From: an uncultured bacterium
GTDB lineage: Bacteria > CSSED10-310 > CAZUFC01
Assembly: GCA_964619725.1 (NCBI GenBank)
Contig: CAZUFC010000005.1
Location: 64,001-128,000, forward strand
Length of the DNA: 64,000 nt
Direction of reading: 5' to 3'
Positions 1 to 64,000 of this stretch are shown here, one piece after another. Within the stretch, counting starts at the first letter, position 1, and the number at the start of each line of letters is the position of its first letter. The notes under the pieces were generated by a model. It had not been told where the DNA came from. It did not search any database and saw only the letters and a list, made by a program, of their open reading frames with translations. A program made the position numbers and the translations under genes.

Positions 1-1
1 T

Positions 2-997
2 GTCACGGATTGGAATGGAGACAGTTCAGGAAACCTGTCGCTGGAAGCGGCGAGTCATCCTGTCGCTACTACGCCTTATACTCTGCCGGCAACTATCGAT
101 CATTCCTATGACGGCTATTACGACCAGGATGCGTGCGATGTGGCCGCCGATGCGGAAACCGTCTACGGATGGACCTCAGCCTCAGGCGGAGGACTGATTG
201 CATATGACGACGATGCTTCGCCCACTAACGGCGGACAGATCGTCTTCTTCTCATTCTCCATAGGAAACGTCACCGATAATACCGTCAGAAGCAACTTGAT
301 CGTTAATGCCGCACGATGGATCGCAGGCATCAGCGGTCCGGTTCCGACTCCTACGCCTTCCGTACCGCCTACTCATACGCCTACTTATACGCCTACCCTG
401 ACGCCTACAAGCATCCTTCCGACCTGGACACCTACATCTACTCCCACAGAAGTTCCCCCGACATATACTCCTACATACACGCCGACAGAAATTCCTCCAA
501 CCGATACTCCTACTTACACGCCCACGGAAGAACCGCCCACTTTCACGCCGACGCCTACCCCAACCCTTGACTGGCCTACATCAACACCGACATTCTACAT
601 TACGACTACTCCCACTGAAGGCACCCCTACCGTCTTCCCCTCACCCACTCCGACAGCCATTACCATCAAACTGATACTCAATCAGAACATGTTCCATTCA
701 AACGACGAATTCATCCTGGACTGCCGCATAATCAATCCCGGTCCCTTCGTAACGCTCGATCAATACATCATCCTGGACGTCGCCGGCAATTACTGGTTCT
801 ATGACAACTGGACTCAGGACGTCGATTGGGTTGAAAAGGAAATCCCCGCTTACTCTGATGAAGCGGAAAATATCCTCTACTTCGTCTGGCCGGAAGATGC
901 CGGGTCATTCTACGGTATAAAATTCTGGGCCGGTTTGCTCGATGACGGTTTCAACATCGTGGGTGAAATCGATTTCATCGAATGGGGATACGAGTAA
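2..997 (+). CDS. Secreted protein, 3' part only: ~110-aa Pro/Thr linker plus shared C-terminal domain (copy 1, ~656-997)
   Basis: Frame is open from nt 2, so the gene starts upstream of the window. PTPT-rich linker, then LNQNMF..ILDVAGNYWF..FVWPEDAG..EWGYE-stop. Confidence 0.85.
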   Translation, partial: VTDWNGDSSGNLSLEAASHPVATTPYTLPATIDHSYDGYYDQDACDVAADAETVYGWTSASGGGLIAYDDDASPTNGGQIVFFSFSIGNVTDNTVRSNLIVNAARWIAGISGPVPTPTPSVPPTHTPTYTPTLTPTSILPTWTPTSTPTEVPPTYTPTYTPTEIPPTDTPTYTPTEEPPTFTPTPTPTLDWPTSTPTFYITTTPTEGTPTVFPSPTPTAITIKLILNQNMFHSNDEFILDCRIINPGPFVTLDQYIILDVAGNYWFYDNWTQDVDWVEKEIPAYSDEAENILYFVWPEDAGSFYGIKFWAGLLDDGFNIVGEIDFIEWGYE

Positions 998-1061
998 TAA
1001 TAACGCCTGGACGACCAATCGTTCTAACTGTGAGACGATTGAAGGCCGGGCGATAAATCTG

Positions 1062-1097
1062 AAGCGGCGTCCGGACAATTTCCGGCGCCGCTTTTTT
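1062..1097 (+). terminator. Intrinsic terminator
   Basis: AAGCGGCG(t)CCGGA-caatt-TCCGGCGCCGCTT hairpin followed by a T-run, ~65 nt after the stop at 997. Confidence 0.75.
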
Positions 1098-1178
1098 GTC
1101 GCAGGGCAACTTGACGGTTTCTATGCTCTTAAGCAAGGAGCGGTGAACCGGAAATACTGCGCAGAAAAAATTGCAAAA

Positions 1179-2021
1179 ATGAACCCCGATCCGCAAAAAA
1201 AACTTGAATCCTGGCTGCATCTGCCCGCTCATGATTTTCTGATCGTTCTCGACCTCGACGGCGCCGTCCATAAAGGCATTCCTCTGCTTAATCCCAGAGG
1301 ATATTCCAACCTGGACCTGGTATGGAACCTTATGTGGAAAAACCTCCAGCGCCCCGTTCGTTACTCGCTAACAGCCTTCAGAATGCTCCGACTCAACCGG
1401 CTAGATAAAAAACTCATGAAATTAAAAACACAGGGCGCCTGCTCCATGTCTCACCGGGACGAAAAACTGATCCGCTCCTTCGTTGAAGAAATTCTAAGCA
1501 TTTACGAATTGAAAGAAATTCAAAGAGCGGGAGAGGTTATAACGAAATATGCCTTTCCCTTTTTTTTTGATACGATTCGCAGAATTAATGAGATAAATCT
1601 CCATAACAAAAAGAAAACTCATCTATATTTCATAAGCAAAGCCTTTCGTATAATTCTGGAGGTTTATGCCGACAAAATACAAAAATGCGTGGGCCTGCCC
1701 GTGAACATCATAGCGAACGAACTGAAGCAGAATCCCAAAGAAGCGGTCCTGCTTCGTGAAGAAAAAGGTATCCTTACGCAACAGAACAAAATAGAAGCCC
1801 TGGCCCGAATCCTGGCGAAAAACGAAAAAGCTCCGGCGCTCATTATGGGGGATACTGAAGAGGACGCCGGTATGATGGATTATGCAAATAGAAAGATCGG
1901 TCCCGAATATGCGCTGGGCATAGCGATCAATTCCAAGGACAACATAATCAAAAATGCTGCCGATATTACTGTGCCTGATTGGAAGACGCTGTTGTGCATG
2001 TTGAAAAAACAGGAAATGTAG
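1179..2021 (+). CDS. HAD-superfamily hydrolase-like protein
   Basis: Motif I LDLDG near the N-terminus and motif IV-like GDTEED. Start moved to ATG 1179 because the longer ORF overlaps the upstream gene and terminator. Confidence 0.6.
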   Translation: MNPDPQKKLESWLHLPAHDFLIVLDLDGAVHKGIPLLNPRGYSNLDLVWNLMWKNLQRPVRYSLTAFRMLRLNRLDKKLMKLKTQGACSMSHRDEKLIRSFVEEILSIYELKEIQRAGEVITKYAFPFFFDTIRRINEINLHNKKKTHLYFISKAFRIILEVYADKIQKCVGLPVNIIANELKQNPKEAVLLREEKGILTQQNKIEALARILAKNEKAPALIMGDTEEDAGMMDYANRKIGPEYALGIAINSKDNIIKNAADITVPDWKTLLCMLKKQEM

Positions 2022-2333
2022 AGAAAACCGGACGTATCTTTTATGGAAAATCCTTTTGAAGCGCGCCGGCGCCGTCAAAACGATGATCGATCGTTATGTG
2101 CTCAAAAATTGGTTGTTTTCCTGCGAATATATTATAATAATTGATGCGAAGTATTTTTCAGGATGCATGCAGAAAATGAAGGGCGATAAAAATGACATGT
2201 ACATCTCCTGACATTGAATGATAAAAAATTGTGAAATGCAAGAAAAACAAATTTTTTTAACAGTTTGTTACATCCTTGTTAAGAGCGCTGAAATATGAAG
2301 GCGAACAAGTTTCTTAATGAGAGGAGGAAAATA

Positions 2334-4307
2334 ATGAAGGCTTTTTTGAAAATGTATATTTTTTGTTTCGTCATATGGGTAATGATGAATGCTGTATCGG
2401 TTCAGGGTGACCCGACTCCGCAATGGTTATGGGAAGATAACGAGACGACGCAGATAGAGAGTTTGACGATTAATGCGGCAGGAACCATGTTGGCGGTGGG
2501 AACGCGAATGGGTCCGAACGGAAAGGGGATATTTGCTGTATTTGATTGGCGATATCCTGAGCCGATAATGCGTGAGGAGTATGCGGATACAACGGTATCA
2601 GGCGTGGCGCTTTCTGAAGACGGCGTATGGGCAGCCTGTAATGCGGGCGACACACTGTATTTATATGAAATACCGGGCATATTGAAAATGCAGTTCACAG
2701 ATACAGACGGCAATTTGAGGGACGTCGGATTCAGCGGGGATGGTTCATTGTTATATGCATCCCGGTATCTGGATTCCATGTTGACCGAAGGCGGCGCAGT
2801 GCATTTATTCGATGTTGACAATTTAGAGCTGCTGTGGACGGATGTATTGGGGGATCATTTAGAATTTGCACCGAGACTGAGAGTGACTAAAATTTCTGAT
2901 GACGGCTCACGAATATTGTGTACCTTTCAGACGGGCATGATGGGGGAGCCTGTTTATGCCGCTTTGTACCAAACGGATTCAGCGACGCCTGACGATCCGG
3001 TCTGGATTACGCCTCCTATTGAACCCTCGTATGTTCCTGAGTCTGATTTTGCCGGAGACGGAGAAAACTTCGTATTAGGTTCAGCCGTATATGTTCGATA
3101 TTATGACATGGAACCGCCTTCCGGCGGAGTCAAGGATCCGATATGGACGGAGACGGCGGGCGGACATTACACGCTCATGCACAAAGTTTCCATATCAAGG
3201 GATGGAAACACGGTAGGTCACTTCGGACCATATTCGGATTTGGCGGGCGATATCGTGCCGGGTTCGGTTGAAGTTTACGACGACGAAGGAAATCTTAAAT
3301 TTCATACGGAAACATATTACAAATGGCCTGAAGGCGATGTATCAGGCGACGGCTCCCGTGTCGCCTTCTCGAGTCTGAAAACAGAACAAGCCGTTGAGCC
3401 GAATTCATATGTGATGGGTGTTGAAGAAGAAGAGATAATATGGTCCGGTCCGGGCATCGGTAAAGTCATTATGGATGAAACCGGAGAGTCAATCCTGATG
3501 GGAGGCGGAACATACTACGATGCATCTTATGAACAAATGCTTTACTACAGGTTGGAAGATAATGAGCCCCCTGCTTGCGAAATTACGTCGCCGGAACCGG
3601 GTTCCTCGGTCGGCGGTTGCGTAACGGTGCAAGGAACTTCCGAAGACCTTGACGGTACAGTTTTATTTGTAGAATTATACATGCCCGACGGCAACCAGAC
3701 GGCTGATCCGGTCGGATCATCTTATGACCTGTGGACCGCCGTACTCGATTTCAGCTCGATTCCGCCAGGTCCGTTTACGCTCAAAGCCAGAGCGGTTGAC
3801 GAAAACTATAAATACGGCCCCTGGTTTGACATTGAAATAACCGTCTTTGAAGTTACTCAAACTCCGACTCCGCAGTTTACTCATACCCCTACTCAGGAAA
3901 ATACGCCTCTGCCGACTTGCACGCCCGATCCTGACGACACGCTCACTATAATGCTCGATATGCCCGCAAAATTATTCCGGCCCGGCGATACCTTCCGACT
4001 GGACGCTCATGTCTGGAATCCCGGTCCCATACTGACTGACATGCCGCTTGTGGTAATGCTCGAAATTTACGATAACTTATATTTCTGGCCCTCATGGAAC
4101 TGTCTTGAACCGGACGGCGCTGGGTTCGACTTTCAATTAAGAGATTTTCCCATAGGGCAAACTGATTGTGAAATAATACAAACATTTATATGGCCTCAAA
4201 ACGCCGGCGAAGCCTATGGCATCCTTTTCTACAGCGCTTTGCTCTCCGCGGATTTTACTTCCTTAATTTCTAATATGGATTTCATAACCTGGGGTTTTCA
4301 GGAATAA
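2334..4307 (+). CDS. Secreted beta-propeller protein with Ig-like domain, PT linker and shared C-terminal domain (copy 2, ~3939-4307)
   Basis: RBS GAGGAGG then ATG 2334; signal peptide; repeated [SA]xDG blades; PPACEITSP Ig start; FIWPQNAG..TWGFQE-stop. Confidence 0.8.
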   Translation: MKAFLKMYIFCFVIWVMMNAVSVQGDPTPQWLWEDNETTQIESLTINAAGTMLAVGTRMGPNGKGIFAVFDWRYPEPIMREEYADTTVSGVALSEDGVWAACNAGDTLYLYEIPGILKMQFTDTDGNLRDVGFSGDGSLLYASRYLDSMLTEGGAVHLFDVDNLELLWTDVLGDHLEFAPRLRVTKISDDGSRILCTFQTGMMGEPVYAALYQTDSATPDDPVWITPPIEPSYVPESDFAGDGENFVLGSAVYVRYYDMEPPSGGVKDPIWTETAGGHYTLMHKVSISRDGNTVGHFGPYSDLAGDIVPGSVEVYDDEGNLKFHTETYYKWPEGDVSGDGSRVAFSSLKTEQAVEPNSYVMGVEEEEIIWSGPGIGKVIMDETGESILMGGGTYYDASYEQMLYYRLEDNEPPACEITSPEPGSSVGGCVTVQGTSEDLDGTVLFVELYMPDGNQTADPVGSSYDLWTAVLDFSSIPPGPFTLKARAVDENYKYGPWFDIEITVFEVTQTPTPQFTHTPTQENTPLPTCTPDPDDTLTIMLDMPAKLFRPGDTFRLDAHVWNPGPILTDMPLVVMLEIYDNLYFWPSWNCLEPDGAGFDFQLRDFPIGQTDCEIIQTFIWPQNAGEAYGILFYSALLSADFTSLISNMDFITWGFQE

Positions 4308-4490
4308 AATTGCAAATCGACTTCCTCTGTTTAATGAAGCCGCGTAAAAACACTGGTTGAAGGGAACATATTGCCTGTACGGCACAACCTCGAACTGATT
4401 GGTTGGCCCTGGGAAAGCTGCGGTTTGGACGACACCGGCAGATGATAACATGCAAGCGGCCCTGATATAGACATTTGCCTGGGAATTATC

Positions 4491-4658
4491 GGGACTGTTC
4501 AAACAGTGGTTACACTTCTTTCAAAACGTTTGAAAGTTTTTTTTCAGTAATCGGTATCCGGGTCGGTATCGCAATCGGGATCGAAATCGAAACGAAATGA
4601 TGGGATATTCTGTCGAATTGTAACCTCAAAAGACTCATTTTTGATCAATGCCGAATTA
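4491..4658 (+). repeat. Dispersed ~170-bp intergenic repeat with internal hexamer (RTCGNN-like) array; homologous to 28390-28575
   Basis: GGGACTG..TTCAAAACGTTTGA..AGTAATCGG..ATCGAAAC.AAATGATGGGATATT..GAATTGTAACCTCAAAAGAC.CATTTTTGATCAATGCCG is shared between the two loci. Confidence 0.85.
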
Positions 4659-4676
4659 CTTTTTTTGATTGTCTTT

Positions 4677-5090
4677 TCAACTGTTTTCCAGGAAATCGAC
4701 CAGTTCTTTTTTGATTTTTTCCCGGTTTTTCAGCCTGCAGGTCCATAGTATCAGGGGAGTCCAGCCTGATTCTTTCAGTTTTTTCATGTTTTCAGCGTCG
4801 CGCACTTTGTTTTTTTTAATTTTATTAACCCAGTATTGACGGTTAGTTGCCGGCAGTGACGCTCTTTTGCATCCCTGGTGTCCGTGCCAGAAGCATCCGT
4901 GCACGAATATCACTTTTTTGTATTTCGGCAGGACTATATCAGGATTTCCCGGAAGGTCCTTTCTGTGAAGCCTGAAGCGATAACCCATTCTATGCAGCAT
5001 GGACCTGATCAGGATTTCCGGTTTGGTGTTTTTCCCCTTCACTTTTTTCATAATTTCGCTTCTTTTTTGAGGGGAAAATTTATCAGCCAT
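4677..5090 (-). CDS. vsr: Very-short-patch repair endonuclease
   Basis: MADKFSPQKRSEIM, TKPE, LPGNPDIV, FVHGCFWHGH: classic Vsr motifs. Confidence 0.95.
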   Translation of the reverse strand: MADKFSPQKRSEIMKKVKGKNTKPEILIRSMLHRMGYRFRLHRKDLPGNPDIVLPKYKKVIFVHGCFWHGHQGCKRASLPATNRQYWVNKIKKNKVRDAENMKKLKESGWTPLILWTCRLKNREKIKKELVDFLENS

Positions 5091-5100
5091 ATGGTGATTT

Positions 5101-7038
5101 TCAGGAGCCTGCGTATATGTATAGTCTTTGTCCCGGGTAAATGACCCGTTTTTTGCTTATGCCGTTGGCTATGGCGATATCGTTGATGGTAACGCCGAAT
5201 GCCCGCGCTATTTTGCTCAATGTATCGCCTCTTCTGACGCGATATGTTTTCAGATGCGCATTTTTTTTCGGATAGATGACCAGTTTCTGTCCGGGATGAA
5301 TGGTTCCCCGCGACATTTTGTTCCATCGCATGATATCCCGGAAATTTACGCCGAATATATTGGCGATGCCGACCAGGAAATTTCCTTTTTTGACGGTATA
5401 GATGATTTTTTCAGGAGTCGCCGACCCGGTTCTGAGGATTTTTAATCTTTGGCCCCTTTTGATCATGTAAGGAGGTCGAATATTATTCCATTCCGCAATT
5501 TTCCTGTAAGAAACCCCGTATTTTTTGCCGATGCTTGTAAGCGTTTCGCCTCTGCTTACGCAATGAACGAGCGTCTGCGTTTCTCCTGAGGAGGTCGCTC
5601 CGGCTTGATCTTCAGACGATGTACCGGAGGCAGAAGCGATGTGTTCGGGTTCGGCTTTTTTCAATATTCCAGCGATATCATCCCTTTTTTCTTTGGGGAC
5701 AAGCAGAGGGAAGTTATTAACCGGAGTTTTTCCGTAGGAGAAACTGACGTCCGAGTTGATGCTCGTCAACTCGGCCGTGGAGATTCCGGCTGCAGCGGCC
5801 AGTTGAGATAGAGGGTAGGGGCTGGGTACTATCACGGTATCGTATCTTTTGAATATTTCGTCTGTCGTAGGCATGTCGAAACCGAATCTTTCCGGGTCTC
5901 TTCCGACTACCGCAGCAGCCATAATTCGGGGTATATATTCTCTTGTTTCCCGGGGAAGACAATCCTGAATGTGCCAGAATGTTCTTTCCTCGAAGGGATT
6001 GTCCAGCTTCATCAGGCATTTTTGTATGCGATTTTCTCCGGCATTGTAGGAAGCCATGGCCAGAAGAAAAGAACGCGAACCGAAAACGGCAATAAGGTCC
6101 AGTAAATATTCCCGCGCCGCGACGCCGGACTTGTAAGGGTCCAGTCTTTCATCGGTATAATAGTTTATCTGTAATCCATAACGTCTTCCAGTGCCTCGAA
6201 TGAACTGCCACATGCCTCTCGCCCCTGCGCGACTGCGTGCTCTGATGACGAAGCCGCTTTCGACGAAGGCCAGGTATCCGAGTTCAACGGGCATGCGTTT
6301 TTCTTCGAATATTTGACGGATCATCGGCCAGTAACGATGCTTCCTTCGATAACTGCGTTCGTACCAATCCTTCTTTTCCGTCTGATAATACCGGATGTAT
6401 TTTTCAACTTCCTCGACGAAAATCCTAATGCCTTCTTCAGAAGGGGAATCTTCGCCGAATTTACGGAAAAGATTTCTTATTTCATTTTCAATAAATTCAT
6501 TATCGTCAAGTATGGTTTCCACGACTTCTATCTGTTCATCTTTTATTTCCGCTTTATCCTCAGCACTCTGCCGCAGACTGTCACGATAGATCGCTTCCAG
6601 GTTTCTGTCCTGATAAGGTTCGGGAAGGTTTAAAGAAAGCAATTTCAACGTTTTCATGTCTTCAGGGATATCTGCCGACAGGAGCATGATCTGAGCGTTG
6701 TCGAATATGATGCCGGCTTCTTTATAGCGGCCGCTCTCATATGCATTTAACGCTTTAACCGCCAGTTTTCTTGCTTCCAGTATCCGCTCGGCTCCGGTCA
6801 TCGATACGTATTCATCAGCTTCCCCGGCGATCATAGACGCCGCCGGCTCAACCGGTGCATCCTCGCAAACCGCCGTATCCTCTGAAGGCTTTTCGGCAGA
6901 ACGCTGGACATCGTCCTCCTGGTTTAATGATGAGGCAGCAGGTTCGGGGAATCCCGGAGCAATTCTGCGCCGACAGCCCGTCATCAGCAGATTTACTGTA
7001 ATCAAAACGACAACTGTTGCTCTTAATATTATTATCAT
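5101..7038 (-). CDS. mltD: MltD-like lytic transglycosylase (SLT domain plus LysM repeats), probable lipoprotein
   Basis: AFVESGF, AGARGMWQFI, YNAGE, ETREYIP; three clear LysM repeats; LLMTGC lipobox. Start 7038 gives an ATGA overlap with the upstream gene. Confidence 0.85.
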   Translation of the reverse strand: MIIILRATVVVLITVNLLMTGCRRRIAPGFPEPAASSLNQEDDVQRSAEKPSEDTAVCEDAPVEPAASMIAGEADEYVSMTGAERILEARKLAVKALNAYESGRYKEAGIIFDNAQIMLLSADIPEDMKTLKLLSLNLPEPYQDRNLEAIYRDSLRQSAEDKAEIKDEQIEVVETILDDNEFIENEIRNLFRKFGEDSPSEEGIRIFVEEVEKYIRYYQTEKKDWYERSYRRKHRYWPMIRQIFEEKRMPVELGYLAFVESGFVIRARSRAGARGMWQFIRGTGRRYGLQINYYTDERLDPYKSGVAAREYLLDLIAVFGSRSFLLAMASYNAGENRIQKCLMKLDNPFEERTFWHIQDCLPRETREYIPRIMAAAVVGRDPERFGFDMPTTDEIFKRYDTVIVPSPYPLSQLAAAAGISTAELTSINSDVSFSYGKTPVNNFPLLVPKEKRDDIAGILKKAEPEHIASASGTSSEDQAGATSSGETQTLVHCVSRGETLTSIGKKYGVSYRKIAEWNNIRPPYMIKRGQRLKILRTGSATPEKIIYTVKKGNFLVGIANIFGVNFRDIMRWNKMSRGTIHPGQKLVIYPKKNAHLKTYRVRRGDTLSKIARAFGVTINDIAIANGISKKRVIYPGQRLYIYAGS

Positions 7039-7565
7039 CTTTCCCGTATCTGTTTGCGGTATATTTCTCGAATGCATTTCAACGTTAGATAATAGCGGGC
7101 ATCTTTGAAGTCCGGAAACGTCCATTCAAAGGCCGCGAAATTTTTTTTCCAGTAATATAGAGTAAAATCGGCATAAACCATTTCGCCAAGATATATCTTT
7201 TGTCCGCCGTATTTGTGCGAAGCCAGCACAACTTTGTAAAAATCGATGTATCCCGGATCGATATTGACCCTCCGCAATCCGTTTTCTCTGTATCTGTCTT
7301 CAATTTCATCCGTTTTGAGTTTCATTTCCACGATTTTTTCAGCCCCGATCAAACGATCGAATGAAACGAACAATCGCTTCAAATCGCTTCCCATTTCCTC
7401 TTCATAGTAATCCGTGACGTTAAAATCAAATGCCTCGCTGAGGAAATCATGCGGACCGAAATACGATTCCATATCTTTAATCGTTTTGTCAACCAGCCGG
7501 GTGGAATTAACGAGCAATCCGACGAAATATTTAACCGGGTCCGGCGGTTTCAAGGGCGAATTCAT
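7035..7565 (-). CDS. DUF4416-family protein
   Basis: TDYYEEEMG, RRVNIDPGY, KIYLG, WTFPDF motifs typical of DUF4416. Confidence 0.8.
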   Translation of the reverse strand: MNSPLKPPDPVKYFVGLLVNSTRLVDKTIKDMESYFGPHDFLSEAFDFNVTDYYEEEMGSDLKRLFVSFDRLIGAEKIVEMKLKTDEIEDRYRENGLRRVNIDPGYIDFYKVVLASHKYGGQKIYLGEMVYADFTLYYWKKNFAAFEWTFPDFKDARYYLTLKCIREIYRKQIRER

Positions 7566-8374
7566 GGTCGAATGATATCGTTTCTTTCGGTGTGAGTGAT
7601 GAATTCCCGGGCTTCATCGACCAGGCCGGAAGGAAGAGAGAACAGACGGCTGACTTCGCCGCTGTAATCCTGGTCCACGCGGGAACGTATTCTTTGCTGC
7701 CGGTTGACTCTTTGAACGGACTGGTTGCGCAGATAAAGCTGTCCCTCTTCCGACACTTTTGTGATGAGTATCGATTCCATCATATTGAACCGGAAGGTCC
7801 TCAACCATAATTCTTTGAATCTTTCCATGCTCAGAGGCTCAATTTTCAACCTGTAGCGCCATTTTTCGACGCCTTTATTTTCCGTGAACAGATAAATACG
7901 GCGTTTATCCGGGTCATGGACTATCCTCAAAGAATTGATCGGCGTTTTTATTCGGATATATCCTCGCGGCGGCAACGGTACAGGCCTCGTGATAAGATAA
8001 CCGGGATCGACCAGAAACGTTTGACGGTCAAGCCGGACCAACAGAGCGCAATGAAGGTCATCCCCGTATTTCATGTCTCCCATGACGATGCGCGCCTTGA
8101 ATCCGCAGCCGAGCAATATACCGTATAGAGTGTTGACCAGAGAAAAACATGTGCCTCCCGTCCCGAATGCGTTGAAACATTCCAGCACTTCATCGGGCAG
8201 TCTCATTTTCTGGTCCGTATCGGGATGGCGGCTGTATTTCAATATCTTCGTAATGTTTTCATAAGGCAATCGCGAAAACTCAGATACGATTTTATCCAGG
8301 AATTCCTTGTTGGGTGAAGAACCCTTGAGATTTAATATCTTTAAAGCTTTTTGAATGTCCAAAGCGCTAAACAC
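7562..8374 (-). CDS. Arylamine N-acetyltransferase family protein
   Basis: PYEN, GGTCF (catalytic Cys), LHCAL (His), LVDPG (Asp) triad. Confidence 0.8.
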   Translation of the reverse strand: MFSALDIQKALKILNLKGSSPNKEFLDKIVSEFSRLPYENITKILKYSRHPDTDQKMRLPDEVLECFNAFGTGGTCFSLVNTLYGILLGCGFKARIVMGDMKYGDDLHCALLVRLDRQTFLVDPGYLITRPVPLPPRGYIRIKTPINSLRIVHDPDKRRIYLFTENKGVEKWRYRLKIEPLSMERFKELWLRTFRFNMMESILITKVSEEGQLYLRNQSVQRVNRQQRIRSRVDQDYSGEVSRLFSLPSGLVDEAREFITHTERNDIIRP

Positions 8375-8425
8375 GGCAAGCTTTCATTTATAGACTCAAA
8401 ACGAATTGAATGACGGTTTCCTTTT

Positions 8426-10162
8426 TTATCTGGATTTTAAAAAGTTGCGTAAAGTCTGATGTGACACTCCCAGACTTTCCGCTGTTTTATGAATGTTTCC
8501 GTTGTGTCTCTTTAATCTTTGACAGAAAATCTGTTCCTTGATTTCCGTGAACTTTAGTTCAGACCAATAATCTTTTTCCGAGGAACCGAACTCAGGGAAA
8601 GAGGTCATAACATCATGATCATCGATGGGCAAGCCATGGCCGTCGGGGGTTATCTGTTTTTCAATGACCAGTCGTCGTATCCAGTTTTCCAGTTCCCGTA
8701 TATTTCCGGGCCAGGGATACTTGAAAATTTTATCATAAGCTTTCTGAGTGCAAAGGCTCTGACTAAACTGTTCAGGCAATCCAGCGCATTTATGCAGAAA
8801 ATGCTTGATGAAAACATGTATGTCCTCTTTACGTTCTCTTAACGGAGGCAGTCTCAGGGTAAAAGTGGTTATCCGAAAGAACAGGTCCTCCCGGAATTCA
8901 TTAGTCGCAATTTTCTGGTGCAGGTTCTGATTGGTTGCCGTAATCACGCGGCCGGTGAACTGTAAGGCGGCGCTGGAACCTATACGGCTGAAAGAATGAT
9001 CGTTATCGAAAAAATGAAGCAGTTTGACCTGGACAGGCATACTTAAATCGCCGATTTCATCAAGAAAAATTGTCCCTCCTGATGCCAGTTCGCATTTACC
9101 GATCTTCTTCTTGTCCGCTCCCGTAAAAGAACCTTTTTCATGTCCGAACAATTCGCTTTCAACGAGAGACTCCGGAATGGCATTGACGTTCACGGAAATA
9201 AAAGGACTGTCCTCATCAGCAAAAGTTCTGGAATGAATGTATTTAGCCAGCATGCCCTTTCCGACTCCTGATTCTCCCAGTATAAGCGCCGGCTCAGTCG
9301 GATAGGCTTTCAACCGCTCGATTTTCTGCTTCAATTTGCGGGCGTGCTCCGAATTGCCTATCACGTATTCCGATTGACCGACAGAAGCGGAATCCTTCAT
9401 CAAAGTTCGCAGCTTATCGGCCGTTTTTACCGATTCAACCGCTCGATCAATGCTGCGAACCAGGTCCAGCTTGTTCACCGGCTTCCTCAATACCTCGTAA
9501 ATTCCTTCGTCCAGCAGTTTGCGAACCCACTCCTCCTGCCAGGGAGCCGCCGAAATGATGCATTGATCCCGAAATCGAACCTGAAGTTTTCGTATTTGAT
9601 CGACCGTTCTTGACTCCAGAGCGCCGACGCCGATAAGTATGACGTCGTAAATATAAAGATCGAGTATCTTGGATAATTTGCCGAAATGTTCCAGGGAGTT
9701 TACTTTATATTTCTCAGACAAACATTTGGTTATTTTTTTTCTGTCGCTGGAATTGCCTTCTATCACCAGAATATTTCCTATGCCCGCTTTCAAAGCATCT
9801 TCATCGATTTTTTCGGCAGCGGCAATGGTCGAGAATCCGGCCGTCCCCCGCTTTTCCCCTCCGTAAGGAAAAAATTTCAACTCATATACGCCGATTCGTA
9901 TCACTGAACCTTCTTCCAGCACGCTTTCCTCTTGACGATTTCCGTCTACGAAGGTTCCGTTTTTGCTTAAATTCCGAAGGACATATCTCCCCTTTTCTTT
10001 TTTTATGACCGCATGTTGTCGGGAAATCAACGGTCCGGTTAATACCAGATCGTTCCTGTCTAAAGAACGTCCTATATTCAGGCCATCTTCAGGTACCGGT
10101 TTCCTGGTGAACAGTTGTCCTTTTTTGAAAACATGCAACTGAGCCATCATTCCTGTCGACAT
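8426..10162 (-). CDS. Sigma54-dependent activator: FHA, degenerate receiver, AAA+ and Fis-type HTH
   Basis: FHA motifs IGR, ISRQHA, SKNGTFV; Walker A GESGVGKG; ESELFGHEKGSFTGA; FLDEIGD; WPGNIRELEN. Confidence 0.9.
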   Translation of the reverse strand: MSTGMMAQLHVFKKGQLFTRKPVPEDGLNIGRSLDRNDLVLTGPLISRQHAVIKKEKGRYVLRNLSKNGTFVDGNRQEESVLEEGSVIRIGVYELKFFPYGGEKRGTAGFSTIAAAEKIDEDALKAGIGNILVIEGNSSDRKKITKCLSEKYKVNSLEHFGKLSKILDLYIYDVILIGVGALESRTVDQIRKLQVRFRDQCIISAAPWQEEWVRKLLDEGIYEVLRKPVNKLDLVRSIDRAVESVKTADKLRTLMKDSASVGQSEYVIGNSEHARKLKQKIERLKAYPTEPALILGESGVGKGMLAKYIHSRTFADEDSPFISVNVNAIPESLVESELFGHEKGSFTGADKKKIGKCELASGGTIFLDEIGDLSMPVQVKLLHFFDNDHSFSRIGSSAALQFTGRVITATNQNLHQKIATNEFREDLFFRITTFTLRLPPLRERKEDIHVFIKHFLHKCAGLPEQFSQSLCTQKAYDKIFKYPWPGNIRELENWIRRLVIEKQITPDGHGLPIDDHDVMTSFPEFGSSEKDYWSELKFTEIKEQIFCQRLKRHNGNIHKTAESLGVSHQTLRNFLKSR

Positions 10163-10240
10163 GTCGGGAAGGCCCTTTTCACTGGGATGCCTCCGCTTCC
10201 TGCGGCGGCAGCTTGCTTGAATACGAACTGCAAAAGATAA

Positions 10241-10789
10241 CTAAAATTTTACTTTAACCGGTCCCTTCGCTTCTTCCGGGACTTCAAAGTATTCCCGATG
10301 TTTAAAACCGAACATGTTCGCCGGTAAATTACTCGGAAACGTTTCAATCGTCGTGTTATAGTTCATCACCGAATCATTGTAATGCTGTCGAGCGAACGCT
10401 ATTTTGCTTTCTGTGCCCGACAGCTCTTCCTGCAGCATTAGGAAATTTCTGTCAGCCTTTAATTCCGGATAGTTTTCCGTAACCGCGAATAAAGATTTTA
10501 AAGCGCCTTCCAGCATATTATTCGCTTTAGCCTTATCCTGCGGTCCTCCGCCCTGTGCCATCATGGCACGGGCCTCCGTGAGCTGTGTTAAAGTCTCTTT
10601 TTCATGCGAGGCGTAACCTTTTACGGTTTCGACCAGGTTGGGTATCAGGTCGAAGCGGCGCTGTAACTGAACGTCAATCTGCGACCAGGCTGCGTCGACC
10701 CGGTTCTTTAATTTGACCAGCCTGTTGTAGACAACCGCAAACATTATCGCCAGGAAAACGATGATCCCTAATACGATTAACAAAGCCAT
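10241..10789 (-). CDS. lemA: LemA family protein
   Basis: N-terminal TM, AWSQIDVQLQRRFDLIPNLVETVKGYA, ENYPELKA. Confidence 0.95.
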   Translation of the reverse strand: MALLIVLGIIVFLAIMFAVVYNRLVKLKNRVDAAWSQIDVQLQRRFDLIPNLVETVKGYASHEKETLTQLTEARAMMAQGGGPQDKAKANNMLEGALKSLFAVTENYPELKADRNFLMLQEELSGTESKIAFARQHYNDSVMNYNTTIETFPSNLPANMFGFKHREYFEVPEEAKGPVKVKF

Positions 10790-11036
10790 GAGTTTATCCT
10801 CCTTGCGAATATTCTCTTACCAGCCATGAGATGAGCAAGGCAACTCCTATGCATGTCGCGGCTGTAAGTATTATAAAAAGAATCGCTTTAAAAATGAAAG
10901 CGAATAGCCCGGATATTCCCCACAATAAAGCTAGAACCAGACCGATGAGCGGGAATACTACTTTAAAAAGAAGGAACAGGGCGACGAAAATGAGTAAAAT
11001 ATATCCGATAACTTTCAACCATGAATTATCTTTCAT
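10786..11036 (-). CDS. Small membrane protein (ORF 10794-11036, with the spacer to lemA)
   Basis: 80-aa hydrophobic ORF with GGAGG RBS, ending 4 nt before the lemA start. Confidence 0.65.
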
Positions 11037-11089
11037 TCAGGCCTCCTTTGCTCGACCTGCGGTAAAACTTGTTGTTATTTGACGACGTT

Positions 11090-11560
11090 TTAATTTTTCT
11101 CGTCGGGATTGCAGGTTTCACATGGTTTATAACCGGTTTCCAGAGCTTTCTGTAAATCGTCGAAGACTTCCACATCGCTGAAAGGAATTTTCAAGCGGCC
11201 CTTGCCGTTTTCTTCACGAAGGTCCGGACAATCGTCTCTATGCACCTTCCTGGTCGTTTTATCACCGACAAATCGAAATTCATTAGATTCATGTCTCTCG
11301 GGACTTATCACGCCGCCTGTCACTTCCTCTATGCCGCCGGCCGCTTCCTCCTCAGTCTCTCCCTCAGTCGGTTCCCAATCGCTGGGAGGTTGTATCTCGC
11401 GATAGTCGAAAACGTCATTCATTTCATCCGTCCACCAATCCGGTTTGATGTTGGTGAGCATAACGGTGCCGTCTGCGGCTACCCATTTGTATACCTGCGC
11501 GGAACTCATGGGTATGAACGCAAAGGTCAAACAAACAACGACGAGCGTTATGAGCTTCAT
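11090..11560 (-). CDS. Secreted DUF4124 plus Ada-type metal-binding-domain protein
   Basis: Signal peptide; QVYKWVAADGTV (DUF4124-like); KVHRDDC...GYKPCETCNP. Confidence 0.75.
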   Translation of the reverse strand: MKLITLVVVCLTFAFIPMSSAQVYKWVAADGTVMLTNIKPDWWTDEMNDVFDYREIQPPSDWEPTEGETEEEAAGGIEEVTGGVISPERHESNEFRFVGDKTTRKVHRDDCPDLREENGKGRLKIPFSDVEVFDDLQKALETGYKPCETCNPDEKN

Positions 11561-11713
11561 GTTTCCCTCATTCCTTTCCTGAAAAATTTATTGGCTCCAT
11601 CCATCTCTTGCGGCCTTTAGAATATGGAAAGCGCATTTTAACGATCGTTCGACGCGTTTAAATTTTTAATCAACTTCAGATAACGACGGGGCGTCGCCGG
11701 CGCTGCGACCGTT

Positions 11714-12706
11714 CTATTTCGATCCGCGCTGCATCGTTGACGGCAGTTCCCGGTCGCTTCCGCTATCCTCCTCGGCCTTGTTTCTGACGCGAAGAGTTAT
11801 ATCCAGATTCAATTTTACCTTGATTCGACTGGGAAGAGCATTCGGCCTCAATTCCAGAGGAACCACTATCTCTTTGGGAATAGTTTTTTCTATGATGATG
11901 TCGTGTTTGGGAAATGCTTTATCTGCTGCAGCAGCTCCCGAACGACCCGAAAACACTGAATAAGGCCTGCCGGAAGTTTGTCTGGCCTTCTTTTGACGAT
12001 TAACTCCTGTTGATGCGGGAACCGGTTCTTTGCGTCGATCCATTCCGCCCTTCTCTATCTCATCCTTCGCGCCTATCACCAGCTCCTCTTCCATATCTTC
12101 CTCTTTCTCGGTCACACCTTCCTGAATACGCTTCAAATGATACAAAGTCAGCTTCGATATCCCTTTCAACGTTTCGATCACTCCAGCCCCACTTACCGCT
12201 ACCGATTCATAAAAGGGTACGCCGGAAGGATTCAACGCCTCATTCAATTCTTCAACCGATGCTATATTATCCAAATCACGCTTGTTATATTGTATGACAT
12301 AAGGAATTTTATGCAGCTTTCGATTCTGCTCCGCTAAATTCTCCTTCAAATTGTCCAAACTTTCAATGTTGGCATCCATGAGGTCTTTCTGGCTGTCGGC
12401 CACAAAAACGATTGCATCTACTCCCTTTAAAACGACTTTCCTCGTCGAATTATAAAAAACCTGTCCGGGTACCGTGTAAAGCTGCAGTTTTGTCGTAAAT
12501 CCTGATACTTTCCCGATTTTCAAAGGCAGCAGATCGAAAAAGAGAGTCCTGTCGGTTTGCGTCGGCAATGCCAACATCTTTCCTCGGCGTCGTTCCGGCA
12601 AATGATCGTAAATATATTGAAGATTCGTCGTCTTACCGCCCAGTCCGGGTCCGTAATAAACGATTTTCGCCGACATTTCCTTTGTTGTGCGGTTGAAAAA
12701 AACCAC
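11714..12706 (-). CDS. mglA: MglA-family small GTPase with long C-terminal extension
   Basis: KIVYYGPGLGGKTTNL, DRTLFFD, TVPGQVFY, NKRD: MglA signature motifs. Confidence 0.85.
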   Translation of the reverse strand: MVFFNRTTKEMSAKIVYYGPGLGGKTTNLQYIYDHLPERRRGKMLALPTQTDRTLFFDLLPLKIGKVSGFTTKLQLYTVPGQVFYNSTRKVVLKGVDAIVFVADSQKDLMDANIESLDNLKENLAEQNRKLHKIPYVIQYNKRDLDNIASVEELNEALNPSGVPFYESVAVSGAGVIETLKGISKLTLYHLKRIQEGVTEKEEDMEEELVIGAKDEIEKGGMDRRKEPVPASTGVNRQKKARQTSGRPYSVFSGRSGAAAADKAFPKHDIIIEKTIPKEIVVPLELRPNALPSRIKVKLNLDITLRVRNKAEEDSGSDRELPSTMQRGSK

Positions 12707-13120
12707 TGGCTGAAGTCTCCTTTCCTCATCGTTATGTGACCGGAATCGCTGTTAAATCGCTCGTCTCACCATTACATACTTAACCCAGACTCCTTATAAA
12801 GTCAAGAGTTTCCAAAACAGCGAATATCCCCACTCATTATCAACGGAGAAAGGTGATTCGTACAAACGCAACGCTGGAGTAACAAACCTTGGGTGAACAG
12901 AAAGAGCAGGCTCATTTAATTAAAGCTTTTTATATCCGGCGCCCGTCAATGAACTCGAATCACGATTCAAATTTAATGGCCGGTCTGACCATTTTTTCTT
13001 TTATGCATCATAATTATGGTTATTTCGATCGCCGCCAGTTTTTTCTATCTTGAAAAATTAACAGATGTGAGTTAACTTCTCTTGAAGCGAGGGAGTTTGA
13101 ATTTCGCAAATGGGAGGAGC

Positions 13121-13417
13121 ATGGCTTTTTATACTCAAAAAGCGGACGGCAGCATCATAATTCGTGTTTACATTCAACCGAATGCAGGATCAGATGAAAT
13201 AGCGGGAATTCACGGCGACAGTTTAAAAGTAAAGATTAAAGCGCCGCCGGTTAAGGGAAAAGCCAATCAGGAATGCGAAAAATTTCTGGCGGAAACGCTG
13301 GGATTGCCTAAATCAATGGTCAGTCTGCTGAAAGGCCGAAAATCTAAACATAAGCAATTTCGTATACAATCCGGCGATGATGACCTGTTGAAGAGGGTGA
13401 CGAGTCTTCCGCATTAA
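13121..13417 (+). CDS. yggU: DUF167/YggU family protein
   Basis: IQPNA, LKVKIKAPPVKGKAN, GRKSKHK; GGAGG RBS before ATG 13121. Confidence 0.85.
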   Translation: MAFYTQKADGSIIIRVYIQPNAGSDEIAGIHGDSLKVKIKAPPVKGKANQECEKFLAETLGLPKSMVSLLKGRKSKHKQFRIQSGDDDLLKRVTSLPH

Positions 13418-13524
13418 CTGCTGTGAACAGGTTCTCGTTTTAGGAAAAACCGGGAACAGGAGTCAGCGAAAAAATACAATCAACCCGAACGATAACTCAT
13501 GCAAGCTTCGGAAAAGGTGACTAT

Positions 13525-14247
13525 ATGAAGCAAAGAAGATTTTTTAAACATTTCACGTCTATTTTAACGAGCTTTATTCTTCTGTTTTGCGTTTTTTCAT
13601 ATGCGCAGGCCTGGACTAATCAAACGCTCATTTATATTGCGGTGGAAGCCCGGCGGATTATGCCTGAAAACGTCCAAAAAGTTTTAAAAAGATTCCAGGA
13701 TGATTTGTTTAAAGGATTATTGGACAAGAAAAACGGAAACGTTCAGTTTACCGGTGAGGAAGAGTATGCTGCGGCTATGACTGAGAGAGCTGAAGCTATC
13801 ATAACGCTTTCGCGAGAACGGACAAATTTTTCCAGAATCATACATGAAATGGGCGGAATAACCCGTATGGCTGCAGAACTGAATCATCCGATAAAATTTT
13901 CATCCAGGCATGCGGCCTGTCCTTATAAGAATGATTTCGACAAGTATATTGAGAAAAACCTGTCCCGTTTTCATGCTCCGTATCGCCGCCGGGATGTGAG
14001 CTTCGACAGCCCGGGAGCCCTGAGAAGTCATTTCAAAGAAACTTGGAAACGATCTGAGAAGCATTTCATGAAATTGGACAGAGCATTTCGGCGGGAAGAC
14101 GAAATATTACCCGCCTCCAGTTTCGATTATCGTTCCGTACCTTTCGGCATAGCTTCCATAGCATACAGAAACGCCATCCATAACGTCGCGGATGCCTGGT
14201 GTTATGTTCTGACGGGTATGGGATGGGAAATACCTGCGGAAGGATAA
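13525..14247 (+). CDS. Secreted hypothetical protein, possibly a degenerate phospholipase C/P1-nuclease fold
   Basis: Signal peptide AQA followed by Trp; appears all-helical; fold assignment is weak. Confidence 0.55.
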   Translation: MKQRRFFKHFTSILTSFILLFCVFSYAQAWTNQTLIYIAVEARRIMPENVQKVLKRFQDDLFKGLLDKKNGNVQFTGEEEYAAAMTERAEAIITLSRERTNFSRIIHEMGGITRMAAELNHPIKFSSRHAACPYKNDFDKYIEKNLSRFHAPYRRRDVSFDSPGALRSHFKETWKRSEKHFMKLDRAFRREDEILPASSFDYRSVPFGIASIAYRNAIHNVADAWCYVLTGMGWEIPAEG

Positions 14248-14426
14248 TCCTTATCTCAAATAATCCTGAGCCCCCTGTGATCAGCCTGGGTTAAAAGCGT
14301 ATCGAAGCGACGGCGGACGTGACGACCGGGCGTTTTAATACTCATTTCTCATCGAATGGGAAAAGGAAGAGTATTTACGGTACAGTGTTTTAAATGAAAA
14401 ATGTGGTATTGATTGATTTTACCTCC

Positions 14427-14456
14427 TGCCCGGCGAGCAATAGACTACGCCGGGCA
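14427..14456. terminator. Hairpin between convergent genes (possible terminator)
   Basis: TGCCCGGCG-N12-CGCCGGGCA perfect 9-bp stem. Confidence 0.5.
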
Positions 14457-14494
14457 AGATTGAATTTTTAAAGTGTTGGTCGGAAGTGATTGAA

Positions 14495-17374
14495 TTATTC
14501 GTTTTTCATGAAACCGAGACGCACAGCGCCGGATTCAGAGCACTCTCCCCATCTGATGATGCCGGAAGGACTCCTCACTCCCAGACACACATGATATCCT
14601 TCCAAATCATCATCGATTTCACAATGTAGAGATTGAAAGTTACCGTCAATGGGAGGTTTGTATAGATGAACAAGCGAATTGCATTGCTCCCAGGTTTCAA
14701 AGAAATCCGTGGCGTTCATCCAGGGCGATACGCCGCACCAGCCTTCTGAATCCCTGTAAAGAACTTTGAGGTCGCAATCAGCAGCCCCATGTTTGCCGTC
14801 ATGCACTATAAATGTAGGAAGAAAAGTCGTCAAATCCAGGATATTAAGCTGCTGAGCGTCGGCGCATATCGACTTCGGCCCGTCATGGCCTCGTTTGACC
14901 AGATTGCCGGAAGTCATGCTTTTTATTAATCCGTCGGGATCGCGTGCTCTGATCTGGAATTTGTAATTCAGTATTTCACCGAGATAGAAGTAGTCTTCGA
15001 TTATGAAATAAAAATAGAGATAACCGTTTTCCGGAACAACAGCCGCTTTTTCAAGATACCCTCCTGAGCAGCCGGGCGTATCGTCGAAATTCCATACGAC
15101 TGCTGTCTCGTCTGCCGGGGTCCAGTCCAGGTCAAGATGCCATTTTGAGCCGTCGTAATGCCAAAATTGTATGTCCAAATCCGAGAGATCGAAATTAGAG
15201 CCGTCCATGTTGAGAATGATTTCCGGTTCCATTTCCAATGTGCGCCGGTCTCCGATTACTGCACCCGGTCCGGGGGAATCGATGTAAATTCCCGGCCTGT
15301 GGTGACCGCATTTAAGCAGAGGCTGAGTAGTCGCGCCGCCGATAAGAGACGAGGGGTCCCTGGCGAGGATTCTGAACTTGAAATTCTCTATTCGTTCGTT
15401 TTCCCGGTATTCTTCGAGAATGAAGTAGAAATAGAGATAGTCGCCGTCCACGGGAGCTTTGTACGCGTAACAATAGTCAGTATGAGGATCGAATTGATCA
15501 TTATCCGCTTCTTCAGTCGCCTTAGTCCAATCGATAGCGGTTATCCATTCATTTCCGTTATGATACACTAGCTTGATCATCAAATTTTCTGTTAAAAATT
15601 TGTTGCTGTAGATGATTAATTCCGGTTCGGTCTCTATAGTCATGACATCGCCGATCGCCAGTTCAGGATCAAGGCTGATGAAATTCACCGATGGCGGATG
15701 ATAATCGTATTTGATTAACTCGTTTACGCAGGTCCATCCGTGAGCGCCCTGAGAGTCGCGAACTTCCACGCAGAAATAGTAGTTATCGATTTCACCGGCA
15801 TAATAATCTTCAATGAGCACGTAAAAATACTGATATCCCGTCTCGCTGTCCATAACGTCTTTGTAACAAAGGCCTTCGGTACTGCCCGGCGTGTCGTCGA
15901 AACCTGTCGTCGTCCTTTCCTCCAGCACGGGCGTCCAATCCATCGCTATTTCTGCCTCTGATCCATACCCGTATTTTATTCTGACATCCAGATTCTCCAT
16001 ATCCTCATCCCACAATACGCATTCTATTTCAACTTCCAGAGTCGATGCGGAACCTATCACCGTGGAAGGGGCGGGATTCTCGATAACCACTGATGGAGAC
16101 CCATTGTGAAAATCCACATTATAGACATCCGAAAAAGACACTCCATTCGTTATCTCGTAGGTTTCTCCGTCAGTGTAAACTATTATCGGATTCTCATAAT
16201 CGCCGTCCGGATTGGCTATCTTGTGACACATGGAATCTCCGCTTCCCGCCGGGCATTCCCAGTCCCTCGAAGTACCCTCTCCAGTCAGATATACGCACTG
16301 CAAAGGCGCTTCATAAACCTCGCACAATCGATCGATAACCTCCTGATCAGGATGACCGTAACTGTTGGCGCCGCAAGAAATTATCACGTTTTCAGCCTTC
16401 ATCGCTTCCAGAAAATACTCACTGGACGAACTGTCGGAACCGTGATGATTCAACCGTAACAGGTCCAGCGGATCGAACGCCGGCGTGTTGCATATCATCG
16501 TCAGTAAATCGGCCAGCGCCTGCTCTACCTGCGGGCCCTCATTGCCTGTCAGATCGCCTGCAACAAGATAGTCGAATCCCTTGTATTCTACATACAAACC
16601 CACCGATCTTGAATTTATGGCCAGTGAACTTGATCCTCCCGATCCCGACACACGTTCAGGATTCCCGGCTACCCAGCCTGAACTGCAAACAATCGTCGCC
16701 GTTGCTCCATCTCCCAAATCTATCGGCATGCCGTACCAATCCATCAATCTGTCATACTCATACAAAGATTCCCGGACGCCTCCGCCTTCCACAGTCCTCA
16801 CATATTTACGATACGCCTGCGATAATTCACAGAACTCTACCGGCGTTTCCCTCGCCCATTCTTCTCCGTTGTCTAACGCCGCTATTTTCGGAAAATATTT
16901 GTCCGATTCCGGCCAGTAGTTGATCTCTTCAGGATCAGGTTCTTCAATATCTCCACACTCGTCAGGAATACAGAAGTCGACACAATCATCCTCATCGTCG
17001 TCGCCGCACCATCCAGGACATGTTTGCCGTTCCCCCGCCTCCCGGTCAACCAGGATGACGCTCGTATTATGATAAGGAGGATAAGCGAACCCTCCGACAT
17101 GGTCCACATCAATGTGAGTTAAAATGATATAATCCAGTTTCTCGATTCCTTCTGCTTCCAGATACTCGCAAACTAGCCTTCCGCCGTCCGGTCCGCTGTG
17201 CCTTCCCGCATCGATAAGTATCGTCGTTCCGCCCGGCCCCACTATCAGCGTAGCATCTCCCTGGCCTACATCAATGTGATGTATCTCCAAATCCCCGTAT
17301 GCCGCGCCCCTTTCAACTCCAATAAATAACGCTGAAAGCGCACATATCATAACCATCAATGTCCTTACTTTCAT
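14495..17374 (-). CDS. Secreted ComEC/Rec2-like metallo-beta-lactamase-fold hydrolase with four ~135-aa C-terminal repeats
   Basis: IDVGQGDATLI, LIDAG, THIDVDHVGG, NSRSV, AGDL, HHGS, YGHP; signal peptide. Confidence 0.85.
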   Translation of the reverse strand: MKVRTLMVMICALSALFIGVERGAAYGDLEIHHIDVGQGDATLIVGPGGTTILIDAGRHSGPDGGRLVCEYLEAEGIEKLDYIILTHIDVDHVGGFAYPPYHNTSVILVDREAGERQTCPGWCGDDDEDDCVDFCIPDECGDIEEPDPEEINYWPESDKYFPKIAALDNGEEWARETPVEFCELSQAYRKYVRTVEGGGVRESLYEYDRLMDWYGMPIDLGDGATATIVCSSGWVAGNPERVSGSGGSSSLAINSRSVGLYVEYKGFDYLVAGDLTGNEGPQVEQALADLLTMICNTPAFDPLDLLRLNHHGSDSSSSEYFLEAMKAENVIISCGANSYGHPDQEVIDRLCEVYEAPLQCVYLTGEGTSRDWECPAGSGDSMCHKIANPDGDYENPIIVYTDGETYEITNGVSFSDVYNVDFHNGSPSVVIENPAPSTVIGSASTLEVEIECVLWDEDMENLDVRIKYGYGSEAEIAMDWTPVLEERTTTGFDDTPGSTEGLCYKDVMDSETGYQYFYVLIEDYYAGEIDNYYFCVEVRDSQGAHGWTCVNELIKYDYHPPSVNFISLDPELAIGDVMTIETEPELIIYSNKFLTENLMIKLVYHNGNEWITAIDWTKATEEADNDQFDPHTDYCYAYKAPVDGDYLYFYFILEEYRENERIENFKFRILARDPSSLIGGATTQPLLKCGHHRPGIYIDSPGPGAVIGDRRTLEMEPEIILNMDGSNFDLSDLDIQFWHYDGSKWHLDLDWTPADETAVVWNFDDTPGCSGGYLEKAAVVPENGYLYFYFIIEDYFYLGEILNYKFQIRARDPDGLIKSMTSGNLVKRGHDGPKSICADAQQLNILDLTTFLPTFIVHDGKHGAADCDLKVLYRDSEGWCGVSPWMNATDFFETWEQCNSLVHLYKPPIDGNFQSLHCEIDDDLEGYHVCLGVRSPSGIIRWGECSESGAVRLGFMKNE

Positions 17375-17458
17375 TTTCCCTTACTCCCTGTTATTGGTTT
17401 CTTTGATTTGATCCTTTGACGCAGAAATTTTTTCCCCTCTTTACCCTCCCTTCTGCGA

Positions 17459-17488
17459 TTGACAGACTTAGCCGTAATGTCGTATCCT
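17459..17488 (+). promoter_or_regulatory. Sigma70-type promoter, antisense to the leader of the MBL-fold gene
   Basis: TTGACA-N18-TATCCT. Confidence 0.45.
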
Positions 17489-17494
17489 GTTAAT

Positions 17495-17593
17495 TGGAAT
17501 GGACGAGACTCGCTTACAGTCCGTCTATTGCCGTATCGCCCGCGCTGCTTGGATTACCTGATTCGACACAGCGCGGGCTTTGGTTTATTTTTT
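17495..17593 (+). ncRNA. Candidate ~100-nt small/antisense RNA
   Basis: Follows the promoter. Hairpin AATGGACG..CGTCTATT, then a 10-bp stem GCCCGCGCTG/CAGCGCGGGC and a T-rich tail. No family recognised. Confidence 0.35.
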
Positions 17594-17813
17594 CCTTTCT
17601 TTATCCTGGCTCCTTCTCTGACTCCTTCGCATTAATTCATTAATTCCGAACTTTTTCAGTTCAATCAATTCATTCCCCTGCAGTCGCTATCCACACTCAT
17701 CAAAAAACGATTGTACGATGCGACTCTCTATTCTCATTAAACCCTCGTAACGCTAAAGAAAACTCAGAATGATTTCCAGATTTAAGAAGCTTCCCCCCAT
17801 TCGTAACAATAAA

Positions 17814-17843
17814 ATCGTATCACTCATAATTTACAAATGTCAA
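17814..17843 (-). promoter_or_regulatory. Sigma70-type promoter for the MBL-fold gene
   Basis: Minus strand reads TTGACA-N18-TACGAT with an extended -10 TG. Confidence 0.45.
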
Positions 17844-18192
17844 GCCCCATAAATCCAACGATTACTTGGATGATTAAATTATAAGCTGATGGATGACTAT
17901 CAGATAATATTCAGCAAAAAAACAAAGAATTTTTAATATTTTTTTGCTTTGTTCGTTTTTCAGGAATAGTAAAGTCTCGATTTCTTATGATTACGAGTTT
18001 GTGTCGGTCCACAAACTCGAATCTCGATTCAAAATTTAATGCTGGAGAGCCACTTAGGTTCCTGATCCAGAAACGAGTTATAATTTCAGCAGAGAGAAGA
18101 TAATATCTTCAGGCCGTCGCTTGTGTAAGACGGAAATTTAATAAGGCGTTTTTTGAGAAAATTATTTTAATCCCTGGAACATCCGTGCGGGT

Positions 18193-19599
18193 TCACCTTT
18201 TTCTTTTATAGAGAGCGAAGGAGAGGGTGATGCTGAGGAGCAGTATGCCGAGAGAAGTAAAAGCGGGAACAGCGGCGCAATTGTTTTCGAAGCCGAGGGA
18301 GAGTGCGAACCAGCGTTCTTCAGAGAAGTCGTTTCCGGAGTAATTGGTGTCTATGCCGTTAGGGCAGCGAGCGAGTGAGCTTCCTTCGAGTACGTTGAAG
18401 GCGGGATATTCAGCGATTTCGCCGAGGTCATTGGTGTGTTCATAAGTATTAGGGCTTCCGTAGAGAAGGGTATCGACGAGTTGCCCTCGTGTAGTCATGA
18501 GTCTGATGCCGCATGTATAGTCGTCTGCGCTGACGAAGTTGTCTATGGGAGTGGAATTCATGATGATGGTGCTGGGGGGTACGGAGGATACGTCGACATC
18601 GGGTTCAGCGATAAGGATGTATCCGTTCGGCGGGATACTGACAGGTGCAGTGGGGCTGCATTGCCAGGCCAGGTCGAAGGCGGCGCCGGCGGTTTCGAGG
18701 TACCAGCCGGAGATATTGATGTCACTGGCGGTGGTGTTATAGAGTTCAACCCATTGGTATCCTTCATCGGGACCTTCAGGATTATACATGACATCGTTGA
18801 TTAAAACTTCGCCCATATTTAATTCGTTAAAAAAGACGGTAAAAAACATATTGACGTTACCGTCGCCCAAATCTCGGGATGCAGCATCCATGTGGACTCC
18901 GATGAATCCGCCGGCAACGTCCACGCCGTCGCATGTATCAAAGGGCACTGTGGTGTCAGAGTCATTGTTCCAGTCGCCCTGGTTTTCAGCAGTGGCGGTG
19001 GAGAATCTAACGACATCGCCTCCGGTGAATCCCAGGTCGTCGAGCGGAATGGAAAATTCAACTACGTCATTATCAACGCTCACAGCGATTTCTTCCTGGC
19101 CGGAGGGCGGCTCGATCCATTCCGATCCTTCGTCGCTGTATAATTCGATGCTCCATTCCGATCCGGTCCAATGGAGGTCTAAATTCATTTCGGAATATTG
19201 AAGCGGCGACCACAATTCAATATTGGAATCATCTCCTAACCAATCGAGCGCCAGGTCGTCGTTCGAACCGTCGCGATCCAGCGACATCATTATGTGCATT
19301 GCGTGCGTTTCGTCTATGTCGGCCATTTTGTAAAGGAAGTAGAGGTTCGTCGTATCGCGCGTCATGCGGACTTCCACGATATCGTTGTTATCGGTCATTC
19401 CGGTTTCCGTGCGCCGGTCGCCGGCTTCTCCCATGTATATCCATTCATTGTTGGAGTAATTGTCGTCATGCAATTGCAGCGGCAATTCTCCTGTCCAGTC
19501 GGACGGGTCGCCGTCTATGGTAACGGCGGCGCCGGCCAGTCCCTGATTCATTACAAAAATGGTTAAGACGACGGCCGTTGCGAATAAATTTTTGATCAT
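18193..19599 (-). CDS. Secreted protein: carbohydrate-binding-like N-domain, lamin-tail domain and IPTL-CTERM-like anchor
   Basis: Signal peptide from MIKNLF; TIDGDPSDW; VLINDVMYNP..QWVELYN..INISGWYL (LTD); VPAFTSLG-TM-KRKR. Confidence 0.75.
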   Translation of the reverse strand: MIKNLFATAVVLTIFVMNQGLAGAAVTIDGDPSDWTGELPLQLHDDNYSNNEWIYMGEAGDRRTETGMTDNNDIVEVRMTRDTTNLYFLYKMADIDETHAMHIMMSLDRDGSNDDLALDWLGDDSNIELWSPLQYSEMNLDLHWTGSEWSIELYSDEGSEWIEPPSGQEEIAVSVDNDVVEFSIPLDDLGFTGGDVVRFSTATAENQGDWNNDSDTTVPFDTCDGVDVAGGFIGVHMDAASRDLGDGNVNMFFTVFFNELNMGEVLINDVMYNPEGPDEGYQWVELYNTTASDINISGWYLETAGAAFDLAWQCSPTAPVSIPPNGYILIAEPDVDVSSVPPSTIIMNSTPIDNFVSADDYTCGIRLMTTRGQLVDTLLYGSPNTYEHTNDLGEIAEYPAFNVLEGSSLARCPNGIDTNYSGNDFSEERWFALSLGFENNCAAVPAFTSLGILLLSITLSFALYKRKR

Positions 19600-19944
19600 T
19601 AAATCATCCCCCTTTTTGTAGGCTGAAGTCGAATTTTTCGTCTGATTTATTCGGTGTTTTCCTTTCCTGTTTTTTCCGATAAACATAATTTTCTCGTCAA
19701 CCGTACTTCCCATATTCAAATCGGAAAAAAACTTCTCCTATAATCCAATAACTTAATATGACTTAAAAATCAAATCAAATCCAAAGCATTCGGCTTTGAA
19801 TTCTTTTCAATCATCATTTTTTTCTGCTAATATTCCCTTGGATTATTAATTCTTGCAGGGCGGGAATTAATGCAGTCGCTTTACTGCAGGAGTCGTCCCG
19901 AATCAGATTGAACATTAAAGCAAAAAGAGACAGGAGAGGAAGAA

Positions 19945-21357
19945 ATGAAAGGGGAGACCCTTCCTGAAGAGCTTCAGGAAATTCGTTCTTTTTTGCCTGA
20001 GATGATAGGCAGACTGGAGCAGCGTCTGCCTTACGTCTCAGCATTGGTTACCGAGGAGCGGGGATCGATATTGAATATTGATACGCGTCAGGAGAGGATA
20101 ATGGAAAAAGCGCCGCAACGGGGTATTGTCTTTACTTTGTTCAACGGCAGGTTTTTTCAGGAATGGGCGACTGACAGGCTCGAAGAGGACTTTTTAAAAG
20201 ACAAGACGGATGAAATGTGTGGTTTGTTCGAAAAAATGGAGGATATGGAGCCGCGTTTTGAAGTAAAGACGGGGGAGGAAAAGGACGAGCATTACGATTC
20301 GGAATTCGAGACAGACCCTGATGACGTAAAGTTGGAGGAGATGGTGACGGCGTGCCGCGATTTAATCGGCACGGTCGAATCCATGGAGCCCCGTATCGCC
20401 AATACGACGGTAAGTTATCACGACGGCAAGGAATACAAGATATTTGCGAACAGGAAAAAGCTCCTGTCAAGTTCTTTGACCACATGCGGAATTCGATTGG
20501 TAGTGATAGGGACGCACAAGAAGCGGACCCGGATGAATTTTATCGGATCGGGCGGCGTCGCAGGATTCGAAGCGATAAAGTTTAAAAAAGAATCTTTGCA
20601 GGAAATGATTGATGATTTGAACCTGTTGTTTGAAAGCGAACCGCCCGCGCCGGGAATTTATGACGTCATATCTTCCCCTGAAGTAAGCGGAATTCTGGCG
20701 CATGAAGCTTTCGGACATGGCGTCGAAACCGACATGATGGTCAAGAAACGTTCTCGCGCTGCTTCTTATATGAACAAACGGGTTGCATCTTCTCTGGTCG
20801 ATATGATTGACGACCCGTCGCTGAAAGGTTTAAACGGCAGTTACTTTTTTGATGATGAAGGCCAGATAGCCCGTCCCACGGTGATTATCAAAAACGGCGT
20901 ATTGAAAAGGGGATTGACGGATTTGAGGTCAGCCATGGAAATGGGATTGGAAAGATCAGCCAACGGCAGACGGGAAAGCTTCGAAAGAAAAATATATGCC
21001 CGGATGTCCAATACTTTTTTCGATTCCGGCGAATCGAGTTTCGAGGAGATGCTTGGTGACACAGACTACGGATTATATCTGAAAAAATCCAGCAGCGGCA
21101 TGGAGGACCCTCAGGGTTGGGGCATACAGGTCGGCATCAATCTCGCCCGTGAAATTAAAAACGGCAAGCTGACTTCCCGGGTTTACTCGCCGCTTACGAT
21201 GACTGGATATGTTCCTGATTTATTGCAGTCCGTTACGCATGTAGGGAACAGGGTTGAATTTGCCGGCATGGGAGGAACCTGCGGCAAGGGGCACAAGGAG
21301 CTGGTAAGGGTCAGCGCCGGCGGACCCCACTTGCGTTTCAAAGTGAGGTTGGGATAA
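19945..21357 (+). CDS. tldD: TldD metalloprotease subunit (cytoplasmic)
   Basis: HEAFGHGVE, DDEG, NGRRE, RMSNTF, CGKG. Confidence 0.92.
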   Translation: MKGETLPEELQEIRSFLPEMIGRLEQRLPYVSALVTEERGSILNIDTRQERIMEKAPQRGIVFTLFNGRFFQEWATDRLEEDFLKDKTDEMCGLFEKMEDMEPRFEVKTGEEKDEHYDSEFETDPDDVKLEEMVTACRDLIGTVESMEPRIANTTVSYHDGKEYKIFANRKKLLSSSLTTCGIRLVVIGTHKKRTRMNFIGSGGVAGFEAIKFKKESLQEMIDDLNLLFESEPPAPGIYDVISSPEVSGILAHEAFGHGVETDMMVKKRSRAASYMNKRVASSLVDMIDDPSLKGLNGSYFFDDEGQIARPTVIIKNGVLKRGLTDLRSAMEMGLERSANGRRESFERKIYARMSNTFFDSGESSFEEMLGDTDYGLYLKKSSSGMEDPQGWGIQVGINLAREIKNGKLTSRVYSPLTMTGYVPDLLQSVTHVGNRVEFAGMGGTCGKGHKELVRVSAGGPHLRFKVRLG

Positions 21358-22679
21358 TGGACAGGATTTTAAATGCTCTTGAGAGGCGTTCTGAGATATC
21401 CGCCTGGCGGATCGTTCATAAAAAAACGACGAAATATCAGCTTTACGTTATCGGTAATCTTCTGGACAATATCCGCAAAGTGGTTACGAATAAGTATCAC
21501 GTAACCGTATATTGCGATCATGATAAATTCAGGGGCGACACAACTATTACTCTGTTTGAAAACGACCTGGACAGAATAGAAGATAGATTATTGCAGGCGA
21601 TATTTATAGCTTCCAGAATAAATAATCCTGGGTATGAGTTGCCTGGTCCGGCTGATTATCCTTTTGTGGAGTGTTTTGATCCGACATTGCTGGGAGATGT
21701 TGAGGAAATACTGTTTATGAAACTGGCAGACCGTCTGATCGAAGCTGTTGAGCAGGAGAAAGACGTGCGGCTTTCCAGTTCCGAATATTTTCTGGACCTG
21801 AATCAATTCAGGCTGAGGAACAGCAAAGGCATTGATTTAGAATTCAATCAAACCGAAATATTTTTCGACGGCGTTTTGCTTTCAGGTCGGGGAGAGAGGG
21901 AAGTGGAAATACATTTTGAGCCCAGGGCCAGAAGGCTGCAGGACCTGCCCATAGAATCCATCATTAGAACCCATGCGCAATTCGCCCGGGACAGCGTTCA
22001 TGCGGAACTTCCTGCAAGCGGTCAGTATCCTGTGGCGCTGTCGGGAGAAGCATTGTCGAATATCTTCTGGGCATTGATACATCATACGTCCGCTGCTGCC
22101 CAATATCGCCGGACATCAAGCTTTGAATTAAACGATTCTGTCTATTCAACAGGAAAACCGAAGGGTGAGCCGATAACACTGATAAGCAACGGTTACTTTC
22201 CATTCGGCCTACAGACCACGCCGGCTGACCCTGACGGCGTTCCGGCGGGCAGGCATGAACTGATCCGTGAAGGATGTTTTAAAAAAGCCTGGAGTCCCAA
22301 ACAGTATGCGGATTATCTTGATATAGAGGCGACAGGTCACCTGGCCAACCTGGAAATACCTATCGGACCGACCTCCAGAAATGACCTGCTGACTCAAAAC
22401 GGCCCTGTCCTTCAAATCGTCCTCTTTTCAGGACTGCTTCCCGATCCGGTGTCAGGAGGTTTCGCCGGCGAAATAAAACTGGGTTACGAATACAATAAAG
22501 GGAAAATTACTCCCGTCAAAGGCGGTTCAGTCAGCGGAAATTTTATTTCCGGCTTTGAAAACGCTTACTTCTCTACAGAATCTCGCTCAGGTTACTACGC
22601 TCAGTCCATGGACCGGTTCGGCACTTATCACGGTCCTGATGCGATAAGGTTTGAAACGTTTCAGGTCAGCGGCAAGTGA
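21357..22679 (+). CDS. tldE: TldE/PmbA family subunit
   Basis: Translationally coupled (TAATG) to tldD; NSKG, DPDGVP, PVKGGSVSGN; no HExxxH. Confidence 0.8.
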   Translation: MDRILNALERRSEISAWRIVHKKTTKYQLYVIGNLLDNIRKVVTNKYHVTVYCDHDKFRGDTTITLFENDLDRIEDRLLQAIFIASRINNPGYELPGPADYPFVECFDPTLLGDVEEILFMKLADRLIEAVEQEKDVRLSSSEYFLDLNQFRLRNSKGIDLEFNQTEIFFDGVLLSGRGEREVEIHFEPRARRLQDLPIESIIRTHAQFARDSVHAELPASGQYPVALSGEALSNIFWALIHHTSAAAQYRRTSSFELNDSVYSTGKPKGEPITLISNGYFPFGLQTTPADPDGVPAGRHELIREGCFKKAWSPKQYADYLDIEATGHLANLEIPIGPTSRNDLLTQNGPVLQIVLFSGLLPDPVSGGFAGEIKLGYEYNKGKITPVKGGSVSGNFISGFENAYFSTESRSGYYAQSMDRFGTYHGPDAIRFETFQVSGK

Positions 22680-22983
22680 ATCCGGGCAGCGCCTGTCCAT
22701 AACATCAAATGCTGATTAAAATTTTGTTGCTGCCCTGCCTGTATTTTATTCGGTGAAAGGGTTTGCATGCAAGCTCTGCTTGAGTGCATGTTTTTGACTT
22801 TATAGCTTCAATGAGTTATAAAGCACATATAAAAACTGCTGTCAGCGGTTTTCATTTTGAGGAAGGCTATCGGGTTATACTTTTTCCGTTTCATGGCGGC
22901 AAATGTGGTTCCGTTGGCATATCAACGCAGGGCGATATTTTTTCTTTTATTGCCGGACCAAATGAGGAAATTGAGGGAGAAGG

Positions 22984-23967
22984 ATGCGTATACGTTTTTT
23001 AAAAACAATTATATTTTCGCTGATTTTGACGACATGTTCTGTGGAAGCATGGTGGAATTCAAGCTGGCTGTATCGAAAACCGATAGAGCTGACGAATTCC
23101 GGATCGGCGACGAGTGATCATCAGATAAAGATAATCGTCGATACGGCTTCATTGGTTGCGGCGGGAAAGATGCAATCTGACGGCGATGACATTCGCGTTC
23201 TGGCTGCGGATGATTCGACTCAGCTATCGCTATGGATCGAACCTGGGACAATGAATACGTCCCAAACGGTACTCTGGACGAAAGCGCCCAGTATTCCCAT
23301 GGGCGATTCGACGATTTTTATGTATTACGGGAATGATCAGGCCAGCGGTGTGAGTAATGTTCAAAATGTAGTGATGAGGATCATCGGATCGCTTGATGCA
23401 CTGTATCATTTTGACGGTAATTTCAATGATTTTTCCGGGAACGGACGGCATTTGACCAATCACGGCATCAGTTTTTCAAGCAGCGGAAAGCATGGTCAGT
23501 CATTAAGTCTGGACGGGAACAATGATTATGCCTGGAGCGATGATTGGGTAGATGGGCGCTACAACAACAATAATCCGTGCGGAGGCGATCCATGGAAAGC
23601 CTGGCCGATTACTCTGGCAGCCTGGATAAATCCCGATCAGCAGGCAGGAATGAAGATTATCGCAGACCGTCATTCTGACAGTAATAACTGGCAATACTCG
23701 CTTCAATTGAATTCTAACGGTCAGGCGCAAAGTTGGGTGCATACTTACGGCGGGCCGACTCAACATCATGAGCTGGGTAGTTATTCAACGGGTTCATGGA
23801 ATTTTGCGGCGATGTATTACCGGGACCAATGCCAGAGATATCCTCCGTTAAGGGTATTCCTAAACGGAAGCTACACCGACGAGAGAGGCGGAACCAACGG
23901 ATTGCATTACAATCAGGGAACCAGGTTTCAGATCGGCGATGTAATCCAGAGTGAATTATACATGTAG
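22984..23967 (+). CDS. Secreted DUF2341 plus LamG-like protein, possibly 3'-truncated
   Basis: AWWNSSWLYRKPI, DGDDIRV, LWTKAP, MYYGN (DUF2341); YHFDG, LDGNNDY, TLAAWI (LamG). Confidence 0.75.
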   Translation: MRIRFLKTIIFSLILTTCSVEAWWNSSWLYRKPIELTNSGSATSDHQIKIIVDTASLVAAGKMQSDGDDIRVLAADDSTQLSLWIEPGTMNTSQTVLWTKAPSIPMGDSTIFMYYGNDQASGVSNVQNVVMRIIGSLDALYHFDGNFNDFSGNGRHLTNHGISFSSSGKHGQSLSLDGNNDYAWSDDWVDGRYNNNNPCGGDPWKAWPITLAAWINPDQQAGMKIIADRHSDSNNWQYSLQLNSNGQAQSWVHTYGGPTQHHELGSYSTGSWNFAAMYYRDQCQRYPPLRVFLNGSYTDERGGTNGLHYNQGTRFQIGDVIQSELYM

Positions 23968-24222
23968 TCGTGATCGTGAAATCGTTATCGAAGGATCTTA
24001 TGCTCATAGGTCATGCAGCCGAATCGTGAAAAGCGCAGAAATTTTTTCTTCGACCCGGTTGGCGTTCCGTTGAACGTGAGGGGCCAGAAAAAAACGGGTA
24101 CCGTTTAACAGCTTCTTTTGATCGATGCCTTGGGAACAACGACAGTTGTCCAGTCCGCTTCCGGGAAATAAACGTTTGCAGATTGTTGATATGGATTTTT
24201 TCAGCTCATGTTAATATCGGAG

Positions 24223-25641
24223 TTATGTTTTGGTCCATTCCAGCAAGCCGCGTTCTTTCGGGGTTCCCGGTATCGTATTGTCCAGGATAAAAGCTAATAT
24301 ACCGCCGACGGCCATGCCCGTATTTCCGATTGTGTTGACAATGTCGGCGAGCCATTGGGCTGAGTCCCAGGTCAGCGGATTATTTGCAAAGTATTGGGGA
24401 AGACTCAATCCCATGAAGAAAGAGAATCCGACAATGAAGAGATTACGAGGTGAATTCAAGTCGACGAACTGCAGATTCGAAATGCCGACGGCTACGATCA
24501 TTCCAAACAGGGCACAATACTTTCCGCCGACGATGGGCTTGGGTATCGTTGTAAAAATAGCGCCGAATTTGGCGACGGCGCCGAAGAAAATCATCAGAAC
24601 AGCGCCGGACTTCACTACCCTCCTGGATGCGATCCGGGTTAATCCGATAGCACCGATATTTTCAGAATAGGACGTGGTGCCGTTCCCGGTTCCCATAATG
24701 CCGGCAAAAAGGCTGCCTAAACCTTCCATGCCTATTCCTTTGCTGATGACTTTTTCCGATGGATTAGGCGCCTGGGACATTCTGGCGCAGGCGTAGTAAT
24801 CGCCTACGGATTCAATCATGGAGGCGATATAACCTGAAATGATTCCGACGAATCCCGCAAAAGTGAAAACCGGCCATCCCCATTGAAAGGGATAAGGGAT
24901 TCGGAACCACGAAGACTGAACGACGCATTCCAGGTCGACGAATGACGGATCGCCCGGCTGAAAGAAACCGGTAACGCTCCCGATCATGGCTATCAGCCAG
25001 CTCAATGCAATGGCGATCAAAACCGGGAACATCTCAAAGTAACGATGTACCCTTCTCATATACTGAGCGAAAAGGATAATCAAAACAATGGTTAAACCGC
25101 CGATACGCCAGTCTTTTCCGGCATCGGGAGCGCCGAATTGAAACAGCGTCAATCCTATCAGGGCTATCGTCGGCGCGATGGTAATAGGGCCGATCCGTTT
25201 TTTCAGTTTGCCTATTAGTCCGGAATACCCGAAAAGTATCTCAAAAAAAGCGCCGGAAATGACGGCTCCCTGCACATGCTGCATTCGCACTTCCCATCCG
25301 GCGGTCTTCAAGGCCGCAGAAGAACAAATGGCAATAGCCGGCGCCAGAAGGGCAAATGTTCCGCCCTGGATGATAGGAAGCCTGTTTCCCCAGGTAATCT
25401 GCATTATGGTGGTTATTCCTGACACGAAAAACATAGTGGCGATCAATTTGGCCAAATCGTGAGGATCGTTTATTCCCAGAGGTCCGGAAAGAATCAGAGG
25501 TATGGAAACAGTCGCTCCAAACATCGTCAGATAATGCTGCAAACCCAGGAAAAGACTCTGAGCAAACGGCGGTTTATCGTCGATCGTGTAAATCATGCCG
25601 GATGATTTTACTTCTGCTCCTGAAGTATCTTTCTTCATCAT
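24223..25641 (-). CDS. NCS2/NAT-family nucleobase permease
   Basis: GLQH motif and NAT signature ENIGAIGLTR; multiple TM segments. Confidence 0.92.
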   Translation of the reverse strand: MMKKDTSGAEVKSSGMIYTIDDKPPFAQSLFLGLQHYLTMFGATVSIPLILSGPLGINDPHDLAKLIATMFFVSGITTIMQITWGNRLPIIQGGTFALLAPAIAICSSAALKTAGWEVRMQHVQGAVISGAFFEILFGYSGLIGKLKKRIGPITIAPTIALIGLTLFQFGAPDAGKDWRIGGLTIVLIILFAQYMRRVHRYFEMFPVLIAIALSWLIAMIGSVTGFFQPGDPSFVDLECVVQSSWFRIPYPFQWGWPVFTFAGFVGIISGYIASMIESVGDYYACARMSQAPNPSEKVISKGIGMEGLGSLFAGIMGTGNGTTSYSENIGAIGLTRIASRRVVKSGAVLMIFFGAVAKFGAIFTTIPKPIVGGKYCALFGMIVAVGISNLQFVDLNSPRNLFIVGFSFFMGLSLPQYFANNPLTWDSAQWLADIVNTIGNTGMAVGGILAFILDNTIPGTPKERGLLEWTKT

Positions 25642-25797
25642 TCTTGTCTCCTGTGGAGGTTCAAGGTTATTATGCGAGAGTTGTCATTAACAGTCAACGG
25701 TTTTTTCTTTTTTTACATTTTGTTATAATAGAAAAAGTAAAGACAGGATTGAGGCATGCATGCTTGCTTGCAGTGATTGATGCAAAGGAGGCGAACA

Positions 25798-27936
25798 ATG
25801 AGAACAGTTAGCTTTTTTAATGCAGGCGTATTTTTCAGCGCCGTCGTCGTTTTTTTGATCATCATGCAGAATGCAGGTTATGCCGATAAAGGTGGGTTGG
25901 AAGACAACATGTATGGATTCGTAAGTTATGGAGGCGACGAGAGTCCTCCGCTGGATGATGCGCCGGCGGTCATACGTTCGCTGGGAGCGGGGTGGCTTCA
26001 GTCTGAAGGCCCTGTTACTTTCAGCAGGGGAGCATGCTGGGGATTGATTCAGCCGGAGAATTTGTACGACTTTGATTGGGATACTGTGGAATGGGTAAAT
26101 GCAGCGGCAGCAGAAGGGCTTGGTGTTTTGATGGTCGTTGCTCCGGGCCATGATTCAGCGACAGTCGATAATTACAGTCCCTGGACCGACTGCGGCGGCG
26201 CCGGTCCAGTATGGCCGACGAGCAATTGTCCGCCGGGGGATTACCAGCAATGGTATGAATTCTGTTATGCCGTCGGCGAACATTTTGACGGGGAGCATGG
26301 CGCTCCCCGCATCGATTATTACATGACAACCGGCGAAACGGACGATGTAAATTACTGGCTGGGAAGCGCTGAACAGTACTACGGAGGTTCTGAAGCGACT
26401 GTTGTAACGAGGCGAAACAATATGGGTCAGGTTGAATTGCCCGCTGCGCTGGTCCCTGTGCTGGAACTTGGAATAAAAGATGCGAATCCTGATGCGAAAA
26501 TTGTGGTAGGAGCTTGCACAGCCTGGCGATCATACGCATGGAATCATTTGAAGGATATGATCGACAGCGGCGCTTCTGAGGATGAAGTGACGACGCAGGC
26601 TAAACGATATGGCCTTACCGACTCCTTTGCCCAACTTGTGAACAGGTTGGAAAACGATCCGCTCGTCAGGAGATCGGTGGAATTTCTATGGGCGAGCTTA
26701 TCCATGCCTCAACATTATGATATCTATGGAGCGCATTACTATGCCATGCATGGATATCATGATGCCATTTCCTATCTTCTTGATCAAATGGAGGAATCTG
26801 CCGTCAACAAACCAGTCTGGATGACGGGCGAAGGAAGGCCTTTCTCCGGCGATGCAGCGGGTCATCTGAAAAGCGCGGACCTCCATTTAAGGCGCATAAT
26901 CTATTCGCATGCCCTCGGTCTTGACTGGCACGACGTTTCATTCCTGGTCGACGTCGTTCTTTTTAATTGCTGCGGAATGTACAAGCTGCCTCAGGCCGGC
27001 AGGGATTATCCCGCCAGACGTCCGCTTGCGGATACTTTTCGTCTGATGGCTCACCTGTTCCCCTCAGCCGGTTGCGCTACGCCTCAAGATGTCGAATCTC
27101 CTTATGCTGATACGGAACTTTTTTCCTTTTCCGTTCAGCATCCCGGTACGGGATATGCCGGAGGCGCAGCGGCAGGATGGTGCGAAAACACCTGTCCGGA
27201 ATTTTCGAGTATAGGAATGTGGTGTACTGAAGGTTGTCCGAAGCCGGAAATCGATATCAGCGCTGTTCTGGATATCTCTGACGGAACGGCAGTAACAGTC
27301 CTGGATGCTGCTGGAGAAATCATCGAACATAACGACGACGGATATTGCCCGGTCGTTTTCGATGAGTCTCCATTCGTTGCCGTTTGGGGACCGGACCGTG
27401 ACGGCGATGAGATTCCCGATATACTGGATAATTGTCCTGAAACTTCCAATCAGGATCAAACCAATAATCCGGCAGAACATCTGGAGGGAAACGGGAATCC
27501 GCAAATTCCCGCTCCCGACTGGATCGGCGATGCCTGCGATCCCTGTCCTGACGACGGTCATCCCGATTGCGGTCAAACGTGCGATACGACGGGAGTGGTA
27601 CTATCTATGCCCACTCAATGGTTTACTCCCGGAGACAACTGCTTTTTGACCGCTTCCGTCTGCAACGCATCAACCGCAGACCTGAACGGCAATCCGCTCT
27701 TCGTTATACTGGACGTATACGGCCAATACTGGTTCGCCCCCGGATGGACAGAAACCCCCGACGCCTATTCCCGAAACTATGAACCGGGACTCACCGTCAT
27801 ATCGGTCATCAATCCGTTCCAGTGGCCGCAAAATACGGGAACCGCCGAAAATATTTTCTTTCATGCAGCACTTACCGATCCCGGAATCACTACCATACTG
27901 GGAGAAATGAGCTCCTGGCGCTTCGGATGGGAATGA
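25798..27936 (+). CDS. Secreted clan GH-A-like TIM-barrel protein with TSP3 Ca-binding repeats and shared C-terminal domain (copy 3, ~27586-27936)
   Basis: AAGGAGG RBS; WGLIQP..YDFD, IKDANPDAKIV, DIYGAHYY, KPVWMT; DRDGDEIPDILDNCP..IGDACD; FQWPQNTG..RFGWE-stop. Confidence 0.75.
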   Translation: MRTVSFFNAGVFFSAVVVFLIIMQNAGYADKGGLEDNMYGFVSYGGDESPPLDDAPAVIRSLGAGWLQSEGPVTFSRGACWGLIQPENLYDFDWDTVEWVNAAAAEGLGVLMVVAPGHDSATVDNYSPWTDCGGAGPVWPTSNCPPGDYQQWYEFCYAVGEHFDGEHGAPRIDYYMTTGETDDVNYWLGSAEQYYGGSEATVVTRRNNMGQVELPAALVPVLELGIKDANPDAKIVVGACTAWRSYAWNHLKDMIDSGASEDEVTTQAKRYGLTDSFAQLVNRLENDPLVRRSVEFLWASLSMPQHYDIYGAHYYAMHGYHDAISYLLDQMEESAVNKPVWMTGEGRPFSGDAAGHLKSADLHLRRIIYSHALGLDWHDVSFLVDVVLFNCCGMYKLPQAGRDYPARRPLADTFRLMAHLFPSAGCATPQDVESPYADTELFSFSVQHPGTGYAGGAAAGWCENTCPEFSSIGMWCTEGCPKPEIDISAVLDISDGTAVTVLDAAGEIIEHNDDGYCPVVFDESPFVAVWGPDRDGDEIPDILDNCPETSNQDQTNNPAEHLEGNGNPQIPAPDWIGDACDPCPDDGHPDCGQTCDTTGVVLSMPTQWFTPGDNCFLTASVCNASTADLNGNPLFVILDVYGQYWFAPGWTETPDAYSRNYEPGLTVISVINPFQWPQNTGTAENIFFHAALTDPGITTILGEMSSWRFGWE

Positions 27937-27967
27937 CCGAAAAAATCGTAGTGTTCTATCGGCAGCC

Positions 27968-27993
27968 AAGGGTTTGCGAAGGGCTCTGACCCC
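27968..27993 (-). repeat. Dispersed REP-like repeat GGGGTCAGAGCCCTTCGCAA (copy A)
   Basis: 26-nt reverse-complement identity to 56323-56348. Confidence 0.8.
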
Positions 27994-28226
27994 GGCGGCG
28001 ACCCGCTACTGCGGTCCTTTCCGTCCTTTTAAAAAAATTGGATTTCGACAAGACAGGCTTGGATACGGGGATATCGGAAATACCATTCCAAACGAATTCT
28101 CCTGGCCCGTTATGGGCTGAAACTAAATACAGGGACTGAAATTTCGGTGCGCTCTGCAAAACGAAGAAATAAATTGTATCAGGGGCGATTAGTATATGAT
28201 TGAATTCGGGTAGGGGTTTTAATGAT

Positions 28227-28312
28227 AAGGGACAAAGGGACAAAAGGACCAAAGGACCAAAGGACCTAAGGGACCTAAGGGACCTAAGGGACCTAAGGGA
28301 CTGAAGGGACTT
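28227..28312 (+). repeat. Tandem array of 10 AA(G/A)GGAC(N) units (four 8-mers then six 9-mers)
   Basis: aagggaca x2, aaaggacc x2, aaaggacct, aagggacct x3, aagggactg, aagggactt. Confidence 0.9.
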
Positions 28313-28382
28313 CTGGAATACAAAATCATTTGCACATGCAAAAAACCGTCATCTGAAAATTAACCGTCTTAAGAAAGAAACT

Positions 28383-28799
28383 AAATTTTGGGACTGATCA
28401 AAACGTGGTTATACTTTTTTCAAAACGTTTGACGGTTTGTTTAAGTAATCGGGGTTGGGGTCGGTATCGGGGTCGGGGTTAGGGTCGGGGTCGGGATCGT
28501 CATCGAAACAAAATGATGGGATATTTGAAAGAATTGTAACCTCAAAAGACGCATTTTTGATCAATGCCGGAATTTTTGGACTGATCCTACCGGCGCTGCT
28601 CTTTTCCATAAAACCTTTGACTGATTGTAATCCCCATAAAAAAACTGATTCTCGCCCACAATTATCTGTTTGACCAATTCACTGCTGTTTTTCATCAATG
28701 ACCGTTTTTTTCGATACCGACATCAACCCGCTATTTCCGAAACAAATCGTCAAACGTTTTGAAAAAGGCGAACCCCCGGTTTGGTCAGTCCCAAAATTT
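28383..28799. mobile_element. Non-coding element with ~85-bp imperfect inverted repeats (MITE/REPIN-like)
   Basis: 28383-28469 (AAATTTTGGGACTGA.CAAA..TTTTTCAAAACGTTTGACG.TTTGTT..GTCGGTATCG) is matched in reverse complement at 28712-28799. Confidence 0.55.
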
Positions 28800-28982
28800 T
28801 TGTTCCCTTAAGCCAGGTCGCTCCTTCTTCGCGCAGATTCACGGACGATAAACTCTTCACACAGTGCATCCGGCAGGTCTTTGACGCCGACGAAAACATT
28901 TGTTTATCCAGGAAAGCAGAACGCCTTTCTTCCATCCTGCTGGACGGAAGAAAGGCGTTCTAAGGTTTATGAACCGCTTTTA

Positions 28983-30365
28983 TCAAGGATGCCAGTCGAA
29001 GCTGACGGTGTCCAGCTCGCCGATGATATCGGTAATTTCAGGATTAGTCGCCCCGGCATACCATGTCGCTGTCCCGCTGCCGGCTCCTGAAGGCCACACG
29101 AAGGGGTCCAGCACATTTATCAGCGTTTCTCCGGGGTTCAGGTCGTACGTGTAATGATCGAAGCTGGAAAATGAGGGAGCGAAGAAGTATTCGCCGTACA
29201 CGTCGAGAATGGCGAAAACGGGCGTTTCTTCCATCGTCGTTGCATTGGTATTGCAAAACGTTACGTTGCAGTAGTACTCGTCGCCTGCGCCGAAATCTGT
29301 TTCGGGCAGTTCAATTGAGCAGCCCAGGGTTGAACAGCTCGAAGGTTCTTCGCTGATCACGATCCCTACCGGTGATGCGTTATAACCAGGTTCGGTATTC
29401 AGGTCCACTGAGTCCGCATAGGTTAAACTTTCGCCGCTGACGTCGTATGCATAACATTCATCTTCATTATGCTCCGTGACGTAAATCCGGCTGCCTGCCG
29501 CGTTGACGGCTATTCTTCTCGGATTGCTGGGAATATCGGCTGAAGATACTATCGTCTCGTCGCTCAACCTCATCATGTTCACCACCGCATCAACACCCAG
29601 GTAGTGACCTATGAACAAATATTCGCCGTCAGGCGATATTCCTATGCCTCGAGGCTTCATTTCATCTGTCGTTATGGGCGCCAGCGCCTCGTCGTCCGAT
29701 GTTCTTATCACTTCAATCTGATCCTCCGCCATATTGCTGACGTAAACGCGGCTGTCGTCAGGGGTGATTACCGCATCCTGAAGAGCATATCCGTCGAAGT
29801 CAAGAACGGTCGTTACAGTATTATCAGAGGTCCTCAAAACATAAACGTCCGCATTCTGATAATCCACGATGTAGGCTTTTTCTCCGTCTGAAGTAAAAAC
29901 GATGAAATTAGGACGGCCGCCTATGGATACGGTGTCGACGTAAGCCGCTGTCGAGGCGTTATATATACCTATTTCCCCCGTTTCCTCAAACGTTACGTAT
30001 GCTTGATTCCCGTCCGGCGTGATAGCCGCGCCCATCGGACGGTTTAAAATTATATCCCCAAGGTCGATCGTTGTGATGCTGGTGAATGTCTCCGTGTCGA
30101 TCAGCATTATATATTCCCGTGGTGGGCAAGTCACCCATAAACGCGATCTGTCCGGCGTTATCGCCACCGTGTGCGCATTATCATACAATTGCAGCGTATC
30201 CACTATTTCGAGATCGTCCGCATTCAGCTTCGCCAGAGTCGCCCAATAGGGACTGTCGCCGTGAACATACGAATTCACCACGTAAACATAGTCCTGTGCC
30301 GATACCGACACTACGGTCAACAAGACCGCCGCCGTCATTATCATTATTGCTCTCATTCTCATCAT
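28983..30365 (-). CDS. Secreted YncE/YVTN-type beta-propeller with shared C-terminal domain (copy 4, 28983-~29330)
   Basis: Repeated ITPDG/ISPDG..[YF]V blades; ILDVYGEYFF..FVWPSGAG..SFDWHP-stop. Confidence 0.85.
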   Translation of the reverse strand: MMRMRAIMIMTAAVLLTVVSVSAQDYVYVVNSYVHGDSPYWATLAKLNADDLEIVDTLQLYDNAHTVAITPDRSRLWVTCPPREYIMLIDTETFTSITTIDLGDIILNRPMGAAITPDGNQAYVTFEETGEIGIYNASTAAYVDTVSIGGRPNFIVFTSDGEKAYIVDYQNADVYVLRTSDNTVTTVLDFDGYALQDAVITPDDSRVYVSNMAEDQIEVIRTSDDEALAPITTDEMKPRGIGISPDGEYLFIGHYLGVDAVVNMMRLSDETIVSSADIPSNPRRIAVNAAGSRIYVTEHNEDECYAYDVSGESLTYADSVDLNTEPGYNASPVGIVISEEPSSCSTLGCSIELPETDFGAGDEYYCNVTFCNTNATTMEETPVFAILDVYGEYFFAPSFSSFDHYTYDLNPGETLINVLDPFVWPSGAGSGTATWYAGATNPEITDIIGELDTVSFDWHP

Positions 30366-30748
30366 TTTTCCTCCTTGGTATCTTCCTGTTTCTTTTTCTG
30401 AAGCCGTATTTAAACCGACTCCAGACTGTTGATAAAGACAGAAGCAAATCTCATGCCGACTTCCTGTCCGATTGGGACCACTGTCAAATGCCGTTCATTA
30501 ATTCCTGTTATGAAAGCTGCTGATGAGAAACCGGATGTCGTTGATATTGTTAATCAGACTTGGCTTCATACTCTTGTTGTTTCTTTTTGGCCCAACAGAA
30601 AATACCGTACGTTTCCTGAAGATACACGCCAACGGCTTTTTTTGAATTTTTTCAGAGACTTAGCGCGGATTCCTCATACCGAAACTGTTTATGATCAATT
30701 CAGCATGAGAAATCCGGACTCTTACTTATATCTTCTATAAGAGTAGCA

Positions 30749-32125
30749 TCACTTCGGTTTGACGTAAAAAACGGGTACGAGTCCTCCGCCCTGGTGAATA
30801 TTGATGATCGTTCCCGCTGCGGCTCTCACGAACGAGCCGGCAAAATTTCCGTCGTGCGACCAGAAATTGATGTTCACATTTTTGTCTTCAAATCCCTGCA
30901 ATTTATCGCCTTCCATTACGGGAAACTTTTCCTTGGGAATGTTGACCAATTCCTGCGCCGTATAGGTCGTCCCTTCCCGGAAACTCTTTTCCATCAAATC
31001 TTCCCATTCTCGCTGATTGGAGCTTATGCCTACCAGTATGCCGAATCCCCCGTAACCGTCATTCGGTTTCAGGACGAATTCGTTCTTATGGTTCCTGACA
31101 AAAGAAACCAGGTCTATTTCTTTGCCCTTATAGTCCGTTTTTCCCTCCAGTAATGTCCGGGTCCAGGGAATGTGTTTTCGATGCGCTTCACGTTCCTCCG
31201 GCGAGAATATACTGTCGTATTGCGGATCGCTCAATATCTCCAGTATGGACTTCCAGTCGCCCGTTGCAGCGCTGACGGGATTCACGAAACAGACATTGCC
31301 TTCACGGTATGCATTGAGCACGGGTTGCGATTTTTCCCAGAATTCATCCAGAATGAAATCATCCAGCGCATCCCGGTATATAAGATGTATCGGTTGGCCC
31401 TTCAACGTCAGGGTCTTTCCGTCATAATCGAAGTCGCGGGGATCGGCGAAGTGCGCGTTGTGACCCATCTGCTTATAATACTCGACGAAGGAGAGAAAAT
31501 CGCTGAGTATGGTGGATTCGTTCCAGCAAACGAAGGCTATGTTGGGTTTTTCCAGGGGTTCTATGCCTTTATTTTCGCACCATTGTCTGTATTTTCTGAG
31601 GAAAATGGTGAAATGGGATTTAACCAGCCAGTCCACAATCACCTCATATTTCTTCTGTAATTCCTTGATCACCGGCAATTCTAAAAACATTTCCAACAGA
31701 TTGTCATGCCAGCCCATCCCGCTTGGATCGCCGCAATTAAACTCCAGATACTTCAGTTCGCCGGTCTCCGGAATATAGAAAACATCCAGACGATTAACGA
31801 TCTGATGACCCGGATACCCGGCATCAATATTGGCCAGTTCCGCAGTCCGCCCGCTGATCTGAATTTGTTTTTTGAACGCGCCTTCCTGGAAGTAGGCATC
31901 GCCTATTTTGTTCAATGAAGAGATCATAAGTTGAGTCGTTTTACCGAAAAAATTTCTGTCTCCGGCATCGACGAAATAGGGTTTGAGGTATGTAGGAAAA
32001 GCTTCTCCGTGCATCTGCATCCCCTTTTCCGCCATTTTTTCTGCCAATGTCTGCATCTGTTCCGCCGGATCGGTTTTGGCCATCATTTCCTCAAAATCAT
32101 CATTGACTTGTTTCAGTAAATCCAT
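30749..32125 (-). CDS. Circularly permuted ATP-grasp / glutathionylspermidine-synthase-like peptide ligase
   Basis: RLD, LEFNCGDPSG, FVNP, IPWTR, FVLKPNDGYGGFG, AQELV, INIHQGGG. Confidence 0.75.
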   Translation of the reverse strand: MDLLKQVNDDFEEMMAKTDPAEQMQTLAEKMAEKGMQMHGEAFPTYLKPYFVDAGDRNFFGKTTQLMISSLNKIGDAYFQEGAFKKQIQISGRTAELANIDAGYPGHQIVNRLDVFYIPETGELKYLEFNCGDPSGMGWHDNLLEMFLELPVIKELQKKYEVIVDWLVKSHFTIFLRKYRQWCENKGIEPLEKPNIAFVCWNESTILSDFLSFVEYYKQMGHNAHFADPRDFDYDGKTLTLKGQPIHLIYRDALDDFILDEFWEKSQPVLNAYREGNVCFVNPVSAATGDWKSILEILSDPQYDSIFSPEEREAHRKHIPWTRTLLEGKTDYKGKEIDLVSFVRNHKNEFVLKPNDGYGGFGILVGISSNQREWEDLMEKSFREGTTYTAQELVNIPKEKFPVMEGDKLQGFEDKNVNINFWSHDGNFAGSFVRAAAGTIINIHQGGGLVPVFYVKPK

Positions 32126-32285
32126 GTGATTCTCCTTGCTTGCTGATCATTGTTCTTTTAGCTTATCAATAAATGCAAAATTCCGCGTTCGCTCAAAGAA
32201 ATCATGTTTATCTAGCAGATTATCAACGATTTGACAATAAAAAAACAAAAGTAATGCCGTTCTCTGCAGAAAAGCTTTCGGGCCT

Positions 32286-32305
32286 TTGCGAAGGGCTCTG
32301 ACCCC
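32286..32305 (-). repeat. REP-like repeat copy B
   Basis: TTGCGAAGGGCTCTGACCCC, exact 20-mer. Confidence 0.8.
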
Positions 32306-32405
32306 AGCGGAACGATCCGGAAACAAAGAATTACCGGATGGCTCTCAACCTCTCCTGAACGTTAAAACCCAAAAGACCCCGGTCCGGTCGGCGCTTGCAT
32401 TCTCT

Positions 32406-33008
32406 TTATTGTTCCTCCGATTCCTCAGTTTCGTCTGCAGACGCCTCCGTCGCATCTAAAACTGATTTAACGTCCAGTTTTTTCAGATTTGAATTATCTC
32501 TTAAAAATTTTTCAATTTCCTGGCGGATGGGGTCCTGACTCACGATTTCAGACAGGAATATGCGTTTGTAACTGATGTTCCGCAATTCCTGTTGCAGGTA
32601 ATCATCACGTTCTTCTTTCAACTTAAGGTTCTGCATGAAGAGCTTCTCTTCCAATGCCTCATTTTCCATCAGCAAAGACAGCAACATATCCGTCCGTTTG
32701 CCTTTGCCCAATCCCATGACTCCAACGCCAGCCGCTTTTTTTCTGTATTGTTCCAGTTTTTCTTCCAGAAAATCGATTTTTTTCTGCAATTCTTGTTTTT
32801 CGTTCTGGAGTTTAATTTTTTCATTGTCCCAGAATTCTTTCAACGATCTTTCAATCGTTTTCATTGTGTCCATATTCTTTTTTGCGGTGCGTTCATATTT
32901 TTTCCTGACCGCCAGGCGTCCGATAAGGAATCCGATAATAATCAAAACGACGGTCAAAAAGGATCCGATGATAATTTGATAAGTAGTTTCTGAAAGAAGA
33001 CCCGGCAT
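32406..33008 (-). CDS. Single-TM coiled-coil hypothetical protein
   Basis: GGGGAGG RBS before MPGLL; N-terminal TM; E/K/Q/L heptads. Confidence 0.7.
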   Translation of the reverse strand: MPGLLSETTYQIIIGSFLTVVLIIIGFLIGRLAVRKKYERTAKKNMDTMKTIERSLKEFWDNEKIKLQNEKQELQKKIDFLEEKLEQYRKKAAGVGVMGLGKGKRTDMLLSLLMENEALEEKLFMQNLKLKEERDDYLQQELRNISYKRIFLSEIVSQDPIRQEIEKFLRDNSNLKKLDVKSVLDATEASADETEESEEQ

Positions 33009-33216
33009 AAACAAACCTCCCCTGCTCATCTTCAGGTTAATGGTAAACGGGTTCAAAACGCATGTCAACCGTGGATAAAACGGGCGAGGGGTGGAAGAGT
33101 GGGGGATTGTCAAAGTGGCGAGTGAGAAAGGCGTTAAGGGTGGGTTAATAGAGTCTTCCAATCAGTTCAGCGCCTTTCTGTCCGGCATCCGCCATCCGGC
33201 ATCAAGCGTTTGGAAA

Positions 33217-33231
33217 GGGGTCAGAGCCCTT
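33217..33231 (+). repeat. REP-like repeat copy C (partial)
   Basis: GGGGTCAGAGCCCTT preceded by GCATCC/GCATCA units, as at copy G. Confidence 0.7.
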
Positions 33232-33383
33232 TGGAGAGCATTGATTTTACAAAATAAGTTCAAGAAAATTAACGTTTTGTATTGACAGGCGCTGGAATAT
33301 CTGGCATATACTTTCAATTCTTAAACGGGCCTGATGGTCCTGTTCTTTTTCAGTCAACCAGCAATCGAGCAGGAGGCAATGGT

Positions 33384-35636
33384 ATGGATATACGGATATT
33401 ATTCGTTTTGGCGCCTGTGGGATCGGCATTGGCGCTCGTATTCGCTTTTTTGTTTTTTCAAACGATGAAGAAGAAGCCTGAAGGAACGGAAAGGATGATA
33501 GAGATAGCGCAGTATGTCCGTGAAGGGGCGATGGCTTACATACGTCAGCAGTATAAGGTCGTGGCGCTGTTTTTTGTTTTTGCATTCATATTTTTCTTTA
33601 TATTGGCCTACGTACTGGGCGTTCAGTCGAAATGGGTGCCTTATGCGTTTTTAACGGGCGGATTTTTTTCCGGGTTGGCGGGTTTTCTAGGCATGAAGAC
33701 GGCGACGTATGCATCGGCCCGGACGACGGAAGGATGTCGTCACAGTTTAAATGAAGGATTAACGATATCGTTCCGCAGCGGAGCGGTCATGGGATTGGTA
33801 GTCGTAGGGCTGGGATTGCTGGATATTTCGATGTGGTATCTTATTCTGAATCATTTCATTCCCGATTCACCTCACAAATTAGCGGAGATCACGGTGACCA
33901 TGCTCTGTTTCGGAATGGGAGCCAGTTCACAGGCGCTTTTTGCCCGTGTGGGCGGAGGCATATACACGAAGGCGGCCGATGTAGGGGCAGATTTAGTGGG
34001 TAAAGTTGAAGCGGGGATTCCTGAAGACGATCCTCGGAATCCTGCGACGATCGCCGACAACGTAGGCGATAATGTAGGAGATGTAGCTGGTATGGGCGCG
34101 GACCTTTACGAATCGTATTGCGGTTCCATTCTGGCGACGGCGGCGTTGGGCGTATCGGCTTTTGCGGGACTGACGGACAAACTGGGCGTATCGGAAGCCG
34201 TTCAGATGGCGATGCAGCGCAAGGCGTTGCTTCTGCCCATGATCATCGCGGGCATAGGGGTCATTTTGTCCATCATAGGCATTTACGCTGTAAGAACCAA
34301 AGAGGATGCCAAGATAGGCGACCTGCTCAAATCGCTCAGTTTAGGCGTTAATCTGAGTTCAGTCCTGATTGCTGTGTGTTCTCTGGGAGCGGTGCTGCTG
34401 GTATTGCCTGACGAAGCCACGGGGATGACGACGATGAAAGCCTTCGGCGTATGGGGTTCCATCATGACGGGACTTGTCGCCGGCATCATCATCGGCAAGG
34501 CGACGGAATATTATACGGCTTCAGCGTTCAAACCCACACAAAAAATCGCTGAATCGGCCCAGACAGGACCGGCGACTTTGATTATCGAAGGCATCTCGAC
34601 GGGAATGGTGTCCACCTGGGTGCCCGGCGTCACCGTATCCGTAGGCATTCTTTTGGCTTTTCTGTTTTCCGGAGGTTTTTCAAACGTCAGCATGGGCTTA
34701 TACGGCATTGGAATCGCTGCGGTAGGCATGCTTTCAACGCTCGGCATCACCCTGGCGACCGATGCGTACGGACCCATCGCTGATAACGCCGGCGGAAACG
34801 CTGAAATGAGCGAACTGGAACCCTACGTCAGAGAACGAACAGATGCCCTGGACGCACTGGGAAACACCACTGCAGCCACCGGCAAGGGATTCGCCATCGG
34901 ATCGGCAGCTTTGACCGCTCTGGCGCTTCTCGCCGCTTATATCGAGGAAGTGCGCGCCGGTTTGATCAGAGTGGCGGACGATGCCGGCAATATAGCGCTG
35001 AATGGAATAACAACCACAGTCGATGCCGTCAGAAGCGCAGACATCAGCTATTTCATGGACACGTACAATGTTACTTTGATGAATCCTCAGGTCGTCATAG
35101 GCATATTCGTCGGCGCTATGCTCGCTTTCGTTTTTTCATCTTTGACGATGAAGGCCGTCGGCAGAGCCGCCATCGATATGGTTAACGAGGTCCGGCGACA
35201 GTTCAAAGAGATTGCCGGAATCATGGAAGGCAAAACCACCCCTGAGTATGCCAAATGCGTTGATATCGCCACTAGAGGCGCTCAGAGACAGATGATCCTC
35301 CCCACTATGCTGGGCATCATCACTCCCATCCTCATCGGCCTGCTTCTCGGCGTTGCCGGCGTTATGGGGCTTCTGGCGGGAGGTCTCTCCACAGGCTTCA
35401 TGCTGGCCATCATGATGGCCAATTCAGGAGGGGCCTGGGATAACGCAAAAAAATACATCGAAGAAGGTCACTTCGGCGGAAAAGGTTCCGAAGAACATAA
35501 AGCCGGCGTCATAGGCGATACCGTCGGCGACCCCTTCAAGGACACTTCCGGACCTTCGCTCAACATCCTGATCAAGCTCATCAGCATGGTCAGCGTCGTC
35601 GTAGCCGGAATGACTGTGGCTTACAGCATTCTTTAA
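33384..35636 (+). CDS. hppA: Membrane-integral K+-dependent ion-translocating pyrophosphatase
   Basis: GGGIYTKAADVGADLVGKVE, EDDPRNPATIADNVGDNVGD, GNTTAA (Ala indicates K+-dependence), GDTVGDPFKDTSGP. Confidence 0.97.
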   Translation: MDIRILFVLAPVGSALALVFAFLFFQTMKKKPEGTERMIEIAQYVREGAMAYIRQQYKVVALFFVFAFIFFFILAYVLGVQSKWVPYAFLTGGFFSGLAGFLGMKTATYASARTTEGCRHSLNEGLTISFRSGAVMGLVVVGLGLLDISMWYLILNHFIPDSPHKLAEITVTMLCFGMGASSQALFARVGGGIYTKAADVGADLVGKVEAGIPEDDPRNPATIADNVGDNVGDVAGMGADLYESYCGSILATAALGVSAFAGLTDKLGVSEAVQMAMQRKALLLPMIIAGIGVILSIIGIYAVRTKEDAKIGDLLKSLSLGVNLSSVLIAVCSLGAVLLVLPDEATGMTTMKAFGVWGSIMTGLVAGIIIGKATEYYTASAFKPTQKIAESAQTGPATLIIEGISTGMVSTWVPGVTVSVGILLAFLFSGGFSNVSMGLYGIGIAAVGMLSTLGITLATDAYGPIADNAGGNAEMSELEPYVRERTDALDALGNTTAATGKGFAIGSAALTALALLAAYIEEVRAGLIRVADDAGNIALNGITTTVDAVRSADISYFMDTYNVTLMNPQVVIGIFVGAMLAFVFSSLTMKAVGRAAIDMVNEVRRQFKEIAGIMEGKTTPEYAKCVDIATRGAQRQMILPTMLGIITPILIGLLLGVAGVMGLLAGGLSTGFMLAIMMANSGGAWDNAKKYIEEGHFGGKGSEEHKAGVIGDTVGDPFKDTSGPSLNILIKLISMVSVVVAGMTVAYSIL

Positions 35637-35871
35637 ATTTTTAATGCAAAAAGACAATCGGGATAATCGAAATTTCGATCCCCATGAAATATAATCCCAA
35701 TCGACGGATGCACCGGACGCTCGAAGTCCCTCACCGGTTGTTCTAAACCTTATCGATCTGAATTTTTTTATCCGATGATCAAAACATCCAGATTTGGGAA
35801 GCCTGCAGGGATAACCGTTAGAATCTTGGCGGCATAAGACTTTGTTTAAGGTGTCTTAGGAGAACTTCGGG

Positions 35872-36678
35872 TTAAGCCTTTCGGCTGTTTCTCCTGTTCA
35901 ACCGGCAAAAAACCGTCGCCGGTCTTCTGAAAAAAAGCAGAAGCATGAAAGCTGATACGGCTATGATCATTCCCCAAATATTCATGGCTGGGACGAGCGG
36001 CGATTCGGGCGTGGGTGATGGAGAGGGCGTGTTGGTCGGAACAGGAGTCGGCGTTTGCGTGGGCGTATTAGTGGGTTCGGGCGTCGGAGTCGCAGGAGTG
36101 TCGATTTGCACGCGAAGAACCCAGTCGCCTTGCAAACCAAATTGCTCAGAAAAAAACCAACCCACTCCAGGCACATAGATGAAATTAACTCCCGGATTAA
36201 TATTGCCGTCAGCATCACGATAAAAACTAGGTGGAGGGTCCTGGAAAAATTCAAAACCGACTCGGATCATTCCGCTTTCGATTGTAATCGGAGGAATTAT
36301 ATCAAAATCGTTCCAATATGGTCCAGCCGTCAATTGAACGCCTTCCGGCGCTTTTAAAGTTGGACCGGGTTGCATAGCGCCGGTGTCCTCCCACAAATGA
36401 AGGATGAACGGTCCTATTGTTCCCCCGCTTCCGCCGTCGCCCACCAGGACTCGAACCTTCGTCAGCTCATAAGGATAATCCTCCGGTTCGGCCACAAAAC
36501 GTGCCGCCATTATTTCATTTGCGACGAACCCTGCCTGATAGAAAGCCAATCCGCCTTCAACAAAACCGTCATTTTTCAACCATTTCAAAGCGCATTCAGC
36601 ATCCGGCGAAAATGATAAAAGAAAGAAAACAGTCAGTGCAAAACTGATCCTTGCAACGAATCTTCCTTTTGATTCCAT
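35872..36678 (-). CDS. Secreted protein with PT linker and IPTL-CTERM-like anchor
   Basis: GGAGG RBS; signal peptide; PTPT linker; VPAMNIWG-TM-RR. Confidence 0.75.
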   Translation of the reverse strand: MESKGRFVARISFALTVFFLLSFSPDAECALKWLKNDGFVEGGLAFYQAGFVANEIMAARFVAEPEDYPYELTKVRVLVGDGGSGGTIGPFILHLWEDTGAMQPGPTLKAPEGVQLTAGPYWNDFDIIPPITIESGMIRVGFEFFQDPPPSFYRDADGNINPGVNFIYVPGVGWFFSEQFGLQGDWVLRVQIDTPATPTPEPTNTPTQTPTPVPTNTPSPSPTPESPLVPAMNIWGMIIAVSAFMLLLFFRRPATVFCRLNRRNSRKA

Positions 36679-37025
36679 ATTATTCCTCCATTTCATGCTC
36701 AGGCAAATTATATGTGTTAGAATGATTCAAGCCTCCTGAACTTTTTTATAATAGGAAATTTGCAGAAATGCAAATATACGGCTTTTACGTTCGTTTATGC
36801 CGAATAAAGAACCCTTATAATGCCCTTTCAACAGGACGCTTTTGATGAAGAACATCCTCTGCCTTGAAAAATGAAACTTTTTCAATGAAAAAGTGTCTAT
36901 AAGAGATGAGGATGATGAATTGCGGATATTTGTTGGAATGGAGGAGCAGAAAGTCGGTGATAATGTTTCAGGAAGGTTCCTGATCTGAATGAAGGAAAGG
37001 GCCGGCTAGGGAAGGAAGTTGAATC

Positions 37026-37054
37026 TTGACTGAGGACGTTAAGTCCAGTATTTT
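37026..37054 (+). promoter_or_regulatory. Putative sigma70 promoter of nifU-nifS with a dyad in the spacer
   Basis: TTGACT-N17-TATTTT; GGAC-gttaa-GTCC inside the spacer. Confidence 0.35.
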
Positions 37055-37095
37055 TGAAAAGTTATCTCGAGTCATCGAGTTTAAGGAGAATCGAT

Positions 37096-37656
37096 ATGTA
37101 TTCTGAAAAAGTCATGGATCATTTCAATAATCCGCGCAACGTAGGCGAACTGGAGAATGCAGACGGTGTAGGCGAAGTCGGCAATGCGGCATGCGGAGAC
37201 ATAATGAAGATATGGTTGAAGGTGGACGAAAAGGGTAAAATAGAGGAGGTAAAATTCAAGACGTTCGGATGTGCATCGGCCATAGCATCGAGTTCGATGG
37301 CGACGGAGCTGATAAAGGGCAAGCATATAGATGAAGCGCGGAAGCTGACGAATCAGGCGATAGCGGATGCGCTGGACGGTTTGCCGCCGGCCAAGATGCA
37401 TTGTTCGGTACTGGCGGCGGATGCCATCAACAGGGCGATTGATGATTATCTGGGTATAGAAAGGGAGGGTGATCTGGAGGTCGTATGCATCTGCAATAAC
37501 ATAACGAAGGGAGAGATTGAGGAAGCGATAGCGCATGGGGCTTTTACGATGGAAGCGATAAAAAAGAAGACCGGGGCGATGTCGGGAGCATGCGACGGCG
37601 TCCGTTGCAAAGAAAAGGTGGAAGAACTTTTACATAAGATGCAAGCGGTGGAATAA
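37096..37656 (+). CDS. nifU: Fe-S scaffold: NifU/IscU N-domain plus BFD-like [2Fe-2S] domain
   Basis: YSEKVMDHF.NPRNVG, ACGD, FKTFGC, KMHCS; VCICNN..GAC..C. Confidence 0.92.
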   Translation: MYSEKVMDHFNNPRNVGELENADGVGEVGNAACGDIMKIWLKVDEKGKIEEVKFKTFGCASAIASSSMATELIKGKHIDEARKLTNQAIADALDGLPPAKMHCSVLAADAINRAIDDYLGIEREGDLEVVCICNNITKGEIEEAIAHGAFTMEAIKKKTGAMSGACDGVRCKEKVEELLHKMQAVE

Positions 37657-37689
37657 AAAGGTAAAATTTTCTCAGGGAGAATGCAGTAA

Positions 37690-38871
37690 ATGAGAGAAAT
37701 ATATTTCGACAATAACGCAACGACTCCTCTCCGACCGGAGGTGAAAGCGAAGATTAAGGATGCGCTTGACCTTTACGGCAATGCATCGAGTGCGCACGGC
37801 ATGGGTCGACGCGTGCGAGGTGAGATAGAAGGAGTCAGGGATAATTTACGGAAATTTATCGGAGGCGAAAGAGGCAGCGTCGTATTTACATCAGGCGGTT
37901 CTGAGAGCAATAATCTTGTATTGAAGGGAGTGACGTGCGAAGGGATATTATTCAGCGTTCAGGATGCATTTCCGGGGCGTCACATCATTACGTCGCAGGT
38001 AGAGCATCCTTCGATACTGGAAACCTGCCGTTGCCTGGAAAAGCAGGGTATACAGGTTACCTACATACCTGTGGACAATTACGGCATGGTTGATCCCGGA
38101 ACGGTCGAGAAGGCGGTTACGCGGAGCACTTCGTTGATCAGCATCATGTATGCGAACAATGAGGTTGGGACCATTCAACCCATCAAGGATATAGCAGCAA
38201 TAGCGAAGAAGCACGGCATATTTTTTCACACGGATGCGGTGCAGGCCGTGGGTAAACTGGATGTAGACGCGGAAGAGCTTGGCGTTGATTTTCTGTCTCT
38301 TTCTGGGCACAAATTAAACGGTCCCAAGGGCATAGGAGCATTATGGTTCAGGAAGGGACTGGGGATTTGTCCTTTGATTCACGGCGGCCACCAGGAGCGC
38401 AGCAGGCGGGCCGGAACTGAAAATACTTTAGGCATAATAGGATTGGGCGCGGCGTTGGAAGCGGCTCAGAAAGATATGGAGCAGGAGAGGATTAAAATAA
38501 CGGAGTTGCGCGACCGTTTATACGAAGGATTAAAGGAAAAGGTTCCCGACGTTCAGTTAAACGGGCATCCTGAAAAACGGTTGCCGGGAACGGTAAACAT
38601 GACTTTCAGGTATATCGAGGGTGAGTCCATGGTTTACCGTTTTGATTCTTTGGGTATCGCCGTTTCAACGGGTTCTGCGTGCAGCACGGGTTCCCTGGAG
38701 CCTTCCCATGTTTTGAAGGCTATGGGGTTATCGCACGAGGATGCGCATGGCTCTATCCGGTTCAGTCTGGGATGGGGCAATACGGTTGAGGAAGTGGATT
38801 ATGCGATTAAGGTGATCCCGGATGCCGTGGCGAATTTAAGAGAGATGTCGCCGTTATATCAATCCTCTTAA
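37690..38871 (+). CDS. nifS: Cysteine desulfurase NifS/IscS
   Basis: YFDNNATT, HTDAVQ, SGHK (PLP Lys), GSACSTGSLEPSHVL. Confidence 0.96.
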   Translation: MREIYFDNNATTPLRPEVKAKIKDALDLYGNASSAHGMGRRVRGEIEGVRDNLRKFIGGERGSVVFTSGGSESNNLVLKGVTCEGILFSVQDAFPGRHIITSQVEHPSILETCRCLEKQGIQVTYIPVDNYGMVDPGTVEKAVTRSTSLISIMYANNEVGTIQPIKDIAAIAKKHGIFFHTDAVQAVGKLDVDAEELGVDFLSLSGHKLNGPKGIGALWFRKGLGICPLIHGGHQERSRRAGTENTLGIIGLGAALEAAQKDMEQERIKITELRDRLYEGLKEKVPDVQLNGHPEKRLPGTVNMTFRYIEGESMVYRFDSLGIAVSTGSACSTGSLEPSHVLKAMGLSHEDAHGSIRFSLGWGNTVEEVDYAIKVIPDAVANLREMSPLYQSS

Positions 38872-38887
38872 TCAAAAGGATAGTAAA

Positions 38888-40429
38888 ATGCACAGTTATA
38901 TGGATTTTACAAGGCCGGTCAGTCGCCGTTCTTTTTTGAAGACGGGTTTAAAAATCGGCGCTGCGGCTGCCTTGACTCCGTCATTGTTCCGCCTGATGAA
39001 ACCTCCTGTATTAAGCGCGGAAGATTTGAAAGCCGGATTAGCCGAATACAAGCTGCCGAAAGAAGTTCTGGAACGTCTGATTAAATCGTCGCTGGAACGC
39101 GGCGGCGATTATGCGGACGTATACTTGTTGTATGAGGCTTCGATGAATCTTTTTCTGGAAGAGGAGCGGATAAAAAGCGGGGAGTACGGAATAAACGCCG
39201 GGGCCGGTATCCGGGTGATTGAAGAGGACCGGATTGGGTTCGGGCATTCATCCGTTTTTGAAGAGAAGGAATTGGTTAAAGCCGCAGGAACCGCTGCGTT
39301 GATCGCTTCATCAGGTCCGGCCATGCCTCCGAGAAGCCTGGTCAAAAATTCTACTCCTTCTTATATAAACGTTATGGTTCCTCTTGAAGAGGTCACTCTG
39401 TCAAAGAAGGCGGAAATGCTGAAGAAAATCGATAAAGCGGCCCGGAAATATGATTCCAGGATCAAACAGGTTTCCATAACTTACCATGAGGGTTTCACGC
39501 ATCGTACGATGGCGAATTCCCAGGGTATATTGATTGAAGACAGCATGCCTATGTCGATGTTGAGAGTCAACACGATAGCGCGAGATGGAAAAGCGACCGC
39601 TCCTGGTTTTTTAAGGATGAGCAGTAGAAAAGGCTGGGAACAATACACAGAAGCAGATGCCGGCGAATTGGGTCGAAAAGCCGCCGAACAGGCTGTGACT
39701 ATGCTGAAAGCCCGGGAAGCCCCGATGGGGACTATGACCGTCGTTATCGGAAACAGCGGAGGCGTCCTTTTTCATGAAGCAGTAGGGCATGGATTGGAAG
39801 CTGATGCCATCCGAAAAAAAGCTTCATTCTATGTCGATAAAAAAGGCGAAAAAGTCGCTGCAGATATTGTCAATCTGGTTGATGACGCCACTCTTCCCAA
39901 TTTGCGGGGAACTTTTAACGTCGATGATGAAGCTGTCCCAGGACAAAGAAAAACCCTGATAGAGAAGGGAATATTGAAATCTTACATGTTTGACCAGTTC
40001 GAAGCTTTCCAGGCTCATACCCTCTCCACGGGCAACGGCCGGCGCGATAACTACTCCGATCAACCCATGCCCCGTATGTCGAATACTTTTATCCTCCCCG
40101 GAGAAGATGATCCTGAAGAGATCATCAAGGATACGAAAAAAGGCATTTATGCGAAAAATTTCGGGGGCGGCATGGTGGATACTTCCAGCGGCAATTTCAC
40201 TTTCAACACTACTGAAGCTTATCTGATTGAGGATGGGAAGATTACCGCTCCCGTCAAGGGCGCCTCCCTGGTTGGAAATGGTCCGGATATTTTAAAGAAA
40301 ATAGACCGGCTTGGAAATGATCTGGACTTCTGGCCCGGCACATGCGGAAAAGGCGGGCAATGGGTTCCGGTTACTTCTGGAGCTCCGACGCTGAGGATCA
40401 GAGAGATCAACGTCGGAGGAAGCGGCTGA
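38888..40429 (+). CDS. tldD: TldD metalloprotease with twin-arginine signal peptide
   Basis: SRRSFLK plus h-region; HEAVGHGLE; PRMSNT; CGKGGQ. Confidence 0.9.
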   Translation: MHSYMDFTRPVSRRSFLKTGLKIGAAAALTPSLFRLMKPPVLSAEDLKAGLAEYKLPKEVLERLIKSSLERGGDYADVYLLYEASMNLFLEEERIKSGEYGINAGAGIRVIEEDRIGFGHSSVFEEKELVKAAGTAALIASSGPAMPPRSLVKNSTPSYINVMVPLEEVTLSKKAEMLKKIDKAARKYDSRIKQVSITYHEGFTHRTMANSQGILIEDSMPMSMLRVNTIARDGKATAPGFLRMSSRKGWEQYTEADAGELGRKAAEQAVTMLKAREAPMGTMTVVIGNSGGVLFHEAVGHGLEADAIRKKASFYVDKKGEKVAADIVNLVDDATLPNLRGTFNVDDEAVPGQRKTLIEKGILKSYMFDQFEAFQAHTLSTGNGRRDNYSDQPMPRMSNTFILPGEDDPEEIIKDTKKGIYAKNFGGGMVDTSSGNFTFNTTEAYLIEDGKITAPVKGASLVGNGPDILKKIDRLGNDLDFWPGTCGKGGQWVPVTSGAPTLRIREINVGGSG

Positions 40430-40447
40430 TTGATAGTTAAACAATAA

Positions 40448-41815
40448 ATGAATAATGAGGGCAGTTACATGGAAACTTCAGAACTTGCACTGGCTGCGGT
40501 CAAGGAAGCTCGCAATAAAGGCGTTAAAAATATGGACGCTTTTATCAAGCGCGATAATAAATTCAATCTTTCAATGAAAGAAGGAAAAGTAATCAACGTC
40601 ACTCAATCCGTATTCCAGGGCATCGGAATCAGAGTAGTCATAGATAAAAAACTGGGCTTCGTTCACTCCACAGACCTCAGAAAATCACGCATTAATGAAC
40701 TGATCGATAAAGCCGTCGAACTCACTTCATTCTCTGAACCCGACCCATACTTGCATTTTCCCCCCATAAAACAAAAATACGATGATTACTCCATACTGGA
40801 CCCTGACTTCTCAAAAATCACCCTTGATCAGAAAAAAGAACTGCTGGTTAAACTGGAAAAATCAGGGCTTAAATTTTCCGATAAGATAAAAAGCGCTGCA
40901 GAAATTCACTACTGGGACGTTTTGACGGAGACTACCATAGCCAATACTTCCAATCGTTCGACCACTTATGTCGGCAGCGTTTACGGTTTCGGAGGCGAAT
41001 TCGTCGCTGAAGAAGACGGCAACCGTAAAACGGGTGAATTCTACTTGCAAAAAAGATTTTTCAAAGACCTGCCGAAACCCGAATGGATCGGCCGAAAAGC
41101 CTCGCTTTACGGATTATGGCTGCTGTCGGGAGAACCGGTGGAGTCGCAAACGGTTCCCGTGGTGTTCGATCCCAACGGCGCAGGACCGGCCCTCATTAGA
41201 TGGGGCATCGGAAACGCTCTTAAAGGAGAAAACGTAAGATTGAATCGATCCTTCCTGGAGAATAAGCTCAATGAAAAAGTCGCCTCTCCGTTGTTTACCC
41301 TGTTGGATGACGGAACGATGGACAAAGGCGTAGGAACGGCTCCTTTCGATGATGAAGGAACTCCAACCCGGAAAACCGTCATGATCGACAAAGGCATTTT
41401 AAAATCATACCTGTTCGACGCTGTTTCTGCCGCCAAAGCAGGAGCCGAATCCACAGGCAACGCTCATAGGGACGAACATAATGCCTTTCCCGAAATCGGG
41501 TACAATAACCTGTACATGGCAAACGGCGATACTACTGTTGCTGATATCATCGGTTCCATCGAAAAAGGATTCTACGTCATCAGCACCATGGGGTTCGGCA
41601 TGGACTCCGTTACCGGCAACTTCTCCGTAGCTGCACAGGGCCGGTGGATAAAAAACGGTCAATTCGATCATGCTGTCTCAGGCATATCACTTACGGGAAA
41701 ACTCTACGACATGCTCAATGACGTCGATGCCGTCGGTGACGATCTCGATTTTACCGATGACGTCTGCAACTGCCCCACTTTTCGTATTAAAAAAATGCAG
41801 ATAAGCGGCATCTGA
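40448..41815 (+). CDS. tldE: TldE/PmbA family subunit
   Basis: GIGIRV, PFDDEG, STGNA, TGNFS; no HExxxH and no signal peptide. Confidence 0.9.
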   Translation: MNNEGSYMETSELALAAVKEARNKGVKNMDAFIKRDNKFNLSMKEGKVINVTQSVFQGIGIRVVIDKKLGFVHSTDLRKSRINELIDKAVELTSFSEPDPYLHFPPIKQKYDDYSILDPDFSKITLDQKKELLVKLEKSGLKFSDKIKSAAEIHYWDVLTETTIANTSNRSTTYVGSVYGFGGEFVAEEDGNRKTGEFYLQKRFFKDLPKPEWIGRKASLYGLWLLSGEPVESQTVPVVFDPNGAGPALIRWGIGNALKGENVRLNRSFLENKLNEKVASPLFTLLDDGTMDKGVGTAPFDDEGTPTRKTVMIDKGILKSYLFDAVSAAKAGAESTGNAHRDEHNAFPEIGYNNLYMANGDTTVADIIGSIEKGFYVISTMGFGMDSVTGNFSVAAQGRWIKNGQFDHAVSGISLTGKLYDMLNDVDAVGDDLDFTDDVCNCPTFRIKKMQISGI

Positions 41816-41887
41816 TTCTATCACATCCCTTAAGTTTCTGAATTATATGCGGCGCTGTTAAAATCCCTCAAACCGGCATCCGTAGAT

Positions 41888-41908
41888 GGGGTCAGAGCTC
41901 TTCCGCAA
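41888..41908 (+). repeat. REP-like repeat copy D (degenerate)
   Basis: GGGGTCAGAGCTCTTCCGCAA preceded by CCGGCATCC. Confidence 0.65.
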
Positions 41909-42154
41909 TATTTGTTTTTCAATAAGCCGCATAAATCGGCCATCGGATTTGTCTGAAGTTCGGGAGTGCAGCAACGGTTGACTGTTTGAAAATTTAAGAT
42001 ATTATCTCTTGATGGAGATGCCAGAAGTCCGGACTAATGAGAATTCGTTGAGACATGCTATGACAGGACCTTAAATCCGGCTGATGACTGATTGTCTTTG
42101 GAGGGGCTCTCTGGTTCATTAAAAACGACTATGGATTGCGAAAGGAAGCCAAGT

Positions 42155-43090
42155 ATGATTAAGTCCTTAAAAAGAAAAGATTTAGTTACGATTCTTGAAT
42201 TGTCGCTTGAAGAATTGAATCATATTCTGGAAACGGCAGCCATGCTGAAAATGCAGAGCAAAATCAACCAGCCGCACCCGTTGCTCACAGGCAAGACTCT
42301 TGCCATGATATTTCAAAAACCTTCTCTCAGGACCCGGGTTTCCTTTGAAGTGGGCATGAATCAAATGGGCGGCAATGCGATTTTTCTCGCCTCGGCGGAC
42401 ATCGATATGGGGAAACGGGAAACGATCGAGGACACGGCGAAGGTTCTTTCCCGGTACGTGGACGGTATAATGGCCCGGGTATACGGACACGAGATCATTG
42501 AGGAGCTGGCTCGTCACGCTGATGTTCCGGTAATAAACGGTCTTTCCGATTTCTCTCATCCCTGCCAGATACTCGGCGATTTGCTGACCATGATGGAAAA
42601 GAAGGAATTCTTAAAGGGACTGAAGGTTGCGTTTGTCGGCGCCGGCAATAATGTGGCTCATTCACTGATGTTTGCGGCGGCAAAAGTGGGATTCAATCTG
42701 AATATAGTATGCCCGGAAGGTTACGATCCGAAAGATCATGCGATTGAGGCAGCGGCGAAAGAGAGCCGGGCAAGCGGAGCGGAGATTCATGTAGTGCATG
42801 TCCCTCAGCAGGGTGTTGAGAATTGCGACGTGATATATACGGATGTCTGGGCTTCAATGGGGGAGGAAAGCGAGCGTGAGGAAAGGGCAAGGATATTCAA
42901 AGAGTTTCAAGTTAACAGGGAGCTGATGGAATATGCGAAGAGCGATGCCGTAGTCATGCATTGTCTGCCGGCGCACTACGGCGAAGAGATTACTCAGGAT
43001 ATAGGTCATGATCCCAGGGCGGTTTTTGTGGATCAGGCTGAAAACAGACTACATGCTCAAAAAGCGGTTATGGCGCTGCTAATGAGTTGA
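42155..43090 (+). CDS. argF: Ornithine carbamoyltransferase
   Basis: KPSLRTRVSF, HPCQ, YTDVWASMG, MHCLP, AENRLH. Confidence 0.95.
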   Translation: MIKSLKRKDLVTILELSLEELNHILETAAMLKMQSKINQPHPLLTGKTLAMIFQKPSLRTRVSFEVGMNQMGGNAIFLASADIDMGKRETIEDTAKVLSRYVDGIMARVYGHEIIEELARHADVPVINGLSDFSHPCQILGDLLTMMEKKEFLKGLKVAFVGAGNNVAHSLMFAAAKVGFNLNIVCPEGYDPKDHAIEAAAKESRASGAEIHVVHVPQQGVENCDVIYTDVWASMGEESEREERARIFKEFQVNRELMEYAKSDAVVMHCLPAHYGEEITQDIGHDPRAVFVDQAENRLHAQKAVMALLMS

Positions 43091-43180
43091 AGTTATTCGT
43101 TGCATGAGCGATTAGGCGAAAATGCAGTGGAGAAGGCCGCACCGGGAACTCTAAACATTTATCAGATAAAGGAGAATAAA

Positions 43181-44707
43181 ATGAAGTATACTCGAATACT
43201 TTTGTTTTTTGTTTTAGTTGTCCTCGGCGCGACGGCGCAGGCTTCTGATTGGGAAATTGAAACGGTCGACTTGACGGGATTGATCCCCTGGAATTACAGC
43301 GACATGGTTTTTACTTCCGACGGGTATCCGCATATCGTTTTTCAGGCCCTGACGCAGTTGATATCCTTTCCTTATTATATGGAAAAAACATGTGACGGGT
43401 GGGAAGTTCCGCCGCAAAGACTGGATGATGGTCCTGAAACAGGGGCCTGGACGACCATGACCGTCGAAGATGATGGCGATATTCATGTCGCCTGGCAGAA
43501 TATTCAATTAAGGGAATTACGTTATGCTTCCGAGGATTCGGGGTGGGACATTCATCCGTTTGAGGATTTCAATGACGAAGGAAATTTCAATCATATTTTT
43601 ATGCGACAGAACGATCAGCCCGAAATTATTTATGCGGACACCTCCAATTATCAGATTGAAATAGTAAGACAGAATATTACCGGCGTATGGGGAGAAGAAG
43701 AAGTCATCAGGAACACGCCGGTCCTTGCCATTGTAAAAGACTTTTCCGTCCTTAAATACGGCGAGCAAAATTATGGATTCGCTTATGCGACTTACCAGAG
43801 TCCGGACCTGAACGTTTATTACGCCCTGAACGATGATGAAGAAGAGCTCGTTTACAGTCGCTCCGAAAACGGTTCGCTTTTTATAAAACTCCTGGGCGAT
43901 GCGCAAAATCCCATAATACTTTACCTTCTGGATGGAGCTCTTTTCTTCGCTTACAGAACTGCAAGTTGGACGGTTGAACCGATAATGGACGACTTACAGA
44001 ATAAAGCCTTCGATGCCGCTCTCGATCCCAACGGAAATATCTGGTTTGCGGCGATCGACTTATCTGGCGCTCTCATAGTCGGCCGCGGCGATCAGAACGG
44101 ATGGAGCTCAGAAACAGTGGACGCTGGAAGCCAGTATAAACTTCCTGCCATGCAGATACTCGGCGACCTAACCATAGCCGTTTCCTACTTCAATCCTTCA
44201 GGTCCCTCAATGAAATACGCCACATCTCAGGTAAGCGTTCCGACACCTACCGTCACAGCTTCTCCCGTCATCACTCCAACTCCCTCCACACCGACCGTCT
44301 CCCCGGAAATTTCCCCCTCGCCCACGCCCGATCAGAACCTTCCTCAAGTCACGTTGGAATTAAACCAGTCCGTTTTCTATCCAGGCGATATGTTTAATCT
44401 GCAGGCCAGAATCGTTAATTCCACCAGCATAGTCTATTATGTCGACCTCTTTGCCATGCTGGAAGTCTACGGCCTCTACTTCTTCTGGCCCGAATGGAAC
44501 CAGGCGAATATTGGATGTCAGTCTCACATTCACCTTTCCCCACAGCAGTTTAAAAAGTTTCAGATACTCAAATTTACCTGGCCCGATGATTCCGGCTCAG
44601 GCGCAGCGACTTTCTACGCCGCCGTTATGGGCAGCGAATCGCCGGAAGATTGTGAAACCGAAGCATTTTACGATATGGATTCTGTAACCTTCTCCTGGGA
44701 TGACTAA
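43181..44707 (+). CDS. Secreted beta-propeller-like protein with PT linker and shared C-terminal domain (copy 5, ~44339-44707)
   Basis: AAGGAG RBS; signal peptide; W..ETVD / DG.[PI]H[IV] repeats; MLEVYGLYFFWP..FTWPDDSG..TFSWDD-stop. Confidence 0.8.
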   Translation: MKYTRILLFFVLVVLGATAQASDWEIETVDLTGLIPWNYSDMVFTSDGYPHIVFQALTQLISFPYYMEKTCDGWEVPPQRLDDGPETGAWTTMTVEDDGDIHVAWQNIQLRELRYASEDSGWDIHPFEDFNDEGNFNHIFMRQNDQPEIIYADTSNYQIEIVRQNITGVWGEEEVIRNTPVLAIVKDFSVLKYGEQNYGFAYATYQSPDLNVYYALNDDEEELVYSRSENGSLFIKLLGDAQNPIILYLLDGALFFAYRTASWTVEPIMDDLQNKAFDAALDPNGNIWFAAIDLSGALIVGRGDQNGWSSETVDAGSQYKLPAMQILGDLTIAVSYFNPSGPSMKYATSQVSVPTPTVTASPVITPTPSTPTVSPEISPSPTPDQNLPQVTLELNQSVFYPGDMFNLQARIVNSTSIVYYVDLFAMLEVYGLYFFWPEWNQANIGCQSHIHLSPQQFKKFQILKFTWPDDSGSGAATFYAAVMGSESPEDCETEAFYDMDSVTFSWDD

Positions 44708-45176
44708 TCCCGAAACATTATTTCCCGGATTCAGCGTTCTTCAAAAATTCAACAAAATGAACAGAAGAACAGGTGTCCGGCATCCTGCCGTTTCCTCCGA
44801 ACCGTTAGCCCGGATTTCTCATACAAAATCGCAGTGAGAGCGTTCAGATTCCCGCAGGTAAACGGATAATTCGCCGTTTATGGACAGGCGCTCGCTAGTT
44901 TATGGATCAGAGAATAGCAACGCCCGTCCGTTCTTGAATATTGAGTCAAAAATGACTTTTCGGAAGGACGCTCTTCATTTTTTCTCGGATCGTATAGATA
45001 CAGGAATGACTGCAGTGCTGTCCCGCTTTGATTTTTCGAATTTTTTGTATTATAATTTAATAGATTAGAATACTGCGAATTAAAGCGTTGCAGCGACTCG
45101 ACAGCTAATGTTGGAATTTTGAGCAGAACGCCGCAGTTTAAATTTGTCCGAATTTTATTTATAGGAGGCTCTGGAC

Positions 45177-47033
45177 ATGAAGAGACGCGTTTCGGCAATG
45201 ATTTTTCTGAGCGTATTATGGGGAATGACTGAGGCAAGGGCTTCGGTGCCCCATCAAATTAACTATCAGGGGCATGTGACCGACGATCAAGGGACGCCCT
45301 TGACGGGGAGTTATCAGTTTATTTTCAGGATTTTCGATTTGGAGACAGGAGGATTGCCTTTGTGGATGGAGTCTCATGAAAATGTAGCGGTCAGATCAGG
45401 ATTATTCAATGTGATTTTAGGGGCCATTTTTCCCTTGAATCTGGATTTTGACGAGACTTATTGGCTGGAGATCAAATTTGAGGGCGAGGTGATGTCGCCG
45501 AGGCTCAAGATGACGAGTACTGGACAGGCATACCATTCAGAGATATCAGAAGACGTATATGATTATGACGTGCATCCCCGGAGCGTTGCTGTAACGGGGT
45601 ATGGAGAGGTGATAAATGAAAGCGGTGAATGGGTCGGGAGTCCGACAGGTTTGACCGGACCGACAGGACCGTCGGGTCCGACAGGACCAATGGGGCCGGA
45701 TGGACAGATCGGAGCTACAGGACCGAGAGGTCCGAGCGGTCCCGGGGGGCCATCAGGTCCTATGGGTCCGCATGGCCAAACCGGGGCTACCGGACCGGCA
45801 GGCGCTTCGGGACCGTCAGGACCGTCGGGTCCGATGGGGCCGTTCGGGCAAACCGGCGCAACCGGTCCTACCGGCCCCGTGGGGCCTAGCGGTCCGAGCG
45901 GACCGATGGGACCATTCGGTCAGCCTGGCGCTGCCGGACCTTCAGGTCCTTCGGGACCGACAGGACCCGGAGGACCCTCCGGACCACAGGGTTCGTTTTC
46001 ATGCGGAGTTGAAGAAAACTGCGCATCATCTTATCCGGGAGCCTGGGTGACAAATTCGTCCGGGCATGGCGCCTGGTTTGAATATACGGCCGGCGGCGAC
46101 GGCGTTGGGATGATCGGCAAGAGTTCCTACAGGGGCATTGAAGGACAAAACAACAATGGTAATTTCGGATATATCGGCAGCGGAAGTAATGGAGTGTTCG
46201 GTTATGCCGCCGGAATGGGAAACCAGGCTGTCTACGGCGAAAATTCTGTCGGGACCTACGGGCTGCTGGGCGGCGGTATGCGCGGAGTCGAAGGCGGCAG
46301 GTCTTCAGGTTATCCCTGGGGTTATATCGGCAGCAGCGCCAGAGGCGCTGAATTCGTCGACGGTCCTCAAAAAGGCGTTATTATGGCCTACAGCGCCAGG
46401 GCCCTGCAGGCCTCGCAGGGTTCCGACAACTGGGCTGCTCTAGCCGATGCCGGCGGAAATGCTCTTTATGCTGAAACTGCCGATCCCGAAGGTTATGCCG
46501 CTAATATTAGAAATGAGGGTGGGGCAGGCTCTCCCGCATTATACCTCAACGGCTACGGTTACGGTCATTCTTGGCTCTCCTACGGCAAACATTTCGCCGT
46601 TGTTGTAAATACTGATCAAGGCCGCAATTTGCTCTTTTCCATTACAAGTCCCCACAACGAAATACAAACTTCCGGGCAGGGCAGAATGCAAAACGGCAAA
46701 GCGATTATCAAATTCGACCCTGAATTTTCAGAATTATTGTCCGATAATCACAACATGAGAGTCATCGTCACTCCCCAGGAACAATGCAACGGACTCTTTG
46801 TCGCTCATAAGTCCAGCAAGGGCTTTATCGTTGAAGAATTATTGAATGGAAAATCCGATGCAGCCTTCGACTGGATCGCCATCGCCAGAAGAAAAGGTTA
46901 TGAAGACCATAAAATAGAACAATACTTCCCTCTGCAAAACAAACCCGGAGCTCTCTCTCCATCGCAAAACACCGATCCGGGATATTGCCGCACCGATTCC
47001 GTGAGTTCAAAGGTCGCCTTCACCCGGAAATAA
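45177..47033 (+). CDS. Secreted collagen-like fibre protein
   Basis: Signal peptide; [10 protein letters not shown]-domain; 38 uninterrupted G-X-Y triplets (45648-45989); Gly-rich beta region; C-terminal domain ending [13 protein letters not shown]. Confidence 0.85.
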
Positions 47034-47695
47034 CATCTAAAAAAAGAACCCGGACAGACAATGGGAAGTTTTCGTCTGACCGGGTTCGAGAAGGGGAGTT
47101 TTTTGAATCACTCCTGCCGGCAGGTTGGGTAACTGAAGATCGATCGGAGTTCCTGCTCACTCTCGATACCATTCTTGACATTACCGCCATTATGAAAGCA
47201 AATTCCAGGCCAAAATTTTAGAAAAACAGTTCATCGTATTTTATTGTATATATTGTTTTTTTTGATTATGTCCCAGATGACATGCTGTAACGGATTGAGT
47301 TACTTGCTGCCGCTGTTCGCTGGGCTTTATGAACCGGATGACAGGGAAAGGGCCGGCATTTTATCCTTTCAGGTTTTGAAAATAAAAACGTCTGGTCTAA
47401 AATGACGCCCTAAAAAAATGTAATATGTTTCATTACACTCAGAAAGCCTATTCTTGATGGAAAAATCCTCCTCTGCAAAGTCGCTGTCGGTTGGTCGCCT
47501 TGAAAACGACTGTTTTCTTCATTAGAATTATTCGTGTGTTAGAAAGGCGGCAGAAAGTCTGGGAATTCCAGGCTTTTACCGGCTTCCAGTTTATATCAAA
47601 AGTGAAATAATACTGTTTAAGGTGATTGGATAAGTCGGATTCATTCCGCAGGGCCGGGTTAATGAGCGTAATGAGACTGAAATCCAGGGGGGGCA

Positions 47696-50650
47696 GTGAT
47701 GAAAAACAAAAAGAAGAGTCGATTTATCATTTTTAGCGCCATTTTTTTATTTTTTTCGTTTGTCGTCCAGGCGGCGCCTGAGGGAGTCGGTCATTCAACG
47801 GAAAAGTGTTTGCAGGGAAGCGCTTCGATATCTCTGCTGCCGTTAAGGATAAGGCTCCAGAATAATTTATCGACCTGCAGAACAGACGAACCAGTCACTT
47901 TCGGGGTGCCTCTGGGTTATTTTGAGGATATCAGGGACCTTGATTCTTTGGATTTGAAATGCAACGGAGTAAGCGTCCCTGTTCAAAAAAGAGCGACGGC
48001 TCGGTGGGCGGGAAGTCCGAACGACGGCGCTCGGCCCTTGCAATGGCTGTTGCTTGATTTTCAGGCTTCGATTCCAGCGGGTGAATATAAGGATTATATC
48101 CTCTGTTCAGCTCCTTCGTCGTCATATGACAGCCCGCTTCAGATAATAGCGGATACGGCGGAGTCGTTCGCTGTGGATACGGGAGCGGCCGTATTCAGGC
48201 TTTCCAAACAGAATTTTAAGCTGTTCGATCAAGTGATTTTGGCAGAGGGGAAGACATACGGCCCCTGTGAAGGCATTAGATTCGGGGATTTCCAAACCGG
48301 CGCGGTTGAATTGAGGGTTGAGGAGCAGGGGAAGGAGCGGATTGGAATAAGCATAAAGGGAACACTGAGCAATGGTCTGGAGTATACGTTGAAGTTGGAT
48401 TTCTACAAGGGGAAATCATATGTTCGGGGTCGTTTTCGTCTGGAAAATTTAAATACAATTCAGACGGACGGCGGCGGACAACCTCAATGTAATGATTACG
48501 GATCATCGGGAAGCGCAAGTTTCGATGATTTGAGCCTGGTGATAGCCGGGAACGGGGCATCCCTGTGTCTGGTTCCGGCGGGTGAAAACGGTGCAGCGGG
48601 GACGACATCTTTGAATTTCGTATCGGAAGTGAGCGTGGTGCAGGAGTCGAGCGGCAGATCAGGATGGGACCATCTTTTAACGGAGCATCCCCGGATGCAG
48701 TCAGGGACTTCGAAGCGATCGTCGACGATAAGGATAGATGGGATTGAAGGCGATGGTCCAGGGCGTTTCGGCGGATGGCTGGATGCTTACGGAGTCACTA
48801 TAGCTGTTAAGGATTGTTCGGAAAACTTTCCGAAGGCGTTTCGAGCTTCAGACGACAATCTGGAACTGGGGCTGTTTCCCGGGGAATACAGCATGGATCA
48901 TGAGTTTCGCGCCGGTGAATTCAAGACTCATTCATTCTTGATTTATTATCATGAGGATGATCAAGCAGACCAGTGTGAAACCGCGAATGCATTTCTCAAA
49001 CCGTTGAAGCCGGAAATTGCGGCGGATTATTTAATGGAAACGCGGTCGCTGGGATTAATGGCTCCGAGACGCCAGGAAGATTCCATGACGCAGGACTATG
49101 AGGATTATATTGATTATATGCTGGAGCCTTCGCCTGATTGGAGCGGCGAGGAATATCCCTGGCCGACGCTTCTTGCGAGCATAAACAATTTTAATCATTA
49201 TGGCTATGTGGATTACGGCGATGTCCCTACAGATTTCGAATGTTGGTCTGAAACAGCAGCGGCTCCCTACAACCTGAAGTATGATGCTTTAAAAGGAATG
49301 TACTTCGCCTGGTTAAGAACAAATGATCCTGCTTGGGGTCGTCTGGCCGAGGCGGGGGTAGTTCACTATGCTGATTTTGATATACTGCATTCGGAGGTCA
49401 GAGGCAAACATGCGGACCGATTGTGGTTTCAGGGCGGCGCTTACGGGCATGGGTATCATGATGAGCGAGGCAATGCGAATCCTCATAGAAATTATATGAA
49501 TCCGCATCCCTCCATGTCATTCGCCGTGCCGGGCATGATACTCCATTATTTTCTGACCGGCGATTCGCTTGTCGGGGACGCTGCGCTCGAGTTAGCCGAG
49601 AATATGTACTGGCGGATTACCCATTCGGGATACTGGGAATCCGGGCCCTGCGGATCAATATTAAGAGACTGCGATCCTGAAGCGGACGAATGTCACGGCT
49701 GGTCCGAATTCTTCTGGGGGAGACTGGGAGGCAATGCCTTTAAATCTTTTCTTTCCGCATATATGACGACCGGCGATGACGACTACATCGAAATACTGGA
49801 AAGATGCTGCGAATACATGGTCTGCTGCGATACTCAAGTCGATTCCATCAACGATTGCGACAGGTATCATTTTAAATGCACATTCCTCAGTTACCTTTGC
49901 GAATACATACTTTACAGGAGACTCACAGGATATCCCGACGACGATAACGCCCTCTATGTCCTGGGCTCCAGTATCGATTACATGATCAACGTTCTATGGG
50001 ACCACGATGCCGAACAGTTCCGGATGTGTTACGAAACAGCGGAATTATACGATTTTCACGATAACTGGCTGGTTGCCGTCGCGGACGTCTTGGCCGGAGC
50101 AGCCCTTATTTTCAATGACGAAACCATTTTTACGGATTATGCCGTTCCCGTTTTCCTGGATGGAACCGCCAATCCCTTCTGCCCCGGATGCGATTTCTCC
50201 TATAATTCCGCCAAGGAGTTCGTCAATGGAGTCGGATTCGGACATGTTTTCCTATACGCGTATGATTATTACTCTCCGCCGGCCTTCACGGGCGTGCGTC
50301 TGGAAATGCCGTCAACCCAATTTTCACCGGGAGACCAGTGCTGGTTGAATGCCGTGCTGTCCAACGAAGGACCGGAATTGAACGACGTTCCGCTCTTCGT
50401 TATTCTCGATGTCTTCGGAGAATACTGGTTCTGGAACGACTGGAAGCAGGAACCCGATTACGGACGAGTCGATCTGCCCGCAGGCGCCTCCGTCACTATA
50501 ACCATAATCGACCCGTTTCAATGGCCTGACACGGGTTCGGACGAACTTGACGGCATTGTTTTCTGGAGCGGTATGACCGATCAGGACCTGTCGGAAATAC
50601 TGGGCGGCATCGAAGGTATCGGTTCCTGGGAATTCGGATACGGACCTTGA
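47696..50650 (+). CDS. Large secreted protein resembling exo-rhamnogalacturonan lyase/YetA (RIFT barrel plus alpha-toroid) with shared C-terminal domain (copy 6, ~50285-50650)
   Basis: EPVTFGVPL, WLLLDF, VDTGAAVF, YGYVDYGD, H..DFD..H; ILDVFGEYWFW..FQWPDTG..EFGYGP-stop. Confidence 0.65.
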   Translation: MMKNKKKSRFIIFSAIFLFFSFVVQAAPEGVGHSTEKCLQGSASISLLPLRIRLQNNLSTCRTDEPVTFGVPLGYFEDIRDLDSLDLKCNGVSVPVQKRATARWAGSPNDGARPLQWLLLDFQASIPAGEYKDYILCSAPSSSYDSPLQIIADTAESFAVDTGAAVFRLSKQNFKLFDQVILAEGKTYGPCEGIRFGDFQTGAVELRVEEQGKERIGISIKGTLSNGLEYTLKLDFYKGKSYVRGRFRLENLNTIQTDGGGQPQCNDYGSSGSASFDDLSLVIAGNGASLCLVPAGENGAAGTTSLNFVSEVSVVQESSGRSGWDHLLTEHPRMQSGTSKRSSTIRIDGIEGDGPGRFGGWLDAYGVTIAVKDCSENFPKAFRASDDNLELGLFPGEYSMDHEFRAGEFKTHSFLIYYHEDDQADQCETANAFLKPLKPEIAADYLMETRSLGLMAPRRQEDSMTQDYEDYIDYMLEPSPDWSGEEYPWPTLLASINNFNHYGYVDYGDVPTDFECWSETAAAPYNLKYDALKGMYFAWLRTNDPAWGRLAEAGVVHYADFDILHSEVRGKHADRLWFQGGAYGHGYHDERGNANPHRNYMNPHPSMSFAVPGMILHYFLTGDSLVGDAALELAENMYWRITHSGYWESGPCGSILRDCDPEADECHGWSEFFWGRLGGNAFKSFLSAYMTTGDDDYIEILERCCEYMVCCDTQVDSINDCDRYHFKCTFLSYLCEYILYRRLTGYPDDDNALYVLGSSIDYMINVLWDHDAEQFRMCYETAELYDFHDNWLVAVADVLAGAALIFNDETIFTDYAVPVFLDGTANPFCPGCDFSYNSAKEFVNGVGFGHVFLYAYDYYSPPAFTGVRLEMPSTQFSPGDQCWLNAVLSNEGPELNDVPLFVILDVFGEYWFWNDWKQEPDYGRVDLPAGASVTITIIDPFQWPDTGSDELDGIVFWSGMTDQDLSEILGGIEGIGSWEFGYGP

Positions 50651-50701
50651 ATTTAATTCAATTACATCATCACTTGAATAAATAATCAGGAGGATAACCT
50701 T

Positions 50702-51118
50702 ATGAGGAACGAATTGATAGCAGCCGTCCTCGGATTGCAGGTCATCATCTTCATCGTGCTTGTGATTTTCTGGAATCAGATGAAAAATTTCCTGTCCTTA
50801 ATGCCGGCCATTAAAAACCAGAAAGACATGAATCGCTTCAAAAGCATAGTCAAAAGACAGATGTACGCAGCGCTCATCTTCCCCGCATTTTCCGTCATCA
50901 TGATACTTATCTTCCTTTACGGGGTGAAATCCGGGGCGCTCGCCGCTGGAGACCTCGTCTACATAATAATTCCTTCCGTCCTACTTCTTCTTTTCTCAAA
51001 ATTTATTAAACAAACTGAAATGAAACTCAGAAACATTAAAACCGATGATCCGAACCTGAAAAAAGAACGGGACCGCGTGGTCAGCGTCTGGATCGGTAAA
51101 GCCTTTCCGGATTGGTAG
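50702..51118 (+). CDS. Small membrane protein
   Basis: AGGAGG RBS; three hydrophobic segments. Confidence 0.7.
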   Translation: MRNELIAAVLGLQVIIFIVLVIFWNQMKNFLSLMPAIKNQKDMNRFKSIVKRQMYAALIFPAFSVIMILIFLYGVKSGALAAGDLVYIIIPSVLLLLFSKFIKQTEMKLRNIKTDDPNLKKERDRVVSVWIGKAFPDW

Positions 51119-51231
51119 TAATTATTCCGAAATCAGAAGCCTTTGCTGCTGATTCTCATCGGAAGCTTGAAAAAATTATTCCTGGTCCAAAACCAATAAC
51201 AAAAACGAAGAAGAGTAAAAGAGGCATGCCA

Positions 51232-51597
51232 TTATAGTTCAGCCTTTTTAATACTCAAAAGATCGCCCCGTCGTTCTTTAGTCAGATCATGACGTTTCAG
51301 TATCAACTCAAGAACCTGGTCCCAGGGAACTTTTTTCACTTTTAAACTGGTCCTCCCGGTGACGTCGTCATCAATGATAACGTCTAAATCGCCTATCTCC
51401 GCGAGAATTTTAATTAATTCAGGGATTTCAATGTCCTTTACGTCTATTGAGACGGGTTTGCCTTTGTATTTGGACGATGAACGAACGGCATCTTTCAAAT
51501 TCTGTTCTGTGAAAACATCCACAGTCCATGCCGATACGAAAATGAGAAGCGCCGGCATCATAACAACGAATTTAACCGGTCTGGTTCTGGAATTCAT
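51232..51597 (-). CDS. Stand-alone secretin N-terminal (STN/N0, PilQ-like) domain protein
   Basis: YKGKPVSIDVKD....LI.ILA..GDLDVI....V.G..SL....VPWDQVLELIL matches PilQ N0; the protein ends there. Confidence 0.75.
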   Translation of the reverse strand: MNSRTRPVKFVVMMPALLIFVSAWTVDVFTEQNLKDAVRSSSKYKGKPVSIDVKDIEIPELIKILAEIGDLDVIIDDDVTGRTSLKVKKVPWDQVLELILKRHDLTKERRGDLLSIKKAEL

Positions 51598-51621
51598 GGA
51601 ATAAACTCCTTTCAATTTTTT

Positions 51622-52584
51622 TCATCCTCCAATATTTTTGATTTTATTTTGCACGAAAGGATGCAGCTTATCGACATTTAATTTTTTAACTGATTTGGTG
51701 GCCTTTCCGGGATTGATATTTCCGACGGCTTCTATCGCCAGGCCCTGCAAAAGCCAGTCATCGCTGTTCAATTTTTTCCGGAGAAGTTTGAGGGCTTTTT
51801 TACTTTTCATACGCCCCAGGATTTCCACTAAATGCAATTCCAAATAGCCCTCTGCTGTTTTCAGGGCTTTGACCATCTGTTTTTCTCCGGGTTTGCCGGT
51901 TTCGATGAGAGCTTCCGCTGCAGCATTTCTCACGGTGAAAACAGGATCGGAAAGGGTCTGGATCAACTCCGTAACAGCATTTTGCGATTTGATATGTCCC
52001 AATGCAACGGCCGCATAGATTCGATCAGCCTCTTTTTCGGCATTTAATCCTTGGACAAGAACGGGGACAGCCTCTTCAGCTTTCAGATCGCCTAATGACT
52101 GGAAAATGTATGATTGCAATTCGGCGTCCTGGCGGAGCAGCTCAAGCAGCGGCGGAACGGCTCGTCTGTCTTTTGAGTCGCCCAGGAAGCGCACGAGCAG
52201 TCTTCTTGTTCTGTCATTTTCGTTTTGCAATCCTTCAATGAGGCCGGGAACCGCATCCGTACCTATGCTTTTCAGTATTTTTTCCAGGGTAACTCTAATA
52301 ATTACATTTTTGATATGTAATTTCGAAATAAAGAACCTTATTCCTTCATCACCCTGATCAATGAAGAATTGAATAGCCGCCTCTTTTTCCTCCGTTTCTT
52401 TTCCCGGTTTAGCTCCGTAATTCACGGCTTTCTCGAATTGTTCTTCGTATTTGGTTTCATGGTCGTTGGCGAGGCCGGCCAGGCAAGGATCAAGAAACGG
52501 AAGGAATAAGGCGGCGGATACTCCGATTAATAAAGCTGAGCGAAAGGAGGAGAAAAATTGGTTAAGATGAAGTTGGATTTTCAT
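51622..52584 (-). CDS. Exported HEAT-repeat protein
   Basis: Repeated A.ALG.I....AV..LI..L.D motifs; N-terminal signal-like segment. Confidence 0.85.
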   Translation of the reverse strand: MKIQLHLNQFFSSFRSALLIGVSAALFLPFLDPCLAGLANDHETKYEEQFEKAVNYGAKPGKETEEKEAAIQFFIDQGDEGIRFFISKLHIKNVIIRVTLEKILKSIGTDAVPGLIEGLQNENDRTRRLLVRFLGDSKDRRAVPPLLELLRQDAELQSYIFQSLGDLKAEEAVPVLVQGLNAEKEADRIYAAVALGHIKSQNAVTELIQTLSDPVFTVRNAAAEALIETGKPGEKQMVKALKTAEGYLELHLVEILGRMKSKKALKLLRKKLNSDDWLLQGLAIEAVGNINPGKATKSVKKLNVDKLHPFVQNKIKNIGG

Positions 52585-52599
52585 GATGCTGGTCTCCTT

Positions 52600-54681
52600 T
52601 CAGTTGCCGTTTGATTCGTATTGATTGAGGTTGGCTTCGACGTCAACGCCGGCGGCGTAGTAGGGTCTTGTGCGCCACATGCCTTCTTGGCCTCCGGCAG
52701 TATAGGCGTCTTTGCCGGCCAGATCGATAAAAACGGCTATGCTGCCGTATTCGCGGGAACTTTTTTGAGCGGAGCCCTGTGCATCCGCTTTTTTGCTGAA
52801 GTATCCGTCGTTTCCGGCCGAATCGATAAAAACGGCTACTGAATTATTGACGGCTGTTCCTTGTCCTCCGCCATCGCAGGTATAGTAATCATGACCCCAT
52901 TTATCCAGCAGCCAGCCGACCGCGTAATCGTGAGCGAACCCCTGTGTGCATCCCTTGCATGCATATTTATCGTGGCCGCCTTTTTCTATGAGTATTCCGG
53001 TTGAAAGGTGAATACCCGATCCCTGTGCGTAATGCCGGGCATTGTAGGTATCGTTTCCCTGGCTATCGATGAGTATTCCGACTGAATACCAGTAGCTGGT
53101 TCCTTGAGCATAAACATCACCGTTATAGAAGTCGTTGCCTTCATCATCGATCAGCATGCCTATGCCTCCGGACGCATAGGGACGAATTCCTATAGCGAAG
53201 CCCTGCGAGAGGCTCAGGTAATCCTCCGGCAATCTTCCATAGTCATGATAAAGACCGCCGGCGTAGTATAGATCGTCTCCTGTTTCGTCATGTAATGCGC
53301 CGATGCCCCCTGTGTAGCCGAATCCCTGGGCATACAACCGGGCATAGTAAACATCCTTGCCGGAGGAATCGCAGAGCAGTCCGGCGCCGAAGGCTCCCGC
53401 TCCCTGCACTGTTTTATCGGCCCGGTATACGTCGTCACCCTGTTCATCCGATAATACTCCGATACCGAAATATCCTGCCCCCTGACTCAGGCTTTTCCCT
53501 TCATAAATATCATTTCCCGAAAGATCGAAAACCGCTCCTATGCCGAAAATGCCCGCTCCCTGCACTCCATTTTCGAAACTCATATAACGATCATCACCCG
53601 CCAGATCGATAACAGTCGACAGCCTGCGGCCCATATATCCGGCTGCGCCTCCTCCGCTGTTCCGGTAAACGTCCTTGCCGTCCGGATCAATGATCAGGAA
53701 ATGTTCAATATCCTCATACTCGTCGTTGTCCCAGGAACCGATTATGATCTTTCCCAGAGGAGTTAAAATTTCTGTTCTCTTTTCCGGAAAATACCGCGTA
53801 TCTTTTTGAGCAGCGACTGAACTGACGCCCGCGCTTACTCTTCCGGTCCGCCTCGTTTCGCCCGACCCGCTTTTTTCCCTTAATTCCAAAATGTCGGTCT
53901 TTAACTCCTCGACAGCTTCAAAATATTCCACTCCGGCTGTGAACAATAAATTTCTGTCCATCCGGTCATAGGGACCCAGAATATTCGCTTTCACCCATGT
54001 TTCATCGTCCATCTCTTCCCGCTTTTCGGACGCGGCCCTTATCTCTGCATTCGTTATGCCCAGGCTGTTCAAATAGCTGATGTCGCCCGCATAACTCTCC
54101 TTCGCTTCCGCCGTCTCCTCTTCATCCGGCATCACCCCGTTTTCCGCAAACCGCTCAATTAGCAATATCTCCATTTCTTCCGAAAGAATTTCACTGAATG
54201 CTGTTTTCACTTTGTCGTCTATCAGCAAACACTTCAGCAAAAACGATTTAAGACTCCTCTCCAATTCCGGCGATACAGGCATCGGCTTGTTTAAATCCGG
54301 TAAATAATTCTCTTTGATCTCTTCCGCAGCCTCAGATGTATCAATATCTGCATCAGATGCATCAGCCATCGATTCCACTATATCGGATATGCTCCTCTCC
54401 GGCATAAACGTCTTTTGAACAGATTCCGCAAATTCCGGACATAACAGAGGATTATTCAATAATTCCGCGGCTGCTGAAAAACGATAGTCGTCCTCCACAT
54501 AATCCCTTTTAAACCGTAAATCATCTTTTGTGGCCTTTATGCTCCGCAGAGCATCCCTGAAATAACGCCTCTCCAGCTCTCCGAATGTTTTTTCCTCACT
54601 CAACACGGGACGATACTGATTAAGAATACATGCTTGAACGCAAAAAAACAGCCCGATGCAAAAAAACAATTTTTTCCTCAT
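52600..54681 (-). CDS. Exported protein with 12 DxxGxDxY..QG beta-solenoid-like repeats
   Basis: Repeats at 52702-53688; N-terminal signal/possible lipobox (VQAC). Confidence 0.75.
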   Translation of the reverse strand: MRKKLFFCIGLFFCVQACILNQYRPVLSEEKTFGELERRYFRDALRSIKATKDDLRFKRDYVEDDYRFSAAAELLNNPLLCPEFAESVQKTFMPERSISDIVESMADASDADIDTSEAAEEIKENYLPDLNKPMPVSPELERSLKSFLLKCLLIDDKVKTAFSEILSEEMEILLIERFAENGVMPDEEETAEAKESYAGDISYLNSLGITNAEIRAASEKREEMDDETWVKANILGPYDRMDRNLLFTAGVEYFEAVEELKTDILELREKSGSGETRRTGRVSAGVSSVAAQKDTRYFPEKRTEILTPLGKIIIGSWDNDEYEDIEHFLIIDPDGKDVYRNSGGGAAGYMGRRLSTVIDLAGDDRYMSFENGVQGAGIFGIGAVFDLSGNDIYEGKSLSQGAGYFGIGVLSDEQGDDVYRADKTVQGAGAFGAGLLCDSSGKDVYYARLYAQGFGYTGGIGALHDETGDDLYYAGGLYHDYGRLPEDYLSLSQGFAIGIRPYASGGIGMLIDDEGNDFYNGDVYAQGTSYWYSVGILIDSQGNDTYNARHYAQGSGIHLSTGILIEKGGHDKYACKGCTQGFAHDYAVGWLLDKWGHDYYTCDGGGQGTAVNNSVAVFIDSAGNDGYFSKKADAQGSAQKSSREYGSIAVFIDLAGKDAYTAGGQEGMWRTRPYYAAGVDVEANLNQYESNGN

Positions 54682-54885
54682 AACCAAGCCTTTCTGAAAG
54701 ACGAAGATGTTGAGAAACCGACTCTTCTCAGTTCCAGTTTACAAGAAATAACGAGCAAGGAAAGAAGGAATGAATAAACAGGGGGAAAATGATTGCCCAT
54801 AAAGAACAACAAATTTGAATAGAGGATTTCGAAAACCTTTGACGCTTTTTTCCAATATTTTTATCGCCTGGATCGTTCTGATCAA

Positions 54886-55956
54886 TCACCGTCTTCGTTT
54901 CAATTTGAGGTAAGACCGGCGGAAAAGCAGCATGCCCAGCGCCGCGGTCAGGATTATCAATCCGGCGGAGGATGCTGAAGGGACCAGTACCGGCGTGGGT
55001 TCAGACGTGAATGTGGGTGTAGGGGTGAACTCCGGCGAAGGAGTCCATGTGGGCAAATTGCATTCATGCATGAATGTTATCTGAAAACTAGTATTCAGAA
55101 TATGATTAAAATAATTCCATTGAGCCGCATCGTTTTTCAGCAGAGCATCGAGCCACGGCACAAGAAACTGGTTCGTTAACTCATGCTGCTGTTCTCGCGT
55201 GATGCCGGGATCGGGATACTGCTCCTCGATATTATCGCACGCATAAGTATATTCCGCATACTGGCAATGATTGGCGCCCGTGATGATGATCAGGGTTTTG
55301 CAATCGGAGCTCAAAGCATTGTAATACGGTATCTGATAATCACCAGGCGGCGTAAGATAGTCGTCCGATCCCCCGAAAATGAGCGACGGGACTGTTATGC
55401 CGGAAAGATCATACATGGATGCCTGTCCGCAGGCGAAATTGGCGATGGCCGTCACCGCCGGATCGGCCAGGGCAGCCGCAAAAGTAACGACGCCGCCCAT
55501 GGAATGTCCCAGCACGGCAAATTCGTCCCCAACCTTCTGATAAAAAATAGACGACGGCATGGTATTGACTTCCTGCAGTTTATGCGCCACAAACAGCAGG
55601 TCCAGCGCAAACTCATCCTTGTCCGGATTCATGCCCATTTCCGTCTTGGGAAAAGCCGTTATGTATCCCGCCGGCGCCAGAGCCGTCCAATAATTCTCAT
55701 AAGCCGTCCACGCCATCATTCGGCCGTGCCCGTAAGAAACTACCGGGAATCCGTCAGGTCCCGGATCAGCCACTGGAACATCCGCTCCTTCAGTATCCGC
55801 AGGATAATATATCTCCGTCGGTATCTGACGGCTGCGGCCCGGATCAATAAAATTGCGGGTCGTCTGGCCAATCTGCCAGTCAGCGCTCACCCCCGCAGCC
55901 ATTATTAAAGAATTCCATAACGCCCAAAAACTTAAAAACATTTTTAATGATTTCAT
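54886..55956 (-). CDS. Secreted alpha/beta hydrolase (chlorophyllase/cutinase-like) with PT linker and IPTL-CTERM-like anchor
   Basis: GHSMGG nucleophile elbow, GSDD, GANH; VPSASSAG-TM-RR..KRRR. Confidence 0.85.
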   Translation of the reverse strand: MKSLKMFLSFWALWNSLIMAAGVSADWQIGQTTRNFIDPGRSRQIPTEIYYPADTEGADVPVADPGPDGFPVVSYGHGRMMAWTAYENYWTALAPAGYITAFPKTEMGMNPDKDEFALDLLFVAHKLQEVNTMPSSIFYQKVGDEFAVLGHSMGGVVTFAAALADPAVTAIANFACGQASMYDLSGITVPSLIFGGSDDYLTPPGDYQIPYYNALSSDCKTLIIITGANHCQYAEYTYACDNIEEQYPDPGITREQQHELTNQFLVPWLDALLKNDAAQWNYFNHILNTSFQITFMHECNLPTWTPSPEFTPTPTFTSEPTPVLVPSASSAGLIILTAALGMLLFRRSYLKLKRRR

Positions 55957-56088
55957 GGAAAACTCTCCCTTTATAAATTCCCAGGAAACATTTCGTCGAC
56001 CTTAAGATAAAATCATTATAAACTGTTTTTTCTCAAATTTAAAATTTTATCTGAAATCCGGGTTAAGGAAGTTATTGTCATTCAGGAA

Positions 56089-56356
56089 TGGATCAGAGCC
56101 CTTCGCAAGACAGGATGTTCAGATATCGGGGTCGGTATCGGTATCGCAATCGCAATAAATAATAACGAGGAAAGGTGATTTGTCCTAATGCCGGCGACAA
56201 TTCGGGAGAGGAAAAGTTCCGTTTCGTCCATGCGGGATCAGAGCTCTTCGCAGGCTATTGCGGCAAGCACATAGAATCCAACCTGATCCGGCAGCCGATA
56301 CCCAGCATCAAGCATCCAGAAAGGGGTCAGAGCCCTTCGCAAACCCTTCGCAAACC
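56089..56356 (+). repeat. Cluster of three REP-like copies (E 56089-56108, F 56234-56252, G 56323-56348) plus hexamer array 56123-56155
   Basis: TGGATCAGAGCCCTTCGCAA; GGGATCAGAGCTCTTCGCA; GGGGTCAGAGCCCTTCGCAAACCCTT; ATCGGGGTCGGTATCGGTATCGCAATCGC. Confidence 0.75.
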
Positions 56357-56388
56357 AGGACTGTATGTGGCCAACCTCTGCTGGTCAT

Positions 56389-57666
56389 TTACTCATCAAT
56401 GGGCGAAAGCGCCCACGCGCTCGGAACCGCCAGGATGGAATCCTCGAATTCGTGGATTTCGCGGTCCTGGGAGAACACGAACGCTCCCAGTAAAGGTTTG
56501 TCAAGGATTTCCTGGAGTCCGCGGAGGGAGCGGGCGTGGACGCCGGCGACACGGGACGCGCTTTTAATTTCGATGGCTACGAATGCTTCACTCGTTTCGA
56601 TCAGGATATCTACTTCACGTCCATCGTAAGTTCTAATGAAATGTAGGTCCACGGGAAGCCGGGCGTTTTTTAGCTGTTTCAGTATCTCGGCCGCCACCGC
56701 GGATTCATACTCCTCGCCCGTGACGTCGCCGGTCCTCCCGACAATGGCCCGGCGAATCCCAGGGTCCAGAAAATGGACCTTCGGCGCCTTGGACAACCGC
56801 TTCTCCATGTTTCTGAAGTAAGGCCGCAGGATGACGACTTGATAGCTCAATTCGAGATACCGTAAATATCGACGCGCAGTATTCGCACTAACAGCGGCTG
56901 CCCTGGCTAAGTCGCTGAAGTTGACCAGCTTGCCGCTCCGGGAGGCGATGGCCGATTGCGCCAAAACAAACGGTTCCAGGTCGCTCATTACCGCCAAATC
57001 CGCTACATCCCGCTCAAGATACGTCCGCTGATAGTCGCGGAGCCATAACCGCCGTTCCTCGTTCGTTATATCCTGGTGATGAACAACCGGCATTCCCCCG
57101 TACTTCAGGTAAAAATCGAAGAGTCCCGCGAAACGGGCGAAGCTCCGGCTGGCGACTGGAATGCCCCGGAATAGGCTGAGGTCAGTCGTGCCCTTCCTGA
57201 GCCATGAGACAAGACGCGATTCCGAGACCGGGTCTTCCCAGGACGTAGTCGCCATCTCTGGCAATGTCAGGGGCCAGAGTTCCTCGATTGCAGCCCTGCC
57301 GGCCATACTTTCTTTGACTTTGGACAGCAGTAGGATTTGCGCGCTGCCCAACAGCACGTAACGGACCTCTTCACTCCGGTCGTAAGCGGCTTTGATCGAT
57401 TCGATAAGCGTCGGCGCTTTCTGCACCTCGTCGAGGACCGCCCGGGGATAACGCTCGATCCATTCCGCCGCCGACATTCGTGTGTAAGCGGGACGAAGCG
57501 TCGGGTCCTCCAGAGATATGAAAGGTAAATCTCCGAATGTACGACGGGCCAATGTGGTTTTGCCGGTCTGTCGAGCGCCCGTGATAACGAGCAATCGTCC
57601 AAGTCGCCCCTGCGCTCGTTTTATGACATGCTGTTTAATAGCTCTGTTGATCATTTGTATTTCCAT
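56389..57666 (-). CDS. AAA_14 ATPase with DUF4143 (restriction-endonuclease-like) C-terminus
   Basis: GARQTGKTT, LDEVQK, LLGS, ESMAGR, GGMP, TYLERD, KAPKVHFLDPG, EVDI..AIEIK. Confidence 0.9.
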   Translation of the reverse strand: MEIQMINRAIKQHVIKRAQGRLGRLLVITGARQTGKTTLARRTFGDLPFISLEDPTLRPAYTRMSAAEWIERYPRAVLDEVQKAPTLIESIKAAYDRSEEVRYVLLGSAQILLLSKVKESMAGRAAIEELWPLTLPEMATTSWEDPVSESRLVSWLRKGTTDLSLFRGIPVASRSFARFAGLFDFYLKYGGMPVVHHQDITNEERRLWLRDYQRTYLERDVADLAVMSDLEPFVLAQSAIASRSGKLVNFSDLARAAAVSANTARRYLRYLELSYQVVILRPYFRNMEKRLSKAPKVHFLDPGIRRAIVGRTGDVTGEEYESAVAAEILKQLKNARLPVDLHFIRTYDGREVDILIETSEAFVAIEIKSASRVAGVHARSLRGLQEILDKPLLGAFVFSQDREIHEFEDSILAVPSAWALSPIDE

Positions 57667-57692
57667 AAAGGCGTAAAATATTCAAGCAATTG

Positions 57693-57721
57693 ATAATAAT
57701 ACGCCATTAATAAAATGTCAA
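57693..57721 (-). promoter_or_regulatory. Sigma70 promoter of the AAA_14/DUF4143 gene
   Basis: Minus strand TTGACA-N17-TATTAT, ~27 nt upstream of the ATG. Confidence 0.6.
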
Positions 57722-57748
57722 TAATTGTTTTTTAACAAAATCCGGAAT

Positions 57749-57774
57749 GGGGTCGGAGCCCTCCGCAATCCCTT
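57749..57774 (+). repeat. REP-like repeat copy H (degenerate)
   Basis: GGGGTCGGAGCCCTCCGCAATCCCTT, 23/26 identical to copy G. Confidence 0.7.
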
Positions 57775-57855
57775 GCGTCTGCGATAGAGCGTCCGGGATT
57801 ATCGGTCATGCGGTATTCGGAACCCAGCATCCGTGCAATGAGTTGGACCCGGTTG

Positions 57856-59172
57856 TTATTCCGTTGACGGTTTTTCCAGACTGTAGTCGCTTATTTTTTT
57901 GTACAGGGTGCCGCGGCTTATTCCCAGTATCGCAGCGGATTCCTTGATGTTCCAGCTTTTGGCGTGCAATACCCTCTCTATGTAATCCGCTTCCACTTCC
58001 GATAACGGACACAACTGAAAAGTCTTCTGGACCGGCTCCTCCTTCTGACGGGGCTTCAGAAAATGCAGGTGCTCCGCTTTTATCACGTTTCCCCTGGCTA
58101 TCACCACGCTCCTGGATATTACGTTTTCCAGCTCTCTTATGTTGCCCGGCCAGTCATAATCCAGCAACGCTGATATGGCATCGCTGCTCAGTCGCTTGGA
58201 ATCCTCCGCCATGTTGTTCTTTCGCAGAACCTTTCTTAAAAATTCCGCGGATAATATCGGTATGTCCTTCTTGCGTTCCCGCAATGACGGTATCCTGATC
58301 GGAAATACATTGATCCTGTAATATAAATCCTCCCTGAACTTCTCCTGCTCGATCAATGACTCCAAATCCTGGTTCGTCGCGCTGATCAAACGGAAATCAG
58401 ACTCTATCGGTTCCGTACCTCCTACACGCTCAAATTTCTTCGTCTCCAATACCCGCAAAAGCTTGATCTGCGAATATATCGGCATGTCGCCTATCTCATC
58501 CAGAAATAACGTCCCTTTGTCCGCTAACTCCAAACGGCCTACCTTGCGCGTGCCCGCTCCCGTAAACGAACCCTTCTCATATCCGAATAACTCCGCCTCT
58601 AACAATGTCTCCGGCAGCGCTGCACAGTTTATCGCATGAAATTCGCCCTTGTTCCGGCGACTTAATTCATGGATCGCACGACTCACCAGCTCCTTCCCGG
58701 AACCCGTCGGCCCCCTGATCAATACCGATATGTCCGTCTTCGCCACCGTCGTGATTAACTCAAACACGACCTTCATCTTCTCATCTACGCCGATCATCCC
58801 CTCAAAATACTTGTTCCTTACATCATCGAATATCGATTCGCGACTCGCCTTGTCCGTTAACATATTCCGGATGATCGAACGCACCCTCGTGTTGCGCGGC
58901 GAATGAAATCCATATAACGTCATATCCTGAGACGGCTCGCATACCTTGCGGACTATGTCGAATTCCACCATCGGCTCTAAACAGGACTCCACGTCGCTTA
59001 CCATGCGTCCCGTCATATGAGCCAACTGCTGGATGCTGTAAAGATTCTCCCTGTTCTCAGCCATGTGCTTGAACAACTGCTTGCGCAAGGGTGAAATAAA
59101 TAAGCATTTAATCTCAGTATATAAAGGATCTTGAAGTTCTGCTCCGCAGCTTCGTTCCTGGTAACTTTCCAT
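57856..59172 (-). CDS. Sigma54-dependent activator with N-terminal winged-helix-like domain
   Basis: GPTGSGKE, EAELFGYEKGSFTGA, FLDEIGD, WPGNIRELEN, C-terminal Fis HTH LGISRGTLYKK. Confidence 0.9.
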   Translation of the reverse strand: MESYQERSCGAELQDPLYTEIKCLFISPLRKQLFKHMAENRENLYSIQQLAHMTGRMVSDVESCLEPMVEFDIVRKVCEPSQDMTLYGFHSPRNTRVRSIIRNMLTDKASRESIFDDVRNKYFEGMIGVDEKMKVVFELITTVAKTDISVLIRGPTGSGKELVSRAIHELSRRNKGEFHAINCAALPETLLEAELFGYEKGSFTGAGTRKVGRLELADKGTLFLDEIGDMPIYSQIKLLRVLETKKFERVGGTEPIESDFRLISATNQDLESLIEQEKFREDLYYRINVFPIRIPSLRERKKDIPILSAEFLRKVLRKNNMAEDSKRLSSDAISALLDYDWPGNIRELENVISRSVVIARGNVIKAEHLHFLKPRQKEEPVQKTFQLCPLSEVEADYIERVLHAKSWNIKESAAILGISRGTLYKKISDYSLEKPSTE

Positions 59173-59377
59173 GCTGTCTCCAGCGCCTGTTTCCCACATC
59201 TTGTCGCGTCAATTCCCCGAAGGTCCTTCTGGCGATTACCCACAACCTCCGCCGTTTATTATAAGAACAATCCTCAAAAAATCAAGAAATATTGCAAAAA
59301 CACAAATTGTGGCAATTATTGCAAAAATTATATCCGGGCAAGAAACGGCAGGAAAGAGAAGCGGATATCAGCGCGGG

Positions 59378-60256
59378 TCAGGAAGCATCATTTTTATCAT
59401 CTGACCGTTTGGGAGGGTGATTGGGGAGATGTGCGGGACGGCTTTTAGGGACATAGCCTGCCGGTTTGGGTTTTTTTCGGTTTTTTTTGGATTTGGGTTG
59501 AGGCACGAATGTTTTCTTAAGGAAATGTTTCAGGGAAATAGCGATGGATTTTTTTTCTTTTTTAAGGGCCTGGCTAATTTCATTCACGCCTTTTCTGGCG
59601 ATTCTGTTGTTGGGGTCCCATGCGAGGGCTTTTTTATAGCTTGATCTGGCATCGACCAGGTTGCCCATTTTCTGGCAGATTCTTCCGCGCAGAGTATGAT
59701 AATTAACGTTTTCGTTATTGATTTTAATGGCTTGATCGATATTTGTAAGAGCGTCTTTTCTCCATTTAGGGTGACTCATTTGGGCGAGTGCGAGTTTAGC
59801 GAAGTATTCGGGATTTTCGGGATTGAGTGCGACGGCGGATTCGAAGAAATTGATGGCTGTGGTGATATTTTTATTTTTAAGGCAATCCAGCCCTTTATTG
59901 TATTGAGCGTGAGCGACTTTGATGGGTTTACCTGATTTAACGTGAAGCCCTTTGGCTTCAGCGGAGAAGAGTTCCTGGTCATATTTCAGTTTTTGTTCTT
60001 GATTTGTCAGCGTATTGTAGGCTTCGTTAAGGGCGTTGAAGATTTTTTCGAGTTTATCTTTGAGCTCGTCATCGATATCTCGACCGAAATTATCGGGATG
60101 CAGTTCTCTGACCTGTTTACGGTAACCCGCTTTAATTTGATGAGGTTCAGCTTTACGTCTGATGGAGAGCAGTTCGTAATAATTCATCCGATCGAGTCGG
60201 GCGTAGATATCCTCGATTTTTTTTAATTTTTCTTCATTTACGCTTTCGTTATTCAT
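59378..60256 (-). CDS. J-domain plus TPR protein
   Basis: NYYELL, LHPD, LNEAYNTL; TPR motifs ..A..LNPEN.., ALAWDPNN. Confidence 0.85.
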   Translation of the reverse strand: MNNESVNEEKLKKIEDIYARLDRMNYYELLSIRRKAEPHQIKAGYRKQVRELHPDNFGRDIDDELKDKLEKIFNALNEAYNTLTNQEQKLKYDQELFSAEAKGLHVKSGKPIKVAHAQYNKGLDCLKNKNITTAINFFESAVALNPENPEYFAKLALAQMSHPKWRKDALTNIDQAIKINNENVNYHTLRGRICQKMGNLVDARSSYKKALAWDPNNRIARKGVNEISQALKKEKKSIAISLKHFLKKTFVPQPKSKKNRKKPKPAGYVPKSRPAHLPNHPPKRSDDKNDAS

Positions 60257-60307
60257 AATGATTCAAAATCCTTTAAGGTTCCCGTGAAGGCAAAGCGGAA
60301 TCGGAAG

Positions 60308-61576
60308 TCAATCGGAGATTTCGTATGTATTGCCAGGATTATAGGGATGCGGTTCATCCACAGTGATGTCGTCATCGTCTTCATCTTCCGTATTTCCTGA
60401 GATATCCTGAATAATTTTATTTTGATTATCGGTATAGGAATAGGAACTTTCGATCGAATCTTCCATCGCGGAAATGGAGATATCAGAAGCGGATTCAATG
60501 CCTTTGAATTTCATAGCGAACTCATCAGGGTTAGAGGATCGTTCCAGTGCTTCCTGATAAGTGATGGCGCGTTTTTTAACCAGGAAATAAAGCGACTGAT
60601 CGAAGGTTTGCATTCCGTATTGACTGACGCCTTCTTTCATGGCGTTAAGGATATACTTGGTTTTTTCCTCATAAATGATGCATTCGCGAATAAGCGGAGT
60701 AGAGACCATGACTTCAGCGGCAGGAACGCGGCCGGCTTCATCTGCTCGGGGAATAAGGCGTTGTGAGATAACGGCTTTAATGACGCTGGCGAGTTGAAGT
60801 CTGATATGGCGGTGCTGATGAGGGGGGAAATAGGAGATGATGCGGAAGACGGTTTCAACGGCGTCGGTGGTATGGAGGGTGGACATGACGAGGTGCCCTG
60901 TTTCGGCAGCGGTAAGGGCAGTTTCGACGGTCGACATATCGCGCATTTCGCCGACGAGAATAACGTCAGGGTCCTGCCTCAGCGCAGCCCTCATGGCCCT
61001 GGAGAAGGTCGTCGTATCTGTGCCCAGCTCTCTTTGATTTATGATGCTCAGGCGGTCATGATGAATATATTCGATGGGGTCTTCGATGGTTATGACGTGA
61101 GCTTTCTTATTGGCGTTGATGTGATCCACCATTGAGGCGAGAGTGGTCGTTTTTCCGCTTCCGGTCGTTCCTGTGCACAGAATGAGTCCCCTGGGCAGCA
61201 AGGCGAGGTTTTCCAGGACGCTGGGGAGGAACAGATCGCGAATATTCTTTACTTTAGTGGGAATAACGCGTATGACCATGCCGAAATTGCCTCTCTGCTG
61301 GAATACATTAACCCTGAACCGGCCCAATCCCGGCACGGCGTGCGCCAGGTCCACCTCCCGGTACTCCTGGAAGATATTCCGGTGATAGTCGTTCATTATT
61401 GTATTTGCGAGTTCTTCCATCTCCGGCGCGGTGATTTTTTTTCTATCCATGATAGGCTGCAGAAGGCCGTCGACTCTTAGAATAGGATAAGTGCCGACTT
61501 TCAAATGCAGGTCTGATGCGTTCAATTTGATTGAAACATTTAACAGTTCATAAAGGTCTTGGACTAAATTTCCCAT
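60308..61576 (-). CDS. pilT: Type IV pilus retraction ATPase PilT/PilU family
   Basis: ASDLHL, RFRVNVF, GTTGSGKTTT, TIEDPIE, LRQDPDVILVGEMRD, AETGHLV.STLHT, GMQTFDQ. Confidence 0.92.
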   Translation of the reverse strand: MGNLVQDLYELLNVSIKLNASDLHLKVGTYPILRVDGLLQPIMDRKKITAPEMEELANTIMNDYHRNIFQEYREVDLAHAVPGLGRFRVNVFQQRGNFGMVIRVIPTKVKNIRDLFLPSVLENLALLPRGLILCTGTTGSGKTTTLASMVDHINANKKAHVITIEDPIEYIHHDRLSIINQRELGTDTTTFSRAMRAALRQDPDVILVGEMRDMSTVETALTAAETGHLVMSTLHTTDAVETVFRIISYFPPHQHRHIRLQLASVIKAVISQRLIPRADEAGRVPAAEVMVSTPLIRECIIYEEKTKYILNAMKEGVSQYGMQTFDQSLYFLVKKRAITYQEALERSSNPDEFAMKFKGIESASDISISAMEDSIESSYSYTDNQNKIIQDISGNTEDEDDDDITVDEPHPYNPGNTYEISD

Positions 61577-61771
61577 TTTGACGAAGTCCTTTCGTAGGAG
61601 GCGGCGTTGCAAGCCTTCTCAGAACCAATATTATTCAAAATAAACGGCGTGTCAAACAAGCTGCCTGCTTGAACATGAACCCTGCTGACGTTTAAATAAC
61701 TTGCTCCATAAGGGCCGGTCCCGAATTTTGCCGGCAGATAAAACGCCTTGCTGCGCGTAAAAAAATGACTC

Positions 61772-62803
61772 CTACCCCTTTTTGTCGGCAGCCGGCTCTT
61801 CCTTTTCGTCTTCGAGTCCGGTTTTCTTTTTGATCGCCTGTAAAATTTCATCGGCGACGTCTTTGTTTTCTTTCAGGAACAATTTTGAGTTTTCTCTACC
61901 CTGACCCAATCGGGTATCGCCATAGGAATACCATGCTCCGCTTTTCGACACAATATTAAATTTAAGCCCTTCATCCAGAAGGCTTCCCTCCTGGGAGATG
62001 CCCATTCCGTACATAATGTCGAATTCGACTTTTTCAAAAGGGGGCGCCATTTTATTTTTAACAACTTTAACGACTGTGCGATTGCCGGTCATTCTGTCGC
62101 CTTCTTTTATGGCCCCGATCCGGCGAATTTCCATACGCACGGAAGAATAGAATTTTAAAGCGCGGCCGCCCGTTGTGGTTTCAGGATTCCCGAACATGAC
62201 GCCTATTTTTTCTCTGACTTGATTAATAAAAATGAAACAGGTCCTGGACTTATTGATGGCCGCAGCGAGTTTTCTCAGCGCCTGGGACATGAGTCTGGCC
62301 TGGAGGCCTACATGGGAGTCGCCCATTTCGCCTTCGATTTCAGCGCGAGGGACCAGGGCTGCAACGGAATCAACGACGATGACATCTACTGCGCCGCTTC
62401 TGACCAGCAGTTCGCTTATTTCCAGGGCCTGTTCGCCGGTATCGGGCTGGGAAATGAGGAGTTCGTCAGTGTCGACTCCCAGTTTTTTCGCATAAATCGG
62501 GTCCAGCGCGTGTTCGGCATCCACAAAGGCGCAAATGCCGTTCATTTTTTGAGCTTCCGATATGACGTGAAGAGCCAGCGTCGTTTTTCCGGAGGATTCC
62601 GGGCCGTATATTTCTATAATTCTTCCACGGGGAACTCCGCCTATGCCCAACGCCAGGTCCAACCCCAGACAACCCGTCGGTATCACGGGAATGCTTATGG
62701 CCGCATTCTGACCCAGCTTCATTATCGAACCCTTCCCGAATTGTCTTTCAATCATACCAACGGTCGCTTCCAGCGCCTTTTTCTTTTCATTTTTCTCTTT
62801 CAT
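61772..62803 (-). CDS. recA: Recombinase A
   Basis: [31 protein letters not shown]. Confidence 0.99.
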
Positions 62804-62804
62804 T

Positions 62805-63398
62805 TTATTCTCCTTGTACTGATAAATTTGAGCTGTGGACAACGTGGTATTCAGCTCCGGCAGGCTTTAAAACACTTCGATATAAAACCACTTTATCGAT
62901 GCTGAAATGCGGCGTTTCGATTTCTTTCAACTCAAGAAATTCAGAAACGTAATTCATCGCCTGGGAGGGATTCTTTACGCGTCCCAGGGTCAAATGAGGA
63001 TGAAATTTACGATTTTCTTTTTTAAAACCGAGTTTTGAAGTGGCTCTGATAATACGCTCCTGCAATTTGTCCATTTCGGGCTGTTCGAAACGAAGGCCCA
63101 CCCACAGGACGCGTGCGCGTCTGGCATTCGGAAAACATCCTACCGGTCCAAAATGCACTTCAAAGGATTGGCATTCGGAACACGCTTCCGTCAACGCTTT
63201 AGATAATTTTTCGATTTTCGTCACCGGTGTATCGCCGAGAAACTGAAATGTCAGGTGAATGCCCTGCGGCTTAACCCATCTTATACCCCGACTGCGGTCT
63301 CGAATGGAGGCTGTTTTTTCCTGCAGGGAATCTTTCAGTTCATCAGGTATCTCCGCAGCTATAAAAAGCCTCTGTTTTTCGCGTCTTTCCCGGCTCAT
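62805..63398 (-). CDS. thpR: RNA 2',3'-cyclic phosphodiesterase (2H family)
   Basis: RLFIA, two HLT motifs, conserved position between cinA and recA. Confidence 0.92.
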
Positions 63399-63907
63399 GT
63401 CCTTTTCTCCCGCTGAGATTCCAAGGATAGAAGATAATCATGAAGCATGTCGAAGGCTTCATCTGCCGTTTTGTTTTTAACGGTCCGTCGATCGCCCGAA
63501 AAGGTGAAATGCTGCACAAGCGTTTTTTCCGGAGCATGCAACCCGATGTAAACCGTGCCGACAGGTTTACCCGGACTGCCTCCTCCCGGTCCCGCTATGC
63601 CGGTCGTGGATAGCCCGACTTCCGTTCCCGAATTTCTGCTTACCCCTTCGCACATCGCCTTCGCAGTCTGTCGGCTTACCGCTCCATGCTCATCCAATAC
63701 CTCTTGCGGCACCCCCAGCAATTCTACCTTGGCCCTGTTGCTGTATGATACTATGCCACGCTCGAAATAGGCCGAAGCTCCGGGAATCGCCGTCGTTCGA
63801 TGAGCTATCAGGCCTCCTGTACAGGATTCCGCAACAGCCAGGGTCCATTTTCTATTTTTCAGCAGATCGCCGATTTTTTCTTCAATGCATTTTCCTTTTG
63901 TTTCCAT
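63395..63907 (-). CDS. cinA: CinA C-terminal / NMN deamidase (PncC)
   Basis: AESCTGG, YSN.AK, GAVS, TTGIAGPGGG, KPVGTV. Confidence 0.92.
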   Translation of the reverse strand: METKGKCIEEKIGDLLKNRKWTLAVAESCTGGLIAHRTTAIPGASAYFERGIVSYSNRAKVELLGVPQEVLDEHGAVSRQTAKAMCEGVSRNSGTEVGLSTTGIAGPGGGSPGKPVGTVYIGLHAPEKTLVQHFTFSGDRRTVKNKTADEAFDMLHDYLLSLESQREKRT

Positions 63908-64000
63908 TTTAAATTACCAATCTGATTAATTGCAGAACAATATTACTATAAATCCCGGCTATTACGTCGTCAAGGACAATGCCGGTTCCGCCGGGAAGTT

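Follow-up and report, generated by a model that had tools for sequence, protein, structure and literature searches.

The window, a stretch of 64,000 nucleotides from an uncultured bacterium of the phylum CSSED10-310, contains six genes whose products have one domain of ~115 residues (hereafter CTD) in common at their C-termini. These genes, the CTD copies and three context genes are as follows.

2..997, plus strand: 3' part of gene 1 (full gene C5:59826-64994, 1,723 aa, signal peptide); C25 peptidase passenger, long Pro/Thr linker (~338-643), CTD
644..994, plus strand: CTD copy 1, ending EWGYE-stop (HMM iE 2.6e-45)
2295..4307, plus strand: gene 2; signal peptide, beta-rich passenger with Big_7 Ig domain, Pro/Thr linker (~3849-3926), CTD
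3927..4304, plus strand: CTD copy 2, ending TWGFQE-stop (HMM iE 1.4e-48)
18193..19719, minus strand: context gene; exported-type LTD-domain protein with IPTL-CTERM-like tail, without CTD
25777..27936, plus strand: gene 3; signal peptide, passenger, Cys-rich spacer, CTD
27574..27933, plus strand: CTD copy 3, ending RFGWE-stop (HMM iE 4.8e-50); the copy used for the model
28983..30365, minus strand: gene 4; signal peptide, YVTN/lactonase-type 7-bladed propeller, CTD
28986..29342, minus strand: CTD copy 4, ending SFDWHP-stop (HMM iE 7e-46)
35872..36696, minus strand: context gene; small exported-type protein with IPTL-CTERM-like tail, without CTD
43100..44707, plus strand: gene 5, start likely near 43181; signal peptide, Pro/Thr/Ser linker (~44228-44326), CTD
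44327..44704, plus strand: CTD copy 5, ending TFSWDD-stop (HMM iE 9.8e-44)
47696..50650, plus strand: gene 6; signal peptide, PcRGLX-like (lyase-type) passenger, CTD
50276..50647, plus strand: CTD copy 6, ending EFGYGP-stop (HMM iE 4.8e-45)
54886..55956, minus strand: context gene; PETase-like hydrolase with signal peptide, Pro/Thr linker and IPTL-CTERM-like tail, without CTD

The tail of the LTD-domain protein consists of a Pro motif, a hydrophobic helix and a basic end.

Exactly six CTD copies lie in the window, and the HMM search located two more upstream on the same contig. Over ~120 residues, the six tails show 22-35% identity and 9 invariant columns in their alignment. A preceding sequence-only reading had proposed this shared domain, and both the alignment and the HMM, which matches all six copies (E 1e-44 to 5e-50), bear it out; the six terminal sequences that it gave recur exactly in the ORF translations, and the HMM boundaries differ from its segments by at most ~12 bases. 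Signal-peptide-like N-termini were found, as it had stated, in all five complete genes and also in full-length gene 1, and the Pro/Thr linkers that it had counted in three of the six proteins are those of genes 1, 2 and 5. Its passenger types, namely three propellers, a GH-like barrel and a lyase-like protein, stood only in part. The propeller of gene 4 and the lyase type of gene 6 were retained, the latter on the basis of homologues in which PcRGLX-like Pfam domains occur, but gene 1 encodes a C25 (gingipain-family) peptidase rather than a propeller, according to a PF01364 match at C5:60612-61577 in its ORF. The propeller matches of gene 2 were non-significant, and the Pfam and NCBIfam searches at E<=0.1 gave only a TSP_3 repeat for the passenger of gene 3, with no other Pfam family and no GH family, and no family for that of gene 5.

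Occurrence, cargo and fold of the CTD

The expectation that many more copies exist genome-wide proved right. The HMM built from the six copies matched 218 stop-to-stop ORFs in the 9.2 Mb source genome (G000) at E<=1e-3, including 166 at E<=1e-20, and an HMM built from 46 sequences matched 221 forward ORFs of this genome versus none of 53,820 reversed ORFs. The domain ends within 10 residues of the stop codon in 203 of 219 cases, mostly 0-4 residues before it, and nearly every CTD protein carries a single copy, tandem copies being nearly absent. Among worldwide matches, which form 2,725 clusters at E<=1e-3, it is terminal in 148 of the 150 best representatives, so that the terminal position noted in the window holds in both sets. 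Some 2% of the copies lie N-terminally or internally, including two proteins with the CTD directly after the signal peptide and two or three more with an internal CTD; the CTD folds independently of its position in the protein. The CTD genes are dispersed around the genome, and no gene family was enriched in their neighbourhood.

The predicted pairing with signal peptides was likewise observed: a signal-peptide-like N-terminus is present in 153 of 217 CTD proteins, compared with 1,192 of the 3,709 remaining genes that encode 250 aa or more, and an additional TM-like segment was found in only 3 of the 217. The 40 aa upstream of the CTD contain at least 45% Pro/Thr/Ser in 102 of 210 proteins. 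The cargo comprises C25, S8, M14, M6, M28 and C1 peptidases, arginine deiminase, nucleases, phosphatases, glycosidases, lyases, propellers, beta-helices and binding proteins. In 51 collinear homologous pairs, CTD identity is 0.39 and passenger identity 0.40.

The CTD is a family absent from Pfam and NCBIfam, in line with the first reading, which saw no match to the motifs of the T9SS CTD, SLH, dockerins or autotransporters. Pfam and NCBIfam at E<=0.1 gave nothing on the tails of the six proteins, Pfam at E<=10 on 46 CTD copies gave nothing consistent and no CBM, CARDB or PF00404 signal, and a PDB sequence search with the CTD gave no match. The AlphaFold model of copy 3 (pLDDT 96.2) is an eight-strand Ig-like beta-sandwich. 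Its fold matches are E-set/Ig-like accessory domains of glycosidases, CARDB (3idu; Z 9.0, rmsd 3.6 A over 104 residues in VIA-align), a dextranase N-domain (Z 9.6), a porphyran-binding CBM (8wae, Z 7.8), the Wzt carbohydrate-binding domain and the biofilm scaffold RbmA (Z 8.6); no single match stands out, because the scores are within the tool's range for a common arrangement. Outside the core, conservation is highest at N34, P59, W61, D66, W87, P88 and the aromatics at 120 and 122, and strand order, rather than coordinates, suggests that these residues and the C-terminus lie at the same end of the sandwich.

These matches, together with the aromatic-rich conserved loop positions, the Pro/Thr linkers and the non-terminal copies, raise the possibility that the CTD is a common carbohydrate-binding domain or an Ig-like adhesion domain that directs enzymes to external polymers, without a role in localisation on the producer cell. 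We consider this unlikely. The cargo is dominated not by glycosidases but by peptidases (17 of 68 proteins scanned), nucleases, phosphatases and propellers. Tandem copies are common for CBMs but, as stated above, nearly absent here; 98% terminal position and the exclusion with two localisation tags described below point to cell localisation. The sequence signal of CBM or CARDB is missing at E<=10, and hhalign of the CTD against a CARDB-bearing homologue gave a probability of 0.1%. The likeness to CARDB (PF07705) and to other E-set Ig-like accessory domains and CBMs lies in the general beta-sandwich fold and, for CARDB, in its position in some gene 6 passenger homologues, where it takes the place of the CTD.

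Exchange with other C-terminal modules

Three C-terminal localisation modules exclude one another in these genomes, namely the CTD, the type-I dockerin and the IPTL-CTERM-like membrane tail, and they replace each other on homologous passengers, both inside a genome and from one genome to another; the CTD serves this rare phylum as one of these interchangeable "address labels" for secreted enzymes. In genome G005, 15 ORFs out of 21 dockerin matches were examined: none has a CTD, the dockerin lies within 17 aa of the C-terminal end in 12 of them, and 13 have passengers homologous to those of CTD proteins, nine of which align over 458-1,592 residues at 39-60% identity. In the source genome, a CTD is found in 0 of 304 proteins with a TM-plus-basic tail, while 65 of 202 CTD passengers have a paralogue bearing such a tail instead (coverage of at least 60%, identity up to 68%), and the two classes are similar in size (~177 IPTL-type and ~217 CTD proteins). 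Among 13 C25-peptidase ORFs of the CTD-free genome G012, none carries a CTD and nine end, by eye, in a VPTLS-type tail. None of 42 homologues of the gene 6 passenger has a CTD; their C-termini carry dockerin-like, CARDB or PKD modules or no module at all.

The first reading had set the tail apart from T9SS CTD and dockerin motifs, among others; the comparison upholds this and separates it from membrane-type tags as well. The type-I dockerin (PF00404) of the same phylum is also usually placed after a linker, in single copy and mostly terminally, but it is a Ca-binding helical repeat, whereas the CTD is a beta-sandwich. The signals of IPTL-CTERM/PEP-CTERM type (TIGR04174 and relatives), alternative tags on both paralogous and orthologous passengers, are motifs of ~30 residues with a Pro motif, a TM helix and a basic tail, presumably processed by an exosortase-family enzyme (one PF09721 match in the source genome); the CTD, in contrast, is soluble and folded, without a TM helix.

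This exchange also bears on the view that the CTD is an intramolecular chaperone or pro-domain removed after folding and lacking an addressing role. Its terminal position and linker are compatible with removal, but one domain family is attached to dozens of unrelated folds, homologous passengers fold without it, and an N-terminal propeptide is already present in the C25 cargo, so that we regard this explanation as very improbable.

The nearest parallel in overall logic is the type-A CTD of the Bacteroidota T9SS (TIGR04183/PF18962, Por_Secre_tail). C25 peptidases with a propeptide, PAD_porph and M14 parallel classical T9SS cargo. In both systems, a Sec signal peptide is combined with an Ig-like beta-sandwich at the extreme C-terminus of 60 to >200 diverse exoenzymes per genome, encoded by dispersed genes, and C25 peptidases, Porphyromonas-type arginine deiminase and M14 carboxypeptidases are cargo classes of both. 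According to PMC4804311, the T9SS domain is a seven-strand Ig-like sandwich of ~75 aa, which may be taken as favouring a highly divergent type-A or type-B CTD served by a cryptic T9SS; the present domain, however, has ~115 aa and eight strands, often stands behind a Pro/Thr linker and has rare N-terminal or internal copies. Compared by hhalign with 11 genuine Por_Secre_tail domains, the CTD profile reached a probability of 1.1%, and neither TIGR04183 nor PF18962 matched in the source genome. SprA, PorV, GldM and GldN were not found in the source genome, nor SprA and GldM in G005, G009 and G010, while a Cytophagaceae MAG used as positive control gave 2,611 and 484 bits for SprA and GldM and 101 CTDs. 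A cryptic T9SS is, in our judgement, scarcely credible.

Proposed surface retention and a secretin-cohesin candidate

The CTD is present in 11 of 14 genomes of this uncultured, diderm phylum and absent from three. As hoped for from phylogenetic profiling, an outer-membrane candidate, the only one, co-distributes with it: a clade-specific protein with TPR, Secretin_N and Secretin regions, a disordered linker of ~80 aa and a C-terminal cohesin-like domain. Full-length orthologues (280-446 bits, 32-37% identity, covered from TPR through cohesin) occur in 9 of the 11 CTD-bearing and 0 of the 3 CTD-free genomes. The operon includes genes for an ECF sigma factor, an anti-sigma factor and a TPR/OstA-like protein, this four-gene core being kept in 5 of 5 loci, and two ABC-exporter genes lie beside it in 3 of 5.

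The main rival reading, which we hold to be less likely than not, is that the folded CTD is an outer-membrane translocation signal of an undescribed secretion pathway, resembling the T9SS CTD in action only, and that the cohesin-like domain could capture cargo at the channel. The extreme C-terminal position, the single copy per protein, the Sec signal peptides, the hundreds of diverse exoenzymes, the clade restriction, the orthologue distribution and the conserved operon core all support this. However, any clade-specific gene would give the same co-occurrence because the CTD-bearing genomes form a clade, and the profiling result is confounded to that extent. No orthologue was found in G010 (86% complete, 30 contigs, at least 108 CTDs) or G004 (60% complete), and no ATPase or pseudopilin genes were found beside the secretin gene. 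More distant TPR-secretin-cohesin fusions exist elsewhere, one labelled Acidobacteria, so that this architecture probably predates the CTD and may serve dockerins. Furthermore, homologous passengers that bear a dockerin or a membrane tail do without a CTD, and some copies are non-terminal. The 7 secretins and 6 Omp85-family matches provide a general export route that does not involve the CTD, and dockerin-tagged homologues and giant adhesins lack the CTD.

We tentatively prefer, at somewhat less than even chance, to regard the CTD as a non-covalent surface-retention module. In one CSSED10-310 clade it is fused, in most cases through a flexible Pro/Thr/Ser linker, to Sec-exported enzymes and binding proteins that number in the hundreds. 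Once exported, the passenger would be kept on the cell surface or within the matrix of the producing cell, the CTD binding non-covalently to an envelope ligand specific to the lineage, which may be a surface glycan or else an anchored receptor protein. Contact may be made through the conserved aromatic-rich apex, the free C-terminal strand included, and the role would be nearer to that of a dockerin or a surface-binding CBM than to that of a cleaved export signal. The original proposal of a cargo tag keeps its localisation slot and diverse cargo, but binding or anchoring fits at least as well as a secretion signal with regard to the linkers, the rare non-terminal copies, the exchange with dockerins and the conservation equal to that of passengers. 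Against retention, the terminal bias is stricter than usual for CBMs and fits a recognition signal needing a free C-terminus, the cargo spectrum parallels that of the classical T9SS, and restriction to one clade is equally expected of a co-evolved machine; no gene family is enriched beside the CTD genes, the apex is deduced from topology rather than coordinates, and the swapping with IPTL-CTERM-like tails shows a localisation tag only, not action by binding. Cohesin-bearing, membrane-anchored scaffolds are present in these genomes, and CTD counts do not track cohesin counts, G010 having a single cohesin with its at least 108 CTDs.

The CTD family and its cargo

The sequence-only reading proposed that six otherwise unrelated genes of the window share one C-terminal domain (CTD), and all six ORFs are present, the C-terminal endings that it quoted being confirmed in the translations. 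The genes are as follows, with the passenger, i.e., the protein part ahead of the CTD.

Gene 1, 2..997 (5'-open), C25 peptidase
Gene 2, 2295..4307, Big_7 Ig domain
Gene 3, 25777..27936, TSP_3 repeat only
Gene 4, 28983..30365, minus strand, YVTN/lactonase propeller
Gene 5, 43100..44707, no family found
Gene 6, 47696..50650, PcRGLX-like, judged from the Pfam domains of homologues

The last ~120 residues of the six proteins do align (alignment A1), at 22–35% identity and with nine invariant columns. An HMM constructed from these tails was searched against every stop-to-stop ORF of 60 aa or more in the source genome G000 (9.17 Mb, 344 contigs, 90.9% complete, 6.5% contamination) with a cut-off of E ≤ 1e-3, and the expectation of many more copies genome-wide was borne out by 218 ORFs, 166 of which matched at E ≤ 1e-20 and 42 at E ≤ 1e-30. 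Another HMM, constructed from 46 diverse copies (alignment A2), matched 221 forward ORFs and none of 53,820 reversed ORFs; because of this absence and the strong forward counts, the similarity is not a matter of chance. The window holds exactly six copies, two further copies are located just upstream on the same contig (C5, of which the window is 64001-128000), and the mean pairwise identity among 177 full-length copies is 29%. Neither alignment A1 nor A2 has a conserved stretch of 7–10 columns.

A profile search against 1.84 billion representative proteins gave 2,725 clusters at E ≤ 1e-3 and 2,313 at E ≤ 1e-10. The CTD was found in 11 of 14 genomes of the phylum (families f1–f4), with copy numbers from 60 to above 150, the scored matches being capped at 150 and up to 277 candidates being seen; no copy was found in the three genomes of families f5–f7 (87–96% complete; 5.5–9.2 Mb). 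In some CSSED10-310 genomes, the domain marks roughly 3–4% of all genes. Named relatives of a CTD tail come from MAGs with the title "candidate division CSSED10-310", and one protein among the listed matches has the truncated name "candidate division CSSED1…". A search with a single tail gave one hit outside the phylum, a partial match in a Cytophagaceae MAG, which is spurious because that genome has no CTD match. The phylum-focused paper, which predicts Gram-negative cells and a position sister to Acidobacteriota (PMC8248873), does not mention the CTD, and protein sorting is not a subject of the other CSSED10-310 literature as far as titles and abstracts tell.

The domain had been described as strictly terminal. 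This stands for 203 of 219 instances in the source genome, which end within 10 residues of the stop codon, most of them finishing 0–4 residues ahead of it, but about 2% of instances are N-terminal or internal: two proteins carry the CTD directly behind the signal peptide (SP-CTD-TIG-...-FGE-sulfatase and SP-CTD-5'-nucleotidase-CARDB), and two or three more have it at an internal position. Of the 150 best of the 2,725 clusters, 148 have their last copy ending within 10 residues of the C-terminus. On the basis of crude gene calls (6,067 genes, 217 with CTD), a heuristic assigned a signal-peptide-like N-terminus to 153 of the 217 CTD proteins versus 1,192 of the 3,709 remaining genes that reach 250 aa, a comparison set that includes membrane proteins, and a further TM-like segment after residue 60 to only three of the 217. 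CTD proteins resemble T9SS cargo in joining an N-terminal Sec signal to a C-terminal domain position. The 40 residues preceding the domain contain at least 45% Pro/Thr/Ser in 102 of 210 CTD proteins.

Among 68 worldwide representatives scanned, 40 have a Pfam family at E ≤ 1e-6. Peptidases make up 17 of the 68 (C25 with propeptide, S8, M14, M6, M28, C1, C39-like and trypsin-like); other enzymes include a Porphyromonas-type arginine deiminase, endonuclease I, phosphatases, GH15, amidase and a PETase-like hydrolase, and other cargo includes BNR/sortilin, Kelch and FG-GAP propellers, beta-helices, VWA and FGE-sulfatase. Most degradative enzymes identified among the cargo are covered by the CTD. 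The remaining genes of the window are housekeeping genes (RecA, H+-PPase, IscU/IscS, OTCase, TldD/PmbA and others), and the CTD genes are therefore scattered; no family is clearly enriched within two genes on either side of 217 CTD genes (619 neighbours compared with all genes).

Fold and comparison with known domains

The AlphaFold2 model predicted from the 46-copy alignment (pLDDT 96.2, pTM 0.87) is an Ig-like sandwich of eight beta-strands in ~115 residues. Its best PDB matches by Foldseek were RhoGDI/ML-type sandwiches and CARDB (E about 7e-4, TM about 0.5), and exhaustive alignment with VIA-align gave the dextranase N-domain (Z 9.6), CARDB 3idu (Z 9.0; TM 0.58 by Foldseek, within the generic Ig-like range) and RbmA (Z 8.6), in addition to GH2 accessory domains and macroglobulin domains. 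As modelled, the CTD is a generic Ig-like/E-set sandwich having no outstanding fold relative. The only hints that it may bind glycans are its fold resemblance to some carbohydrate-binding modules (8wae, Z 7.8; Wzt CBD, Z 7.5) and the aromatic character of conserved loop positions. Conservation is highest at N34, L49, P59, W61, F85, W87, P88, F99 and the aromatics at 120 and 122; conserved positions in loops include P59, W61, D66, W87 and P88, and strand order and topology, rather than coordinates, suggest that these loops and the C-terminal strand share one end of the sandwich.

Searches by sequence named no family. Pfam and NCBIfam gave nothing on the six window tails, and the 46 copies searched against Pfam at E ≤ 10 matched six unrelated families with one member each. 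CARDB (PF07705) matched none of the 46 at E ≤ 10, and hhalign of the CTD with a CARDB-bearing protein gave 0.1%. A profile search of PDB sequences found nothing below E 0.48, and the best feature scores in the ESM Atlas (0.85–0.87) were to clusters without a name and under the meaningful level of that tool.

The view that the tails do not match the T9SS CTD proved correct: hhalign of the 46-copy alignment with 11 genuine Por_Secre_tail domains (alignment A3) gave a probability of 1.1%, and TIGR04183 and PF18962 matched neither the six proteins nor the 46 copies (E ≤ 10), nor any six-frame translation of the source genome. This genome, 90.9% complete, also gave no match to TIGR04189, NF033710, TIGR03517 or TIGR03523 (SprA, PorV, GldM and GldN), and SprA and GldM were absent from the matches in three further phylum genomes (G005, G009 and G010). 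A Cytophagaceae MAG (G014), which was chosen as positive control since the built-in controls were silent, gave SprA at 2,611 bits, GldM at 484 bits and 101 Por_Secre_tail (PF18962) copies. By sequence comparison, then, the CTD is not a T9SS CTD. The T9SS type-A CTD, which PorU removes and whose cargo becomes linked to A-LPS, is a seven-strand Ig-like sandwich of ~70–80 residues, whereas the domain described here has eight strands in ~115 residues; no T9SS CTD structure is among the fold matches listed for the model, and the two folds may be similar. Por_Secre_tail matches were found in G009 (11; contigs C274, C513, C433, C243 and others, loci L083–L093) and G006 (one), all on short contigs. 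Those of G009, which is 69% complete, are on contigs of 2.7–6.4 kb. Because of the short contigs and the lack of SprA and GldM matches in G009, the one of the two genomes searched for them, we consider the matches probably to be bin contamination, in G009 by a Bacteroidota-like organism.

Exchange among C-terminal tags

Dockerins are non-covalent anchors that have a duplicated Ca-binding F-hand motif and bind cohesin modules. The statement that the CTD is not a dockerin agrees with the lack of any PF00404 match on a CTD, and PF00404 itself is found in all 14 genomes, with 21–55 matches per genome beside 60–92 CTDs in family f3. We analyzed 15 listed of the 21 matches in G005: none of the 15 ORFs carries a CTD, the dockerin lies within 17 residues of the C-terminus in 12, and 13 passengers match passengers of CTD proteins (BLAST E ≤ 1e-10), two being without match. 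Nine of these passengers align over 458–1,592 residues at 39–60% identity. The homologues of the gene 6 passenger also lack the CTD (0 of 42) and end in dockerin-like repeats, CARDB, PKD, BACON, or right behind the catalytic domain.

Another type of ending is a membrane-type tail resembling IPTL-CTERM, composed of a Pro motif, a hydrophobic helix and a basic end. IPTL-CTERM is annotated as a sorting domain, e.g., on an S-layer protein (PMC8671808). The CTD lacks the IPTL-CTERM/PEP-CTERM architecture of short motif, C-terminal TM helix and basic cluster. A heuristic assigned an ending of hydrophobic helix followed by basic residues to 304 of 4,979 genes of at least 150 aa in the source genome, and the CTD is missing from all 304. 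In 177 of them, the N-terminus also resembles a signal peptide and no TM segment lies internally; an [IV]P[AST]x motif typically precedes the helix. Most cohesin proteins and all giant adhesins that were examined, of up to 12,076 aa, fall in this class. Three genes of the window belong to it, and both tag classes are thus found there side by side.

18193-19719, minus strand, membrane-type tail, no CTD
35872-36696, minus strand, membrane-type tail, no CTD
54886-55956, minus strand, membrane-type tail, no CTD

For 121 of 202 CTD passengers, G000 encodes a paralogue that spans 60% or more of the passenger, and for 65 of these 121, at least one such paralogue has a membrane tail instead, with up to 68% identity over 836 residues. 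In the CTD-free genome G012, none of 13 C25-peptidase ORFs carries a CTD and nine have, by eye, a VPTLS-type tail. Of eight tails from this genome, one passes the IPTL-CTERM model TIGR04174 (24.9 bits; cut-off 20.5) and five weakly resemble an exosortase-substrate model. The source genome has one exosortase-family match, and the PEP-CTERM model TIGR02595 matched in none of the 14 genomes, the control search being silent too.

Because dockerin, membrane tail and other modules replace the CTD on homologous passengers, the CTD is one option in a set of three or more C-terminal localisation modules that exclude one another. It is a real, uncatalogued C-terminal localisation domain and obeys a logic already known from other address modules at protein C-termini. 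Whole secretion or display systems are defined by such domains, as in the case of T9SS CTDs, dockerins and sortase signals, and each of these has become a tool for exoproteome prediction and surface-display engineering; the CTD is a fourth, uncatalogued module beside them. With a curated CTD model, thousands of proteins now called "hypothetical" would gain an annotation (2,725 clusters at 50% identity), and the phylum, in which the same passengers carry CTD, dockerin or IPTL-CTERM-like tail, is a natural experiment in exoproteome partitioning of diderm cells.

Several observations concern the other tags. C25 (gingipain-family) peptidases are expanded throughout the phylum, with 26 matches in the source genome and 8–16 in most relatives, and are spread over all three tag classes; a C25 peptidase as a PorU-like sortase tracking the CTD was considered and rejected, as CTD-free G012 has 15 C25 matches. 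A cohesin-dockerin system is present in the diderm source genome, with 34 cohesin versus 11 dockerin matches, and its scaffoldin-like proteins have two or three cohesins and an IPTL-like tail as anchor; N-terminal dockerins occur on giant beta-helix proteins. The genome is also unusually rich in giant repetitive surface proteins (12,076, 8,470, 6,388, 6,390 aa and more), with beta-helix/NosD-like, FG-GAP, Kelch and laminin-G repeats; in two of the ~6,390-aa proteins, Pfam matches nothing within residues 1–1,500. The features in question, all in G000, are as follows.

C15:19637-21160, cohesin-dockerin example
C154:3358-5616, cohesin-dockerin example
C8:63867-66596, cohesin-dockerin example
C64:25767-27521, cohesin-dockerin example
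C9:11326-20364, giant beta-helix protein with N-terminal dockerin
C45:21307-30321, giant beta-helix protein with N-terminal dockerin
C34:1739-37966, giant protein
C39:32566-57975, giant protein
C2:121226-140389, giant protein
C8:95413-114582, giant protein (and others)

Anchor or export signal, and a candidate reader

We favour, tentatively and at slightly under even confidence, the reading that the CTD is a binding or retention module, i.e., an anchor. It is favoured by the Pro/Thr/Ser linkers ahead of the domain, by the copies behind a signal peptide or in internal positions, and by exchangeability with dockerin. CTD and passenger are also equally conserved, with identities of 0.39 and 0.40 in 51 collinear homologous pairs, the CTD being lower in 28, and the source genome has further means of export, with 7 secretins and 6 Omp85-family matches. 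That the CTD is instead an export signal is the main rival reading, which we hold at lower confidence: the extreme terminal bias, the single copy per protein, the T9SS-like cargo spectrum and the confinement to one clade all speak for it.

Cohesins as general CTD receptor were rejected because G010 has at least 108 CTDs versus one cohesin, which adjoins its one dockerin. Windowed self-comparison found repeats in 260 of 485 large G000 proteins, and none of the top 14 is cohesin-like, these being beta-helix, FG-GAP, Kelch or LamG giants or proteins of no family. Among 52 candidates for a small anchored receptor, none stood out, the largest non-cohesin family having four members (131–178 aa).

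By crossing the cohesin and secretin searches, we found one ORF having both matches in frame.

G000 C12:72043-74577 (= L108:8044-10578), TPR-secretin-cohesin gene; orthologues at loci L109–L116 and L118–L121

The protein consists of TPR, Secretin_N, Secretin, a disordered linker of ~70–100 aa and a C-terminal cohesin-like domain of ~125 aa, located at C12:74176-74577 in G000. It is a candidate for the co-distributed machinery that the sequence-only reading had suggested looking for: orthologues are found in nine of 11 CTD-bearing genomes and none of three CTD-free ones, a co-occurrence qualified by the CTD-bearing genomes being one clade, but there are none in G004 (60% complete) or G010 (86% complete). 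In profile and full-length searches, the orthologues match from TPR through cohesin with 280–446 bits and 32–37% identity, two of the nine being split at contig ends; the three CTD-free genomes have only paralogous secretins, at most 70 bits. A core operon of ECF sigma factor, zf-HC2 anti-sigma factor, TPR protein with OstA-like domain and secretin was found in five of five loci, with two ABC-exporter half-transporter genes upstream in three of the five.

These data bring in the reading that the CTD is a cargo signal for an export route through this secretin, linked to the ECF sigma factor and ABC exporter. One cohesin-like receptor would be tethered per ring subunit, would capture folded CTD-tagged enzymes in the periplasm and would feed them through the channel; the ECF sigma factor would control the system, which would be coupled to the TPR/OstA-like periplasmic protein and the ABC exporter. 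If true, the route would be type-II-like and would use a folded secretion signal that is both defined and transferable, and if the secretin-tethered cohesin-like domain reads the CTD, this would provide an example, long sought, of a secretin pathway served by a defined folded signal. We nevertheless hold this route to be quite improbable. The predicted complex of the CTD (A2) and the cohesin-like domain of the secretin (A4) scored 0.00 in two runs made without control runs, which speaks neither for nor against binding. More distant TPR-secretin-cohesin fusions occur elsewhere, one labelled Acidobacteria, and because of these the fusion probably arose before the CTD and may function with dockerins. 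The papers listed, judged by titles and abstracts, concern cellulosomes and display, and no description of a TPR-secretin-cohesin fusion was found among them.

Some minor features of these regions can be mentioned.

Window 19945-22679, adjacent pair of TldD/PmbA-type metallopeptidase genes
Window 38888-41815, adjacent pair of TldD/PmbA-type metallopeptidase genes
L108:10614-13333, third TldD/PmbA pair, in G000, immediately 3' of the secretin-cohesin gene
Window 45177-47033, plus strand, signal peptide and collagen triple-helix repeats (PF01391), with none of the three C-terminal tags
Window 8426-10162, minus strand, sigma-54-dependent activator
Window 57856-59199, minus strand, sigma-54-dependent activator

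One of the two activators has an FHA domain, and both are unlinked to the CTD.
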